The position numbers and the translations under genes are program-made. From assembly GCF_028368995.1 (NCBI RefSeq), contig NZ_JAQNDL010000003.1, positions 928,001 to 992,000 of the forward strand: a stretch of DNA of 64,000 nucleotides. The letters are read 5' to 3'. This stretch comes from Nannocystis bainbridge. Its GTDB lineage: Bacteria; Myxococcota_A; Polyangia; Nannocystales; Nannocystaceae. Shown piece by piece: positions 1-64,000 of this stretch (positions are counted from its first letter, which is position 1; each line of letters opens with the position of its first letter). Below the pieces are notes generated by a model. The model worked only from the letters and a program-made list of their open reading frames with translations, searched no databases and was not told where the DNA came from.

Positions 1-1
1 G

Positions 2-610
2 GCGACCGAGACGACGGCCGCCACTGACACGACGACGACCTCGCCGACGACCACGACCTCGCCGACGACCACGTCGACGACCGACGACTCGACCACCACG
101 TCCGACACGACGACCACCGGCGACGAGGTCACCTGCGAGGCCTATTGCGGGATCTACCTCGATGCCTGCACCGACTTCGCCGAGTACGACAACATGCAGG
201 CGTGCCTCGACCAGTGCGGCCAGTGGCCGGTCGGCAGCTCCGCCGACACCGCCGGTGACACGCTCGGCTGCCGCCTCTACCACGTGACCGTCGCCAGCAC
301 GGTCGACGCCAACGAGCACTGCCCGCACGCCAGCCCCAACGGCTCCGGCGTGTGTGTCGACGCCGCGGCCCCGGCCTGCGCCGATTACTGCACCACGTAC
401 TTCGCCAACTGCGAGAACGACCTCAACCTCTACAACGACGAGGCCGACTGCCTCGACCAGTGCGGCCACTGGTACCCCGGCACCGAGGCCGACGTCGACG
501 GCGACTCCGTCGGCTGCCGCCTCTACCACGCCGGCGTCGCGCAGACCGACGACGTGACCCACTGCCCGCACGCGGGCCCGGGCGGCGCCGGTGTGTGCGT
601 GATCCAGTGA
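2..610 (+). CDS. 5'-truncated Thr-rich secreted/lipoprotein with two Cys/His-rich repeats
   Basis: Frame is open from base 2 (ATETTAATD...). A Thr-rich linker precedes two repeats of C-x2-YC-x2-Y-x3-C...GD(T/S)xGCRLYH...HCPHA. Confidence 0.8.
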   Translation, partial: ATETTAATDTTTTSPTTTTSPTTTSTTDDSTTTSDTTTTGDEVTCEAYCGIYLDACTDFAEYDNMQACLDQCGQWPVGSSADTAGDTLGCRLYHVTVASTVDANEHCPHASPNGSGVCVDAAAPACADYCTTYFANCENDLNLYNDEADCLDQCGHWYPGTEADVDGDSVGCRLYHAGVAQTDDVTHCPHAGPGGAGVCVIQ

Positions 611-617
611 TCGGCGG

Positions 618-691
618 CCGCGCGGGCCACCCGCGCGGCGCTGACGAATGACCACAGAGCGCGACGGCCTGGCCGTCGCGCTCTTTCGTCA
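618..691. terminator. Two hairpins between convergent genes (possible bidirectional terminator)
   Basis: CCGCGCGGG-CCA-CCCGCGCGG at 618-638 and AGAGCGCGACGGCC-T-GGCCGTCGCGCTCT at 656-684, extended by TGACGAA/TTCGTCA. No strong U-tract. Confidence 0.5.
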
Positions 692-755
692 TTGTGAAGA
701 CTTCAGACCCCGATGCTTCGCCGGCCAATCACGGCACGGCGCGCCGCGCCCTGGC

Positions 756-1037
756 TCAGCCCTCGCGCGGGATGAAGGCCGTGTCGGCCATGTCGCCCTC
801 TTCGAAGCCGAAGAAGATCCGCATCTGCTTCTCGAGGAAGTCGCGGCCCTCCTTCGACTGCAGGTCGAGGCGGTACGTGTTGATGAACTTGGGCGACTCG
901 CGGATCCACATCTGCCACGCCTGGAGGCTGATGCTGTCGTAGAGCAGCTGGCCGAACTCGTTGGGGAACGGCTTGAAAGGCAGGGCCGGCAGGTCCTGCT
1001 TGAGCTTCTTGCAGTGGACGGTGCGGGGCGTGTTCAT
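756..1037 (-). CDS. yggX: Oxidative damage protection / Fe(II) trafficking protein YggX
   Basis: 93 aa, MNTPRTVHCKKL...PFPNEFGQ...ISLQAWQMW...INTYRLDL...FLEKQMRIFF, matching the YggX pattern. Overlaps the glyQS stop (ATGA). Confidence 0.9.
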   Translation of the reverse strand: MNTPRTVHCKKLKQDLPALPFKPFPNEFGQLLYDSISLQAWQMWIRESPKFINTYRLDLQSKEGRDFLEKQMRIFFGFEEGDMADTAFIPREG

Positions 1038-2617
1038 GGCGTCTCCGTCAGTGCCTTGCGGACGGTGTCGACCGCATCGGCGATCTTGATGCGCTCCTGG
1101 CGGCGGTCGTCGCGGTAGCGGATCGTGACCGTGTCGTCTTGCAGCGTCTGGGTGTCGACGGTCAGGCAGTAGGGCGTGCCGACCTCGTCGTGGCGGGCGT
1201 AGCGGCGGCCGATCGCGTGCTGCTCGTCGTACTTGGCGTTGACGCCGGCGGTGAAGAACGCGTCGACGACCTTGCGCGCGACCTCGGGCATGCCGTCCTT
1301 CTTGACCAGCGGCAGCACCCCGACCTTGATCGGCGACAGGCGCGGGTGCAGGCGCAGCACCGTGCGCGCGCCCTTGCCCTCGGCGTCGGCGGGCTCCTCG
1401 TCGTAGGCGTCGCACAGCGCGGCCAGGACCCCGCGCGTGGCCCCTGCGGCCGGCTCGACCACGTGCGGCACGTAGTGGCGGCCGGGCTTGCCGGTCGCGG
1501 GGTCGACGGCCTCGGGGTCGAAGTAGGTCAGCTTCTTGCCCGAGCCGGCGGAGTGGGCCTTGAGGTCGAAGTCGGTGCGGCTGGCGATGCCCTCGAGCTC
1601 GTCCCAGCCCCACGGGAACTTGTACTCGACGTCGTAGCAACCATCCGAGTAGTGGGCGAGCTCGTCGTCGTCGTGCTTGCGGAAGCGGAGGCTGTCCTCC
1701 TTGATGCCGATCGACTTCCACCACTTCATGCGCTCGCCCATCCAGTACTCGAGGTACTTCGGGCCCTCGCCCGGCGGCACGAAGAACTCGCACTCCATCT
1801 GCTCGAACTCGCAGGAGCGGAAGATGAAGTGCTCGGCGGTGACCTCGTTGCGGAAGCTCTTGCCCATCTGGGCGATGCCGAACGGGACCTTGAGCGACAG
1901 GCTCTGCTGCACGTTCATGAACTGCACGAACATCGCCTGGGCCGTCTCGGGCCGCAGGTACACCGACGACGCCGCCAGCGCGCCCTCGACTCTGGCCCGC
2001 AGCGCCTTGTCGTCGGCGCCCTCGGCCATGGCCTTGCGGACGATGTCGACCACGTCGCCGATCGGGTCGACCGGGCCGAGGCTGGTGCGGAACATCAGGT
2101 TGAAGCGGCGCTCGTCGCTCATGAACGGCGAGCCGCAGTTGGGGCACACGTAGCCGGCCGCGCCCGCCTTGGCGCCCGTCAGCGTGGCGCCCTCGCGGTG
2201 CAGCTTGACGCCGGCCTCGGTCAGCTTGTCCTGGGCCGCCTTGGCCCGGCTCTTGTCGAGGGTGATCGGCGCGTCCTCGCCCTCGGCCTTGCGCGGGGCC
2301 TTGTCGGCCCGGAAGCGCTCGCCGCAGACCTTGCAGTCGACCAGCGGGTCCGAGAAGTTGGCGAGGTGGCCGCTCGACTGCCACACCTCCGGCCGCATGA
2401 TGATCGACGCGTCGATGCCGACCACGTCCTCGCGGCTGTGGACCATGAAGCGCCACCACTCGCTCATCAGGTTGCGCTTCAGCTCCGCGCCCATCGGACC
2501 GTAGTCGTAGGCGGAGCGCAGGCCGCCGTAGATCTCGGAGCTCTGGAACACGAAGCCCCGTCGCTTGCAGAGCGACACGATCTTGTCCATCAGGTCCGGC
2601 TTTTGGCTGTCTTCCAT
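1034..2617 (-). CDS. glyQS: Glycine--tRNA ligase (alpha2, eukaryote/archaeal type)
   Basis: Motifs KRRGF, SEIYGG, YDYGPMG, LRPETAQ, GKSFRNE, EFEQME, WGWDELEGIASRTDFDL, VVEP and IGRRYARHDEVGTP. Confidence 0.96.
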   Translation of the reverse strand: MEDSQKPDLMDKIVSLCKRRGFVFQSSEIYGGLRSAYDYGPMGAELKRNLMSEWWRFMVHSREDVVGIDASIIMRPEVWQSSGHLANFSDPLVDCKVCGERFRADKAPRKAEGEDAPITLDKSRAKAAQDKLTEAGVKLHREGATLTGAKAGAAGYVCPNCGSPFMSDERRFNLMFRTSLGPVDPIGDVVDIVRKAMAEGADDKALRARVEGALAASSVYLRPETAQAMFVQFMNVQQSLSLKVPFGIAQMGKSFRNEVTAEHFIFRSCEFEQMECEFFVPPGEGPKYLEYWMGERMKWWKSIGIKEDSLRFRKHDDDELAHYSDGCYDVEYKFPWGWDELEGIASRTDFDLKAHSAGSGKKLTYFDPEAVDPATGKPGRHYVPHVVEPAAGATRGVLAALCDAYDEEPADAEGKGARTVLRLHPRLSPIKVGVLPLVKKDGMPEVARKVVDAFFTAGVNAKYDEQHAIGRRYARHDEVGTPYCLTVDTQTLQDDTVTIRYRDDRRQERIKIADAVDTVRKALTETP

Positions 2618-2655
2618 GGCGGCCGCGAGGTGTAGCACAGGGCTCCGGCCAGGCG

Positions 2656-4521
2656 CTACGGCCCGCCCGGGACCTCGCCGGGGCTGTCCGCGGCGGCGGC
2701 GGCCTGGCGGGCGACCAGCCTTGCGTAGACGCCGCCCCGCGCCAGCAGCTCGGCGTGGCGCCCGGTCTCGGCGATCCGGCCGTGGTCGAGGACGACGATC
2801 CGGTCGGCGTCGCGGATCGTGCTGAGGCGGTGGGCGATGACGAGGGTGGTGCGCCCGCGCTGCAGCACCTCGAGCGCGCCCTGGACCAGGTGCTCGCTCT
2901 CGGCGTCGAGCGCCGAGGTGGCCTCGTCGAGGATCAGCACCTTGGGGTCGCGCAGCAGCGCGCGCGCGATCGAGACCCGCTGCCGCTGCCCGCCCGACAA
3001 CTTGACCCCGCGCTCGCCGACCAGCGTGTCGTAGCCGAGAGGGAACTCGCGGATGAACCGGTCGGCGTTGGCCGCCCGCGCCGCGGCCTCGATCTCCGCG
3101 TCGCTGGCCTCGAGCCGGCCGTAGCGGATGTTGTCGCGGATCGTGCCGCTGAACAGCACCGGGTCCTGCGAGACCATCGCCATCGCCCCGCGCAGGTCGG
3201 CCAGCCGCAGCGCCCGCAGGTCGTGGCCGTCGAGCAGGATCGCCCCGGTCGACGGGTCCCAGAAGCGCAGCACCAGCCGCCCCAGCGTCGTCTTGCCCGA
3301 GCCCGACGAGCCGACCAGGGCGCAGACTTCACCTGGCCGAATGTGCAGGTCGATGTCGCGGACGACGGCGACGTCGCGGTCGCCGTAGGTGAAGGAGACG
3401 CCGACGAAGCGGATCTCGCCGGCCAGCGCGGGCTCGGCGACCGGGGCCGGCGGATCGGCGATCTCGGGCGTGGTGTCGAGGATCTCGAAGATCCGGGCGG
3501 TCGCGCCGAAGGTCGACTGCAACCCGCCGAGCAGCTCGGCGAGCGCCCCGACCGAGCCGGCCACCATCAGCGTGTAGAAGATGAAGCTGGTCAGCTCGGC
3601 GGCCGTGATCTCGCCCTCGATGACCATCGAGCCGCCGAGCCAGAACAGCCCGGCGATCGCGGCGAAGGCGAAGAAGCTGATCACCGCCGAGAACCAGCTG
3701 CGAGCGATCGCCCGCTTGATGAAAAGGCCGAAGGTCGTCTCGATCGCGCCGCCGTAGCGCCGGACCTCGAAGTCCTCGCGCGTGAACGCCTGGACCGTCT
3801 CGATCGCCGCGAGCCCCTCCTGCAGCGCCCCGCTGGCGGTCGCCAGCTCGTCCTGGGCCTTGCGGCTGAGCTCGCGGATGATGCGGCTCCAATAGTTGGC
3901 CGCGATCATCAACGCCGGCACCACCGCCAGCATCGCCGCGGTCAGCTTCCAGTTCATCCAGAACAGCACCGCGATCCCGCCGACCAGGGTCAGCACGTTG
4001 CGCAGGAAGATGCTGAGGTCCTGGCCGACGGTGCTCTGCAGGCGCGTGACGTCGTCGGAGAGGCGCGACAACAGCTCGCCGCTGCGCGTGCGGTGGAAGT
4101 AGCTCTGCGGCATGATCGCCAGGTGGCGATACAGCCCGACCCGCAGGTCCGCGACGACCCGCTCGCCGAGCCAGGTCATCCAGTAATGGCGGAAGAACAC
4201 GAACACCGCCTGCGCCAGGAACACCGCCAGCAGCAGCACGGTGTTGTCGCCGAGCTCGGCGTACGCGGCCTCGCTGTCGGCCGCGGCCGCGTTGGTGAAC
4301 GCCGCCTCGGCCAGCGCCCCGAAGTAGTACGGGTACACGAGCCCGAGGCCCGACGCGATCACGAGGCACACCAGCGCGGCGATCAGCCGGCCGGTGTACG
4401 GGCGCGTGTACGAGAACACCCGTCGCAGGCGCTCGACGGGCTTGATCTGTCGTTCGGGTGCGAGCTCGCCCGCGGCCGCGGACGGCTGGAGCTCGGGCGC
4501 GGGGCGCGTCGGCTGGGCCAT
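2656..4521 (-). CDS. ABC transporter, fused permease/ATPase (MsbA/Atm-like exporter)
   Basis: Six-TM domain, Walker A GSSGSGKT, LSGGQRQR, ILDEATSALD, IAHRLST. Confidence 0.92.
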   Translation of the reverse strand: MAQPTRPAPELQPSAAAGELAPERQIKPVERLRRVFSYTRPYTGRLIAALVCLVIASGLGLVYPYYFGALAEAAFTNAAAADSEAAYAELGDNTVLLLAVFLAQAVFVFFRHYWMTWLGERVVADLRVGLYRHLAIMPQSYFHRTRSGELLSRLSDDVTRLQSTVGQDLSIFLRNVLTLVGGIAVLFWMNWKLTAAMLAVVPALMIAANYWSRIIRELSRKAQDELATASGALQEGLAAIETVQAFTREDFEVRRYGGAIETTFGLFIKRAIARSWFSAVISFFAFAAIAGLFWLGGSMVIEGEITAAELTSFIFYTLMVAGSVGALAELLGGLQSTFGATARIFEILDTTPEIADPPAPVAEPALAGEIRFVGVSFTYGDRDVAVVRDIDLHIRPGEVCALVGSSGSGKTTLGRLVLRFWDPSTGAILLDGHDLRALRLADLRGAMAMVSQDPVLFSGTIRDNIRYGRLEASDAEIEAAARAANADRFIREFPLGYDTLVGERGVKLSGGQRQRVSIARALLRDPKVLILDEATSALDAESEHLVQGALEVLQRGRTTLVIAHRLSTIRDADRIVVLDHGRIAETGRHAELLARGGVYARLVARQAAAAADSPGEVPGGP

Positions 4522-4589
4522 GGGCGGCCGGAGCCTAACACGTCACGGCCACGCGCCTGACGGGACTCGTGCCCGCGCGGGGCCGCCCG

Positions 4590-5585
4590 TCACTGGCGCA
4601 GGCGCAGCTTGCCGGTGAGGCCGCTCAGCGTGATCTGCAGGCCGCCCATGGTCTCCTGCTGGAAGACGGTGTGGCCGTCGTCGTCGAAGTCGACGGTGAC
4701 CTGCCCCGTCGCGTTGTCGACGGTCACCGTGCCCGCCGGGAACGAGCCCGGCACGTCCATGAGCGGCGACTCGCCCGGCATCGCGATCCCCTCGTTCGAC
4801 GACTCCTGCACGTCCAGGATCGCGTTGACGACGATGTTGTGGATCGCGGACATCAGGCCCGTGATCGTGCCGCTGTCGTGGTCGGGGACGGTGAACGGGA
4901 AGGTGACCGCGAACGGCTCCGGACCGGTGATCACCAGGCTCTTGATGACCAGCTTGACGTTGACGATGAGCGGGATGTCGCACTCGAGCTGCGGCGTGTC
5001 GGCCATGTTGACCGACGCGGCGAAGACCCGGCCGGTGCCCACGTCGTCGAGCGTGACCTCGATCTGCCCACCGGTGGCCACCAGCGTGACCGGGAACTGG
5101 CACATGGCGATGAACTGCGACGCGGTCGCCTGGCTCTGCAGCGCGTTGAACTCGGGCGGCGCGCCGTCGGCGATGGTGAACTTCAGCGGCTCGTCACACA
5201 CGTTGCCGACGCTGTTGCCGTCGAAATCGAGCTGGTTCGGGTTGGCGTCGCAGCGGCAGTTGTCGTCCTTGTTGGCGATCGCATCGCCGTCCTCGTCGGC
5301 GTCGTCGGCCGGGGCCGCGCAGTCGCCCGGCATCACCCCCGTGGTCGTGCTCGTCGTCGGGTCGGTCGTCGTCGGATCGGTCGACGTCGTCGTCGTCGTC
5401 TCGTCGATGGTGGTCGTCGTGGTCGGGTCGTCCGTCGTCGTCGTCGTCGTCGTCGGATCGGTCGACGTCGGCGTCTCCGTCGTGCTCGTCGAAGTTTCGG
5501 TCGCCGAGGTGTTGCCGTCGTCGCCGCAGGCGGCCCCGACGAGGATCAACGAGGAAAGCAAGGAGGTATGCAGACGGGAGAGCAT
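4590..5585 (-). CDS. Thr-rich lipoprotein with thrombospondin type-3-like Ca-binding repeat
   Basis: Lipobox VGAAC, Thr/Asp stalk, and DADEDGDAIANKDDNC...NPNQLDFDGNSVGNVCD. Confidence 0.8.
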   Translation of the reverse strand: MLSRLHTSLLSSLILVGAACGDDGNTSATETSTSTTETPTSTDPTTTTTTTDDPTTTTTIDETTTTTSTDPTTTDPTTSTTTGVMPGDCAAPADDADEDGDAIANKDDNCRCDANPNQLDFDGNSVGNVCDEPLKFTIADGAPPEFNALQSQATASQFIAMCQFPVTLVATGGQIEVTLDDVGTGRVFAASVNMADTPQLECDIPLIVNVKLVIKSLVITGPEPFAVTFPFTVPDHDSGTITGLMSAIHNIVVNAILDVQESSNEGIAMPGESPLMDVPGSFPAGTVTVDNATGQVTVDFDDDGHTVFQQETMGGLQITLSGLTGKLRLRQ

Positions 5586-6195
5586 TCCTGCCTTTTATCA
5601 CAAGCCCGCCGCGCGCGAAATTTCTCCAGGCCCGCCCCGGCCCCGCCAAAAGCTGCACCAGCCGGCCCTGGCGAGGTCTCCCGCGGGCTCTCGGCGGGGG
5701 GCCGGCGGGCTCCACGAGCAAACTGCCGCGCCGCGTCGGGCATCGGCGCACGATCGGCGGGGGTTCCTCGGGTGCGTCCGCCGGTCGACCTTCGCGGGCT
5801 CGGGCCGACCACTTGCCCCTCCACCGTCGCCGCGGCCGTCAAGGGTTGCGCCGATCTCCCTGAGCGCGGCCCGCCGACATCGGCGTGGCGACCACGCCGC
5901 CGCGCCGATCGATGGCCCCTCGTAGCGCGGTTCGACGAGCCCGGCGCGCGCACCTGCGTGGCGGGTGACGCGGTGGAGGTTTCATTCGCCGCGTGCGGCC
6001 GCATACTTTCATGGCATCGCGCGCAGGCCGGGCCGAAGCGCTCGCGGCGCGGGTAACGGTCCTGGTGAAGATCGAAGCTTTGTGGTTCTCGGGCCCACTG
6101 GCCATGGCCGATGCGGTCGCCAGCAACTCGAGTAGCCACTTCTCCTGCCGCTCTTCACAACACATGTAATTTCGAAACGTTGACGGTCGCGAAAC

Positions 6196-6212
6196 CTGGC
6201 ACATGCTTCGCT
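6196..6212 (+). promoter_or_regulatory. Putative sigma54 (-24/-12) promoter
   Basis: CTGGCACATGCTTCGCT: GG at 6198-99, 10 nt, GC at 6210-11. Close to consensus TGGCAC-N5-TTGC, with an AT-richer tract upstream. Confidence 0.6.
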
Positions 6213-6237
6213 AGTCGAAGAGACAAGGAGCCCTAAC

Positions 6238-6381
6238 ATGGACGCACTCGCTTTTATCGCCCTCTTCGGCCTCATCCTCCCCGCGGTCGCGGCCGCGACC
6301 AGCGAGGTCCGCGACCGGATCGAGAGCAACCGGCTCCACCGCGAGGTGCTGCGCACCTTCGCGGTCGCGAAGACCGATTGA
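6238..6381 (+). CDS. Small 47-aa protein with hydrophobic N-terminus (absent from ORF track)
   Basis: AAGGAG RBS at 6225-6230; MDALAFIALFGLILPAVAAATSEVRDRIESNRLHREVLRTFAVAKTD; GC3-rich codons; T-run just after the stop. Confidence 0.7.
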   Translation: MDALAFIALFGLILPAVAAATSEVRDRIESNRLHREVLRTFAVAKTD

Positions 6382-6633
6382 GACCGAAGCTTTTTTTCAC
6401 CCCGCACGCGTGACGTTCGTCCCCCCCTGAGCGTCCCGTGCACAACCCGACGCCCGCGCGCCTCACGGCTCGCGGGCGTCGCCCTTTAATCCGTCCCGAT
6501 GTGTCATCGTGCCACCCGCCGCGCATCGTGACACGCCTCGCGCTCGGCCCGGGCGATGATTGTCAGGTCGCCGCAATCCTGTGCACCGATTCGGAATCCC
6601 CTCGCACGACGCGCGAGGGTTCGCCGCGGTGGC

Positions 6634-7602
6634 TCAACCTTGCGTATCGAGGCCCAGCGTCGGGGGACCGCCGGGCGGCGACTCTGCAGCATCGGCAGCA
6701 CCCAGCGCCTCGCGCACCCAGCGTCCCACGTCACCGGGGCTCACGGGAGGGAGCGCGCGACGGGCCTCGTGCAGATGCAGGGACAGCGCCGTGAGATCGG
6801 CGAACCGCTCTCCGGGTGACTTCGCCATGCTGCGTCGGAGCAGCGCGGGCAGCGGGCTCGGCAGCGCCGCGAGCTCGGGGTCGTCGGGCAGCGGCATGGA
6901 GCGGATGTTCTCCGTCGTCGCCAGCGGCCCCGTGCCGTCGAACGGTCGCCGACCCAGCAGCAGCTCGTGGAGCGTCACCCCGAGCGCGAACTGATCCGAC
7001 GCGGCGGTGACGGCCTCGCCCGCGACCTGCTCGGGCGACATGTACGCGAACTTGCCCTTGACCATCCGGCCCCAGGTCACGTTGCGCAGCGCCGTCGCCT
7101 TGGCGATGCCGAAGTCTGCCAGCTTGATGTCACCTGTCCGAGAGACCAGGATGTTGCCGGGGCTCACGTCGCGGTGCACGAGCCCCAGCGGTCGGCCGAG
7201 CTCGTCCGTCAGCGCGTGCACGTGCACCAGCGCGTGCGCCACCTGCTCCGCCAGCCACAGCGCCAGCGCCAGCGGCAGCGCCCGGCGGGCCAGCAGCGCC
7301 GCCAGATCGGCCCCGTCGACGTAGTCCATGACCACGAAGTAGGCCCCGAAGTGCAGCCCGAGATCGTGCACGTGCACCAGCCCCGGGTGACTGAAGCGCG
7401 CGCCGATCTTCGCCTCCGCGATCAGCAGCCGCTCGATCTCCGGGCGGCCGCGGTGCTCCGGCCGCAGCAGCTTGAGCGCCACCGGCTTCTCGAACCCGCT
7501 CGCCCCGTAGCGCAGCCCCAGCAGCACCTCCGCCATCCCGCCGCGGCCGAGCCGGCGCACGACGCGATACGGCCCGAGGGTCGCGGGGAGCGGCTCGCTC
7601 AC
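6634..7602 (-). CDS. Ser/Thr protein kinase (cytoplasmic)
   Basis: GTG start inferred. LGRGGMAEV, VALK, HRDVSPGN, DFG, GKFAYMSPEQ. Confidence 0.9.
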   Translation of the reverse strand: MSEPLPATLGPYRVVRRLGRGGMAEVLLGLRYGASGFEKPVALKLLRPEHRGRPEIERLLIAEAKIGARFSHPGLVHVHDLGLHFGAYFVVMDYVDGADLAALLARRALPLALALWLAEQVAHALVHVHALTDELGRPLGLVHRDVSPGNILVSRTGDIKLADFGIAKATALRNVTWGRMVKGKFAYMSPEQVAGEAVTAASDQFALGVTLHELLLGRRPFDGTGPLATTENIRSMPLPDDPELAALPSPLPALLRRSMAKSPGERFADLTALSLHLHEARRALPPVSPGDVGRWVREALGAADAAESPPGGPPTLGLDTQG

Positions 7603-7677
7603 GAGGAACCAGCCTACGCGATGTCGCCCGGCCTGTCTCGTCCGCGTTTTTGCGCCGGAGGCCGCTATGCTGCCCGC

Positions 7678-9036
<1,359 letters not shown>

Positions 9037-9141
9037 CGGTCCATTCGCACGGACAAGTGAATCCATCGAGTGACCCCGGCGACTCGCACCATTGCGCGCC
9101 GTCGCGCCCGCAACAATCACGACCCTCGCCCCTGCCATCAT

Positions 9142-9909
9142 TCACGCTCGCGCCGTCACCGCGACGACGATCGCCGTGATGTTGTCGCGCGACCCGGCGA
9201 GGAATGCCTCGTGCACCAGCCGCTCGCACACCTCCTCGACCGGCCCGGCCGCCAGCAGCGCCGCGATCGTCTCCTCGGAGAGCGGCCCCGTCAGCCCGTC
9301 GGTGCACAGCAGCAGGCGATCGCCCGCGCGCAGCTCGACCCGGTGCAGCTCCGGTCGCTCCTCCTCGTGGGGCCCCAGCGCCCGCGTGATCACGTTCGCG
9401 TAGCCGAACTCCGCCAGCGGCCCGACCGCGACCCCGCCGTCGCGCAGCTGCTCGTACAGCGAGTGATCGCGCGTCAGCTGCACGAGCGACGGGCCACCTG
9501 TCTCTTCGCGCAGGCGGTACACCCGGCTGTCGCCCAGGTGGGCCACGATCGCCGAGCTCCCCAGCAGCGACACCAGCGCGATCGTCGAGCCCATGTCGCG
9601 CAGCGAGCCCTGGCGGCTCCCGCAGATCCGCCGGTTCGCCAGGCGGATCGCCGCGTCGACCCGGTTCTCCGCCATCGTGAGCGATGGGTCGAGCCCGTAC
9701 GGCCAGGTCGCCTCGGCGTCGGTCGTCACGTGCTGGAAGAACTCCGCCAGCGACTCGACCGCCAGCCGGCTCGCCACCTCCCCGCCCGCGTAGCCGCCCA
9801 TGCCGTCGGCGACGGCGAACACGCCCTCCACCGGCGCGAGCAGATACGCGTCCTCGTTGTGGTGGCGACGACCGACGAACGTGTGCGCGCTGGCGACGAA
9901 GGCATGCAT
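9142..9909 (-). CDS. PP2C-family Ser/Thr phosphatase
   Basis: RHHNED, VADGMGG, MGST, HLGDSR, TRDHS, LLCTDGL, DNIT; AAGGAGG RBS. Confidence 0.92.
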   Translation of the reverse strand: MHAFVASAHTFVGRRHHNEDAYLLAPVEGVFAVADGMGGYAGGEVASRLAVESLAEFFQHVTTDAEATWPYGLDPSLTMAENRVDAAIRLANRRICGSRQGSLRDMGSTIALVSLLGSSAIVAHLGDSRVYRLREETGGPSLVQLTRDHSLYEQLRDGGVAVGPLAEFGYANVITRALGPHEEERPELHRVELRAGDRLLLCTDGLTGPLSEETIAALLAAGPVEEVCERLVHEAFLAGSRDNITAIVVAVTARA

Positions 9910-10156
9910 GCCCACCTCCTTCCAAGCCGCGCGCCGCGGCCAAGCCCGCGACAATTCACGCACCCCTGGCGACCGCACACCCCACCCGTCGGGCCCCTCC
10001 CCAGGAGGGGTGGAGACTCGCCACCTCAGCGCGGAGGACGCAGCGCCAGCTCGCGCGCCTTCCCGTCACTCCCACCATTGGCCCGCGCATTCGCGGACGA
10101 TCGGGGAGCCCGCCGCCTCGCGTGTGACGCTCACGTCGCGAGGACCTGGCCCGTCG

Positions 10157-11254
10157 ATGTTATCCTCGCTGCCCGTGGCTTCACCGCGCATCCTCCTCGC
10201 CGCCGCGTCCCTCGTGCTCGCCTGCAACGACGCTGGACCCGCCGGCGCGTCCGCGAGCGCCACCACCGGCGAACTCACCACCTCCACGACCTCGACCGAC
10301 ACCAGCACTGGGGGTCCGCTCACCACCGGCGGATCGCTCACCACCGGCGACAGCGAAGACGGCACCACCACCACGACCACCACGGGTGACCCGCTCCCGA
10401 CCTCGACCTCGACGACCACCGGCGACGACACCACCACCGGCGGCCTCACGCGCTGCCCCGTCGTCGCACCGGCGGCGCAGGTCTCGATCGTCGCCGACGA
10501 CGACATCCACGAGACCTCCGGCCTGATCGCCAGCCGCACCCAGACGGACGTGTTCTGGCTGCACAACGACTCTGGCGACGGCCCGCGCTTCTTCGCCATC
10601 GACCCGACCGGCGCGCGCCTCGGCGCCTTCGAGGTCGACGGCGCCCAGGCCGTCGATTGGGAGGATATGTCCTCCGGGCCAGGTCCTACCGCCGGCGAAT
10701 GGCTGTACTTCGGCGACATCGGCGACAACCCCGAGTCGCGGCAGTCGATCACCGTCTACCGCGTGCCCGAGCCCGACGCCGCCGCTGCCGGCGGGGAGAC
10801 CGTCACCATCGAGGGCGTCGAGGCCATCGAGCTCACCTACCCGGACGAGCCGCACAACGCCGAGACCTTGCTGGTCGACCCGCAGACCGGGGACCTGGTG
10901 ATCGTGGCCAAGGGCGACCCGACCCGGATCTTCCGCCTCCCCGGCCCGGTCGCGGCGGGCGGCCCCTACGTGCTCGAGGAGGTCGCGCCGATCCAGTTCC
11001 CGGCCGTCGTCGCCACTGGCGGCGACATCTCGCCCGCCGGCGACTTCATCGCCGTCCGCACCTACGGCCAGGCGTTCCTGTGGCTGCGCCTGCCCGGTGA
11101 CTCCATCGCCGACGCCTTTGCCGGCGAGCCTTGCACGATCCCCCTCGCCATCGAGACCCAGGGCGAGACCCTCGCCATCGCCCCCGACGCCTCCGGCTAT
11201 TACACCATGAGCGAAGGCGACGCCGTCCCGCTGTGGTGGTACGGCTTCAATTGA
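10157..11254 (+). CDS. Thr-rich lipoprotein with beta-propeller head domain
   Basis: Lipobox LVLAC and Thr stalk; ETSGL, HNDSGD, DWEDM, GDIGDN, NAETL and QGETL blades. Confidence 0.8.
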   Translation: MLSSLPVASPRILLAAASLVLACNDAGPAGASASATTGELTTSTTSTDTSTGGPLTTGGSLTTGDSEDGTTTTTTTGDPLPTSTSTTTGDDTTTGGLTRCPVVAPAAQVSIVADDDIHETSGLIASRTQTDVFWLHNDSGDGPRFFAIDPTGARLGAFEVDGAQAVDWEDMSSGPGPTAGEWLYFGDIGDNPESRQSITVYRVPEPDAAAAGGETVTIEGVEAIELTYPDEPHNAETLLVDPQTGDLVIVAKGDPTRIFRLPGPVAAGGPYVLEEVAPIQFPAVVATGGDISPAGDFIAVRTYGQAFLWLRLPGDSIADAFAGEPCTIPLAIETQGETLAIAPDASGYYTMSEGDAVPLWWYGFN

Positions 11255-11291
11255 GTCGACCCCGCCGCGCTGCCAGCGGGCGCGGCGTCGT

Positions 11292-11834
11292 TCATTCGCG
11301 CGTGAGCACGAAGATCCGGTCGACGCACGCCTCGCCGCGCCAGATCGTCTCCACCGCCGCCTCCTCGATCATCCCCAGGCGGCGCGCCAGCGCCAGCGAG
11401 CGCAGGTTGCGGTCGTCGATCGTCACCTGGATCCGCGTCACCCCCAGCTGCGCGAACGCGTAAGTAAACACCGCGCGGACCGCCTCGCTGGCCAGCCCCC
11501 GGCCCTGCTGCGCCGTCATCAGCGTATAGCCGATCTCCACCGTCGTCGGCTCGCCTGCCATCACGCGCAGGCCGATGTCTCCGATCAGCGCGCCGTCGGC
11601 GTGCAGCGCCAGGGCGAACTGGTACCACACGCCCGGCACCCCGGGCCGGGCGCCCTGCAGCCCGGCGATGAAATCACGCGCCTGCGCCTCGTCGAATTGT
11701 GACCACCCCTGATAGCGGGCCACCTCCGGGTCGGCGCGATAGGCCACCAGGATCGGCGCATCCGCCTCGCGGAACGCCCGGATCTGCAGCCGCGGCGTGG
11801 TGATGAAGCAACCTGTCTCTTCAAACATACTCAC
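11292..11834 (-). CDS. GNAT acetyltransferase, RimJ/RimL family
   Basis: TPRLQIR, EIGYTL, QQGRGLASEA, NLRSLALARRLG. Confidence 0.88.
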   Translation of the reverse strand: MSMFEETGCFITTPRLQIRAFREADAPILVAYRADPEVARYQGWSQFDEAQARDFIAGLQGARPGVPGVWYQFALALHADGALIGDIGLRVMAGEPTTVEIGYTLMTAQQGRGLASEAVRAVFTYAFAQLGVTRIQVTIDDRNLRSLALARRLGMIEEAAVETIWRGEACVDRIFVLTRE

Positions 11835-14340
11835 CAGCCCCGGAGAAGAACAGCCCCGCCCCGCGCAGCAGCCGCGGCGCCTCGGCGGTCGTGGCGATCG
11901 CGTGCGCGCTCGCTTCGTCGGTCGGCGCCGGCAGCCGCGCGTCGCGGCCGATCGCCAGCAGCGCCCCGTCGAAGCTCTGCGCGAGGCGGGCCGCCGCCAC
12001 GCAGGCGTCCCCCCGCAGGTGCGTCGCCAGCCGCGCCACGCTCGCCGCGTCCGCGCGCCAGCTCTGCAGCTGCTCCGCGAGCTGGCCCCGCCGCGCCGCC
12101 GTGAAGCGCTCCGGCGTCACCCCGCGCTTGTGCCAGAGGCGCACGATCGTCTGCGCCCCCGGCAATGTCGGCACCTGCGCCGGCTCACCCAGCCACGCCA
12201 TCGCTGCCAGCAATTCGTGGAGCGACGCCCCGGCCGGATCGAGCACGATCGCCAGGCCGCCGCGGATCAGCTCCGCCGCCAGCGCCAGGCGGAATCGCCG
12301 CTCGCGTGGGTCCTGGCGCACGATCGGCGGATACACCACGATCGTCGGCTCGCGCTCGTTGCGAATGCCCACACCGCCCTCGGGTCCGCCGCGGCCGACG
12401 CGGACCTGCAGCCGCGATCCCGTGCGCGCGCGCAGCCACGCCAGCGTCGGCTCGACCTGCGCCAGCACCTGCGCCGTCACCTCCGCGTCCGCCGGCACCA
12501 GCTCGCGCGCGGCACGGATCCCCGCCGTCGCCGCCGTCAACGCCTGCAAGCTCCCGCGGATCGCCTCACGCGGCTCGCCGACGTCCTCGCTCGCCGCCGT
12601 CGGCGTCTCCTCGCCCGCCTCACCGACCTCGATCTCGACCCCTGCGATCGCGCACCCTGGCAGCAGGAAACTCGCCACCTGTCGCAGCGCTCGCGCGCGC
12701 CCCGGCTCACCTGTCTCTTCGACCATCTCTGCCAGCGCCAGCACCGCGCCCGGCTCGAGCGAGCGGGCCGCCCGCGCTTGCAGCTCCGTGCGCACCCGCC
12801 TGCGATCCGCGCGCCCCGGGCCACCCGCGATCGCCTCGCCTGGCAGCCCCTCGCGCGCCCGGTGCAGCGCCGCAGCCGCGATCTCGCTCGCCGCTCGCTC
12901 CGCCTCGGCTACGTCGCGCCCGCAGCGGCGGCCCGCCGCGGCCACCCGCGCCTGCAGCTCGGCCGGCTCGCACCACGCTCGCTCGCACCGCTCATCTGCC
13001 GCCAGCGCCGCGTCGACGGCCGCCTCGACCTGCTCGCTCGCCACCTGCGGATCGCCGGCCCGCGCGATCGCCAGCGCTCGCCACGCCGCCGCCTGCGCCG
13101 CCGGCCCCCCGCTCCACGCCATGTCCTCGACGCCCGATCGCGCTCGCCCGCCCCACGACATGTCCTCGAGGACAGCCCGCGCACGACCTCCGGCCCCCAG
13201 CAGCTCCGCCTCGGCCAGCGCTCGCGCCACCCGCCGCCGCGACCGCGCCGCCGGCGGGCCCGGCATTCGCTCGAGCGTCGTCAGCCCGCGCACCACCGCC
13301 TCCGCCTCGCCGGCGCGCGCCTGGGCCACGATCACCCGCCACCACGCCTCCGGGTCGTCGGGCGCCGCCGCCAGCCACGCCCGCACCGCCGCTCCTGCCC
13401 CCGCGCGGTCGCGGAAGCGCAGCAGCTCCGCCTGCACCTGCGCCAGCGCCCGCGTCAGCCGCCGCGCCCCCGGGTGCGTCGGCGCCGGCGCGTAGCTCAG
13501 GGCCGCCAGCGCCGCCGCGCGATCACCTGCCCGCAGCGCCGCCCGCAGCTCGGCCAGCGGATCGTCCAGTCCTTCGGACATGTCTTCTCGCGCATGTCCC
13601 TCGGGAAATGTCCGAAAGGGCATGTCCTCACGAACATGTCCTTGTGGACCTGACCCATGGGCCACGTCCGCCAGCACCACCCGCAGCCCGCGGCCTTCCC
13701 CGCGCACCCGCGTCACCGCCAGCCCGAGCGTGCGCGGCGGGCTCGTCCCGGCCGCGCGGAACGCCCGGCGCAGCAGCCACTCCGGCCGGACCCGCAGCGT
13801 GTCCGCCGCGACCGTCACCACCCCCTCGCGCCCGAGCGCCAGCCCGCGGGCCACCGCCGACCACAGGGCCGTCCCCGAGGGCGCCAGCGGTCCGGTCGCC
13901 CACACGCGACGGGCGCGCACGCAGATCTCTCCTGCCTCCGCCGTCGCCGTGAGCTCGATCTGGGCCAGCGCCGGCCAGCCGTCGTCGCGCGGCCCGCTCA
14001 GCGTCAGCACCGCCGCCTCGCCGGCGAGATCTACGCCGACCTGCTCGATCGGCCAGCCGCCGATCGGCAGCCCGCGCAGCGACTGCGCCGCCGCCGCGAG
14101 CGCCTCCGCGGTCACCTCCAGGCGGGCCTCGAGCGCGCGCCAGCGGCCGTCCCGCAGCCCCGCCGTCGCGCCCTGCGGCTCGCCGATCGGCTCGGCGATC
14201 AGGCCCGTCAGGCGCAGCCCGGGCGCCAGGTCGGCCGGGCCGGCGTGGAGCCGGACCCGCGGGCCACCTGGCCCCTGGGCCAGCTCGAGGCGGAGGCCGA
14301 GGCCGCTCGCCTGTCCGTCACGACCGGTCGCGGACGCCAT
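11821..14340 (-). CDS. Large Ala/Arg-rich hypothetical protein with TPR-like helices
   Basis: 839-aa ORF filling the space between ppiD and the GNAT gene (28-bp gap; overlap). TPR-like AAPDDPEAW segment. Confidence 0.6.
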   Translation of the reverse strand: MASATGRDGQASGLGLRLELAQGPGGPRVRLHAGPADLAPGLRLTGLIAEPIGEPQGATAGLRDGRWRALEARLEVTAEALAAAAQSLRGLPIGGWPIEQVGVDLAGEAAVLTLSGPRDDGWPALAQIELTATAEAGEICVRARRVWATGPLAPSGTALWSAVARGLALGREGVVTVAADTLRVRPEWLLRRAFRAAGTSPPRTLGLAVTRVRGEGRGLRVVLADVAHGSGPQGHVREDMPFRTFPEGHAREDMSEGLDDPLAELRAALRAGDRAAALAALSYAPAPTHPGARRLTRALAQVQAELLRFRDRAGAGAAVRAWLAAAPDDPEAWWRVIVAQARAGEAEAVVRGLTTLERMPGPPAARSRRRVARALAEAELLGAGGRARAVLEDMSWGGRARSGVEDMAWSGGPAAQAAAWRALAIARAGDPQVASEQVEAAVDAALAADERCERAWCEPAELQARVAAAGRRCGRDVAEAERAASEIAAAALHRAREGLPGEAIAGGPGRADRRRVRTELQARAARSLEPGAVLALAEMVEETGEPGRARALRQVASFLLPGCAIAGVEIEVGEAGEETPTAASEDVGEPREAIRGSLQALTAATAGIRAARELVPADAEVTAQVLAQVEPTLAWLRARTGSRLQVRVGRGGPEGGVGIRNEREPTIVVYPPIVRQDPRERRFRLALAAELIRGGLAIVLDPAGASLHELLAAMAWLGEPAQVPTLPGAQTIVRLWHKRGVTPERFTAARRGQLAEQLQSWRADAASVARLATHLRGDACVAAARLAQSFDGALLAIGRDARLPAPTDEASAHAIATTAEAPRLLRGAGLFFSGAGEYV
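13576..13655. repeat. 14-bp-period palindromic array, 6 units, inside a CDS
   Basis: CATG-like centres at 13579, 13593, 13607, 13621, 13635, 13649. Confidence 0.9.
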
Positions 14341-14367
14341 GGGTCTGCGACCTGTCCCTTCAGTCAG

Positions 14368-16179
14368 CTAGCGGCCACCGCCGCCGGTCAGCGCTGCCAG
14401 GTTGAGCATGCCGCCGCGGTTACCGACGCGGTCGCACATCACGTACGGCCGCAGCACCCGGTTGCCCTTGTCGTCGAAGGCTTCCTTGCTGTCGTAGGTC
14501 ATCTTCTCCTGCACGCGCTGCTCATACGGGACGATGTCGCCGCGGGCCTTGTCGCCGAGGCAGGTGTGGTAGGCGAAGCGGGCCGTGACCTTGGCCGCCT
14601 TGGCCTCGGACAGCTCGCGGTAGAGGCCCGCGCGGGCGGCCGCGAAGCCCTCGTCGGTGGCCGTCTCCTTGCGCTCGACCGCCGCCAGGATGAAGCCGTC
14701 GGGCGTCTCGAACACCTGGTCGATGAACTCGGCCTTCGGATCGGCCGACCACGCGGCCTTCGTGATCTCGGGGTTCACGCCGAGGCCGGGGATCGGCTTC
14801 TCCTTGCTGAACAGACCGGTGACTCGCAGTTCGGGCTTGTCGTCGCCCGGCTTCGGCGCCGGCGGCGGCTCGGTCGGCACCTCGAGCTGATCGATCCCCC
14901 CGGCCGTCGGCCCGCCGAGCGCGTCGGGCGAGCGGAACAGCTGCTTCATCGTCGACCCGTCCTTGAGCGCCTGCAGCGCCTCGGCCGCGGCCTGCTTCGC
15001 CAGCGCCTTGCCGCGCTCGCGCATCAGCGCCTCCTCCGCCAGGTCGACGATCGCCTCGTCCTGGGCCACGTCGCCCTCGCGCTGGCCCTCGACCTTGACG
15101 ACGTAGAACGCCTCGTCGCTCTCGACCACGTCGGAGCGCTCGCCGACTTGCAGCTTGCGCGCCGCCTCGTCGACCGCCGGGTCGAGCCCGGTGCCGGTGC
15201 CCTCGAGCGTCACCCACCCGTAGTCACCGCCGCGCCGGGCCGTGTCGCCGTCCTCCGAGGTCGCCCGCGCCACCGCGCGGAAGTCCTCGCCGGCCTGCAG
15301 CTTGGCCAGCGCCCCGTCGATCTTGGCGCGCGTCGCCGCCAGGTCGCTGGCGTACTTCTGCTGCGTCGCCTTGTCCGCGTCGACCGCCGGCGGCTGCGGC
15401 TTGCCGACCTCGATGAAGCGCAGGCGGATCTGCTTGGGCAGCTTGAGGAAGCGCGTGCCCTGCGACTCGAACTGCTTGACCAGCTCGTCCTTGTGGGCCG
15501 CCACGTACGCGTCGAGGTCGGCGCGCGACGAGTCGACCAGGTCGGCGAACCGCCCGGCCTCGAAGCGGGCGTAACGCAGCGACAGCTGGTTCTGGCGCCC
15601 GTCGTAGGCCGCCCGGACCTCGGCCTCGGACACCGTGATCACGCTCGCCAGCACGTCGCGCACGGTGCGGGCCAGCACCTCTTCGCGCTGGTAGTCGAGG
15701 TAGCGGCGCTCGCCGACGGCGAAGCGAGGCAGCCAGTTGCGCTCGAACGCCGCGTAGTTGAAGGTCTGCCCGGCCAGCCAGTCCCAGGTCTTGCCGAGCA
15801 CGATGAAGTGGCCGTCGGCCGTGAGATCTTCGGCGTCGCCGAGGTCGGCCACCAGGCCCATGCGCCGGCCGATCTCGCCGAGCACGCGGCGCTCGATGAT
15901 CGCGTCGAGCACCTCCTCGTAGAGGCCCAGCATCTCCTGCATCTTCGCGTCCTCGGGGATCCGCGTGGTCAAGGAGATGGCCCGGGCTTCGTACTGGAAG
16001 TCCTCGTCGACCACGTTCGCGCCGTAGGTCTTGGCGATCGGCTGGAGCCCGCACGTGATCGCTTCGGTCGGCAGGCCGAAGCTCAGCCCGAAGGCGAGCG
16101 CCAGCATCCCGAGCAGGATCCACGCGCCGATGGTCTTCATCGCGGTGCCACGTGGGGCCGCGTCCGTCTCGTCCGTCAT
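14368..16179 (-). CDS. ppiD: PpiD-like membrane-anchored chaperone/parvulin PPIase
   Basis: N-terminal TM, SurA-N-like region (VSEAEVRAAY), parvulin GEDFRAVARATSED...GGDYGW. Confidence 0.75.
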   Translation of the reverse strand: MTDETDAAPRGTAMKTIGAWILLGMLALAFGLSFGLPTEAITCGLQPIAKTYGANVVDEDFQYEARAISLTTRIPEDAKMQEMLGLYEEVLDAIIERRVLGEIGRRMGLVADLGDAEDLTADGHFIVLGKTWDWLAGQTFNYAAFERNWLPRFAVGERRYLDYQREEVLARTVRDVLASVITVSEAEVRAAYDGRQNQLSLRYARFEAGRFADLVDSSRADLDAYVAAHKDELVKQFESQGTRFLKLPKQIRLRFIEVGKPQPPAVDADKATQQKYASDLAATRAKIDGALAKLQAGEDFRAVARATSEDGDTARRGGDYGWVTLEGTGTGLDPAVDEAARKLQVGERSDVVESDEAFYVVKVEGQREGDVAQDEAIVDLAEEALMRERGKALAKQAAAEALQALKDGSTMKQLFRSPDALGGPTAGGIDQLEVPTEPPPAPKPGDDKPELRVTGLFSKEKPIPGLGVNPEITKAAWSADPKAEFIDQVFETPDGFILAAVERKETATDEGFAAARAGLYRELSEAKAAKVTARFAYHTCLGDKARGDIVPYEQRVQEKMTYDSKEAFDDKGNRVLRPYVMCDRVGNRGGMLNLAALTGGGGR

Positions 16180-16412
16180 GTCCCGGCGAAGCTAGCGGTA
16201 AGACGGCCCCTGGGAAACTCCGGACCGCCTGCGGGCCCGCGGAATACGCCGGCCGGGTGCCGCGTTGGCCGCCGCGGAGCCGGCGCTCCGCGCTCCTGGG
16301 CCCGAAGCCGGCGGACGCTCGTCGGTTGTGAGAAAAGCCGCAAGCCTCACGCACAACGCCGCTGACTTGCCGCCGACGACTTCGGCGGGTACACCCGAAC
16401 GCCGCGCGCAGC

Positions 16413-17444
16413 ATGCTCTTTGACTGGGTATACGGCCTGTTCTCCAACGACATGGCCATCGACCTCGGGACCGCCACCACCCTGACGTACGTCAAGGGTA
16501 GGGGGATCGTCGCCCACGAGCCCAGCGTGGTGGCCGTGCAAAAGAAGGGCAGCACCAAGCGGGTCGTCGCCGTCGGCAAGGAGGCCAAGGAGATGCTGGG
16601 GCGCACGCCCGGCAGCATCACCGCCATCCGGCCGATGAAGGACGGCGTCATCGCCGACTTCGAGGTCACCGAGGCGATGATGCGGCACTTCATCAACCGG
16701 GCCCACAACCGCCAGACCCTGGTCAAGCCGCGGATCGTCATCTGCGTGCCCTCGGGCATCACCGAGGTCGAGAAGCGGGCGGTCAAGGACTCGGCGCTGG
16801 CGGCCGGGGCGCGCGAGGTGTTCCTCATCGAGGAGCCGATGGCCGCGGCGATCGGCGCCGGCCTGCCGATCACCGAGCCGGGCGGCAACATGGTCGTCGA
16901 CATCGGCGGCGGCACGGCCGAGGTCGCGGTGATCTCCCTCGCCGGGATCGTCGCCTGCAAGAGCATCCGCGTCGGCGGCGACAAGATCGACGAGGCGATC
17001 GTCCAGCACGTCAAGCGCAAGTACAACCTCCTGATCGGCGAGCGGACCGCCGAGCGCATCAAGATCCAGATCGGCACCGCCGCGCCGATGCGCAACTTCA
17101 TGACGATGGAGGTCAAGGGCCGCGACCTGGTCGGCGGGATCCCCAAGACCATCGTCGTCGACAGCGAGGAGATCCGCGAGGCCGTCAGCGAGCCGGTCGC
17201 GGCGATCGTCGAGGCCGTGCGCATGGTGCTCGAGGCCGCCCCGCCCGAGCTGTGCGCCGACATCGTCGACAAGGGCATCGTCCTCACCGGCGGCGGCTCG
17301 CAGCTGCGCAACCTCGACGTCCTCCTGTCCGAAGAGACAGGCCTGCCGTGCTTCGTGTGCGACGAGCCCGAGTTCGCGGTCGTGCTCGGCACCGGCGCGG
17401 TCCTCGACGAGCTCGACCTCCTCCGCGAGGTCGCGCTCCAGTAG
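16413..17444 (+). CDS. mreB: Rod shape-determining protein MreB
   Basis: [44 protein letters not shown]. Confidence 0.97.
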
Positions 17445-17457
17445 GGAGCCCCGGAGG

Positions 17458-18336
17458 ATGGCCGGCCTCCGCAGCGCCAAGAACGCGGTCCTGGTCGCGA
17501 TCCTGCTCGGGATCCCGGCGCTCCTGCTGCGCTCGAGCTTGCAGGACCCACGCGCGCTCGGCGGCTTCGACCGCATGGCCGTCAAGATCGGCGCCCCGCT
17601 CGAGGCCGGCATCAGCTACGCCGCCGGCAACGCCGGCCGGTTCTTCGAGCGCTGGCTGCTGCAGGCCCGCCTGCAGGACGACAACGAGACGCTCGCGGCC
17701 GAGAACCGCAAGCTCCGGCTCGACCTGCGCGGCCTGCTGCAAGTGGAGGAAGAGAACCGCGAGCTGCGGCGTTCGCTGCAGATGCGCGACAAGGTCGCCG
17801 AGGACATGCTCGCCGCCGAGGTCGCGGGCGTCGAGCAGTCGCCGTTCTTCCGCGTCGTCAAGCTGCGGCTCGACCGCGGCGACCGGGTCGTGCGCCCCGG
17901 CATGGCCGTGATCGCCGACGCCGGCGTGGTCGGCCGCATCGACCGCGCCGCCGGCGACCACAGCGAGGTCATGCTGATCACCGACCCACGCAGCAAGGTC
18001 GCGGTCGAGATCGCCAGCACCCGCGCGCCCGGAATCCTCGAGGGCATCGGCGAGGACCGCTGCGTCGTCCACGTCGCCGCCGACCTCGGCGTCAGCGTCG
18101 GCGACCTGGTCCAGACCTCCGGCGTCGACGAGCTGTTCCCCCGCGGCCAGCCGGTCGGCCAGGTCGTGCGCGTCGACGACGTCGTCGGCGCCCAGCAGCG
18201 CGTCCACGTCATCCCCGCCGTCCGCTTCGACCGCCTCGACATGGTGTGGGTGGTCCTCGCCAGCGCCCCCGCCCCCGACCCCGAGGGCGCCAACCGCCCG
18301 CCCGCCGCCGCCTACGGCCTCGGCCCGCTGCAGTGA
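17458..18336 (+). CDS. mreC: Rod shape-determining protein MreC
   Basis: N-terminal TM, coiled coil (ENRELRRSL), GVVGRI, TSGVDELFPRG; directly after mreB. Confidence 0.92.
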   Translation: MAGLRSAKNAVLVAILLGIPALLLRSSLQDPRALGGFDRMAVKIGAPLEAGISYAAGNAGRFFERWLLQARLQDDNETLAAENRKLRLDLRGLLQVEEENRELRRSLQMRDKVAEDMLAAEVAGVEQSPFFRVVKLRLDRGDRVVRPGMAVIADAGVVGRIDRAAGDHSEVMLITDPRSKVAVEIASTRAPGILEGIGEDRCVVHVAADLGVSVGDLVQTSGVDELFPRGQPVGQVVRVDDVVGAQQRVHVIPAVRFDRLDMVWVVLASAPAPDPEGANRPPAAAYGLGPLQ

Positions 18337-18359
18337 TGCCCATGCCCATGCCCATGCCC
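18336..18359 (+). repeat. (ATGCCC)x4 microsatellite
   Basis: Tandem repeat starting at the mreC stop codon. Confidence 0.8.
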
Positions 18360-18387
18360 ACGCCGACCGCCGCCGCCCGCATCACCG

Positions 18388-18467
18388 CGACATGTCCGCA
18401 AGGACATGTCCATGAGGACAGCGCTGATCGTACATGTCTCTTCGGACATGGCCCTTCGAGCATCCTC
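18388..18467. repeat. 14-bp-period palindromic array, 6 units, in the mreC-mreD spacer
   Basis: Centres at 18391, 18405, 18419, 18433, 18447, 18461. Confidence 0.9.
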
Positions 18468-18496
18468 GGACATCAAGGTCCCATGCCCCACGGCTC

Positions 18497-19096
18497 ATGC
18501 GCCCCCTGATCTACATCGCCCTCGGCTGGCTGCTCCTGGCCGCCGTCGGCGGCCTCGGGCAGACGCTCGGGCTCACGATCATGCTGCCGGCCACCTCGGC
18601 CGCGCTGGTCGCCCACGTCGTGTTCGGGCGCGAGCTCTCGCTGCCGAGCGGCCTGCTGGTCGCCGTCAGCCTCGGCTACCTCGAGGACCTGGCCCAGGGG
18701 ACGCCCATCGGCCTGCTGTCGCTGGCCTATGGCCTGTCGTGCTGCGCCCTCGTGTGGTCGAGCCGGCGCCTCGCCGTCGAGGGCCCGATCGCGCGCGCCC
18801 TCGCGGCCGGGGTCGCCGCCGCCCTCGTCGACCTCGTCACCTTCGCCCTCCTCTTCTCCGTCCGCTTCCGCCTCGGCGTCGACACCGAGGCCCTCGTCAC
18901 CGGCCTCCTGCAGGCCCGCTGGCACGCCCTCGCCACCGTGCTCGCCGCCCCTGGCGTGTTCGTGCTCGCCGAGCTGGCCCTCGGCGCCTGGGACCGCGCC
19001 TTCGGCCGCCGGCCCCGCCCCGCTCGCCGCTCGCCGCTGCAGGCGCGCAGCGCCGGCTCCACCCTCGAGGGCGACGGCCCGTCCGATTGGACATGA
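18497..19096 (+). CDS. mreD: MreD-like membrane protein
   Basis: Hydrophobic; GYLEDLAQGTPIGL resembles the MreD GLLxD...GxxxG motif; lies between mreC and mrdA. Confidence 0.7.
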   Translation: MRPLIYIALGWLLLAAVGGLGQTLGLTIMLPATSAALVAHVVFGRELSLPSGLLVAVSLGYLEDLAQGTPIGLLSLAYGLSCCALVWSSRRLAVEGPIARALAAGVAAALVDLVTFALLFSVRFRLGVDTEALVTGLLQARWHALATVLAAPGVFVLAELALGAWDRAFGRRPRPARRSPLQARSAGSTLEGDGPSDWT

Positions 19097-19100
19097 CCCG

Positions 19101-21347
19101 ATGACCAGCCTACGCGAGCCCGACGACCTCCGCGCCCTGCGGCCCCGGCTGCAGGCGATGGTGCTCGTGGTCCTGCTCGCGCTGATGGTCCTGCTCGGGC
19201 GCCTGTGCCAGCTGCAGGTGCTCGAGGGCGAGCACTACGTGCGTCGGGCCGAGCGCAACTTCATCGACACCATCGAGGCCCCGGCCCTGCGCGGGCGGAT
19301 CTTCGACGCCCAGGGCCGGCCGCTCGCCGCCAACCGCCCGGCCTACACCCTCTACGTCACCCCGCGGCCGCGCATCGTCGTCGAGACCGACGACCCGCGC
19401 GCGCGCACCCAGACCGGCTCGCGCGTGCCGCTGTCCGACGCCCAGATCGACGCCCTCGCCGACCTCGTCGATTTCGTCGACGCCGCCGACCGCGAGCAGT
19501 TCACCGCCGCGATCGTGCGCCGGCGCGACCGCGACGAGGGCATCTATCCGTTCGCCGTGCGCGGCAACCTGACCTGGCAGGAGTTCGCGCGGATCCAGAC
19601 CCGCAAGGACGCCCTCGGCGACTGGCTCGAGATCCGCGAGAGCGCCCGCCGCTTCTATCCTGCCGGCGAGCTCACCGCTTTCGTCACCGGCTACGTCGGC
19701 GAGATCACCCCCGAGGGCCTCGCCAACTCCGCCGGCTCCTACCGCCCTGGCGACCGCGTCGGCAAGACCGGCATGGAGCGGCAGTGGGAGAACTACCTGC
19801 GCGGCCGCCCTGGCAAGCGCTCGCGCGTCGTCGACGTCCACCATCACCCGGTCAAGGACCCGCCGCGCGACGCCCTCGCCGCCTTGCCGCCTGACGAGGA
19901 CCCGATCCCCGGCCAGGACGTCTACCTCACCCTCGACCTCGACCTGCAGCGCGTCGCCGCCGAGGCGTTCGCCGACAAGCCCGCCGGGGCGCTCGTCGCC
20001 ATCGAGCCTGACACCGGCCGGATCGTCGCCATGATCAGCGTGCCGGCGATCGATCCCAACCGCTGGCAGCAGCCGATCGGCCGCGACCAGTACAAGGCCT
20101 GGTCCGAGAGCCTGCTCAAGCCCTTCATCGACCGCACCGTCCAGGAGCACTACTTCCCCGGCTCGACCTACAAGGTCGTCTCGGCCCTGTCCGCGCTCGA
20201 CGACCCGACCTTCGACCCCGAGAAGACGATCACCTGCGACGGCTACGTCAACTACGGCGGCCGCCGCTTCAAGTGCACGCACAAGCACGGCCCCGTCAAC
20301 CTCGAGCAGGCGATCGTGCAGTCGTGCAACGTGTACTTCTACACGCTGGCGATCGACACCGTGCTCAGCCTCGAGCGCATGGAGCTGTTCGCTCGCCGGC
20401 TCGGCCTCGGCGAGCGCACCGGCATCGGCATCAACAGCGAGGCCAAGGGTCGCATCCCGACCGAGGCCTTCGAGGCCCGCGAGGGCACCTACCAGCGCGG
20501 CGTCCGCCTCAACAGCGCCATCGGCCAGGGCAACGTCACCGCCACCGTCTTGCAGGTCGCCGTGCTCTACGCCGCGATCGCCAACGGCGGCCGCGTCATG
20601 ACCCCTTACATCGTCGACCGCATCGAGACCCCCGACCGTCGGCTCGTGCTGCAGAACAAGCCGCAGGTGCGCCGCGACCTCGAGCCGGTCCTGCCCGCCG
20701 ACCGCGACCGGATCCACGCTGGCCTCACCGGCGTCGTCAACAACGAGCTCGGCACCGCCTACAGCGAGCGGCTCGGCAGCGTCGTCGTCGCCGGCAAGAC
20801 CGGCACCGCCCAGGTCGGCGCCCTCGACAAGAAGAACAAGAACCCCAAGCCCGGCCCGATCCCCGGCTTCGACTTCAACCAGGACCACGCCTGGTTCGCC
20901 GGCTACGCCCCCGCCGACGCGCCCAAGATCGTCGTCGTCGCCTTCGTCGAGCACGGCGGCGTCGGTGCCGACGCGGCCGCGCCGATCGTCATGAAGGTCG
21001 TCGAGAGCTACCTCGGCAGCCGCTCCGAGACCCCCCAGCCGCGGCGCCCCGGCGGCGTCCCGCCGCCGCTGCCCGGCAAGCGCGGCCAGCAGGAGCTGCT
21101 CGGCGACAGCAACGCCACGCCCGACCGCGCCGTCGCCCTCACCGGCGCCCGCCTGCCCGGCGACCGCCCGCTCGGCCCGCCGCCGCCCAAGACCGAAGAG
21201 ACAGGTCTTTCCGGACATGTCGCAAAGGCCAGCTCGTTCGCGGGCTCGAGCCAGCCCGCCAAGAAGAAGAAGCAGCCCGGCCACAAGCCCGCCGCGCCCA
21301 AGCAATCGAAGAAGAAGAAGTCCGCCGCCAAGGAGCTCCTGCCGTGA
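19101..21347 (+). CDS. mrdA: Penicillin-binding protein 2
   Basis: RGRIFD, GKTGME, SxxK (PGSTYK), SxN (SCN), KTG, DHAWF; Lys/Pro-rich tail. Confidence 0.94.
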   Translation: MTSLREPDDLRALRPRLQAMVLVVLLALMVLLGRLCQLQVLEGEHYVRRAERNFIDTIEAPALRGRIFDAQGRPLAANRPAYTLYVTPRPRIVVETDDPRARTQTGSRVPLSDAQIDALADLVDFVDAADREQFTAAIVRRRDRDEGIYPFAVRGNLTWQEFARIQTRKDALGDWLEIRESARRFYPAGELTAFVTGYVGEITPEGLANSAGSYRPGDRVGKTGMERQWENYLRGRPGKRSRVVDVHHHPVKDPPRDALAALPPDEDPIPGQDVYLTLDLDLQRVAAEAFADKPAGALVAIEPDTGRIVAMISVPAIDPNRWQQPIGRDQYKAWSESLLKPFIDRTVQEHYFPGSTYKVVSALSALDDPTFDPEKTITCDGYVNYGGRRFKCTHKHGPVNLEQAIVQSCNVYFYTLAIDTVLSLERMELFARRLGLGERTGIGINSEAKGRIPTEAFEAREGTYQRGVRLNSAIGQGNVTATVLQVAVLYAAIANGGRVMTPYIVDRIETPDRRLVLQNKPQVRRDLEPVLPADRDRIHAGLTGVVNNELGTAYSERLGSVVVAGKTGTAQVGALDKKNKNPKPGPIPGFDFNQDHAWFAGYAPADAPKIVVVAFVEHGGVGADAAAPIVMKVVESYLGSRSETPQPRRPGGVPPPLPGKRGQQELLGDSNATPDRAVALTGARLPGDRPLGPPPPKTEETGLSGHVAKASSFAGSSQPAKKKKQPGHKPAAPKQSKKKKSAAKELLP

Positions 21348-21402
21348 CGCTCACCCGCCGCCTCGACCTCGCCATCGCCTCGCCCGCGCAGGAGCTCCGG
21401 CG

Positions 21403-22521
21403 ATGAGCTCGATCGGCCGTCCGCGCTCGCTGCTGCGCCGGGTCGTGCAGAACATCGACTGGGTGCTCGTCACCCTCGTCGGCGGCATCATCGCGCTCGC
21501 GCTGATCAACCTCAACAGCGCCGGCAGCGGCGACTGGAGCGGCAAGATCCAGGTCCAGATGCGCTGGCTCGGCCTCGGCACGATCGCCGCCGTCATCGTC
21601 GCCACCCTCGACTACCGCGTCCTGCACCGCATGGCCTACGCCGCCTACCTCGGCGGCCTCGGCCTGCTCGGCCTCGTCCCGCTGATCGGCGTCATGCGCA
21701 ACGACGCCCGCCGCTGGCTCGAGCTCGGCGACTACCAGTTCCAGCCCTCGGAGCTGATGAAGATCCTCCTGATCTCCGCGCTCGCGCGCTACCTCAGCGA
21801 TCGGCCGAGCAAGGCCCCGCGCAAGGTCCGGCACCTCATCGTCCCGTTCATCATGTTCCTCGTGCCGGTGGCGCTGATCGTCAATCAGCCCGACCTCAGC
21901 ACCGGCATCATCTGCAGCCTGGTCGCGCTGACGATCCTCGCCCTGACCGAGCTCAGCCTCAAGAGCATCCTCGCCCTCATGACCACGGGCGTCACCCTGT
22001 TCATGCTCGGCTGGGCCTTCTTCATGCACAAGTACCAGCGCTCGCGCATCGACGTGTGGCTCAACCCCGAGGCCTACGCCGACGACGAGGGTTATCAGAC
22101 CATCCAGGCCATGATCGGCGTCGGCAACGGCGGCTTCTTCGGCCGCGGCGTCCGCCAGGGCACCCAGAACACCCTCGATTTCCTGCCCTACGGCGACACC
22201 GACTTCCCGTTCGCCGTCTACGCCGAGGAGTGGGGCTTCCTCGGCGCCGCCACCGTCCTGATCATGTTCGTCGCCCTGGTGCTGTGGGGCCTCGGCCTCG
22301 CCTCCCAGGCCCGCGACCGCTTCGGCGCCCTGCTGTGCGTCGGCGTCTCGTCGCTGTTCTTCTTCCACCTCATCATCAACGTCGGCATGGTCCTGCAGCT
22401 CCTGCCCGTCACCGGCATCACGATCCCCTTCTTCAGCGTCGGCGGCTCCAACGCCCTGGCGATGATGCTCGGCATCGGCATCCTCATGAGCGTCAGCCGC
22501 TCGCGACACCAGCGCGGCTGA
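21403..22521 (+). CDS. rodA: Rod shape-determining protein RodA (SEDS family)
   Basis: ARRWL, FQPSELMK, QPDLST, GYQTIQA, TDFPFAVYAEEWG, LPVTGITIPFFSVGGS. Confidence 0.95.
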   Translation: MSSIGRPRSLLRRVVQNIDWVLVTLVGGIIALALINLNSAGSGDWSGKIQVQMRWLGLGTIAAVIVATLDYRVLHRMAYAAYLGGLGLLGLVPLIGVMRNDARRWLELGDYQFQPSELMKILLISALARYLSDRPSKAPRKVRHLIVPFIMFLVPVALIVNQPDLSTGIICSLVALTILALTELSLKSILALMTTGVTLFMLGWAFFMHKYQRSRIDVWLNPEAYADDEGYQTIQAMIGVGNGGFFGRGVRQGTQNTLDFLPYGDTDFPFAVYAEEWGFLGAATVLIMFVALVLWGLGLASQARDRFGALLCVGVSSLFFFHLIINVGMVLQLLPVTGITIPFFSVGGSNALAMMLGIGILMSVSRSRHQRG

Positions 22522-22587
22522 CCGCTGCTTGTCCCTTCCGGGGTCGCGGCGCCGCGACTCGACCCGAGGGACATGTCCTTCGGGCCA

Positions 22588-22955
22588 TCATGTCTCGCAC
22601 CCAGTGTCGCTGATCTCGCTGCAGTAGATGACGATGGTGCCGTCTTCTGCCAGTTCGGCGCCCTCGAGGTCGGCCAGGTAGCAGATAGACTCGTACTCGA
22701 TGCATCGGTCGAGGGCCTTCGCGTCGCACCTGGACGGGTAAGCGAGCACGCCGCGCAGCTCTCGGGGATCGGCTCGCAACCGCGGCAGTTGCAATTCGGG
22801 TCGTCGCCGGTCGACAGGGTACAGAACTCCCCCCCGGCGCACGAATCGCAGGGATTCGCCCCTCCGGCTGCGATCGCCGAGGGGCCTCTTCGACCCGGAC
22901 AACCTGGGATCAGCACGGCGAGCAGCGCGACGATCGAGATCCGGCAAATCAACAT
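22588..22955 (-). pseudogene. Probable frameshifted Cys-rich lipoprotein
   Basis: One frame gives a signal peptide/lipobox (MLICRISIVALLAVLIPGC...CEPIPESCAAC). A Cys/acidic C-terminus (...CDAKALDRCIEYESIC...GCET*) continues in another frame from about 22745. Confidence 0.45.
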
Positions 22956-23320
22956 AACCCCCCCAGACTACACAGACGCGCGCAGCGAAGACAGTCAAGG
23001 ACGGCGACCCGGGCCACGCCTTGTCACCAGCGGTCGTTACGCCAGTAAGTCGTGTCCTTCGTGGACGACGTAGCGTCCGCCGCTCGCTACACCAGCGCGG
23101 CCGACCGCTCCTGACGCCCTGGCTCGCCCGCCGCCCCGCGGCACACCGTGCTCGCGGCCTCGGTCCACCCGACGCCGACCTCCCGCACAGCCCTCCGACC
23201 GCGCAGAACGACGCCCCACGCGGCAGCGCCCGGTCGCTTTTTAAAAGCGAAATCAACCTGTCCCCGGGGACATCCCCGCGAAATTGGCGCTCCCTCCTCG
23301 CAGCGAGTACACCCCTGCCC

Positions 23321-24133
23321 ATGCTCCCCCGCCTCGCCTTCGCCGCCTTGCTCGTCAGCGCCTGCACCGCCCCCGACGCTCCGCAGGCCGCACCGCCGGC
23401 GACCCCGCGCGCCGAGGCGCCTGCGCCCGCGCCCGAGTCGCCGAAGACGCTCGGCGCCGCGTTCGAGCAGCCGGGAGATCCGCGCCAGCAGATCGATCGA
23501 CTCACCGTCTGGGGTTGGTCCCGCGACGGCCGCTATTTCGCGTTCGAGACCTTCGACGCCGGCCCGGGCGCTGCCACCTGCGAGGGCGCGGCGCGGCTGT
23601 TCGTGGTCGACGCCGACAGCGACACCTTCGTGCCCGACGGCGTCGTCGAGGTCCGCCCCAACAGCCCTGACGCCCAGCCGTGCGACCCGCCCGACCTGCG
23701 GGCCGCCCTGGCACCCAAGCGCACCGCCCTGCTGCAGAAGCACGGCATCGAGGTCGGCCACCTGCTGGCCCCCACCGAGCCGAAGCCGGCCGCCGCCGCG
23801 CGTCCCGGCGCCAAGACGTACTCGATCGCCCTGCCGCCCGCTCGGGAGGCGCTCGCCACGATCGAGGTCCTCGGCGGCGACCGCGAGCACGCCCACGAGG
23901 GCAAGGGCGCCGCCTTCAAGCTCGCGCTCGAGCTCGCCGATCACACCGCGCTTCAGCTCGAGCCCGGCGTGCGGCGGCGGCCTTACATCTGGAACTACGA
24001 CCTCGACCGCGGCCTCGTGTTCACCAGCCCCGACGGCACGCACATGGCGGTCCTCACCGCCACCACCGAGCTGAGCTTCGAGGGCGACCGCACCTCGTGG
24101 ATGACGAACGCGTTCCGCCTGCCGCCCGCTTGA
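23321..24133 (+). CDS. Lipoprotein, DUF2259-like
   Basis: Lipobox LVSAC; WGWSRDGRYFAFE resembles the DUF2259 N-terminus. Confidence 0.65.
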   Translation: MLPRLAFAALLVSACTAPDAPQAAPPATPRAEAPAPAPESPKTLGAAFEQPGDPRQQIDRLTVWGWSRDGRYFAFETFDAGPGAATCEGAARLFVVDADSDTFVPDGVVEVRPNSPDAQPCDPPDLRAALAPKRTALLQKHGIEVGHLLAPTEPKPAAAARPGAKTYSIALPPAREALATIEVLGGDREHAHEGKGAAFKLALELADHTALQLEPGVRRRPYIWNYDLDRGLVFTSPDGTHMAVLTATTELSFEGDRTSWMTNAFRLPPA

Positions 24134-24294
24134 GCGAATCATACGACCGCGGGAATGATCCTACCCGCCGGTTGCTCGCCTGATTCGGCCCCGTTCGCCC
24201 GCCCGGGCCAATCATGCCAGTCGGCCGGAGCACGGCGGCTCGCTCGTCTCGACGAGCGAAGCGCGGGTGCTATCGCTGCGGCGGAGGCCCGGCC

Positions 24295-26190
24295 ATGCAT
24301 CGCCTCGTCCCGCTCGCCGCCATCACCGTCGCCCTGCTCTCCTGCAGCTTCAGCTATCGTTCGGGCAGCACCCCGCAGTCGGAGCCCGGGCGGCCGACGG
24401 CGGGCAAGCCCGCCAGACCGTCCCGGGGCAAGCCTGCGCGGCCGGTGAGCAGCACCACCAAGCCCGCCGAACCGGTCGCCCGCCGGCCCACCACCACCTC
24501 GCCGAAGCCACCGACCCGCCCGGTCGAGTCGATCACCGCCGCCGACCGCGTGTTCTTCGGCGGCCCCGTGATCACCATGCGCGTCGACGATGCCGGCAAC
24601 CCGATCGTCGCCGAGGCCCTCGCCGTGCGCGACGGCGAGATCGTCGCTGTCGGCGACCGCACCGAAGTCTTTAAAAAGTTCGCCGACGCCGACACGGAGC
24701 GCATCGACCTCGCCGGCAAGGCCCTGTTGCCCGGCTTCATCGACGGCCACGGCCACCTCGCCGCCGTCGCCGAGCGCAGCGACCAGGTCCAGCTGGGCGC
24801 GCCGCCGATCGGCGGCGTGCGATCGATCGCCGATGTCCAGCGGCTCCTGCGCGCCGACATCAAGCAGCGCAAGCTCGCCGGCGGGCAATGGGTCCTCGGC
24901 TGGAACTACGACGATTCACGGCTCCGCGAGGCGCGGGCGCCCACGCGCGCCGACCTCGACGCCGTCTCGACCATGCACCCGATCGCCGTCTTTCACGCCT
25001 CGGGGTTAGTCGCCGTCGTCAACACCGCGGCGCTGCGCCAGCTCGGGATCGACGCTGCCACCGCCGACCCGGCCGGCGGGCAGATCGTGCGTCAGCCGCG
25101 GTCGCGCGAGCCGAGCGGCGTGCTCGCGGACAGCGCCGTCTTCCTCGTCACGCGCGCCCTGCCGCGGCAGGACGACGACGAACGGGCCGCGCAGCTCGTC
25201 CAGGCCGAGCGGCAGTATGCGCGCCGCGGCTTCACCACCGTGCAGACCGGCGTCGCCTCGCCCGACGAGCTCGACGCCTTGCGCCGGCTGGCCCGCGCCG
25301 ACAAGCACGAGGTCGACCTCGTCGCCTATCCGGTCGTCGCCAGCATGGCCGACGCCGAGCGCCTCGTCGGTCAGCGCTTCGGCGCCTGGGAGCGCGGCCT
25401 CAAGCTCGGCGGCATCGAGCTCGTGCTCGACGGCCCGCTGTTCGCGCGCGCCGCCTGGCTCAGCGCCGCCTACACGTCGCTGCCCCCCGGCAAGCCTCGC
25501 GGCTGGCGCGGCGCGGCCCGCATGCCCGCGACCGACGTCGAGCAGATCCTCGAGCTCGCGGTCGACCAGGGCTGGCAGGTCCTCGCCCACGCCGACGGCG
25601 ACGCCGCGGCCGAGCAGTACCTCGACGCCTGGGAGCGCGCGCTCGAGGGCCGCCGCGTGATCGAGCGCCGGCCCGTCCTGCTGCGCGCCCAGACCGTGCG
25701 CGAGGACCAGCTCGATCGCCTGCGCGAGCTCGGCATGGTGCCCTCGTTCGCCAGCGCCGAGCTGTTCTACTGGGGCGACTGGTACCGCGACACCGCGCTC
25801 GGCCCGGCCCGCGCCGCGCGGCTCGACCCGGCCCAGTCGGCGCTCGCGCGCGGCCTGCTGTTCACCCTGCAGACCGACGCCCCGACGGTCCCCGCCGACC
25901 CGATGCTGCTGCTCGCCAGCGCCGTCGGCCGCACCACCCGCAGCGGCAAGGTCCTCGGCCCGACCCAGCGGATCCCCGTGTTCGACGGCCTGCGCGGCCT
26001 CACCAGCAGCGGCGCCCACCAGAGCTTCGACAGCGAGCGCAAGGGCGAGCTCGTCGTCGGCCGCGCCGCCGACCTCGTGATCTTGGGCCGCAACCCGCTG
26101 ACCGTGCGCACGGACGAGCTCCGGTCCCTGCGCGCCCTCGCCACCTACCGCCGGGGCGCCCCGGTCTTCCAGGCCCGGCCGCCGCGCTGA
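24295..26190 (+). CDS. Amidohydrolase-3 (YtcJ-like) lipoprotein
   Basis: Lipobox LLSC and Pro-rich linker; DLAGKALLPGFIDGHGH, HADGD, KGELVVGRAADLVIL. Confidence 0.88.
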   Translation: MHRLVPLAAITVALLSCSFSYRSGSTPQSEPGRPTAGKPARPSRGKPARPVSSTTKPAEPVARRPTTTSPKPPTRPVESITAADRVFFGGPVITMRVDDAGNPIVAEALAVRDGEIVAVGDRTEVFKKFADADTERIDLAGKALLPGFIDGHGHLAAVAERSDQVQLGAPPIGGVRSIADVQRLLRADIKQRKLAGGQWVLGWNYDDSRLREARAPTRADLDAVSTMHPIAVFHASGLVAVVNTAALRQLGIDAATADPAGGQIVRQPRSREPSGVLADSAVFLVTRALPRQDDDERAAQLVQAERQYARRGFTTVQTGVASPDELDALRRLARADKHEVDLVAYPVVASMADAERLVGQRFGAWERGLKLGGIELVLDGPLFARAAWLSAAYTSLPPGKPRGWRGAARMPATDVEQILELAVDQGWQVLAHADGDAAAEQYLDAWERALEGRRVIERRPVLLRAQTVREDQLDRLRELGMVPSFASAELFYWGDWYRDTALGPARAARLDPAQSALARGLLFTLQTDAPTVPADPMLLLASAVGRTTRSGKVLGPTQRIPVFDGLRGLTSSGAHQSFDSERKGELVVGRAADLVILGRNPLTVRTDELRSLRALATYRRGAPVFQARPPR

Positions 26191-26205
26191 CAGCCCGAAG
26201 ATTTT

Positions 26206-26327
26206 TCAAATGTCCCTTGAGACATGCTCCCACGAACATGTCCTCTACGACATTTCCTGTTCAACATGTCCTCACAGACATGTCTTGTCCAGCGCTCTGT
26301 CTCGGACATGTCCCGCAAGACATGCCC
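26206..26327. repeat. 14-bp-period palindromic array, about 9 units, between convergent genes
   Basis: Centres at 26209, 26223, 26237, 26251, 26265, 26279, (26293 degenerate), 26307, 26321. Confidence 0.92.
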
Positions 26328-26336
26328 GACCAGCCT

Positions 26337-26714
26337 CTACCCTGCCAGCAGCCGCCCGATCCGCGACCCCAGCGCCACCATCAGCGCCCCGCCGCCGACG
26401 TGCAGCCCCAGCTGCCACGCCAGCGGCGCCCAGCGGGCCTCGCCGGCCAGCTCGACCGTCAGCAGCGCGAACGAGCTGTAGGTCGTGAACCCGCCGAGCA
26501 GCCCCGCCACCGCGATCGCCCGCGCCGGGCCTTGCGGCAGGATTGGCGCCAGCACCCCGATCGCCAGGCAGCCGATCAGGTTGACCGCCAGCGTGCCCGC
26601 GTACGGCAGCGTCGCCTCGGCCCAGCGGTCGACCCGCAGGGCCAGCACGAACCGCAGGCACACCCCGCAGCCGCCGGCCGCGAACAGCCCCGCCCACTGC
26701 CACGCGCTCGTCAT
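26337..26714 (-). CDS. crcB: Fluoride efflux channel FluC/CrcB
   Basis: GTLAVNLIGCLAIG and GLLGGFTTYSSF. Confidence 0.93.
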   Translation of the reverse strand: MTSAWQWAGLFAAGGCGVCLRFVLALRVDRWAEATLPYAGTLAVNLIGCLAIGVLAPILPQGPARAIAVAGLLGGFTTYSSFALLTVELAGEARWAPLAWQLGLHVGGGALMVALGSRIGRLLAG

Positions 26715-26716
26715 CC

Positions 26717-27835
26717 TCAGCCGGCCTTGCCGCTCGCGCCCACGGCCCCCGTCACCGACGCGCTGGCCTTGAACGACACGTTGATGCTGACCGACGCCGT
26801 CGCCACCGCCGACGCCGCCGCCGTCACGCACGCGATCGCTTGCTCGCCCGCGCCCTGCAGCTTGCCGCGCAGCTCGCCGCCGAGGCGGACCAGCGTCTGC
26901 ACCTCGCCGCCGATCTCCCGCCCCAGCTTGACCTGCGCCGCGATCAACACCGGCAGGTTGGCCGACAGCGACGCCACCAGCTTGCCCAGCGCCTGCGCCT
27001 CGCTCGAGGTCTTCACCGAGAGCTTCGGCTGCGAGCAGCGGGCCGAGAACTTCACGCTCGCCTCGCAGCTCGCCTTGCAGTCGGCGTCGACCTTCGGCGG
27101 CGTCACCCGGCCCTCGCACTTCGGCGCCTGCCAGGTGCCCTGGCACGACGCGTGGCACGTCGCGTCGCACTGGCCGGTGCACGTCCCCTCGCACTTGCCG
27201 GCGCAGCGGCCCTGCGCGTCCTTGACCGCGCACTCGCCCTGGCACTGGCCCGAGCAGCGGCCGTCGCACTGGCCCTTGCACGTGCCCTGGCAGCGGCCCG
27301 ACAGCTTGGCCGGCGTGCACTGGGCCACGATCTCGCCGGGGTCGACGTCGACCTTGCAGCGGCCGTCGCAGCGGGCCCGCGCCGACGCGTCGACGTCGCA
27401 CTTCGGCGGCGTGTAGTCGGCCTCGATCTTGACCCCGCCCTTCAGCATCCCCTGCACCCGGGCCGACACCGCCCCGCACGCCGCCTGCGACGCCGTCGAG
27501 TTCTGGTTCGGCTGCATCGCCGCCGGGTTGACGCCGATGTCGCCGCCGATCCTGCGGCAGGCGGAGGTGACCTCGCTGTCCCACTGCATCGCCAGCCGCT
27601 GCAGATCCTTGGCCGCCTGCACGAACGCCCCGACCTTGGCGTTGAGCTCGGCCTTGGCGGTGTACTTGACCCCGAGCGCGTCACCGCCGCTCGCCAGCGC
27701 CGGGCAGGCCACCGCGCCGGCGACGTTGGCGATGTTGGAGGTCGTCTGACCTGTCCCCGAGGACAGGAAGTTGCACGCGCCGGCGACGGCGGCCGCGGCG
27801 AAGATCACGAGGGCGGCCCGCGAGGTCTGCGACAT
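26717..27835 (-). CDS. Cys-rich myxobacterial-type lipoprotein
   Basis: Lipobox VAGAC; tandem CxGxC repeats flanked by helical regions. Confidence 0.8.
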   Translation of the reverse strand: MSQTSRAALVIFAAAAVAGACNFLSSGTGQTTSNIANVAGAVACPALASGGDALGVKYTAKAELNAKVGAFVQAAKDLQRLAMQWDSEVTSACRRIGGDIGVNPAAMQPNQNSTASQAACGAVSARVQGMLKGGVKIEADYTPPKCDVDASARARCDGRCKVDVDPGEIVAQCTPAKLSGRCQGTCKGQCDGRCSGQCQGECAVKDAQGRCAGKCEGTCTGQCDATCHASCQGTWQAPKCEGRVTPPKVDADCKASCEASVKFSARCSQPKLSVKTSSEAQALGKLVASLSANLPVLIAAQVKLGREIGGEVQTLVRLGGELRGKLQGAGEQAIACVTAAASAVATASVSINVSFKASASVTGAVGASGKAG

Positions 27836-27903
27836 GGCCGCGAGTGTCCCAGGTCGGCCCGAGCGGCGCAATCGCGCCGCCCTCGTTCACGGCGTTCCGC
27901 GGG

Positions 27904-28392
27904 TCAGCACGAGCCGACCGGGCAGCTGAAGCGCCCGCCGCCGCAGTCCGACGCCGCCACCGAGCTGCCGTCGGCCGCGGCGCAGCGGACATCGCAGTTG
28001 CCGACCGACTCGCAGGTGACCTCGCCGCTGACCATCACGACCTCGCAGTTCGAGAGGTTGCTGCAGTCGACCGCGCAGTCGGTCCCGCAGGCCACGTCGC
28101 AGTTGCTCACCGCATCGCAGTCGACCGAGCAGCCGTCGCCACACTCGAGGTCGCAGTTGGAGTTGTTGTGACACGACAGCTCGCAGAGGTCGCCGCAGCC
28201 GGCGTCGCAGTTGCTGACGTCGTGGCACTCGGCCGCGCAGCCCTCGGCGGGGCAATCGAGCAGGCAGTTGTCGCCGCCGCTGCAGCCGCAGGTCGTCCCG
28301 GCGCAGTAGCCCGGGGCCGGCGGCGGACCGCAAGAGCCGAGGGCCATCGACGAGACGAACAGGAACAGCCCGAGGAGCGACGTGCCGCGCAT
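27904..28392 (-). CDS. Small Cys-rich repeat lipoprotein
   Basis: Lipobox ALGSC; repeats of SNCDxxCGxxCxxxC. Confidence 0.75.
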   Translation of the reverse strand: MRGTSLLGLFLFVSSMALGSCGPPPAPGYCAGTTCGCSGGDNCLLDCPAEGCAAECHDVSNCDAGCGDLCELSCHNNSNCDLECGDGCSVDCDAVSNCDVACGTDCAVDCSNLSNCEVVMVSGEVTCESVGNCDVRCAAADGSSVAASDCGGGRFSCPVGSC

Positions 28393-28755
28393 GCGGCGGA
28401 CCCTACCACGACCGTTCCGGCGCGCACGCCCGGGTTCGCTCGCGTCGCGCCGGCCCCGCGTCGCCGCCAGCGTGCGCGCCGTGAGAGGCTCGCCGACCCG
28501 CTGCCGCCCGTGACCCCCGACCTGCTCGCCGGCCCGCTGCGGAGCGCCCTGAGCCACGCCGCGCGCGTGCGAGCCGGGCCGCCCGGACCCCGCGCCCCAC
28601 GGCGGCGACGAGGCCTGGAATCCGCCGCCGCGGCTCGCGATGCCCGCCGCTTGCACGACCCCGGCCCGGCCGCCACAGAGCCGGCGTCTCGCCGGTGATT
28701 CGCCGACATGTCCCTTCGGACATCTCGCCGATCGCCGACCTCAGGAGGTTCCACC

Positions 28756-29967
28756 ATGGCCCATCGGTTCGGGGTCGGCGCGCTCGCCGGCCTGATGTTC
28801 CCGCTCTCCGCCGCGCCCGCGGCCCACGCCGCCAGCTTCGCCGCGCCCGAGCCGTGGCTCGACGACTTCGGGGTCGCCGCGGGCTGGCGCGTCGAGAGGC
28901 ACCCGCGGCTGCTGGGCGACGTCGACGGCGACGGGCGCGACGACATCGTCGGCTTCGGCGAGCAGGGCGTCCTGGTCGCGCTGTCGAACGGCGACCGCTT
29001 CGGCGAGCCGGAGCCGTGGGTCGACAACTACTCCTACAGCAACGGCTGGCGGGTCGACAAACACCCGCGCTTCCTCGTCGACATGAACGCCGACGACAGG
29101 GCCGACATCGTCGGCTTCGGCGCCGGCGGGGTGTTCGTGTCGCTGTCGACCGGCAGCGCGTTCCTCCCGCCCAAGCTGTGGATCGATCAATTCACGATCA
29201 CCCGCGGCTGGCGGATCGATCGTCACCCGCGCTTCCTCGCCGATGTCGACGCCGACGACCGCCCCGACATCGTCGGCTTCGGCAACGGCGGCGTGCACGT
29301 CGCCCGCTCGACCGGCGCCGCGTTCGAGCCGTCCGCGCTGTGGCTCGACGATCTCGGCTACGAGCAGGGCTGGCGGGTCGATCGCAACCCGCGGCAGGTC
29401 GCCGATGTCGATGCCGACGGTCGCGCCGACGTCATCGGCTTCGGCGACGACGGGGTGTTCGTCGCCCGCGCGGCCGACGATCGCTTCACCGCGGCAGCGC
29501 TGTGGCTGACCGACTTCGGCAACGACCAGGGCTGGCGCCCCGACCAGCACCTCCGCCTGCTCGGCGACGTCGACGGCGACGACCGGCCCGACATCGTCGG
29601 CTTCGGCGCGAGCAGCACCCTGCTGTCCTTCGCGCGCAGCGGCCGGTTCACCGGGGCGACGCGGGCCCTCGACGAATTCGCCCCGGCTCAGGGCTGGCAG
29701 CTCGATCGCCACCCGCGGCTGCTCGGCGACATCGACGGCGACGGGCGGATCGACATCGTCGGCTTCGGCCAGTCGGCGGTGATCGTCGCCCCTTCGAAGC
29801 AGAACGACTTTCACGCGCCGACGCCGGTCCTCGCCGAGTTCACTTACGACCAGGGCTGGCGCGTCGGCGTGCACGTGCGCACCCTCGCCGACGTCGACGG
29901 CGACGGCCGGCGCGACATCGTCGGCTTCGGCGACGCCGGCGTGCTCGTCGCGCTCGCCGCGGACTGA
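28756..29967 (+). CDS. Secreted 7-bladed FG-GAP beta-propeller, PVL-lectin-like
   Basis: AGGAGG RBS and signal peptide; seven repeats of GWRxxxHPRxL(A/G)DVDGDGRxDIVGFG. Confidence 0.85.
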   Translation: MAHRFGVGALAGLMFPLSAAPAAHAASFAAPEPWLDDFGVAAGWRVERHPRLLGDVDGDGRDDIVGFGEQGVLVALSNGDRFGEPEPWVDNYSYSNGWRVDKHPRFLVDMNADDRADIVGFGAGGVFVSLSTGSAFLPPKLWIDQFTITRGWRIDRHPRFLADVDADDRPDIVGFGNGGVHVARSTGAAFEPSALWLDDLGYEQGWRVDRNPRQVADVDADGRADVIGFGDDGVFVARAADDRFTAAALWLTDFGNDQGWRPDQHLRLLGDVDGDDRPDIVGFGASSTLLSFARSGRFTGATRALDEFAPAQGWQLDRHPRLLGDIDGDGRIDIVGFGQSAVIVAPSKQNDFHAPTPVLAEFTYDQGWRVGVHVRTLADVDGDGRRDIVGFGDAGVLVALAAD

Positions 29968-29974
29968 ACCGCGC

Positions 29975-31855
29975 TCAGCCCTGCGACCACGCGATCAGCA
30001 GGTCGGCGAACTGGTCGACGAGGCTCGCCATGTCGGGCCCGAGCGAGTTGGTCTCCTCGTAGTGATTGCCCTCGGCCTCGTTGATCCACGGCATCGTCTC
30101 GGCCAGCTGGAAGTCGTACTCGGGGATGATGTAGCCGAGCTCGTCGTTGCCCAGGCCGATGATCCAGCGGTAGGTCAGGCCCATGCGATCCTCGAGGTAC
30201 GGCCCCTTCGGCGCCGCCTCGAGGTCCGGCGGGTTGACGTTCTCCGGCTTGATGAGCGGGACCCCGTCGGCCTTGATCTGCGAGCCGTCGTAGCCGCCGA
30301 GCGCCAGCTCGGGCAGCAGCTCGCCGGGCACCGTCAACATCTGGATCGGCCCCAGCTCGACCAGCGCCATCTCGGTCTCGATCTCCTCCTTGCCCGGCAT
30401 GTCGGCGTTGAACACCTCGCGCTCGAGCACCTCGATGTCGAAGAACAGCTTGAAGTTGGTGTTGCGGACCCCGGCGCGGAACCGCTTGGCCGCGAAGCGC
30501 AGCGCCGGCCCCGTGATCTCCTCGCCCATCGCCACCGCGTCGAGCGCCATCTCGCCGAGCATCTGCCCGACCGAGTCGGCCTTCTCGAAGCTGGCCGCCT
30601 GGTAGGTCTCGCCGTCGGGGTTCTCGACGTTGACGCCGAGCGTCGTCATCATCCCGCCGACGGCCCCGTTGATGTAGATCGCCGGCCCGCCGAGCCCGGG
30701 CTTGCCCGGCGCCGTCTGCCACTCCGAGCCGGTCTCGACCGTGCGCCGCAGCGCGTGCACGAAGTCCGAGGTCACCAGGAAGTTGTCGTTCGCCAGCGTC
30801 TCCGGGTGGCACGAGTAGTTGACGATCGTGGCGATCGGCACGCCCTCGGTGTCGACCAGGTGGGCCGCCGAGATGGTCTCGTCGACGACCCACGGGTCCC
30901 GTGAGTCGCGGATCAGGTTGGCCATGCCGCGCGGGTGATACGTCGAGACGTCGACCTCGCCGACCTTCATCGACGCGACCTCGCGCAAGTCTTCAAAGCT
31001 GTCGGTGATCGCCGCGGCGATGGTATCGCGGACCTGCTGGCGGTACGCCGGCGTGTAGCCCGAGGTGAACAGGTCGACGCCCCACAGCCCCATCGTGTCG
31101 GGCCCCTCGTGGTTGTGCGTCGCGTGCACGATCAGGTAGTCGAGGTCGACGCCCTGCTCCGCCAGCATCGCGCGGATCGCCTCGACGTCGTTGTTGAAGA
31201 GGCCGACGGTGTCGATCGCCACGATCGCCAGCGTCGACTCGCCCTGGCGAAACACCACCGCGCGGGCCCACAGACCGTCGCCCGCGCCGACCAGCCCGTG
31301 GCTCGCGTCGCGCACCCCGTAGGCCGGGCGGTCATGGCCGAACCCGGCCATGTAGAGCGGCTGCAGCTTGCCGTCGCCCTCGCCCTCGTCGGCCGCGACA
31401 TAACCAGGGTCGCCGGGGCACTTCTGGTCGCAGCCGCAGTCGAGCAGCATGTCGTCGGCCGGCTTCCACGTGTTGTCCATGTCGACGTCGACCCACTTCT
31501 CCCAGCAGTTCGGCACCAGCGACAGCACCGCCGCGCCGGCCTCGAGCGGCGCGCCCGGCTGAGCCGCGCAGCCGCCTTGCGGGCCGTCGGGACAGAATAG
31601 ATCGGGCGGGTCGGCTGGCGGATCGCCGGTCGTGCCGGCGGTCGGGTCGGGCTCACCCGTCGAAGTCGACGCCGTCGTATCGCTGGTCGTGGTCGGCGCG
31701 ACGGTCGAGGGCGCCGCGGTATCAGACGAATCGGTGGTGACCGGGGCCGTCGCGGCGGTCGCCGAGGCGTCGTCGCCGCCGGCGGCGGGGTCGAGGCAGC
31801 CGCCGAGAGCGAGGCTTGCGAGGGCGAGAATTCGGCTGCTTCCACGCGGTGTCAT
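29975..31855 (-). CDS. Thr-rich lipoprotein with neutral/alkaline ceramidase-like domain
   Basis: Lipobox LGGC; DGLWARAVV, HATHNHEGPD, NYSCHPE, INGAVG, TVPGE, NDELGYI. Confidence 0.75.
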   Translation of the reverse strand: MTPRGSSRILALASLALGGCLDPAAGGDDASATAATAPVTTDSSDTAAPSTVAPTTTSDTTASTSTGEPDPTAGTTGDPPADPPDLFCPDGPQGGCAAQPGAPLEAGAAVLSLVPNCWEKWVDVDMDNTWKPADDMLLDCGCDQKCPGDPGYVAADEGEGDGKLQPLYMAGFGHDRPAYGVRDASHGLVGAGDGLWARAVVFRQGESTLAIVAIDTVGLFNNDVEAIRAMLAEQGVDLDYLIVHATHNHEGPDTMGLWGVDLFTSGYTPAYRQQVRDTIAAAITDSFEDLREVASMKVGEVDVSTYHPRGMANLIRDSRDPWVVDETISAAHLVDTEGVPIATIVNYSCHPETLANDNFLVTSDFVHALRRTVETGSEWQTAPGKPGLGGPAIYINGAVGGMMTTLGVNVENPDGETYQAASFEKADSVGQMLGEMALDAVAMGEEITGPALRFAAKRFRAGVRNTNFKLFFDIEVLEREVFNADMPGKEEIETEMALVELGPIQMLTVPGELLPELALGGYDGSQIKADGVPLIKPENVNPPDLEAAPKGPYLEDRMGLTYRWIIGLGNDELGYIIPEYDFQLAETMPWINEAEGNHYEETNSLGPDMASLVDQFADLLIAWSQG

Positions 31856-31922
31856 GGGCGCTCCAGAGCGATCGTCGCCAGGGTACAACAAGCGCGGGCG
31901 GCCGTGCTAAGGTCCGCGCCGC

Positions 31923-32687
31923 ATGGCGACGCGGCACTACGGCTACACCGACGTCGGCCGGGTGCGCAGCCGCAACGAGGACGCCTTCCTCGCCGACGCG
32001 CAGCTCGGCCTCTTCATCGTCTGCGACGGCGTCGGCGGCCGGGCCCGCGGCGAGATCGCCAGCCAGGAGACGGTCGAGTTCATCGTCGATTTCGTCAAGG
32101 GCGACGCGACCGACATCGAGATCGCCCGCCACGGCGGCGAGCTCGATCAAGCGGCCCGCCAGCGCCTCTCCGCGCTGCTCCGCGGGGCCATCCAGAGCGC
32201 CTGCTACATGGTCCACACCATGGGCGAGATGGACCCTGACCGCCGGGGCATGTCGACCACCGCCTCGGTGGTGCTGGTGGCCGGCCAGGTCGCCACGGTG
32301 GCGTGGGTCGGCGACTCGCGGGTCTACCTGTGGCACGCCGGCGAGCAGGTCCAGCTGACCGACGACCACACCCTGGTGAACGCGCACATCCGTCAAGGCA
32401 CGATGACGCCGGAGGCGGCCAAGGTGTCGCACCTGAAGCACGTGATCACCCGCGCCGTCGGCCACCGCGAGTTCGTCGAGGTCGACGTCCGCCAGCTCGA
32501 CCTGGCCCCCGGCGACAAGCTGCTGCTGTGCAGCGACGGCCTCCACGAGTACCTCGACGAGCCCGACCTGCTGGCCCGCCTGTTCCAGACCGACCTGGCC
32601 ACCGCCGCCCGCGACGCCGTCCGCCACGCCAACATCAACGGCGGCCGCGACAACATCACCGCGCTGTTCGTCGAGTACACCGGCTGA
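31923..32687 (+). CDS. PP2C-family Ser/Thr phosphatase
   Basis: TDVGRVRSRNED, VCDGVGG, GMSTT, VGDSR, LLCSDGL, GRDNIT. Confidence 0.92.
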   Translation: MATRHYGYTDVGRVRSRNEDAFLADAQLGLFIVCDGVGGRARGEIASQETVEFIVDFVKGDATDIEIARHGGELDQAARQRLSALLRGAIQSACYMVHTMGEMDPDRRGMSTTASVVLVAGQVATVAWVGDSRVYLWHAGEQVQLTDDHTLVNAHIRQGTMTPEAAKVSHLKHVITRAVGHREFVEVDVRQLDLAPGDKLLLCSDGLHEYLDEPDLLARLFQTDLATAARDAVRHANINGGRDNITALFVEYTG

Positions 32688-32693
32688 CTCTTC

Positions 32694-32759
32694 GGACATG
32701 TTCTCCAAAGCATGTCCCGATGGGCATGCCCTCCAGGACATGCCTCATCGAGCATGTCC
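32694..32759. repeat. 14-bp-period palindromic array, 5 units, between convergent genes
   Basis: CATG at 32697, 32711, 32725, 32739, 32753. Confidence 0.92.
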
Positions 32760-32854
32760 TATCAGCCACGCGCGATCTGCCGTATCACCTGCCTCATGGG
32801 GCAGCTCGTGAGCTGGACCGGTCCTGGCGAGCTGTCTCCGGCTCCTCTGCCAGC

Positions 32855-34297
32855 TCACTGCGTCGAGCGCACGCAGCGGGCCGCCAGCGACGTCTCCCCG
32901 CCGACCATCAGCTCGCGCCACGGCGCGTCCGGGGCTGGCGGCGTCGTGTCGTCGATCTGGACCGCCGCGCCGTCCTCCGCCCAGAACGGACCCGGACCGC
33001 GGAACACCGTCGTCAGTTGCTGGATCTCCGCCAGCAGCGGCAGGCGGAAGCCTGTCAGCGCCTCGTTGCCGTACGGCACCCGCAGGGCAGCGCAGAAGCG
33101 GCGCGCCTCTTCTTGATTGACCGCCTCGACCACCCCGCCGAACAGCTCGAGCGCGCCCTCCGAGCGGACGATAGGGATCGGCGCCACCGCGGCTGGCACT
33201 TGCAGCGGCTTGTCTTCGGCGCGCAGGTCGGCGGCGCAGCGGAAGCCGAGGCGTGGGTCGACGGCGACGATGTCCCAGCCCTCGAGCTCGGCGCCCGGGA
33301 ACCGCGGCGGGCGGGTCTCGCGGGCCGCACGGCGCTGGCCGACGTTGCCGTACTTGTACACGTGGCGGACCGGCTCGCCCGCGGGCGGCTTGCAGGCAGG
33401 GTCTTCGCCGCAGAACGCCGCCTGCTCGAACACCTGCCGCGCCACCGCCAGCGGTCCGTCGCCCGCCCGAAACTGTCCCTCGACGAACGGGCGCAGCGCC
33501 GCGTCGGCGTCGTACGTGTCGGCCACCCACTCGAGCGCGTCGCTGCCCATCCCGCGCACCCCGAAGTACGAGCTGTCCGCCCGGACATGTCCCGCTGCGT
33601 ACAGCCCTTGCGGGATCTCGTCCTTGATCTGGTTGCCCCACGGGTACACCCGCGCGTCGGGCCCGCGGGCCGCGTACTCCCACTCGGCCTCGCTGGGCAG
33701 GCGCCCGCCCGCGTGGCCGCAGTAGGCCGCAGCCTGCTGGTGGCTCACGCACGTCTGCGGCAGCGGCTCGGCGACCTCCGGCTGCAGCTCCGCCGTCGGA
33801 TCTACCTGGCCTTGGGGACAGATCGCCGGCGTGCACGCCCCGGCCGCCACGCAGCCCGCGTAGGCCCCGCGGGTGACCTCGTGCAGATCGATCCAGAAGC
33901 TGCGCAGCGCCTGGTGGCGCGGCGGGTTGCCTGACCAGCGCACCGCCGGCAGCTCGCGCGACGGCGACGAGTTGAAGTGGTCGGGCACGTTGCCGGTCAC
34001 GAACACCCCGCCGGGGATCTGGACCCGCTGGACCGTGCCCGTGTCCCACAGCCCGATCGCCACGCACTCGCCGTGGACATCGCGCCCGCTGCCGCGCCCG
34101 CACTCCGGCAGCTCCTTGGCCTGCTTCTTCTTCTCGGCCTCGGACAGCTCGGTCACCTTCGTCAGCTCCGACAGCGGCCGCGCGTCGCCGACGGCCACCG
34201 GCGCCGGCGGCGGGGCGTCGAGCGCGGCGAAGCGGCGGCTCGTGGCCTCGCAGGCGAGCAGACACAGGGGGACGACCAGGAGCGCGCGGGACATCAT
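32855..34297 (-). CDS. FGE-sulfatase (SUMF1/EgtB/PvdO) domain lipoprotein
   Basis: Lipobox LLAC; FWIDLHEVT, RLPSEAEWEYAARG, YPWGN, GFRCA. Confidence 0.85.
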   Translation of the reverse strand: MMSRALLVVPLCLLACEATSRRFAALDAPPPAPVAVGDARPLSELTKVTELSEAEKKKQAKELPECGRGSGRDVHGECVAIGLWDTGTVQRVQIPGGVFVTGNVPDHFNSSPSRELPAVRWSGNPPRHQALRSFWIDLHEVTRGAYAGCVAAGACTPAICPQGQVDPTAELQPEVAEPLPQTCVSHQQAAAYCGHAGGRLPSEAEWEYAARGPDARVYPWGNQIKDEIPQGLYAAGHVRADSSYFGVRGMGSDALEWVADTYDADAALRPFVEGQFRAGDGPLAVARQVFEQAAFCGEDPACKPPAGEPVRHVYKYGNVGQRRAARETRPPRFPGAELEGWDIVAVDPRLGFRCAADLRAEDKPLQVPAAVAPIPIVRSEGALELFGGVVEAVNQEEARRFCAALRVPYGNEALTGFRLPLLAEIQQLTTVFRGPGPFWAEDGAAVQIDDTTPPAPDAPWRELMVGGETSLAARCVRSTQ

Positions 34298-35781
34298 GGG
34301 CTGCGGAACTCGAAGCGTTGCAGGTGGGACTGTGCCATGGGCGGGGTCGTCAGCGACAGCACGAACATCGTGATCGCGTTGAGCACCAGCCCGACCGCGC
34401 CGATCTGCAGGTCGAGCGGGTTACACCACGCGTAGAGCCCCGGCGCCAGCAGCTTGGCCAGGAACAGCGCGAACGCCACCCCGAGGCCGACCAGCAGGCC
34501 GGCCTCGGCGGCCACGCGGTTGGCCCGCCGCCAGTACAGCCCGAGGACCACCGGCGGCAGGAACTGCACCGGCACCGCGTACGCCAGCAGCAGCAGGTCG
34601 ACGATCGACAGCTTGCTGGCGACGACCAGCATCCCCAGCCCGAGCGCGAACAGCACGAGCACGCCCATCCGCATCAGCCGCGTCTGCGTCTGCTCCTTCA
34701 GCGGCAGCCCGAGCCCCGAGACCAGCACGTCGCGGACGAAGATCGACGCTCCGCCGTGCAGCAGCGAGTCGCCGGTCGACATCGAAGCCGCCAGCACCGC
34801 CGTGCAGAACGCCGCGAACACCCACGGCCCGCCGACCTCCGGCCGGCTGACGAGCCACAGCAGCACCCCCTCGTCGCGCGGCGCCCCTGGCAGCAGCAGC
34901 GCCGCGTAGCCGAGGAACAGCAGCGGGATCAGGAACACCAGGAAGCTCGGGTACGTCACCGCCGAGTACTGCACCGCTCGCGCGCTGCGGGCCGTGAAGC
35001 ACTTCATGAACACCTGCGGCCACATCGCGAACCCCAGCGTCGACATCACGATCTCCGCCGTGTACTGGAACGACGAGGTCCCTGGCGCCGGCCCGGGCAG
35101 CGTCAGGTACTCCGGGTGCTCCGCGATCACGCGGTCGAACATCGGCGCCACCCCGCCGAACAGCTGGCCCGGGATCGCCAGCCCGAGCCACCACACCACC
35201 GCCAGCATCGCCACGCCTTGCAGCACATTGGTCCAGCCGACCCCGCGCATGCCGCCGAACATCACGTAGACCGCGACCACCGCGTAGACCACCGCCGCGC
35301 CGAGCAGCGGCGACCAGCCGAGCGCGTGGTGCATCACGATCCCCGCGCCCTTGAACTGGATCGCCAGGTACGGGATGAACGCCAGCAGCGACGCCGCGCC
35401 CATCACCGTCGTCACCCGACGGCTGTCGTAGCGGGCCCCGATCAGCTCCGCCTGCGTCACCAGCCCGAGGCGCGCGCCCATGCGGCGCACGCGGGCCCCG
35501 AAGTAGAACACCGGCACGAACGCCGCGGCCCCGTAGGCCAGCATGTAGAACGCGTCCGAGCCCTTGCTGATGACCCGCTGCGGCGTGCCGAGCAGCGCGT
35601 AGGCGCTGAAGATCATCGCCCCCATCACGAAGTACATCAGCACCGGCCCGAACGAGCGCTCGCCGGTGACGAAGTCGTCGGCGCCGCCCGAGCCGCGGCG
35701 GCCGGCGATCAGGCCGACCGCCAGCGAGACCGCCAGGTAGACGAACACCGCGTACGGCGCGACCGCGCCCATGTCACCCAT
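34294..35781 (-). CDS. Sodium:solute symporter (SSS) family protein
   Basis: About 13 TM segments; FSAYALLG, GGMRGVGWTNVLQG, AASMSTGDS. Confidence 0.9.
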   Translation of the reverse strand: MGDMGAVAPYAVFVYLAVSLAVGLIAGRRGSGGADDFVTGERSFGPVLMYFVMGAMIFSAYALLGTPQRVISKGSDAFYMLAYGAAAFVPVFYFGARVRRMGARLGLVTQAELIGARYDSRRVTTVMGAASLLAFIPYLAIQFKGAGIVMHHALGWSPLLGAAVVYAVVAVYVMFGGMRGVGWTNVLQGVAMLAVVWWLGLAIPGQLFGGVAPMFDRVIAEHPEYLTLPGPAPGTSSFQYTAEIVMSTLGFAMWPQVFMKCFTARSARAVQYSAVTYPSFLVFLIPLLFLGYAALLLPGAPRDEGVLLWLVSRPEVGGPWVFAAFCTAVLAASMSTGDSLLHGGASIFVRDVLVSGLGLPLKEQTQTRLMRMGVLVLFALGLGMLVVASKLSIVDLLLLAYAVPVQFLPPVVLGLYWRRANRVAAEAGLLVGLGVAFALFLAKLLAPGLYAWCNPLDLQIGAVGLVLNAITMFVLSLTTPPMAQSHLQRFEFRSP

Positions 35782-35998
35782 GCTCGTCCTCGGCTTCGAC
35801 GGCGTCGACCGCCCGGCTCAGGTAGAGCCCCACCAGCACCGCCGTGTTGGCGAGGATGATCAGGACCACATACGCCAGCGACCACGGCACCCCGAGCACG
35901 CGCGGCTCGATGTGGTCGCCCAGGAGCGGATAGAGCGGCCACACCAGCATCGCCGTCGAGGCGACGAAGTACAGCGGCGACAGGCGAACCCAGCGCAT
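35774..35998 (-). CDS. Small 2-TM SSS partner protein (DUF3311-like)
   Basis: EPRVLGVPW motif; overlaps the start of the SSS gene. Confidence 0.7.
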   Translation of the reverse strand: MRWVRLSPLYFVASTAMLVWPLYPLLGDHIEPRVLGVPWSLAYVVLIILANTAVLVGLYLSRAVDAVEAEDEHG

Positions 35999-36079
35999 CG
36001 ACCATCACTGATACGAGAAATTTCGCGCCGTTCCCAGGCCCTTCCGGCCCTGCGCGGCCGGCGGTACACTCGCGGGCGC

Positions 36080-36553
36080 ATGAGTCGCAGCACCCAGCTC
36101 GCCGTCGGCGAAGTCGCCCCTGACTTCAGCTTGCAGGACCAGGAGGGCCGCACCGTCGCCCTCGCCGATTTGATCAAGGAGCGCTGCGTCGTCCTTTACT
36201 TCTATCCCAAGGACGACACCCCTGGCTGCACCGTCGAGGCTTGCAGCTTCCGCGACAGCTACACCGTGTTCGCCGACGCCGGCGCCGAGGTGATCGGCAT
36301 CAGCAGCGACGGCGTGGCCGCCCACAAGGCGTTCGCGGCCAAGCACAACCTGCCGTTCCGGCTCCTGAGCGATCGCGGCGGCGAGGTGCGGGCCAACTTC
36401 GGCGTGAAGAAGACGCTCGGCCTCATCGACGGTCGGGTCACCTTCATCATCGACCGCGGCGGCGTGGTGCGGCACGTGTTCTCGTCGCAGATCCGGCCCA
36501 AGAAACACGTGGCCGAGGCGCTCGAGATCGTGCGAAGTCTCGCATCTTCCTGA
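36080..36553 (+). CDS. bcp: Peroxiredoxin BCP/PrxQ
   Basis: APDFSLQDQEG, VLYFYPKDDTPGCTVEACSFRD, GRVTFIID. Confidence 0.93.
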   Translation: MSRSTQLAVGEVAPDFSLQDQEGRTVALADLIKERCVVLYFYPKDDTPGCTVEACSFRDSYTVFADAGAEVIGISSDGVAAHKAFAAKHNLPFRLLSDRGGEVRANFGVKKTLGLIDGRVTFIIDRGGVVRHVFSSQIRPKKHVAEALEIVRSLASS

Positions 36554-36807
36554 GCTCGGTGAGCATGCTCCACTCGGTTGACGCCTTTAGACCCCACCCC
36601 CTGGGGACCTGGAGGCGAACCGCGAAGGTAGGCTCCGAGGGGTGCAGCGGGGGTCTGGAACGATGTCCGGCCAGCCCTCGACAAACTTTCAGTGTGACGC
36701 ATCCCCGTGGGGCGCCGGTGGCACCGTCCCCCAAGACGGACCATGGTTGACCGAACGTCGAGCGCGGCGCCCGCAGCCCAGCGCGGCTCGACGCAGGAGA
36801 CACAGCC

Positions 36808-37206
36808 ATGAGCCTCTTTGCCAACATCGAACATTTGGCGGCCGCCCCGGGCGTCGTCGCCGTCACGATCGACTCACCCAACCACCCGCGAGGATTCCGG
36901 GGCGTCGACACCTGGTCGCCCGTCCTCGACGCCTCGTTGCAGCTGTTCGGCCAGACCGGCGAGGACACCATCCGCCTCGTCATCGGCCAGCACACGGTCA
37001 TCATCCAGAAGGAGCACGGCGACACGGTCGCCGTCGTGTTGCCCACCGGGCACGCGATCGCCAAGTCGCTCCGGCGGATGATCCGCCGCCTCGCCAAGAA
37101 GGAGCGAGGCCCGGTCACGACCGCGCGAGCGCCGCAGGCGCCCGCCGAGACCCCCTCGGGGAGCGGTTCCGAGCCCTCGCCGCTCGATCGACCGGAGGCG
37201 GCCTGA
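36808..37206 (+). CDS. Hypothetical protein, possible Roadblock/longin-like fold
   Basis: AGGAG RBS and good codon bias; the alpha-beta-beta-alpha-beta-beta-beta-alpha pattern is inferred by eye. Confidence 0.6.
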   Translation: MSLFANIEHLAAAPGVVAVTIDSPNHPRGFRGVDTWSPVLDASLQLFGQTGEDTIRLVIGQHTVIIQKEHGDTVAVVLPTGHAIAKSLRRMIRRLAKKERGPVTTARAPQAPAETPSGSGSEPSPLDRPEAA

Positions 37207-37476
37207 CCGGGGCCCCCTGGGCCTCCTGGACCCCAATGCGCGGGCCTCTGGCGCGCGCCTCCGCTCGGAGTGCGTGATGGGCGCACCTGGAACGAGTCGC
37301 CTTCCGAGCGGCGATCACGTCTGACGTGTCTCTCTCGACAGGTCGCGTGACCTGTCCTCAAGCACCACCGGACGCTCCCCTGGCCGTCTGGACCCCGAGC
37401 CCATCGGGCCAACTCACCCTCCGACGCGGCGCAGCCCACGACCTCGTGGCCTGCGCCGCGCTGCTATCATCCGCGC

Positions 37477-38676
37477 GTGCGACTCTGCGTGCTCGCCCTC
37501 GCCGTGCTCGTGTGCGCCTGCGGTGCGCACGACGACGCCCCGCCGATCGAGGTCAAGCCGGACCCGAGCTTGACGCTGCCGCCGCTGGCCCGCGACCGCG
37601 ACCCGACCACGCGTCCGCCCGGCACCGACCCGGCCGACGCGATGACGCTGCACTTTATCGACATCGGCCAGGGCGACGCGACCCTGCTCGAGTTCCCGTG
37701 CGGCGCGGCGCTGATCGACACCGGCGGCGAGAAGAACGAGCTGTTCGACGGCGAGGCCGCGCTCTACGCCTACCTCGACGCGTTCTTCGCCCGCCGCGCC
37801 GACCTCAATCGCACCCTCGACCTGCTGCTCGTCACCCACCCCCACATCGACCACAACCGCGGCGCCCTCGGCGTGCTCGAGCGCTACACCGTCAAGAACG
37901 TGGTCGACAACGGCGCCGACGCCCCGCACAGCCACAACGACGGCACCGAGGACCCCGGCGCGACCCAGCAGATGGCCGTGCACGCCTGGCTGCGCGACCA
38001 CGCCGACAAGGGCGTGCAGTACGCCGCCGTCGGCGCCGGCGAAGTGCCCGCGGCCGGCCTCACCAGCGCCGTGCTCGACCCGATCGGCAGCTGCGCCCGC
38101 GCGCCCACCGACCCCAAGCTGACCGCGCTGTGGGGCACCGTCACCCACGACGTCGAGACCTACGGCGACAACCCCAACAACCACAGCGTCGTCGTGCGCG
38201 TCGACTACGGCGAGGCCTCGGCGCTGTTCACCGGCGACCTCGAGCTCATCGGTTTATCGCGCCTGGCCGACCGCTACGAGAAGCACCCGGAGCTGCTCGA
38301 TGTCGACATCTACCAGGTCGGCCACCACGGCAGCAAAAACGCCACCATCCACTACCAGATGGCGCTGATGAGCCCGCGCGTGGCCGTGATCTCGATGGGC
38401 CCGTACGAGCGCAACATCCCGTGGACCGCCCGCAAGTACGGCCACCCGCACATCGTCGCGCTCGAGCACCTCGTGCACCCCGAATACGGCGTCCGCGGCC
38501 GCCGCGCCCCCGTGCAGGCGATGGTCGGCTTCCGCGGCGCGTATCAAGACAAGGTCACCGAGATCTTCCAGCGCCGCACGATCGACCGCGCGATCTACGG
38601 GACCGGCTGGGACGGGACGGTGGTGGTCGCGGCCAACGCCAACGGCTGGCTCGAGGTCAAAACCTCGGGCCGCTGA
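37477..38676 (+). CDS. ComEC/Rec2-type metallo-beta-lactamase-fold lipoprotein (no membrane channel domain)
   Basis: Lipobox VCAC; FIDIGQGDATL, THPHIDH, NNHSVV, LFTGD, VGHHGS. Confidence 0.88.
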   Translation: MRLCVLALAVLVCACGAHDDAPPIEVKPDPSLTLPPLARDRDPTTRPPGTDPADAMTLHFIDIGQGDATLLEFPCGAALIDTGGEKNELFDGEAALYAYLDAFFARRADLNRTLDLLLVTHPHIDHNRGALGVLERYTVKNVVDNGADAPHSHNDGTEDPGATQQMAVHAWLRDHADKGVQYAAVGAGEVPAAGLTSAVLDPIGSCARAPTDPKLTALWGTVTHDVETYGDNPNNHSVVVRVDYGEASALFTGDLELIGLSRLADRYEKHPELLDVDIYQVGHHGSKNATIHYQMALMSPRVAVISMGPYERNIPWTARKYGHPHIVALEHLVHPEYGVRGRRAPVQAMVGFRGAYQDKVTEIFQRRTIDRAIYGTGWDGTVVVAANANGWLEVKTSGR

Positions 38677-38814
38677 CCGCGCCGGGGTCACGGCCTGGCG
38701 TCCGGATCGCCGCGGCCGACCCGGTCCATGCCCTGGGCCACACGCGGACGGACCGACGCCGGCCCCGCCGAGGCGCCTTGCCGCCCGCCGGCCCGCTCGC
38801 GCATAGTCCCCCGC

Positions 38815-39021
<207 letters not shown>

Positions 39022-39230
39022 TCGCCTGACCTTCGGGACATGTCCGTTCGCGCATGTCCCGAAGGCCACGTCCGCCGAAGCCCACCCGCGGGCGCCGTCC
39101 TCTCCGCCATGAGGGCGCCGCGCTCGCTGCACCTGCGTCGACCATCGCCGGAGCGCCGCGCTCGCGTCGCGCCCGCTCGCACGCAAGGGTTTAGTCGAGT
39201 TCGCCGCGACATGTCCCTGGCGACATGTCC
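39022..39230. repeat. 14-bp-period palindromic arrays (4 + 2 units) between convergent genes
   Basis: Centres at 39025, 39039, 39053, 39067 and at 39210, 39224. Confidence 0.85.
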
Positions 39231-39277
39231 CATCCGCCAGCAAGCCGCCGCGCCCGCCTCGCGGCTCGGCGCGAGCC

Positions 39278-40774
39278 TCAGCCCGCCGACGCGTCGGCGT
39301 CGTCCGGCGGCTCGAACACCATCGGCGCCTCGTCGCCGTCGATGATGGCCCGCCCGCGGCCGCGGCGCTTGGCGTCGATCAGCGCCGCCTCGGCCTCGGA
39401 GAACAGCACCGACATCTCGTGGTTGTCGCGCGGCCACAACGAGCCGCCGGCGCTGAGCGACACGCCCATCCCCAGGGCCAGCGAGCCGACCCGGCGGGCG
39501 ACCGCCAGCACCTGCTCATGGGTCGTATCGGTCACCAGCACCGCGAACGCGTCGCCGGTGAGGCGAGCGACGATGTCGTGCGAGCGCAGCGTCGAGCGCA
39601 GCAGCACCCCGACCTGCTGCAGCAGCTCGTCGCCGGCCTTGTGCCCGCGGGCCAGGTTGACCCGCTGCAGGTAGTCGACGTCGAACAGCAGCAGCGCGCA
39701 CTGCGAGCCGAGCCGAACCGCCCGCGACTGCTCGTCGGCCATGCGCGTCTCGAACTCGCGACGGTTGAACAGCCCCGTCAGCTCGTCGTGGCGGGCCAGC
39801 GTCTCCACGCTCTCGTGCAGCCGCAGGTTCTCCGAAGCAAGCGCCGCGGTGTCGAGCAGGAAGCCGATGAACTCGCGCGCCTGCGGGTCGATCGGCGCCC
39901 GCCCGTACGGGTCGTCGGCGACCACGATCCCGAGCACCTTGTCGCGCAGGCGGAACGCCGCCACCAGGAATTCGCTCGCCGGCTCGAGGGCCGCCAGCGC
40001 CGGGTTGGTCGACCGCTCGCGCGAGAACAGCAGCGGACCGCTCGCCGCCAATGCTTGCTGGATCTCGTCGCCCGCCGCCGCCGTCACGTCGACCGCGATC
40101 GTGCGCACGAGATTCTCGTAGCGCGGCTCCGTCGTCTCGACCTCGGCGATCCGCTGCTCGAGCCCGAGCTCGCCCGCCGCCCTCGCGCGCGCCGCCTCGG
40201 CCGCGTTGGCCGGCCCGATCGCCGACTCGCCCACCAGCGCTCGCCCGTCCTCGTCGTACACGAACAGCGCCGCCCGGCTGAACCCGAGGGCCAGCCCCGA
40301 GGTCATCCCGATCAGCAGGATCGTGCGCAGCCGGTCGATGCTGCCGGTCTCGAGCATCGCCCGTGTCAGCCGCCGCAGCGCCTCCTGTCGCGGCGACTCG
40401 CGCGCGAAGCGCTCGAGCGCACCCGCTGCCTCGTCGGCGCCGAGCAGGCTCTGCGCGATCCGCCGCGCCAGCGCCGGAATGCCGTCGGCGAGTTCAGCTG
40501 TCCCGAGGACCAGGTCCTTCATGCCATGGATGAACCTGACCTTCGGCTCCGCCGCGCCGATCCGGGCGGCCACGAGCCGCAGCGACGCCCCGCGGTCGGC
40601 GAGCCGCAGCAGCTGCAAGGCCAGCGGCGGCGCGTCCTCGGCCGGGACCTCGACCTCGAGCGCGAGGGGCACGGCCAGCCGATCGAAGAGCGTCCGGAGA
40701 TCGTGCGGCACGTCGACCGCACGCACGGCCGTCGCCAGAGCCTCGGGGATCCCGCTGTACGCTGGGTCGGACAT
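39278..40774 (-). CDS. GAF + degenerate GGDEF domain protein
   Basis: HDELTGLFNRR, LLLFDVD, GHKAGDELL; the A-site reads RLTGDAF. Confidence 0.85.
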   Translation of the reverse strand: MSDPAYSGIPEALATAVRAVDVPHDLRTLFDRLAVPLALEVEVPAEDAPPLALQLLRLADRGASLRLVAARIGAAEPKVRFIHGMKDLVLGTAELADGIPALARRIAQSLLGADEAAGALERFARESPRQEALRRLTRAMLETGSIDRLRTILLIGMTSGLALGFSRAALFVYDEDGRALVGESAIGPANAAEAARARAAGELGLEQRIAEVETTEPRYENLVRTIAVDVTAAAGDEIQQALAASGPLLFSRERSTNPALAALEPASEFLVAAFRLRDKVLGIVVADDPYGRAPIDPQAREFIGFLLDTAALASENLRLHESVETLARHDELTGLFNRREFETRMADEQSRAVRLGSQCALLLFDVDYLQRVNLARGHKAGDELLQQVGVLLRSTLRSHDIVARLTGDAFAVLVTDTTHEQVLAVARRVGSLALGMGVSLSAGGSLWPRDNHEMSVLFSEAEAALIDAKRRGRGRAIIDGDEAPMVFEPPDDADASAG

Positions 40775-40894
40775 TGGCCCCGCGATGCTGGCAAAAGCCC
40801 CGCAGGCCAGCAACGGGCGCAGACGCGCATCTGCGCGCCCAGGCGGTCCGGGCGAGGTGCGGCGCGAATTTGTCCGCCGACCGTCGCGGGCCGA

Positions 40895-42049
40895 TCACCC
40901 CGCGTGGCGTGCGCGCGCGAACGCCCGCAGGGCCTCGGGCGCCGTCCCCGTGACCACCGCCTCCGCCACCAGCTCGCCGATCGCCGGCGCGAACTTGAAA
41001 CCGTGGCCCGAGAACCCGCCCGCGATCCACACCCGCCTGTCCCCGGGGACATGATCGATCACGAAGTCGGTCGACGGCGTGCAGGTGTACAGGCAGACCG
41101 TCGCGTGCACGAACTCGCCCCGCCCCGCCGGCAGGTACGCGGCCAGGAACGCGTCGAGCGGCGCGAGATCGCCGGCATGGATCGCGCGGTCGACCCGCTC
41201 CGGATCGACCCCCGCCTCGGCCGCGCCGACCTCGGCCGGCGGCACGTGACACGCCAGCTTGAACCCCGTCACGCCCTCGTGCCCGTACGGGAACCCGTAC
41301 ACGAAGCCCGCCGGCCCGAACGAGGCCCACACCGGCATCGCCGCCAGCCGCTCCAGCTCCGCCGCGGCCGGCCGCGTCCACGCCAGCACCCGCCGCAGCA
41401 CCTTCAGCTGGCCCGGCATGAACCCCGGCACCAGCCCCGGCAGGTAAGCACCCGCCGTCACCACCACGTGGTCGGCCGGCAGCAGCGTCCCGTCCTCGAG
41501 CAGCACCCGCGGCCGATCGCCGAGCGCGAGCTCGCGGACCCGCACGCCCGTCCGCCAAGCTGTCCCGAGGGACATAGCCTCTCGTTTTAGCGCTTCGAGA
41601 CATGGCCCGACGCGCAGGTACCCGCCCGACGGGGTGAAGCAGGCCGTCCACCCGTCGGGCACCGCGATCGGGAAGCGCTCGCGGGCCGCGGCCGCGTCCA
41701 TCAGCTCGTGCTCGACCGCCGCCGCGCGACAGGCTGCGATCGCATCCTGATAGTCGGGATCGTGCTCGGGCCCGAACTCGACCATCCCGGTGCGCACCAG
41801 CAGCGCCTCGCCGGCCCGCTCGCCGAGCGCCTGCCACAACGCGTCGGCGCGGCGGACCAGCGGCACGTAGCCGGCGCCCTCGTGGTACGACTCGCGGATG
41901 ATCCGCGTGTAGCCCGAGTGGCTGCCGTGCTCGTGCACGTGCGAGAAGCGCTCGAGCACCGTGACCTCGGCCCCGCGGGCGGCCAGCGCCCACGCGGTCG
42001 CCGAGCCCATCGTCCCGCCGCCGACGACGATGACTTTCGGGCCGCGCAT
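40895..42049 (-). CDS. solA: N-methyl-L-tryptophan oxidase / monomeric sarcosine oxidase family
   Basis: GGGTMG, HEHGSHSGYTRIIR, CLYTCTP, GFSGHGFKFAP. Confidence 0.85.
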   Translation of the reverse strand: MRGPKVIVVGGGTMGSATAWALAARGAEVTVLERFSHVHEHGSHSGYTRIIRESYHEGAGYVPLVRRADALWQALGERAGEALLVRTGMVEFGPEHDPDYQDAIAACRAAAVEHELMDAAAARERFPIAVPDGWTACFTPSGGYLRVGPCLEALKREAMSLGTAWRTGVRVRELALGDRPRVLLEDGTLLPADHVVVTAGAYLPGLVPGFMPGQLKVLRRVLAWTRPAAAELERLAAMPVWASFGPAGFVYGFPYGHEGVTGFKLACHVPPAEVGAAEAGVDPERVDRAIHAGDLAPLDAFLAAYLPAGRGEFVHATVCLYTCTPSTDFVIDHVPGDRRVWIAGGFSGHGFKFAPAIGELVAEAVVTGTAPEALRAFARARHAG

Positions 42050-42053
42050 CGCC

Positions 42054-43175
<1,122 letters not shown>

Positions 43176-43187
43176 AGGCCGCGAAAG

Positions 43188-45224
43188 CTACGCCGTGTCG
43201 CGCTCGCCCGGCAACGTCCGCCCGCGTGAGGCCCCGCCCGCGTGCAGGGGCGCCTCGAACCACCGCACCGGCGGCCCGTCCGGATCGCCGGGCAGCGGCA
43301 ACTCGGCCTCTTGCACCTCCACCGTGCTCAGCACCGTCACGTGCGGCGTACCGCGGCCCAGCAGCAGCGCGAACACCGGCCGCGCGCGCGGCGAACAGAC
43401 CACGAGCGGCGGCGGCCCTTCCTCGAGCGCTTCGCCGCCGACAACATCGTTCTGCGCGAGAACCCGTCGGCGCCAGGCCTGGCGCGCGCGGGCGTCGAGC
43501 CCGAGCCGCAGCCCGCGGTCGCCGCTGACCGCCCGTGACAGCAGCGCCGCCTCCGCGTCGGCCACCGGCCGCACCCACGTCACAGCGCCCACGCGGGCGT
43601 GGGCCGCCACCACCTCGCCGACCCACTGCGGCGCCAGCCGTTCGCGCAGCGCTCCGAGCCAGCGGCCCCGCTCGCTCGCCTGCCGCAGCAGCGGCTCGGA
43701 CGCGATCGCCTCGAGCAGCCCCGCGAACGGCGGCAGCGGCACCCGCTCGCGCAGCAGCCCGCGCGTCAGCTCGAGCAGCTCGGCCGGCCCGACCCGCGCC
43801 AGCGCCTCGCGCACCACCGCCGGCTCGCGCCCGCCCTGCTCCTCCAGCGCCCGCGCGATCGTCTCCAGGTCGACCAGCGCCTCCGCCCCCCGCATCACCG
43901 CGCGAAACACCGCCGTCACGATCCTGTCCTGTCGAGCATGCCCTGAAGGACCTGCCCGATCGAGCATGTCCTTTCGACCATCCTCCTCGCGACCTCCGCT
44001 CGACATGTCCTCGAGGACATCCAGCCCGCCGCCCCACTCTCCCTCTCGCCTGTCCCTGAGGACATCCACCTCCGGCGCGCTCAGCACTCGCTCGCCGAGG
44101 CGCACCGCGAAGCTCGGCCCTGCCACCGCCACGATCGGCGGCACCTCGACGCCCAGCGCCCCCGCGCAGCGGCGCCGCAGCTCGGCCAGCGGCCCGCGCA
44201 GCGCCTGGATGTCCTTTTCATCATGTCCCGGGAGACAGACCACGATCTGCCGCCCTGGCGGCCCTCGCCGCTGCCGCGTCCACCACGCCAGCGCCCCCAG
44301 CCCGAAAGCCGTGGTCGAGAACGCCGCCGCCGGCATGCCCGGCGCCAGCGCCAGCCCGGCCAACAGCCCCGCCGGGGCCGCCAACAGCCCCGGAGTCCAC
44401 CACGCCGCCCCGCGGGTCGCCGGCTCCTCGCGGTCGACCCTCGCCACCAGCAGCGCCCCCGCCAGCCCGACCAGCAGCGCCGGCACCTGCGCCAGCAACC
44501 CGTCGCCGATCGCCAGCCGCCCGTACAGCTCGAGCGACGCCGACAGCCCCAGCCCCTCGCGCAGCCCCATCACCACCCCACCGACCACGTTCACGCTCGT
44601 CAGCACCAGCCCGAGGATCGCGTCGCCGCGGATGAACTTGGCCGCCCCGTCCATCGCCCCGTAGAAGTTCGAGCGCTCGCGCAGGCGCGCCCGCAGCCGC
44701 GTCGCCTCCGTCGCCGAGATCGTGCCTGCCCGCAGATCGGCCTCGATCGCCGCCTGGTGCCCCGGCAGCCCGTCGAGCGCGAACCGGGCCGCGACCTCGG
44801 CGATGCGCTCGCCGCCGCGGGCCACCACCACGAACTGCACCACCGTCACGATCGCAAACACCACCGCCCCGACCACCAGGTCGCCCTGGATCACCAGCGT
44901 CGAGAACGCCGCGATCACCTCGCCCGCGTCCGCGTCGCGCAGGATCAGCCGCGTCGTCGTCACGTTGAGCGCCATCCGCGTCAGCGTCATCAGCAGCAGC
45001 AGCCGCGGGAACCCCAGCAGCTCCGCGCTGCGCCGCGCCGTCACGCTGGCCACCAGCGCCGTCACCGAGCCCGCCAGGCTCAGCGTCAGCAGCAGGTCGA
45101 CCAGCCAGCGCGGCAGCGGCAACAGCGCGCAGGTCACCGCCGCCAGCACCCACAGCACCAGCCCGTAGCCCGGCAGGACCGCCCAGATATCCGCTCCGGA
45201 GCCCGCGGCTCGGCCGATGCGCAT
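43188..45224 (-). CDS. FlhA/SctV (FHIPEP family) export-gate-like protein, divergent
   Basis: FPRLLL...RMALNVTTTRLIL, RIAEVAARFALDGLPG, NFYGAMDGAAKFIRGDA, IGDGLLAQVPALL, LLRERVP, VTVLS. Confidence 0.85.
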   Translation of the reverse strand: MRIGRAAGSGADIWAVLPGYGLVLWVLAAVTCALLPLPRWLVDLLLTLSLAGSVTALVASVTARRSAELLGFPRLLLLMTLTRMALNVTTTRLILRDADAGEVIAAFSTLVIQGDLVVGAVVFAIVTVVQFVVVARGGERIAEVAARFALDGLPGHQAAIEADLRAGTISATEATRLRARLRERSNFYGAMDGAAKFIRGDAILGLVLTSVNVVGGVVMGLREGLGLSASLELYGRLAIGDGLLAQVPALLVGLAGALLVARVDREEPATRGAAWWTPGLLAAPAGLLAGLALAPGMPAAAFSTTAFGLGALAWWTRQRRGPPGRQIVVCLPGHDEKDIQALRGPLAELRRRCAGALGVEVPPIVAVAGPSFAVRLGERVLSAPEVDVLRDRREGEWGGGLDVLEDMSSGGREEDGRKDMLDRAGPSGHARQDRIVTAVFRAVMRGAEALVDLETIARALEEQGGREPAVVREALARVGPAELLELTRGLLRERVPLPPFAGLLEAIASEPLLRQASERGRWLGALRERLAPQWVGEVVAAHARVGAVTWVRPVADAEAALLSRAVSGDRGLRLGLDARARQAWRRRVLAQNDVVGGEALEEGPPPLVVCSPRARPVFALLLGRGTPHVTVLSTVEVQEAELPLPGDPDGPPVRWFEAPLHAGGASRGRTLPGERDTA
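43920..44069. repeat. Degenerate 14-bp-period array inside the FlhA-like CDS
   Basis: Centres at 43923, 43937, 43951, 43965, 43979, 43993; then 44004/44018 and 44049/44063. Confidence 0.8.
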
Positions 45225-45398
45225 TGCCGCACAGGCTAGCGAGGCGCGAACGCGCGCCAAGATCCGCAAGTGTTCAGTGCGATTTCGCCCCTCACGCGCC
45301 GCGGATCCGCGCGCTCCGGCGGCGGGGTCCGATCGCGGTCCTGCTCGCGTCGGTCTTGCCCGCGTCGCCCCGTCACGCGAGCGAGGGCTCGGCGAAGA

Positions 45399-46358
45399 TC
45401 ACTCGATCTCGAAGCAGTACAGCCGGAACGCCTCGGTGCAGTGGCGCGGCGCGCAGGCTGTCCACGTCGCGTTGACCGCGTCGAACATCCCGATCAGGCC
45501 CTGCCCCTGGTCCGACTGCCAGCCCCCACACGACACGCCCCCGTCGCCCAGCCCGTCGACCAGCGTCCCCGTCCACACCCCGTCGCTGCTGACCGCGCAC
45601 GGCTCCATCGACGACGGGATCGACTGCCCCTTCTCCGTCACGTTGATCGGGTTCTTCAAGCTCCCCATCGTCAACGCATCTGCGTCGGGCGCCACCGGCA
45701 TCCCGTCGGGCCGCACGTACGGCGTCTTGCCCGCGCCGAGGCGGTCGCTCGCGTTCGCGGCCCCGTCCGACAGCCACGCCACGAACTTGCGCATCTTCAG
45801 CTCTGGCACCGCCCCGGCGCCGCCTGCCAGCTTCGTGCACGTCTCGTCGGCCGCCGTCAGCTTGCCCACTTGCAGGGCCGTGAACACCTCGCTCGTGAGG
45901 AACACGTAGCGCACGACCTTCGGGCCCTGCTCGATCTGGCACAGCGCGTCGCAGCCGTCGCCGCTGATCAGGTTGCCGTCGTCGCACTGCTCGAGCGGCG
46001 CATCGACCATCCCGTCGCCGCACATCGACGGCACCACCGTCGTCACGTCGCTCGTCGTCGCATCGGTGCCCGGCTCCGTCGAAGTCACCGGCTCCGTCGA
46101 AGTCCCCGGCTCCGTCGAAGTCACCGACTCCGTCGTGCTCGTCGTGCTCGTCGTGCTCGTCGTGCTCGTCGTGCTCGTCGTCCCCGTCGTGCCCGTCGTC
46201 CCCGTCGTCGTCGGCGCCGTGCTCGAGCTCGTGCTCTCCGTCGTCGTCGTCGTCTCGCTGCTCGTCGCGCTCCCCGCGACTCCGGCCGGTGAAAAACAAC
46301 CCGAACAGCCCAGCACTGCCACCGCGATCGACGCGCGCCCGAACGACATCGGCCTCAC
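45399..46358 (-). CDS. Thr-rich lipoprotein with myxobacterial Cys-rich repeat and DUF1554/C-type-lectin-like domain
   Basis: Lipobox; CGDG...EQCDDGN..SGDGCDALC; VFLTS, ADETC, AWLSD, VWTGT, RLYCFE. The Thr stalk is encoded by 9-bp tandem repeats near 46130-46200. Confidence 0.82.
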   Translation of the reverse strand: MRPMSFGRASIAVAVLGCSGCFSPAGVAGSATSSETTTTTESTSSSTAPTTTGTTGTTGTTSTTSTTSTTSTTSTTESVTSTEPGTSTEPVTSTEPGTDATTSDVTTVVPSMCGDGMVDAPLEQCDDGNLISGDGCDALCQIEQGPKVVRYVFLTSEVFTALQVGKLTAADETCTKLAGGAGAVPELKMRKFVAWLSDGAANASDRLGAGKTPYVRPDGMPVAPDADALTMGSLKNPINVTEKGQSIPSSMEPCAVSSDGVWTGTLVDGLGDGGVSCGGWQSDQGQGLIGMFDAVNATWTACAPRHCTEAFRLYCFEIE

Positions 46359-46389
46359 TCTACTCGACGCCTCGCGCCGCGCCCACCTG

Positions 46390-47130
46390 TCACGCCGGCG
46401 CCCGCCAGGCCCCGCGCAGCGCCAGCGTCGCTGGCGGCTGGATCGCCTCGTGGTGCAGCTTGCCCATCAGCTGGAACAAGTTGAACACCACCACCGTCGC
46501 CAGCGCGCCCAGCTTGCTCACCGTCCCGAACACCGGCGGCCACAGACACAGCGCCGTGCACCAGCCCGCCACGGCAGGCAGCCCCACCACCAGCGCCGCC
46601 GTCAGCCCCATCAGCTTGCGCCGCCACCGGCGCGGATCGGCGTCGGCGACCAGCATGCCGTCTGGCCCTTGGGACAGCCACACCCGATCGCCGGTCCCGA
46701 TCGACACCTCGACCGCGCGCGTCCACCCGGCCGCGCGGGTCGCTGGCGCGCGTGCGGCCGCGAACGCCTCCGGGCCCGGGCAGGCCGCTGCTGCCCGCTG
46801 GCGCGCTCGCTCGACCCACACCGTCCCGCCGGCCAGCCCGACCTGCTCGCCCTCGATCGCCACCACCCCGCCGAGCACCTCGCCCTCGTACGCGCGGTCG
46901 TGGAACCAGATCGCGGCGTCGCCCTTCGAGCGGCCGACCTGGCGCACCCGGTGGATCGCCACCTGTCCTGCGGGACCTGTCCCTTCGACCACCACGCCGA
47001 CCCGCGCCTGCGCGCCCCAGCGCCCCAGCAGCCGCCGGCACTCGCCCCACCCGGCCGCCGCGATCAGCAGCGTGTTGAGCCAGAAGATCGCCAGCGCCGC
47101 GTACGCCAGCCAGGCCGGGAACCCGCTCAC
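46390..47130 (-). CDS. Hypothetical membrane protein
   Basis: Three hydrophobic segments; overlaps the desaturase stop (GTGA). Confidence 0.65.
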   Translation of the reverse strand: MSGFPAWLAYAALAIFWLNTLLIAAAGWGECRRLLGRWGAQARVGVVVEGTGPAGQVAIHRVRQVGRSKGDAAIWFHDRAYEGEVLGGVVAIEGEQVGLAGGTVWVERARQRAAAACPGPEAFAAARAPATRAAGWTRAVEVSIGTGDRVWLSQGPDGMLVADADPRRWRRKLMGLTAALVVGLPAVAGWCTALCLWPPVFGTVSKLGALATVVVFNLFQLMGKLHHEAIQPPATLALRGAWRAPA

Positions 47131-48134
47131 GCCGCCGCTCCTTCGGGGCCCGACTGCTCGCGGGCCGCCTGCTGCTCCGCCGCCGCGCGCCGCTCTCCGC
47201 GGGCCGCCTGCTCGTCCTCACCGCCGGCGCGCGCGCGCACCGACGGCCGCCGGCGCGGCAGCAAGAACGTGCGCAGCAGGTACAGCACCATGCTCGGCTC
47301 GTCGAGGCGCGGCTCGATGCGCGGCGCCACTTCTCGGCGGTGGGCCTCGGCCAGCTCGGTCCAGTGCAGCCCGGCGCGGTTGTGGTGGATCGTGTGGTAG
47401 CCGTTGTTGCACATGATCCAGTTGAACCACCGGCCGACGAAGTTGCGCGAGTGGTTCCACTCGCTCGACGGGTCGGTCGCGTCGTGCTGGATCAGGTTGA
47501 TGCGGAGGATGCAGCGCGCCCCGTACAGCTGCGGCAGGACGATGAACAGCAGCGCGCCCCAAAAATCGTAGAGCAGCGCTGCCCCGGTCAGCCCGAACGC
47601 CACGATCGTCTCGGTCATGTACTGGCGCACGAAGCCCTGCTGCTTCGTCACCTTGGCCCAGCGCCCGACCCCCGCGAACGTGTTGGGCCCGGCGATGTTG
47701 GGGAAGTGGATCAGGTTGAGCAGGTGCCAGCGGAACGCCACGTGCGACGGGTCGGCCCAGTCGGGCTGGCCGTCGTCGGCGAAGTGGTGGTGCACCAGGT
47801 TGTGCGCCGGCACGTTGGCCGAGGCCGGGTACAGCACGCCGAAGCTCAGCACGCTGCGCCAGACCAGGTTGAGCCGGTGCGAGTGGAAGATCCCGCGGTG
47901 CATGTGATTGTGGATCACGACCGCGTTGAGGAAGCTCAGCAGGCACGCCAGCACGAACGGCAGCGGGTGGCGGCACGCCGGCACGAAGTACATCAGCGCC
48001 AGCAGCCCGAGGTACGCGCCGACGATCCCGACCTGGCGCCACTCCTCTGGCTGGCGCACGAGCCAGGTCTCGCGCTCGCGCTCGCGCTCGTGCGCAGCCG
48101 GCTTCGCACCGGCGAGTTCGCCCTGGGACGCCAT
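47127..48134 (-). CDS. Membrane fatty-acid desaturase family protein
   Basis: His boxes HNHMH, HNLVHH, HTIHH. Start inferred. Confidence 0.88.
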   Translation of the reverse strand: MASQGELAGAKPAAHERERERETWLVRQPEEWRQVGIVGAYLGLLALMYFVPACRHPLPFVLACLLSFLNAVVIHNHMHRGIFHSHRLNLVWRSVLSFGVLYPASANVPAHNLVHHHFADDGQPDWADPSHVAFRWHLLNLIHFPNIAGPNTFAGVGRWAKVTKQQGFVRQYMTETIVAFGLTGAALLYDFWGALLFIVLPQLYGARCILRINLIQHDATDPSSEWNHSRNFVGRWFNWIMCNNGYHTIHHNRAGLHWTELAEAHRREVAPRIEPRLDEPSMVLYLLRTFLLPRRRPSVRARAGGEDEQAARGERRAAAEQQAAREQSGPEGAAA

Positions 48135-48255
48135 CGCCGCGGCACCATACTGCGACGACCGGAAGGCCTCAATCTCCGCGCGCGTGGGGACAATCTCGAC
48201 GCGCCCCTGCGCGCGTGATATCCCTGCCCCGCGCCTGTCGGCGCCCGTCTGCACC

Positions 48256-49101
48256 GTGACCGCCCACACCGGCATCGCCACCAACCTCTCCACGTGGCTC
48301 ACCGCGCAGCCCTCGGTCCAGTACCGCAGGAACCCGTGGTTTTACTTCCTTTACGACGGCGGCTACCTGCTGGCCTTCCTCGCGCTCGACGCCTGGATCC
48401 TCGCCACCGGCCAGGCCCCGCTGGTCCAGTGGCAGTGGTGGTACCTGGGGCTGCTCCCGGGCGTCATCTACTGCCACATCCTGCTCAACGTCTTCATCCA
48501 CAACTGCTGCCACGGCAACTTCCCGCGCCCGATCAACCGCCTGATCGGCGAGGTCGCCGGCGTCCTCGTCATCACCCGCTACGCCTCGTGGGAGATCATC
48601 CACCAGCGGCACCACCGCTTCTCCGACGACCCCGAGCGTGACCCGCACCACGTGATGCCGAGCTTCTGGCGCTTCCTCGCCCGGACGATGCTCGTCAACG
48701 TCGAGAAGCAGCTGCAGAACCAGGCCTACGACCAGTTCGGCGACACCCCCGAGATGCGCCGGCGCGAGCAGCTGCGCAGCGTGCTCAGCTTCTCGGTCAT
48801 GATCCCGCTCAACCTCGCGTTCTGGCTGCTGCTCGGCCCCGAGGCGTTCTTCTTCCTGTGGCTGCCGGCCCAGGCCGTCGGCTGGGTCCACGTCGCCCAC
48901 TTCAACTGGGCCACCCACAACGCCCACTCGCCGACCGGCGACTACAAGCCCGTCAACCTCGACCACGGCCTCTACTGGCTCGGCAACCGCGTCTTGTTCG
49001 GCCTCTACATGCACGCCAACCACCACAAGCGGGCCAACATCTTCAACCCGGCCAAGATGGACGAGGTCATGGCGCGCCGGGCCGCCGCCCGCGCCCAGTA
49101 G
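48256..49101 (+). CDS. Membrane fatty-acid desaturase family protein
   Basis: His boxes HNCCH, HQRHH, HANHH. GTG start inferred. Confidence 0.88.
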   Translation: MTAHTGIATNLSTWLTAQPSVQYRRNPWFYFLYDGGYLLAFLALDAWILATGQAPLVQWQWWYLGLLPGVIYCHILLNVFIHNCCHGNFPRPINRLIGEVAGVLVITRYASWEIIHQRHHRFSDDPERDPHHVMPSFWRFLARTMLVNVEKQLQNQAYDQFGDTPEMRRREQLRSVLSFSVMIPLNLAFWLLLGPEAFFFLWLPAQAVGWVHVAHFNWATHNAHSPTGDYKPVNLDHGLYWLGNRVLFGLYMHANHHKRANIFNPAKMDEVMARRAAARAQ

Positions 49102-49181
49102 CTCGCTGTCCGTTCGGGCATGCTCCTCGGAGCATGCCCGTTCGCGCATGTGCGATCGGACATGCCCGTTCGCACATGTCC
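49102..49181. repeat. 14-bp-period palindromic array, 6 units, between convergent genes
   Basis: Centres at 49105, 49119, 49133, 49147, 49161, 49175. Confidence 0.92.
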
Positions 49182-49182
49182 C

Positions 49183-50235
49183 TCAGGCCACCACCGGCAC
49201 CCCGTGCCCGGCCTCGTCGGTCAGGATCTCGAACGCCGCGCGATCGCTGCTGAGCGCGACCGTCGGCTTGCCCGGCCGCCGCACCTGCAGCTCGCAGCGG
49301 GCGATCTTGCTGTTGAGGCAGGTCTTGACCCCGCCGGGGGGGTTGCCGTACGCGAGCCCGACGAAGGCCGCGCGCGGGGCGGAGATCCGCGCCTCGACCG
49401 CGACCTCGCGGGTCTGCGACGCCAGCGTCCAGGTGAACTCGGACCCACCGAGCGCCACCTCGCCGCGGGCTCGCGCCGCCTGCCACAGCGAGTTGAGCGC
49501 GAACTGCTCGCCCTCGAGCCGCAGCACCAGCAGCGTCATCGGCGGGGTCCACAGCGGCCCGAACTTCAGCCGCGCCGTCGCGCACTCGAGGAAGCTGTCC
49601 GGCGCGCCGTCGAAACCGGCCACCTGGCCCCACGCGTAGCGGTCGGTGTGACGCGCGCCCCAGTTGTGCGACTGACTGCCGGTCCACCCGTCGATCGCGT
49701 GCGCCTCGCCGTCGACCGTGATCGTGCCGGTGAAGGCCGCGTTCGGCGAGCCGACCAGCGACTTGGCCTTGGGGAACCCGCCGGCGTAGAGGTTGGCCGG
49801 CAGCAGCAGCAACGGCGGCTCGGGGCTGGTGTACGCCAGCTCCCAGGCGAACGTATGCGCCGCCCCGACGACCGCGCCCCGCAGGCCGCGATCGTCCAAC
49901 ACGGCCTCGCCGACGCGCACGTCGAGCCGGTCGCGGGCGAACGCGCAGCGCTGCCACGGCACCACCTGCTTGGCCGCGGCGATGCTGCCGCGCTCGCCGT
50001 CGAACCAGATCGACCACAGCTCGCCGACGGCCCGATCCGGCTGTCCTTTGGGACAGAAGATGGTGTAGCGGATCCACCACGCCAGCGGCCGCGTCGGGTG
50101 GTTGGCCCGCTGGAAGTAGCTCTCGTAGTGTCCCGCCGTCGCGGCAGGATCGAAGCGGCAGGCGTTCCAGCGGTCGCGGTCGACGGGCACGCGGCGAGCG
50201 TGCCGCGAGCCCCCACCGCTGTCCACGGCCGCCAT
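49183..50235 (-). CDS. Hypothetical protein, tocopherol-cyclase/AttH-like fold
   Basis: HYESYF, WIRYT, FTGTITVDG, GSQSHNWG...YAWG. Start uncertain. Confidence 0.6.
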   Translation of the reverse strand: MAAVDSGGGSRHARRVPVDRDRWNACRFDPAATAGHYESYFQRANHPTRPLAWWIRYTIFCPKGQPDRAVGELWSIWFDGERGSIAAAKQVVPWQRCAFARDRLDVRVGEAVLDDRGLRGAVVGAAHTFAWELAYTSPEPPLLLLPANLYAGGFPKAKSLVGSPNAAFTGTITVDGEAHAIDGWTGSQSHNWGARHTDRYAWGQVAGFDGAPDSFLECATARLKFGPLWTPPMTLLVLRLEGEQFALNSLWQAARARGEVALGGSEFTWTLASQTREVAVEARISAPRAAFVGLAYGNPPGGVKTCLNSKIARCELQVRRPGKPTVALSSDRAAFEILTDEAGHGVPVVA

Positions 50236-50461
50236 CTCACGATCGGCGAAACCCTCTACGTCACCGCATCGACCGGTGATGTCCCGAAGCACCCGAGTCG
50301 CCACTGCGACGACCGGCGGTGCCCCCGACGCGCGCCCGGGTCGTCGCCCCACCGCCGGGCCGCGCGAAGCAATCGCCTCGCACCGGCGCGCCCTGTCGCG
50401 CAGGGCCGGCGACCGCCGCGTCGCTGGTCAAACGCCGCGAATTTTGGCACTCCTGCGGACC

Positions 50462-51298
50462 GTGGCCCTCGCGCCTCAGCTCGCGGTCGTCGCCTGGCTC
50501 GCCCTCGCCGCGGCCCCGCTCGAGCTGCAGACCGACGCCGTCGATCCGCGCCTCACCGAAGCCGGCCTGCGCGCGCGCGTCGGCGACGACCTCGACGCGT
50601 GGACGCTCCGCGTCCGCCCCGGCCCGACCGAGCGCGAGCTCGAAGTCCGCCTGCGCGGCCCCGACGGCGCCACGCGCACGCGCCGGCTGATCCTCTCCGG
50701 CACCACCCGCGAAGACCGCAGCCGCGAGCTCGCCGCCAGCCTCACCCTGCTCATGGATGAGGCTTCGGCCCCCCCACGCGGAGGCAAGCCCGCGACACCG
50801 CCCCCACCCGCGCCTCGCGCCCCGACGTCGGGCTGGCTCGGCCTCGGTCCGCGCGTCGAAGCCGGCCCCAAGCTCGCCGAGGGCGGCGTCGACGTGATGG
50901 GCGGCGCCTGGCTGCTGCGCGATCACCTGCAACCGATCGCCAGCCTCGGCCTCGGCGGCGCCGCGCCCGAGGACGTGTCCCTGTTTCACCTCCGCTTCGG
51001 CGGCGGGCTGGCCGCCGGCGCCTCGCTGCTCGACCGGCGGATCTGGCTCGGAGGACATGTCCTCGCCCACGCGCTGCGCTCGCGACTCCGCGAGCGCGAT
51101 CATCTCCGCGTCGACTGGATGGCGTCGACGGAGATCGGCGCGACCCTGCAATACCGCGGTCGGCGCCTGTTCCTCGGCGCCCGCACCGGGGTCGATCTCG
51201 TGCTGCCGCCGCGTCCGGTGCCAGGCCACGGGGCGCGGATCCGGCGCGGTCCGGCGCAGTGGGTGCTCGGCCTCGTCGTCGGCGTCGTCTTCGGCTGA
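50462..51298 (+). CDS. Hypothetical envelope protein, probable C-terminal beta-barrel
   Basis: Signal-like N-terminus and amphipathic strands ending VVGVVFG; upstream of the ECF sigma. Start uncertain. Confidence 0.55.
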   Translation: MALAPQLAVVAWLALAAAPLELQTDAVDPRLTEAGLRARVGDDLDAWTLRVRPGPTERELEVRLRGPDGATRTRRLILSGTTREDRSRELAASLTLLMDEASAPPRGGKPATPPPPAPRAPTSGWLGLGPRVEAGPKLAEGGVDVMGGAWLLRDHLQPIASLGLGGAAPEDVSLFHLRFGGGLAAGASLLDRRIWLGGHVLAHALRSRLRERDHLRVDWMASTEIGATLQYRGRRLFLGARTGVDLVLPPRPVPGHGARIRRGPAQWVLGLVVGVVFG

Positions 51299-51369
51299 GC
51301 GGCCTTGGATTTGTCGCGGCCGACCCGGTCTATAGCTACGTGTTCAGCTCCGCTACACTCTGGCCGGCC

Positions 51370-51942
51370 ATGACCTCGCGGGCCGCAGTCAGGGACGTGG
51401 AGAGCGCCGCCGTCCTGGCGGCCGCGCAGGACGGCGACAGGGCCGCCCAGGCCGCGATCTTCGAGGCCTACAAGGAACGGGTCGCCCGCCAGGTGTTCCG
51501 CATGACCGGCGACGCGTCGTCGGTCGACGACCTGGTCCAGGAGGTCTTCATCTCCGCCTTCTCGGCCCTCGGTCGGTTCCGCGGCGACGCCCAGCTCGGC
51601 ACCTGGCTCTACACCATCGCCGCCAACCGCGTGCGCAACTGGTGGGACTCCCAGCGCCGCCGCCGTCGCCGCGAGGACATCGCCTCGGCCCACGCCGACG
51701 ACCCCGTGGCCACCCCCGAGGCCGACCTCGAGGCCCGCCAGCAGCGCGACCACCTCTATCGCGCGCTCGGCGAGCTGCCCGACAAGCTGCGCGAGTCGTT
51801 CGTCGCCCGCGCGATCGAGGGCATGAATTTGCACGAGGCCTCGGCCGCGCTCGGCGTGCCGATCAGCACCGTCTCTTACCGCACCCGTCGCGCCGAACAG
51901 ATGCTGTGCGCCGCCCTGGGGATCCCCTGGAGGGATGAATGA
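51370..51942 (+). CDS. ECF RNA polymerase sigma factor
   Basis: DDLVQEVFI, FRGDAQLGTWLYTIAAN, region-4 LGVPISTVSYR. Confidence 0.92.
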   Translation: MTSRAAVRDVESAAVLAAAQDGDRAAQAAIFEAYKERVARQVFRMTGDASSVDDLVQEVFISAFSALGRFRGDAQLGTWLYTIAANRVRNWWDSQRRRRRREDIASAHADDPVATPEADLEARQQRDHLYRALGELPDKLRESFVARAIEGMNLHEASAALGVPISTVSYRTRRAEQMLCAALGIPWRDE

Positions 51943-52859
51943 GCCCCGATTTTCGCCCCGCCCCCGGCGAGCCCGCCGTCCGTTCGCCCGAGCTGCTGCG
52001 CCTGGTCCAGGCCGCCCGAGTCGCGCCACCACCTGTCCTCAAGGCCAGCTCAGACGCCGTGTTCGCCGGCTTCCAGGCCCGCCGCCGCGACCGTCGCCGC
52101 CTGGTCGTCGGCGCCGCCGTGGCCGTCGCCGCCGCCGTGGCGCTGCTCTGGGCCCGCCCTTCGTTCATGTCCTCCAGGACAGGTACTTTGGAACCTGTCG
52201 CAACGAACAGCATGCAGGCACCCCACGTCGCGCCGCTGCCGGTCCTGGCCGAAGCCGTGCGCGTGGTCGCCGAGGAGGGCCCGCCCGCGGGCGTTCGCGG
52301 CGAGTGGCAGGTCGAGCTCGGCGACGGCCGCTACGACGTCACCGTCGCCGCCCACGCTGGCCCCGAGCTGCTGCGCGTCGACACGGCCGGCGGCACCGTC
52401 GAGATCGCCCAGGGCCGGGTCGTCATCGTCGTCGCCGGCGCCCGCACCGAGGCCGTCCTGCGCACCGGCGTGGCCACGTGGATCGCCCCCGGCGGCGCCC
52501 GCACCCCGCTCGCCGTCGCCCCGGCCGAGGCCAGCCTCGACGACGCACCTGACCCGAAGGCCAGCCCGTCCGACCTCGCCCGCCACGCCGACGCCCTGCT
52601 GGCCGCCGGCCGCCGCGACGCCGCCATCCGCGTGCTCGACCTGCTCGTCACCACCCACCCGGACAGCCCCCCGGCCCGCGCCGCCCTGCTCGACCTGGCC
52701 CGCCTCCTCAAGGCCGCCTCGCGCGCCGACGAGGCCCGCTGCGCCTACGCGCTCTACCTGGCCCGCTACCCAGGCAAGGAGCAGCTCGCCGATGAGGTCG
52801 AAGCCGCCCTGAGCCGCCTCGGCCCCGGCCCCGCCTGCACCGACCTGCGCCCGCGCTGA
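51939..52859 (+). CDS. Putative anti-sigma factor (TM + FecR-like + TPR)
   Basis: ATGA overlap with the sigma gene; single TM, beta-rich domain and C-terminal TPR (YLARYP). Confidence 0.7.
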   Translation: MSPDFRPAPGEPAVRSPELLRLVQAARVAPPPVLKASSDAVFAGFQARRRDRRRLVVGAAVAVAAAVALLWARPSFMSSRTGTLEPVATNSMQAPHVAPLPVLAEAVRVVAEEGPPAGVRGEWQVELGDGRYDVTVAAHAGPELLRVDTAGGTVEIAQGRVVIVVAGARTEAVLRTGVATWIAPGGARTPLAVAPAEASLDDAPDPKASPSDLARHADALLAAGRRDAAIRVLDLLVTTHPDSPPARAALLDLARLLKAASRADEARCAYALYLARYPGKEQLADEVEAALSRLGPGPACTDLRPR

Positions 52860-52865
52860 CGCGCC

Positions 52866-52943
52866 GAGCCTGTCCGTAGGTCATGTCCCTACGGACATGT
52901 TCGTGCGGACCTGTCCATTCGAACATGTCCCGAAAGCACGAGA
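52866..52943. repeat. 14-bp-period palindromic array, about 6 units, between convergent genes
   Basis: Centres at 52869, 52882, 52896, 52910, 52924, 52937. Confidence 0.9.
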
Positions 52944-52994
52944 GCGGTCGACGCGTCCTCGGACCCGTCGACCGCCCACAGCGAGCCGCCCCGC

Positions 52995-54029
52995 TTACTC
53001 CTCGAGCTGCTCCAGCTTCTTGCGCACCCCGAACGGCACCGCCAGGCGCACGCGGAAGCCGTCGACCTGGAAGAATTGGCGGATGACCGTCTCGTTGATG
53101 GCCGCCGCGCGGTGGGCGATCGTCTGCAGATCCTTGAGCATCGGCATCACCGCCTTGCCGACGCCCTGGAACTCCTCGCTGAGCTTGCGCAGGTTCTTCA
53201 CCGCCGCGCTGCCGTCGGCCATCATCGACTCGACCTTGCTCGTATCGACCGCGTCGATGAGCTTCTCGACCTTGGCCAGCGCGCGGTCGCCGTCGACGAA
53301 CAGTTGCTTGCCCTTGGTGATCAGCCCTGGCACTTCACGCCGGAGCTCGGCGAGCACCGCGTCGCCGTTGTCGATCATGCGACCGATCTTGGGGTTCTCG
53401 AGGTGCGCCCGCGTCGCCTTGACGATCGCGCGCAGGTCCTCGCGGTTCTCGGCCAGCATCTCCTTCGTGGTGGTGAGCATCGTCTCGACGTCGCCGAGCA
53501 TGCGATCGAGGCGCTCTTTGGGCAGCCCGCCCTCGTCGAGCGCCTTTGTCAGCGCATCGAAGCGCTTGACGATGCGGACCACGGGGCCGTAGAGCGCCTC
53601 GTCGCCCTCGACCACCCCGTTCATCGCGTTGAGCGCCTCGCCGATGTCGACGCTCGGGTCGACGCAGGGGATCTCCGCCCCGGGCGGCAGCGTCGTCCCG
53701 CTGTCGGGCTGGCGCAGGTGCAAGAATTTCTCGCCGAGCAGGCCCTTCATCTGCGGCGACGCGCAAGTCTCGGCGAAGATCGGCACATCCGGGTTGATGC
53801 GCAGCTCGAGCAGCGCCTTGTTGCCGTCGATCCCGATCTTCTTGATCTGCCCGATCTGCACCCCGGCGATGCGGACCGCGTTGCCTTCGACCAGGCCGCC
53901 CGCGTCGTCGAGGTGGAGGCGGTAGTAGGTCCCCGCCTTGGGCAACGCGCCGAGCGTCCACGCCAGCCCGGCCAGCGCGGCCAGGGTCACCGTGACGAAG
54001 ATTGCGAGGGTTAGGTAGCGCGTGTTCAT
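52995..54029 (-). CDS. MCE/MlaD family protein with helical extension
   Basis: N-terminal TM, DAGGLVEGNAVRIAGVQIG, GLLGEKFL. Confidence 0.9.
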   Translation of the reverse strand: MNTRYLTLAIFVTVTLAALAGLAWTLGALPKAGTYYRLHLDDAGGLVEGNAVRIAGVQIGQIKKIGIDGNKALLELRINPDVPIFAETCASPQMKGLLGEKFLHLRQPDSGTTLPPGAEIPCVDPSVDIGEALNAMNGVVEGDEALYGPVVRIVKRFDALTKALDEGGLPKERLDRMLGDVETMLTTTKEMLAENREDLRAIVKATRAHLENPKIGRMIDNGDAVLAELRREVPGLITKGKQLFVDGDRALAKVEKLIDAVDTSKVESMMADGSAAVKNLRKLSEEFQGVGKAVMPMLKDLQTIAHRAAAINETVIRQFFQVDGFRVRLAVPFGVRKKLEQLEE

Positions 54030-54037
54030 GCTTCACC

Positions 54038-54820
54038 TCACAGGACCTGGATCGGCCCCTTCGTGGATCGATCGAAAAATTGATTGATGGCCTCGCCGTT
54101 CGACCGGAGCACCTGCTCCTTGGTCCCGAACGTCTGCAGCACACCCTTGTAGAGCAGCCCGATGTGGCTGGCGATGGTGCGCGCCTCGGCGGTGTCGTGG
54201 CTGATGACCACGAACGTCATGTTGTACCGGCGGTGCAGATCGAGGATCAGGTCGTCGAGCGTCGCCGACATCACCGGGTCGAGGCCCGACGACGGCTCGT
54301 CGCACAGCACGATCCTCGGCTGCAGCGCGATCGCCCGGGCGAACGCCACCCGCTTGCGCATCCCGCCGCTCAGCTCCGCCGGCATCTTGCGCTGCACGTC
54401 CTTCAGCCCGACCGCGTCCAGGTACTCCTTGACCCGCTGCGCGATCTCCGTCTCCGACATCTTCTCGTGCTGCCGCAGCGGGAACGCCACGTTGTCGCCG
54501 ACGCACATGTCGTCGAACAGCGCCCCGTCCTGGAACAGCATCCCGAACTTGCGGCGCAGCGCGAACAGCTTGTCGCGGTCGGCCGAGCGGCGCTCGTCGA
54601 GCGCCGTGATGTCCTCGCCCTCGATGAAGATCCGGCCCGAGTCCGGCTTCATCAGCCCGACCAGGCAGCGCAGCAGCACCGACTTGCCCGTGCCCGACGG
54701 CCCGAGCATCACCAGGATCTTGCCTGCGGGCAGCACCAGCGACACCTCGTGCAGCACGCGGTTGGGCCCGAACGACTTGCAGACCCTCTCGAGCGTGATC
54801 GCTGGCGCTTGCTCGGCCAT
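54038..54820 (-). CDS. MlaF/Mkl-type ABC ATPase
   Basis: GPSGTGKS, FGMLFQDGALFD, ELSGGMRKRVAFARA, DEPSSGLDP. Confidence 0.93.
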   Translation of the reverse strand: MAEQAPAITLERVCKSFGPNRVLHEVSLVLPAGKILVMLGPSGTGKSVLLRCLVGLMKPDSGRIFIEGEDITALDERRSADRDKLFALRRKFGMLFQDGALFDDMCVGDNVAFPLRQHEKMSETEIAQRVKEYLDAVGLKDVQRKMPAELSGGMRKRVAFARAIALQPRIVLCDEPSSGLDPVMSATLDDLILDLHRRYNMTFVVISHDTAEARTIASHIGLLYKGVLQTFGTKEQVLRSNGEAINQFFDRSTKGPIQVL

Positions 54821-54822
54821 CC

Positions 54823-55548
54823 TCACCTCACGTACAGCAGCGCCGAAAGGAACATGTTGAGGACGATGCACAGCACCGCCGAGTGGACGATCGCGCGATT
54901 GGTCGCGACCCCGACGCCCTCCGCTCCGTCGCGCTTGAGCGCGCGGTAGCCGTGGTAGCAGGACACGAGCGCCACCAGCCAGCCGAACACCACGCCCTTG
55001 AACACACCGGCGGCCAGATCCTCGAGGTGGACGATGTCGCGGACCTGCTCCATGAAGGTCCCGCCGTTGACCCCCATCTGATCGACCGCCGCCCAGTAGC
55101 TGGCCGCCAGGCCGACCACGTCGGCGTAGCCGCACAGCAGCGGCAGCATCAACGTCACCGCCCACAGCCGCGGCGCCACCAGGTGGCGCATCGGGTCGAC
55201 CGCCATCACCTCGAGCGCCTCGACCTGCTCGCTGATCTGCATGTTGGCCAGGCTCGCCGCCAGCGTCGCGCCGATGCGCGCCCCGCAGATCACCGCCGCC
55301 ATCACCGGGTACAGCTCGCGGATCCCTCCGACCCCGCAGAACAGCCCCAGCAGGTCCTGCCCGCCGAAGCGGACGAACGTGCCGTAGGCCTGCACCGACA
55401 GGTTCATCCCCGCGAAGATCGTCAGCAGCGTCAGCAGCGGCAGGCTGCCGACCCCGGCGTCGAGCGCGTGGCGCACGAACTCGTCGCGCGGCGGCAGCCC
55501 GCTGAACTGGGCGACGAGCGCGCGGCGGACGAAGTGCAGGAACTCCAC
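54823..55548 (-). CDS. MlaE/YrbE-type ABC permease
   Basis: RELYPV, EQVEALEVMAVDP, GAEGVGVAT. Confidence 0.9.
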   Translation of the reverse strand: MEFLHFVRRALVAQFSGLPPRDEFVRHALDAGVGSLPLLTLLTIFAGMNLSVQAYGTFVRFGGQDLLGLFCGVGGIRELYPVMAAVICGARIGATLAASLANMQISEQVEALEVMAVDPMRHLVAPRLWAVTLMLPLLCGYADVVGLAASYWAAVDQMGVNGGTFMEQVRDIVHLEDLAAGVFKGVVFGWLVALVSCYHGYRALKRDGAEGVGVATNRAIVHSAVLCIVLNMFLSALLYVR

Positions 55549-55550
55549 GC

Positions 55551-56312
55551 CTACACCCCCAACCTTAGAAGCGCCATGCTGACGAAGTAGTCCGCCACGA
55601 GGATCAGCACGATCGTCATGGTCACCGTGTCGTTGGCCGCCTTGCCGACCCCGGCCGCGCCGCCCGACGTGCGCAGCCCGAGGAAGCCCGCGATCAGGCC
55701 CACGGCTGTCCCGAAGGCCATGCACTTGCCGAGCCCGACCCACAGGTCGACCAGCGACACCTGCGCATAAAGATTGGCGAGGAACGACCCGTGGTCGACC
55801 CCCATCACCGGCACCGCGAAGAACCACCCGCTCAGCAGCCCGAGCAGCGTCGTCAGCACGCTGAGCAGCGGCGTCACGATCACGCAGGCGATCAGCCCTG
55901 GCACCACCACGTAGCGGATCGGGTCGACCGACATCACCGCCAGCGCGTCGATCTGCCCGCGCACCTTCATCGTGCCGATGCGCGCCGCGATCGACGAGCC
56001 CGCCTGCGCCGCCACCATCACCGACGCCAGCGCCGGGCTGTACTCGCGGAAGATCGCCGTCGCCAGCAGCGACGACAGCAGGCTCTCGGCCCCGAACATG
56101 CGGAACAGCCCCGCGCCCTGCAGCGAGATCACGGCGCCCACCGGCGCGACCGCGAGCCCGACCGGGATCAGACAGCGCCGGATCAGCAGGTCCATCACCC
56201 GCAACGTTTCATGCAGGTAACGCGGACCCGTCAGCAGACCACGACAAACAGCACAGAGGAACTCGACGAACGCGGCGCACGCTTCAAACCAGCGCAACGA
56301 CCGGTTCAACAC
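55551..56312 (-). CDS. MlaE/YrbE-type ABC permease
   Basis: REYSP, GTMKVRGQIDALAVMSVDP, GGAAGVGKA. Confidence 0.9.
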   Translation of the reverse strand: MLNRSLRWFEACAAFVEFLCAVCRGLLTGPRYLHETLRVMDLLIRRCLIPVGLAVAPVGAVISLQGAGLFRMFGAESLLSSLLATAIFREYSPALASVMVAAQAGSSIAARIGTMKVRGQIDALAVMSVDPIRYVVVPGLIACVIVTPLLSVLTTLLGLLSGWFFAVPVMGVDHGSFLANLYAQVSLVDLWVGLGKCMAFGTAVGLIAGFLGLRTSGGAAGVGKAANDTVTMTIVLILVADYFVSMALLRLGV

Positions 56313-56628
56313 GGCCGCCTCCCCGGTTTGTGAAATGTCGCCGACATGGTCCCTCGTGCCTTTTAACCGTGGACCAGGTCCGGAGCGCAACAAAATTCTC
56401 GGCTTCGCCCATCATCCCGGGACCGCTGTGCAGCCGCATGCACGACCGCTGCCAGCCGACTCGCCGGGCGGCCCTGCCTGCGGCGCGGCGTTTTCAGGAG
56501 CCTTGTTCTTTCCGCCCGGAACGCGGCTCGGCCGCCTGCTCGAATGCGCGCAGAGCCTTACCAGACGCCTCGGAACGCCGGTCCTCGGCAAATTTGACTC
56601 CCTGCGCGCGAGCGGCCAATGTTCCCGG

Positions 56629-58377
56629 GTGAAGCCGGTGAACATACGGCTCGTAACGGCGGCGGTCGGGGCCTCTTTTGGCCTCGCGTGCGGCCCCGGA
56701 TGCGTCACGCCCGGGCCTGCGCAACAAGCACAAGCTGTCGCCCCTCCCGATCCCGCGCCTGGTTCCGGCGGCGCGCCCGAGCCGGTGCAGGTGCACGTAC
56801 CGCCGCCGCCAGGGCCCACCCCCGCGCTCACCGACGCCGCGCGAGACGCCCGACTGTGGGCTCAGCGGGCGATCCTCGGCGAGCGGGCGGCCTTGCTGGA
56901 AGACAGCGCCGGCCAGCCGTTCCCCGTGATCCCCGTCGCAGCCGGGACCGAGCTGCAGGCCGCGATCATGCCCGGCGCCGGCGCCGGCAACCTCGACGCC
57001 TTGCCCGGCAGCGAGGGCACCGGAGCGGGCGGCATCGGCCTCGCGCCGGCGATCAACGGCAACGCCCTCGGCCAGTTCATCCTGCTCCAGCGCGGCGCCG
57101 ACGACCCGCTGCGGCACTTCCACGAGGCCCTGCGGCGCCTCGAGCAGGGCCTCGACGAGGACGGCAAGGTCCGCGTGCTCCTCTACGGCGCCTCGCACAC
57201 CGCCGCCGACATCTACCCGACCTACCTGCGCGCCTACTTGCAAAAGCGCTTCGGCGACGGCGGCCTCGGCTTCTATCCGCTCGCCAAGCCGAGCAAATAC
57301 TCGCGGCCCTACGGCTGCACGATCGACAGCTCGCGCGGCTGGAAGGTCGAGCACGCCCAGCGCTCGGAGGCGCGTGACGACGGCTACTTCGGCCTCCTGG
57401 GCGCCAGCGCCTCGGCCAGCAAGAAGCGCGACACGACCCGCGTCACCTTTAACCCGCCGATCGATCGCAAGGCCGAGCCGCCCGCGGTCAGCCGCTACGA
57501 CCTCTTCTTCCTGCGCCAGCCTGGCGGCGGCAAGTTCCAGGTGCTGTTCGCCGGCAAAAAGGCCTTCATCGTCGACACCAAGGCCAAGCAGGCCGGCCCC
57601 GGCTACCACAGCTTCGAGCGCCCCGGTCCGCCCGAGGCCATCGAGGTCCGGCCCATGGGCGACGGCGAGGTGCGCCTGTTCGGCGTCACCGTCGAGAACG
57701 AGGCCAAGGGCGTCGTCGTCGACACGCTCGGCATCGGCGGCACGCGGGCCTCGAACCACCTCAAGTGGGACGAGTTCGTTTGGGCCGACAACTACAAGCG
57801 CCGCGACCCTGACCTCGTCATCCTCGCCTACGGCAGCAACGAGTCGGTCGACGACGACCAGCCGATCGGCGTCTACAAGAACAACCTGCGCGAGGTCCTG
57901 GCTCGCCTGCGCCGCGCCTCGCCCGACACCAGCTGCGTGCTCGTCGGCCCCGGCGACTTCCCGCTCAAGCGCCCCGACAACTCGCTCGGCCCGCGCCCGC
58001 GCGTCGCCGACATCGTCGCCGCCCAGCGCGAGCTCGCCAGCGAGGCCGGCTGCGCCTTCTGGGACACCGTCCAGTTCATGGGCGGCGAGGGCTCGATGGC
58101 CTACTGGGCCTCGGCCCAGCCGGCCATGGCGATGTCCGACCACCTCCACCTCAACCGCCGCGGCTACACCCGCATGGGCATGGCCCTCGCCGACGCCCTG
58201 ATGTTCGACTTCGACGGCGGGCCCACGCTCGACCCCGGCGGCGACCCCTTGCTCGCCCGCGAGGCCCCGCAGCCCGACCCCACCGTGCCCCCCGGCGCCG
58301 TCCCGGCCGAGCCCGCCAAGCCCGCGCCCGACCCCGAGGCCCCGCCGCTCGCGGTCGTCCCCGCCTCCGCGCCCTGA
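56629..58377 (+). CDS. SGNH/GDSL hydrolase lipoprotein (Ape1-like peptidoglycan O-acetylesterase architecture)
   Basis: Lipobox GLAC; YGASHTAAD, LQKRFGDGG, LAYGSNE, DHLHL. Confidence 0.8.
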   Translation: MKPVNIRLVTAAVGASFGLACGPGCVTPGPAQQAQAVAPPDPAPGSGGAPEPVQVHVPPPPGPTPALTDAARDARLWAQRAILGERAALLEDSAGQPFPVIPVAAGTELQAAIMPGAGAGNLDALPGSEGTGAGGIGLAPAINGNALGQFILLQRGADDPLRHFHEALRRLEQGLDEDGKVRVLLYGASHTAADIYPTYLRAYLQKRFGDGGLGFYPLAKPSKYSRPYGCTIDSSRGWKVEHAQRSEARDDGYFGLLGASASASKKRDTTRVTFNPPIDRKAEPPAVSRYDLFFLRQPGGGKFQVLFAGKKAFIVDTKAKQAGPGYHSFERPGPPEAIEVRPMGDGEVRLFGVTVENEAKGVVVDTLGIGGTRASNHLKWDEFVWADNYKRRDPDLVILAYGSNESVDDDQPIGVYKNNLREVLARLRRASPDTSCVLVGPGDFPLKRPDNSLGPRPRVADIVAAQRELASEAGCAFWDTVQFMGGEGSMAYWASAQPAMAMSDHLHLNRRGYTRMGMALADALMFDFDGGPTLDPGGDPLLAREAPQPDPTVPPGAVPAEPAKPAPDPEAPPLAVVPASAP

Positions 58378-58461
58378 CTTCCTCACGCGGGCCGCGGCCC
58401 GTGCGAGCGCCTGTCCCTTCGACCAGGTCGAGCCGCGCGCGAGCCTCGACTTCGTCCTCTT

Positions 58462-58950
58462 TTAAAATCTCAGACCGAACGTCAGCCCGACGTGCGTCTG
58501 TCCGTTCGACCATGGCCGAAGAGACATCTTGTTCCCCGGCTGCCCGGACTTCCACGCCTTGCGCGCGACGATCCCGCGGCGCAGCAGGAAGCCGCCGCCG
58601 ACCGCGATCGGCACCGCGAACGCGAACGACAGCGAGCTCGACACCACCGCCGCGACGAACGGGTCGCCGCCGAGCGGACCGGAGCAGACCACAGTCTCGT
58701 CGATCTCCGACATCGCCCCCGACCTGCACGCCTCGCGCACCCGCGCCGCCCGCACCGCCTCGAACGTGCCGACCCCGACCAGCGCCGCCGCCACCGCGGT
58801 CGTCACCGCGCCGAGCCCGATCTCGACATCGCCGCGCTCGCTGAGCGGCGCGCGCGAGGGTGGGGGCTGACGCGGAGGTACGACGACCGCAGCCCCCGAT
58901 CCGCGGGCGCACCCGCACAGCATCGCCACGATCGTCGCCAGCGCTCGCAT
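58462..58950 (-). CDS. Hypothetical membrane lipoprotein
   Basis: Lipobox-like LCGC, two TM segments, C-terminal FGLRF. Confidence 0.55.
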   Translation of the reverse strand: MRALATIVAMLCGCARGSGAAVVVPPRQPPPSRAPLSERGDVEIGLGAVTTAVAAALVGVGTFEAVRAARVREACRSGAMSEIDETVVCSGPLGGDPFVAAVVSSSLSFAFAVPIAVGGGFLLRRGIVARKAWKSGQPGNKMSLRPWSNGQTHVGLTFGLRF

Positions 58951-59030
58951 CCTTCGCCTCCCGTTCTACCCGAAAGCCCGAGCCCCAGGCCACCGCCGAT
59001 CGCGTAGGCTCGCCGGCATAGGAGAGTTCC

Positions 59031-60548
59031 ATGGCAAAACGCGCCGAGCGCATCGCCTCCGCCTGCATCGCTTCCACCTTGCTGGCCGTCGCCTGCGGCG
59101 ACTCGTCCCAGGTCAGCGGCACTGACACTGCCCCGACCTCGACCGCCCCGACCGGCCTCACCCTCGACCCGACCGCCGGCACCACCGCGACCGCCACCAC
59201 CGACCCCGGCACCACCGGCGATCCCACCGACACCACCACCACGTCGAGCACCACCGTCACCCCGCCGACCTCGACGACCAGCATCACCGACCCGACGGCC
59301 ACCGATCCGAGCACGTCGACCACCGAGCCGTGCATCGGCCTCGAGTGCCAGATCGATCCGTGCGGCGGTGACCCGAACAAGACCACCGTCTCGGGCATCG
59401 TGTTCGCGCCCGAGGGCACCCTCCCGCTCTACAACATCACCGTCTACGTCCCCGCCGCCCCGCTCGATCCGGTCGTCGAGGGCGTCACCTGTGACACCTG
59501 CGGCGACGGCCTGCCCGGCGACCCGATCGTCGCCACCCTCACCAACACCAGGGGCGAGTTCACCCTCGCCGGCGTGCCCGCCGGGCAGAACATCCCGCTC
59601 GTCGTCAGCGTGGGCAAGTGGCGCCGCGAGGTCGTCCTGCCCGAGGTCGTCGCCTGCAGCGACAACCTCGCCCCTTACGACCTCACGCGCCTGCCCAAAA
59701 ACCAGAGCGAGGGCCACATCCCCAAGATCGCCATGGTCACTGGCGGCGCCGACCCGCTCGAGTGTCTGCTGCGCAAGATCGGCATCGAGGACGGCGAGTT
59801 CACCCCCGAAGCCGGCAGCGGCCGCGTCAACCTGTTCGAGGGCCAGGGCGGCGCCGACCGCTTCAGCGACGACCTCAACCGCGGCGCCGACTTCTCCGGC
59901 GCCAGCACCCTGTGGGGCAGCCTCGACACCTACAAGCAGTACGACATGGTCCTGATGGCCTGCGAGGGCGGGCAGAACGGCGGCGCCAAGTCGAACGCGA
60001 TGCGCCAGAACCTGGTCGACTACGCCGGCCTCGGCGGGCGGATCTTCCTGTCCCACTGGCACAACATCTGGATCGAGGACGGCCCCGACCCGTGGCCGAG
60101 CACCGCCGATTTCGTCAGCGAGCCCGACCTGCCGAACCCCGTCACCGGCAAGATCGACACCACCTTCCCCAAGGGCCTGGCGCTGGCCGATTGGATGCTG
60201 CACGTCGGCGGCTCCGACGTCCACGGCGAGATGCAGATCAAGGAGGCGCAGTACACCGTCGACTCGGTCAACGCCATGACCTCGACGCGGTGGGTCTACA
60301 CCGACTCGCCCGAGAACACGGTCCAGTACTTCACCTTCAACGCCCCCGTCGGCGTGCCCTCCGAGCAGCAGTGCGGCCGCGTGGTCGACAGCGACATCCA
60401 CGTCTCCTCCGGCGACCAGATCGGCGAGCCGTTCCCCTCCGGCTGCGAGACCCAGGGCCTGACACCGCAGGAGAAGGCCCTCGTGTTCATGTTCTTCGAG
60501 CTCTCGGCCTGCCTGATCCCCGACGACGAGGATCCCATCCCCGGATGA
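59031..60548 (+). CDS. Thr-rich lipoprotein with carboxypeptidase-regulatory-like domain
   Basis: AGGAG RBS, lipobox LAVAC, Thr stalk, TTVSGIVFAP...GEFTLAGVPAG...GKWRR. Confidence 0.82.
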   Translation: MAKRAERIASACIASTLLAVACGDSSQVSGTDTAPTSTAPTGLTLDPTAGTTATATTDPGTTGDPTDTTTTSSTTVTPPTSTTSITDPTATDPSTSTTEPCIGLECQIDPCGGDPNKTTVSGIVFAPEGTLPLYNITVYVPAAPLDPVVEGVTCDTCGDGLPGDPIVATLTNTRGEFTLAGVPAGQNIPLVVSVGKWRREVVLPEVVACSDNLAPYDLTRLPKNQSEGHIPKIAMVTGGADPLECLLRKIGIEDGEFTPEAGSGRVNLFEGQGGADRFSDDLNRGADFSGASTLWGSLDTYKQYDMVLMACEGGQNGGAKSNAMRQNLVDYAGLGGRIFLSHWHNIWIEDGPDPWPSTADFVSEPDLPNPVTGKIDTTFPKGLALADWMLHVGGSDVHGEMQIKEAQYTVDSVNAMTSTRWVYTDSPENTVQYFTFNAPVGVPSEQQCGRVVDSDIHVSSGDQIGEPFPSGCETQGLTPQEKALVFMFFELSACLIPDDEDPIPG

Positions 60549-60578
60549 ACCTTCGGGCATGTCCATGAGGACATGTCC
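60541..60578. repeat. 14-bp-period palindromic array, 3 units, at a gene end
   Basis: Centres at 60544, 60558, 60572. Confidence 0.8.
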
Positions 60579-61439
60579 CAAAGGCCCGCCACGGCCGCCC
60601 CGCGGGTGACGACGCACCTCCGTCGCCGTCACGCGCGATGCACGGCCCCCGCGAGCAGGTCGCTCCCCGTCGCCGCTCGCGGCGCCGGCCGGGCCGATCT
60701 CCTCGTGGCCGTCTGCGCGCGCACCCCGGCAAGCAGATCCGCGATGTCGCGTTCCGAGGTCGCCGCCCGCCTCGCGGCGGAGGCCCGCGCTCGCCGAAGT
60801 ACGCCGCGCCCCTGCCCCTGAACGCGGACCTCGGTCCTGCGCTCGCCAGTCGCACGCGTCGCGCCCCGCCGCGTGACCCTCTCATCGGCCTCGCATCGAG
60901 CGCCGCGCGAGCGCGGCGCACGGCTTTCATCCGCGTCACTGAACCGCGTGCGACGCTCGCCACCATCGAAGCGCGAGCGCTCCACGAAGCGCGCGGCGCC
61001 TGTCCTCTGCCAGCGCTCGACCCCTCGCGACTCATCGCCGCGAGCGTCTGCGCCTGCTCTCCGGGACATCCACCAGACGCCGGCTGCGCACCCGTGATGA
61101 CGCGAGGACGCGGCGACGCCGGGATCTCGCCGCAAACGGTTCGCGGCGCGCGGGTCCGCGGGCGCGCACCTCCACGCGCGGGCGGACCGGCCCTCGGGCC
61201 GGCCCCCACCAGTTCCCGCGCGTCCCCGTCCGTGGTGCGGCAGATCGCCGGGACCGGCGTTGACATGTCCCGAGAGACATGTCGTCTCGCGCGATCGCGC
61301 CCGCCCCTGCGACGCGGCACGCGGGCGTGTTCGCGCCGCGCGGCATGGCCCTTCGGACATCTTGCCGGCGCGGCGCACACAACTCTTCGTCGCGTTGTCG
61401 CCGTCGCGCCTCAGTGTCCTGTAAGATGAGACCCCTGAT

Positions 61440-63683
61440 ATGCCGCCCAACGATCCCAGGCCGCCTGCGAAACCGGTGCCGCGGCCCCGTCCCGCCGCCC
61501 CTGCCAGCGCTGGCGAGATGAGGGCGCCCGGCAAGCCGCCCGCCTCGCAGGCCGGCAACGCCGCGGCCCCGGGCAAGCCGCCCGCCGCCCGCACGCCCAC
61601 GCGGCCTGGCACCGGGTCGCTGCCTGGCGTCACGCCCACGCGGCCCGGCACCGCCGCGCCGGCCGGCGGCACGCCCACGCGGCCCGGCGTCGCCTCGACT
61701 CCCACGCGGCCCGGCACCGCCTCGCCGACCGGCGCCGCGACCTCGCGGCCCTCCACGCCCACGCGGCCCGGCACCGCCGCGGCTGGCGCGGCTCCTGCCC
61801 GCCCTGCCCCGGCCAAGCCGCCCGCGCCGATCGGCCCCGGCTCGGTGCTCGACGGTCGCTACAAGCTCGAGCAGCCGCTCGGCTCCGGCGGCATGTCGAC
61901 GGTCTATCGCGGCACCCACACCCGCACCGGCGGCAAGCTGGCGATCAAGCTGCTCGACCCGCGGCTGTCGGGCAAGGCCGACATGCAGCAGCGCTGCCTC
62001 GCCGAGGCGCGGGCCATGATGGACATTACGAGCAACCACGTCGTGCGCGCCTACGACGTCGGCCAGACCCCCTCGGGGCAGGTGTACATCGTCATGGAGT
62101 ACCTCGAGGGCGAGGACCTCGATCACATGCTCCAGCGCGAGGGCCCGCTGCCGTGGCACCGCCTGGCGAGCATGGCCATGCAGATCTGCAGCGGCCTCAG
62201 CTCGGCCCACGCCAAGGGCACCTACCACCGCGACATCAAGCCGCAGAACTGCTTCCGCGTCACCCTCGATCGCAACCCCGATCACGTCAAGCTCATCGAC
62301 TTCGGCATCGCCAAGGACACCAACAGCGGCCAGGAGCTGACGCAAGACGGCGTCCTGCTCGGCACGCCGGAGTACATGGCGCCGGAGCTGATCGCCACCA
62401 ACGCGACCCCCGACGCCCGCTCCGACATCTACGCCGTCGGCGCGACGCTCTACAAGCTCATCACCGGCACCCCGCCGTTCTCGAGCAAGAACGTCCTCGA
62501 CCTCCTCTACCACCAGAAGCACACCGCGCCCGAGCTGCCGAGCCAGCGCGCGCCCGACCGCAACATCCCCAAGATCGCCGATCAGATCCTGCTCAAGACG
62601 CTGGAGAAGGACCCGGCCAAGCGCTACCAGAGCGCCGACGAGTTCGGCCAGGCGCTGCTCGAGTCGTTCGAGGCCGTGGTCGGCGCGCCGATGGTGCGGC
62701 ACATGAGCCAGCCGTTCTTGATGGCGATCCCCGAGCGCTCGCGGCCCGGGACCACGCCGATCGGCACCGTCGCGCCGGCGAACTCCACGCCGCAGGGCAC
62801 CCCGCGGCCGGGCGCCACCCCGCTCGGCACGCCGACCCTCGACGACGCCGAGTCGGCCACCCACTCGAGCGACCCCGTCGTGCGCGACGAGCTGTCGCGC
62901 TCGCACCAATACGACACCGACGCCCCGCGCCCGGTCACCGGCAAGGACCTCGTGTCTCGCGGCGGCACCCTGCTGTCGCTCGCGCTGGCGTTCGGCCTCG
63001 CCTCCTGGCTGGCCGCGCCGACGCCGGGACCGGGCGACGCCGTCGCCGCCGCCGCGGCCGCCGACCTGCCCGAGCCCGAGCCCGCCAAGGTCGAGGAGCC
63101 GCCGGTCGTCAACCCGCCGCCGAACGACCCGCCGCCTGTCCTCGAGGACACAAAGCCGCCCGAGCCGATCAACGTCCCGCCTGTCCCCGAGGACACCAAG
63201 GTCGAGACCCCGACGGTCCCCGACACCAAGGTCGAAGTCGCCCCGCTGATCGCCGACACCAAGATCGAGGCCCCGCCGCCGGAACCGACCAAGGTCGAGC
63301 CGACGCCTGTCCCCGAGGACACAAAGCCGCCCGAGCTGGCCAAGACCGCCGAGCCCGCCGCGGCCGGCGTGCCCGACCCCGACTTCGGCTACCGCAGCGC
63401 CGAGAAGGAGCTGCGCGACCAGCACAAGTTCCTCCAGAACTGCCTCGACGGCGCCGGCCAGAGCACCGGCAAGCTCAAGTTCACCATCGAGGTCCGCAAG
63501 TCGGGCATGCCGCCGCACAAGATCAAGGTCATCTCGAGCAACGCCGCGGTGCGGACCTGCGTGCGCGGCCTGTTCGAGCAGTTCCCGTTCGACTCCAGCC
63601 CGCGCGGCGGCGCCTTCTCGTACTCCTACAACAACGGCAAGACCTCCTTCGAGAAGCTGCCGCTGTCGACCCCCACTCCCTAG
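61440..63683 (+). CDS. Membrane Ser/Thr protein kinase with Pro/Thr-rich repeats
   Basis: LGSGGMSTVY, AIK, HRDIKPQN, DFG, GTPEYMAPE; TM; N-terminal TPTRPG repeats; periplasmic PV(P/L)EDTK repeats. Confidence 0.93.
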   Translation: MPPNDPRPPAKPVPRPRPAAPASAGEMRAPGKPPASQAGNAAAPGKPPAARTPTRPGTGSLPGVTPTRPGTAAPAGGTPTRPGVASTPTRPGTASPTGAATSRPSTPTRPGTAAAGAAPARPAPAKPPAPIGPGSVLDGRYKLEQPLGSGGMSTVYRGTHTRTGGKLAIKLLDPRLSGKADMQQRCLAEARAMMDITSNHVVRAYDVGQTPSGQVYIVMEYLEGEDLDHMLQREGPLPWHRLASMAMQICSGLSSAHAKGTYHRDIKPQNCFRVTLDRNPDHVKLIDFGIAKDTNSGQELTQDGVLLGTPEYMAPELIATNATPDARSDIYAVGATLYKLITGTPPFSSKNVLDLLYHQKHTAPELPSQRAPDRNIPKIADQILLKTLEKDPAKRYQSADEFGQALLESFEAVVGAPMVRHMSQPFLMAIPERSRPGTTPIGTVAPANSTPQGTPRPGATPLGTPTLDDAESATHSSDPVVRDELSRSHQYDTDAPRPVTGKDLVSRGGTLLSLALAFGLASWLAAPTPGPGDAVAAAAAADLPEPEPAKVEEPPVVNPPPNDPPPVLEDTKPPEPINVPPVPEDTKVETPTVPDTKVEVAPLIADTKIEAPPPEPTKVEPTPVPEDTKPPELAKTAEPAAAGVPDPDFGYRSAEKELRDQHKFLQNCLDGAGQSTGKLKFTIEVRKSGMPPHKIKVISSNAAVRTCVRGLFEQFPFDSSPRGGAFSYSYNNGKTSFEKLPLSTPTP

Positions 63684-63696
63684 AGGTCTTCGGGAC

Positions 63697-64000
63697 ATGT
63701 CCTCCACGACATCTCAGGACAAGCCGCCGGGCATCGCCCGCTTCGGCGCCGGCGCGGCCCTGCTGCTCAGCCTGCTCGGCATCGGCGTCGGCGCCTACCT
63801 CACCGTCCTCAAGTTTCGCATGACCTTCACCCCGTGCGCGTCGACCAAGGGCGCCTGCGCGATCGGTGGCATGTCCTGCGAGGACGCGCTGCAGAGCAGT
63901 TGGTCGACCCTGTTCGGCCTGCCGATCTCGCTGTGGGGCTCGGCCTTCTACATGGTCGTCGCGGTGATCGCCGGCGGCCTGTTCCTCCGCTCCGATTTCC
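63697..64000 (+). CDS. Vitamin K epoxide reductase (VKOR) family protein, 3'-truncated
   Basis: Translated by hand: ...LSLLGIGVGAYLT...C..GGMSCEDALQSSWSTLFGLPISLWGSAFY. Confidence 0.8.
   Translation, partial: MSSTTSQDKPPGIARFGAGAALLLSLLGIGVGAYLTVLKFRMTFTPCASTKGACAIGGMSCEDALQSSWSTLFGLPISLWGSAFYMVVAVIAGGLFLRSDF

Follow-up and report, generated by a model that had tools for sequence, protein, structure and literature searches.

The window analysed here, a 64-kb stretch of the genome of the soil myxobacterium Nannocystis bainbridge, carries tandem arrays of a short dyad (the box). Sixteen arrays were called in it, five inside called genes and four in co-directional or divergent spacers. Genes were called with our own dicodon caller, not taken from an annotation, and flanking genes were named by Pfam. 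The arrays referred to below are the following (window coordinates; arrays carry no strand):

13574-13671, 7-unit array within the open frame 11821-14340 (minus strand)
18386-18469, 6-unit array in the co-directional spacer behind mreC
26204-26329, phased array of 6 + 2 scored units with a degenerate slot near 26293 between them, flanked by an amidohydrolase gene (plus strand, stop 26190) and crcB (minus strand, stop 26337)
32685-32768, phased array with 5 CATG junctions, beginning where a PP2C gene stops (plus strand, 32687); the convergent partner is an FGE-sulfatase-like gene (minus strand, stop 32855)
39027-39075, 3-unit array behind a SEC-C gene (plus strand, stop 39021)
39205-39232, 2-unit array by the stop of the convergent GGDEF gene (minus strand, stop 39278)
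43918-43987, 5-unit array within a FHIPEP-family gene (43188-45224, minus strand), adjoining a length-variable linker
49107-49190, array occupying the 81-bp convergent spacer between a desaturase gene (plus strand) and a tocopherol-cyclase-like gene (minus strand)
52161-52202, 3-unit array within the TPR gene 51939-52859, kept in four relatives
52871-52938, array with 13-bp terminal boxes between the TPR gene (plus strand, stop 52859) and a MlaD gene (minus strand, stop 52995)
60553-60580, 2-unit array in a co-directional spacer, 5 bp past a stop codon (plus strand, 60548)

The first-pass annotation had placed arrays of 14-bp period at five convergent junctions. All five were found, each lying, by our gene calls, between the stop of a plus-strand gene and that of a minus-strand gene. 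The 14-bp step is kept: the slot at 26293 is degenerate and the phase resumes beyond it, and the array at 52866 has the two 13-bp steps that had been described, which arise from 3-base spacers in its first and last boxes. At 39022 an array is present but smaller than the four to nine units claimed, with three profile-scored units and a separate two-unit array at 39205. An array is present at five of the window's 11 convergent junctions, although arrays are not confined to such junctions.

In the desaturase spacer, length and phase of the array are unchanged in three relatives, and a fourth is 1 bp shorter. The array at 13574-13671 keeps its length and phase and stays free of stop codons in four relatives, while the encoded residues differ.

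Unit, spacer and phase of the boxes

The elementary unit is the interrupted dyad TGTCC-N4-GGACA. Genome-wide, 1,987 exact copies have a spacer of 4, against 0-16 copies at the other spacers from 0 to 12, and a profile counts about 11,000 boxes (~10^4). The sequence GGACATGTCC, already suspected of arising at unit junctions, is indeed formed between neighbouring TGTCC-N4-GGACA units and is not the elementary unit.

Units are tiled at exactly 14 bp, free of linkers. The genome-wide autocorrelation of CATG, proposed earlier as a check, yielded 3,736 pairs at 14 bp, against 72 at 13 and 79 at 16. On contig C2 the array caller returned 657 arrays; the reversed contig gave 3, a period of 13 gave 15 and a period of 15 gave 17. 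Spacings between neighbouring intergenic boxes were 14 bp in 726 cases, 28 bp in 239 and 15-19 bp in none. Judged from the sequence, flank preferences extend the site to about 20 bp. Cooperative polymerisation with a 120-degree turn per dimer, as the first-pass annotation suggested, would be one cause of the 14-bp step; since spacings of 15-19 bp are empty, the step also follows from overlap, the flanks of one such site fitting the core of its neighbour.

The phase is held despite divergent units, as the first-pass annotation maintained: adjacent units match at 0.449 of the variable positions and random pairs at 0.432. Rather than being near-identical, as expected from recent slippage, the units are mostly distinct (1,452 of 1,670 interior units, the commonest seen 5 times). 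Near-identical units are present in a few arrays. Between species the core and the phase are kept and the remaining positions drift.

The central dinucleotide of the spacer is enriched over background for AA/TT (4.3-fold), TA (2.7-fold) and AT (2.2-fold), and depleted of GC (0.17-fold). Read in transcript orientation, the motif is symmetric. This symmetry and the strict 4-base spacer support the earlier suggestion that a protein reads the boxes on double-stranded DNA.

Placement at gene ends and the termination context

Arrays of three or more units occur in 37% of the spacers between convergent genes, 9% of those between tandem genes and 3% of those between divergent genes. The distribution over spacer types is thus not random, and the convergent enrichment that had been predicted is present (558 of 1,510 convergent against 51 of 1,508 divergent spacers); 63% of convergent spacers are without a 3-unit array. 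Among 273 arrays in long tandem spacers, 56% are at most 40 bp from the upstream stop and 4% come that close to the downstream start; for the 74 arrays in long convergent spacers, 68% are near stops against 29% expected. Box density, counted per gene in steps of 25 bp, jumps from 0.017 to 0.194 at the stop codon. Array length plateaus at 4-6 units and drops after 7, independently of spacer length. The boxes are spread across all contigs, with no evident ori/ter gradient.

Genes contain 797 of 1,986 exact sites and 118 of 920 strong arrays. These boxes occupy low-complexity linkers, and no clean insertion was seen in the cases inspected. Occupancy of convergent spacers climbs from 5% (37 spacers) to 85% (117 spacers) as GC3 in the flanking genes increases, and is lowest next to atypical genes; the standardised coefficient is 1.06 for GC3 and 0.20 for the length of the converging gene run (operon). 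In 508 orthologous gene-end comparisons, 32 arrays occurred in both genomes, 53 only here and 15 only in the relative, and in orthologous arrays the length stays constant and the differences are substitutions.

Two box-rich sister genera have tens to hundreds of sites, mostly single and about 40-47% coding (6 of 15 and 7 of 15). Viral contigs gave no match to a two-box pattern. No analogous dispersed spaced dyad was found in 200 kb each of the box-poor genera G045, G019 and G076, in which 26 convergent junctions showed GC hairpins mostly without U-tracts. Literature searches returned no description of the box or its arrays, and the motif listed in Bifidobacterium (PMC5217627) differs from the box.

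Rho was found in none of the 73 family genomes; an apparent match proved to be a neighbouring TatD-like gene. The search for a rho-replacing gene at the rho locus found nothing, the rho neighbours not being syntenic. Absence of Rho extends to the 50 family genomes poor in boxes and to much of other families, and its loss therefore does not predict the box. With home-made terminator and hairpin scans, U-tract terminators were detected at background level: 125 of 1,206 convergent spacers have one, as do 161 of 1,463 divergent controls. A hairpin with U-tract occurs in 52 of 546 array-bearing convergent spacers. On these scans the arrays do not match a canonical intrinsic terminator, U-tracts after hairpins not being above controls, nor do they match a Rho utilisation site, given the absence of Rho (0 of 73) and a sense C/G ratio of 0.95, which is not C-rich and G-poor. 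Lineages with neither Rho nor U-tract terminators must rely on other mechanisms (PMC11347177).

A candidate reader and the alternatives

An uncontacted, AT-preferring spacer centre is typical of indirect readout by Cro/434-type dimers. Because the box has an AT-preferring centre, this class (HTH_3) was searched. The candidate, chosen after viewing 18 HTH_3 matches of this genome, is an XRE/Cro-type HTH protein of 126-133 aa, encoded outside the window:

contig C3, 1091654-1092055, plus strand, XRE gene copy
contig C1, 4266693-4267073, minus strand, XRE paralog

The comparison set comprised 73 genomes of the family, 23 box-rich and 50 others. Strong matches (67-97% identity) occur in 20 of the 23 and in none of the 50, and each of the 11 genomes from this genus, the one richest in boxes, has the gene twice. 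It was not found in three box-rich genomes of 60-67% completeness, among them one with 696 boxes. On two gene trees 1-2 origins suffice for the box-rich state; the co-occurrence of box and XRE gene may therefore be a single evolutionary event.

Residues T49-K58 of the HTH, the recognition helix, are invariant in 28 of 28 aligned homologs and differ in distant relatives. The predicted structure (pLDDT 83) matches the folds of SinR, C.AhdI/C.BclI, P22 c2 and 434 Cro and has a basic insertion between helices 1 and 2; the protein has no sequence match in the PDB. The homodimer prediction scored 0.28 and speaks neither for nor against a dimer.

The C3 copy has 3 upstream boxes, as many as are found in 0.9% of 1,852 divergent promoters, and the C1 copy has 2 within 90 bp, as many as in 4.2% of 2,492 promoters. 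One upstream box was also found in 2 of 11 other called HTH_3 genes. At metagenomic XRE loci, which are kin, 29 of 33 distinct upstream regions have at least one box and 20 of 33 at least two; the background in 300 windows was 8.7% and 0.7%. Metagenome contigs with the XRE gene hold 41 boxes at spacer 4, against 0-6 at other spacers. These comparisons point to this small repressor-type protein as the likely reader of the box, and we think it fairly probable that it binds it. The XRE protein as candidate reader for the box family is new here.

We propose that the box, about 20 bp with its flanks, would be an operator on double-stranded DNA for XRE/Cro-type dimers. In this genus, where the XRE gene is duplicated, it would have multiplied to ~10^4 copies tiled at 14 bp, the sole register shorter than 20 bp that would let neighbouring sites fit; the sister genera, with one copy of the gene and tens to hundreds of scattered, mostly single sites, would represent an earlier state. 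Rows of some 5-7 bound dimers behind stop codons would form a two-way 3' boundary, a roadblock or pause limiting read-through between convergent genes, and transcribed arrays may, secondarily, also fold into 3' hairpins. We read the arrays as operator rows at 3' ends that probably serve as a transcription boundary; given binding, we put the boundary function at an even chance or slightly better. The joint claim, of a protein-bound operator array with a selected 3' position and the XRE protein as reader, has about equal chances of being right and wrong. Boxes within genes speak against the boundary, as does the 7-unit array kept within an open frame, an arrangement hard to reconcile with a strong roadblock. 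That a co-opted, duplicated phage-repressor-type protein provides a third way to end transcription, replacing Rho and U-tracts, seems doubtful.

The arrays could instead act as RNA, as sequence-conserved, TRIT- or REP-like 3' stem-loops that end or stabilise transcripts in both directions, with a protein reading the hairpin. Symmetric double changes in the arms number 665 against 344 expected (1.9-fold; non-symmetric ones, 2,121 against 2,034), but mutual information at the pairing positions is at most 0.02 bits and single mismatches outnumber compensated pairs; template-switch repair could yield such symmetry without selection. In the transcribed sense, one stem position shows more G-U than C-A (212 against 102; by replication strand, 70:84 and 142:18) and loops lean towards UNCG (62:36) and GNRA (62:43), yet the loop centre is AT-rich and hairpins require neither a fixed loop of 4 nor a fixed phase of 14. 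Compared with unit-permuted versions, real arrays are more stable by about 0.9-1.1 kcal/mol when folded (500 arrays), and strong hairpins occur in 74% of 366 convergent spacers with an array, 70% of 224 without one and 39% of 514 divergent spacers; the sense strand, however, folds better than the antisense in just 141 of 252, and Rfam gave no match in the window. We regard this reading as unlikely. Somewhat less likely still is that the boxes are bound by a nucleoid-organising or titrated, EspR-like factor, or are enriched by a biased process such as has been proposed for HIP1 and DUS/USS, and accumulate where they do no harm, outside promoters and in protein linkers, with no role in ending transcripts. 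The GC3-linked rise in occupancy fits such slow accumulation, as do the permissive position of in-gene boxes, the array turnover at gene ends and the coding share of sister-genus sites. It is opposed by the sharp step at the stop codon, the pull to stops even in long convergent spacers, the limit on array length and the lack of a 5mC methylase in this genome.

A different reader is improbable, whether an HU paralog specific to the clade (G000:C5:217084-217377), some other unlisted protein, or gyrase drawn, in BIME-like fashion, to DNA overwound by convergent transcription. At least four HU-family genes are present in 19 of 23 box-rich and none of the 50 other genomes, and the paralog shares the profile of the XRE gene (21 of 23 against 0 of 50, its top 21 matches each coming from a box-rich genome); however, unlike the box it has changed rapidly (35-43% identity to sister genera), it has no upstream box, and we know of no HU-type protein that reads a strict dyad. 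For gyrase, the weak rise of occupancy with converging-run length is favourable, but nothing ties it to the sequence. Mobile or reverse-transcribed repeats (REPIN/MITE-like, or msDNA-like as in Nannocystis exedens) and recent slippage are very improbable sources of the arrays. The genome has a retron-type RT, some arrays consist of near-identical units, and the title of a 1997 paper, as given in PMC6868368, names msDNA-like repetitive sequences in N. exedens; against this, interior units are mostly distinct, Y1_Tnp/RAYT is absent, orthologous arrays vary by substitution at fixed length and no clean in-gene insertion appeared among the cases inspected, the box pattern used had no match in the 400 bp preceding the one retron RT analysed, and occupancy is lowest beside atypical genes.

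If the arrays are operator rows, they would offer an answer to termination without Rho or U-tracts, with a countable cis element, a named candidate protein and a genus that can be cultured. Even with no role in termination, a repressor-type operator at ~10^4 phased copies would be a case of a transcription factor turned chromosome-wide factor, and the earlier states visible in sister genera would make the spread of the box an unusual record. The arrays would also matter in practice when large biosynthetic clusters from this genus are expressed in other hosts.

Comparison with known systems

REP, BIME and REPIN elements of enterobacteria and pseudomonads, characterised by binding of gyrase, IHF or Pol I, are palindromes present in hundreds to thousands of copies after stop codons, enriched at convergent junctions and clustered in tandem. 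The arrays resemble them as extragenic palindromes 3' of genes with convergent enrichment. They differ in that their unit is an interrupted dyad of 14 bp, its free spacer constant in length, with no linkers and with units nearly all different, in place of a 20-40-nt unit with a terminal tetranucleotide tag and near-identical copies; the candidate reader here is an XRE protein. The BIME alternative of the first-pass annotation was not borne out, because the genome has no RAYT (no Y1_Tnp match at 90% completeness; control positive in 6 of 14), although many REP hosts also lack it.

HIP1 of cyanobacteria and DUS/USS are likewise clade-restricted, iterated short words within and between genes, in permissive places. 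The box differs from them by its interrupted dyad, strict tandem phase and step at stops, and by a host with no 5mC methylase (N6/N4 methylase matches number 12).

The TRIT motif of Mycobacterium (PMC3152330) is likewise genus-restricted, palindromic, bidirectional and conserved in sequence, located at gene ends in a setting with few standard terminators, and its authors propose a binding factor. TRIT has 147 single copies, whereas here there are ~10^4, in phased rows and also in genes, with weak covariation and a host without Rho. Heptamer repeats of Xanthomonas and Nostoc (PMC4692102) are also dispersed intergenic tandem repeats near stops and rare between divergent genes; they are described there as G-rich, strand-polar, at ~185 per genome and commoner between aligned genes, in contrast to the dyads here, which favour convergent junctions.

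Several other readers were rejected. A LexA SOS box was matched loosely in 1 of 17 repair-gene promoters, and the LexA helix is the same in box-rich and box-poor genera. PadR, with the operator ATGT-8N-ACAT (PMC10295242), is absent from this genome and present in 18 of 73, in both classes. For parS/Noc sites, each of five genomes has one ParB and the boxes extend over all contigs. RAYT and a 5mC methylase are absent here, and a MerR-like protein (G000:C3:1160007), flagged by one upstream box in G063, occurs in 67 of 73 genomes with its recognition helix unchanged in several box-poor genera.

The operators of XRE/Cro proteins (434 and P22 c2 repressors, C proteins of restriction-modification systems, SinR, EspR) come with known binding modes, including an uncontacted AT-preferring centre. 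The box resembles them in its dyad and AT-preferring centre, and its candidate reader in the HTH_3 fold; putative binding sites lie adjacent to one another and in the regulator's own promoters. Such regulons hold few to hundreds of sites near promoters, in contrast to thousands, mostly 3', here, and the basic insertion between helices 1 and 2 sets the protein apart. An HTH_3 protein co-distributed with the box, possibly through one event, and boxes in its own promoters are what membership in this class would predict, and both were found.

Anatomy of the boxes and their arrays

The genome containing the window (G000; 11.05 Mb, 71.5% GC) carries 1,987 exact copies of the box TGTCC-N4-GGACA, against 0-16 copies for any other spacer length from 0 to 12. 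Profile matches at score 10 numbered 11,349 in this genome and 232 in its reversed version. A profile scan found 2,844 arrays of at least 2 units (boxes in tandem at 14 bp) genome-wide; on contig C2, 657 arrays were called, compared with 3 on the reversed contig. The box arrays are thus real and genome-wide.

The first-pass annotation had described 14-bp phased arrays after stop codons at five convergent junctions (26206, 32694, 39022, 49102 and 52866). All five are present, and by our own gene calls each is flanked by converging stops. The autocorrelation of CATG that it suggested gave 3,736 pairs at 14 bp versus 72 at 13 bp genome-wide. Its observation that the phase is kept while the units diverge extends to the whole genome: 1,452 of 1,670 units are distinct, i.e. 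they are not copies of one another, and adjacent units are 0.449 identical versus 0.432 for random pairs.

Intergenic box-to-box spacings were 14 bp in 726 cases and 15-19 bp in none; spacings of 28, 42 and 56 occurred 239, 94 and 43 times. The base preferences of isolated boxes persist three bases outward of either end, so that the site is about 20 bp long, and the box flanks are compatible with the core of a neighbour at offset 14. Arrays of 4 to 9 units numbered 379, 312, 210, 75, 21 and 5, and the drop beyond 7 units persists in long spacers. The longest array lies 3' of a gene that we take, by sequence resemblance, to be YbjQ-like and 5' of one presumed to be threonine-synthase-like:

G000:C3:1237910-1238190, array of 20 units, AT-rich

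Distribution among genomes and position relative to genes

Boxes abound in 23 of the 73 family genomes, belonging to three genera (hereafter box-rich): Nannocystis with 114-2,090 copies (n=11) and two sister genera with 87-169 (n=5) and 67-696 (n=7). The remaining 50 genomes (box-poor) carry 0-20 boxes, as does each of 132 genomes from other families of the class. Long tiled arrays were found only in six Nannocystis genomes (1,005-1,670 triplets); the other five have 2-62 triplets, and 30 further genomes 0-4. Sites in the sister genera, as described from 15 loci each out of 87 and 67, are mostly single, some of them within AT-rich upstream regions.

Other repeats were noted during the comparison. 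Genome G013 (L191-L200) contains a dyad, CCTCCCT-N6-AGGGAGG, whose 52 occurrences in 200 kb may form a single CRISPR-like array; G019 (L211-L220) contains a 7-bp tandem repeat of about 24 copies. Near-identical reverse transcriptase genes, which their size suggests are group II intron-like, number about 14 in G001, versus 3 in G000. At 39080-39270 of the window and in the orthologous spacers of G010, G005, G001 and G007, two-box modules alternate with another GC-rich repeat (CGCGCCGCGCTCGC-like), which makes the spacer 270-800 bp longer in the relatives. In the window, a 162-bp coding repeat (28882-29951, 6.6 copies) lies within a 403-aa gene.

Arrays of at least 3 units are present in 558 of 1,510 spacers between convergent genes, 450 of 5,092 between tandem genes and 51 of 1,508 between divergent genes, which bears out the predicted enrichment in convergent over divergent spacers. 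The median distance from these arrays to a stop is 16 bp; among 273 arrays, 56% were near the upstream stop versus 4% near the downstream start. Array occupancy rises from 5% to 85% with the GC3 of the flanking genes. Called genes contain 797 of 1,986 exact boxes and the midpoints of 255 of 1,381 arrays of at least 3 units, which speaks against a pure terminator reading.

In four relatives, the array of 7 units at 13574 is unchanged in length and phase and the frame stays open, while the encoded residues differ. In 59 orthologous in-phase unit pairs, taken from 13 of the 32 gene ends at which both genomes have arrays and from four related, not independent genomes, the core is 97-100% identical, other positions 54-86% and fourfold sites 83%. 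Turnover was also seen: in 508 comparisons, 53 arrays were present only in G000 and 15 only in a relative.

A candidate reader and the proposed boundary

The spacer pattern of the box resembles that of 434-type operators, and for this reason the HTH_3 class was searched. Of the 18 matches in G000, one pair of paralogs was conspicuous for a basic insertion; they encode XRE/Cro-type proteins of 126-133 aa. These two genes and an additional HU/IHF-family gene are:

C3:1091654-1092055 (+), XRE protein
C1:4266693-4267073 (-), paralog of the XRE protein
G000:C5:217084-217377, fourth HU/IHF-family gene, restricted to the three box-rich genera; its product has a helix 1-2 insertion and a changed strand-1 motif

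Strong matches to the XRE protein occur in 20 of 23 box-rich and 0 of 50 box-poor genomes, a co-occurrence to be read knowing that one or two origins suffice to explain the box-rich genomes. Each of the 11 Nannocystis genomes has two copies; in three box-rich genomes, which are 60-67% complete, the protein was not found, profile search included. This is a small family, with 34 clusters and, at E 1e-30, 3 representatives. An alignment of 28 members (27 of the 34 clusters plus the query) shows no variation in the recognition helix, which is different in distant relatives; the predicted structure is similar to those of SinR, C proteins, P22 c2 and 434 Cro. The box otherwise avoids promoters, yet those of both paralogs contain it: the C3 copy ranks in the top 0.9% by count and 57th of 1,852 by summed score, the C1 copy in the top 4.2% and 126th of 2,492. 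On metagenome contigs, boxes were present in 29 of 33 distinct regions upstream of the XRE gene. Distribution, conservation and promoter sites together suggest that the XRE protein binds the boxes.

The survey of readers covered part of the DNA-binding proteins of G000; RAYT, LexA, ParB, PadR and a MerR-like protein were rejected. That a protein other than the XRE protein reads the boxes appears improbable: the HU paralog has the same genome profile, but its sequence diverges rapidly and its promoter lacks a box.

Some further loci were recorded. A gene pair conserved across the family (G000:C3:1160007-1161231) encodes a MerR-like HTH protein and a sigma-70 region 4 protein; in Nannocystis, a short box array directly follows the stop of the first gene. 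Six parS-like sites lie near dnaA (G000:C1:4343336-4345333), while C3 carries the only parB gene (C3:1147112), near xerC-like genes.

The features of the box suggest recognition of double-stranded DNA by a dimer: spacer and phase are fixed, symmetry holds with respect to transcript orientation, the spacer centre is AT-rich and covariation is low. With the exception of this symmetry, the same features weigh against the arrays being a family of RNA stem-loops, which we consider rather unlikely. An RNA-type signal is real but smaller than the DNA-type signal: symmetric double changes were observed 665 times versus 344 expected, G-U exceeds C-A in the sense orientation after splitting by replication strand, UNCG loops are favoured 62:36, and arrays fold about 1 kcal/mol better than permuted arrays. 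Protein binding or drive with no role at 3' ends is unlikely, and a mobile origin of the arrays very improbable.

The most likely reading is that dimers of the XRE protein bind the boxes and that rows of about 5-7 dimers 3' of stop codons would form a two-way boundary, pausing or stopping polymerase and limiting read-through, perhaps assisted by hairpins in the RNA. Binding may be weak or dynamic, which would make single boxes and occasional rows tolerable within genes. The boundary role is proposed from just two things, array position and the absence of the usual terminators. Searches detected Rho in none of the 73 family genomes and in 79 of 132 genomes of other families, and U-tract terminators were not above background in our own scan. 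In several other families of the class, too, few of the sampled genomes have Rho (3/19, 6/17, 0/6 and 2/9), so its loss in these myxobacteria extends beyond one family. Box-poor genera without Rho carry ordinary GC hairpins in place of boxes; Rho loss is therefore the context of the arrays and not their cause. Its absence in Nannocystaceae is partly published already: a supplementary table of PMC13613805 gives five members, including Nannocystis exedens, with no Rho homolog and a U-rich length of 0. In the consulted passages of PMC11347177, Nannocystaceae are not among the lineages included.

Relation to known systems

No description of the box TGTCC-N4-GGACA was found in the literature searched, and the arrays are apparently undescribed so far. 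A 1997 paper, which reportedly concerns msDNA-like repeats of N. exedens, is possible prior art. The arrays now have a specific, cheaply testable candidate reader, and their function is a proposal.

The first-pass annotation had offered cooperative polymerisation or a BIME-like role. The arrays failed defining tests for REP/BIME, intrinsic terminators and Rho sites, and the boxes failed such tests for SOS boxes, PadR operators and parS. The likeness to REP/BIME and to TRIT lies in the position of the arrays, and that to Cro-type operators in the anatomy of the box.
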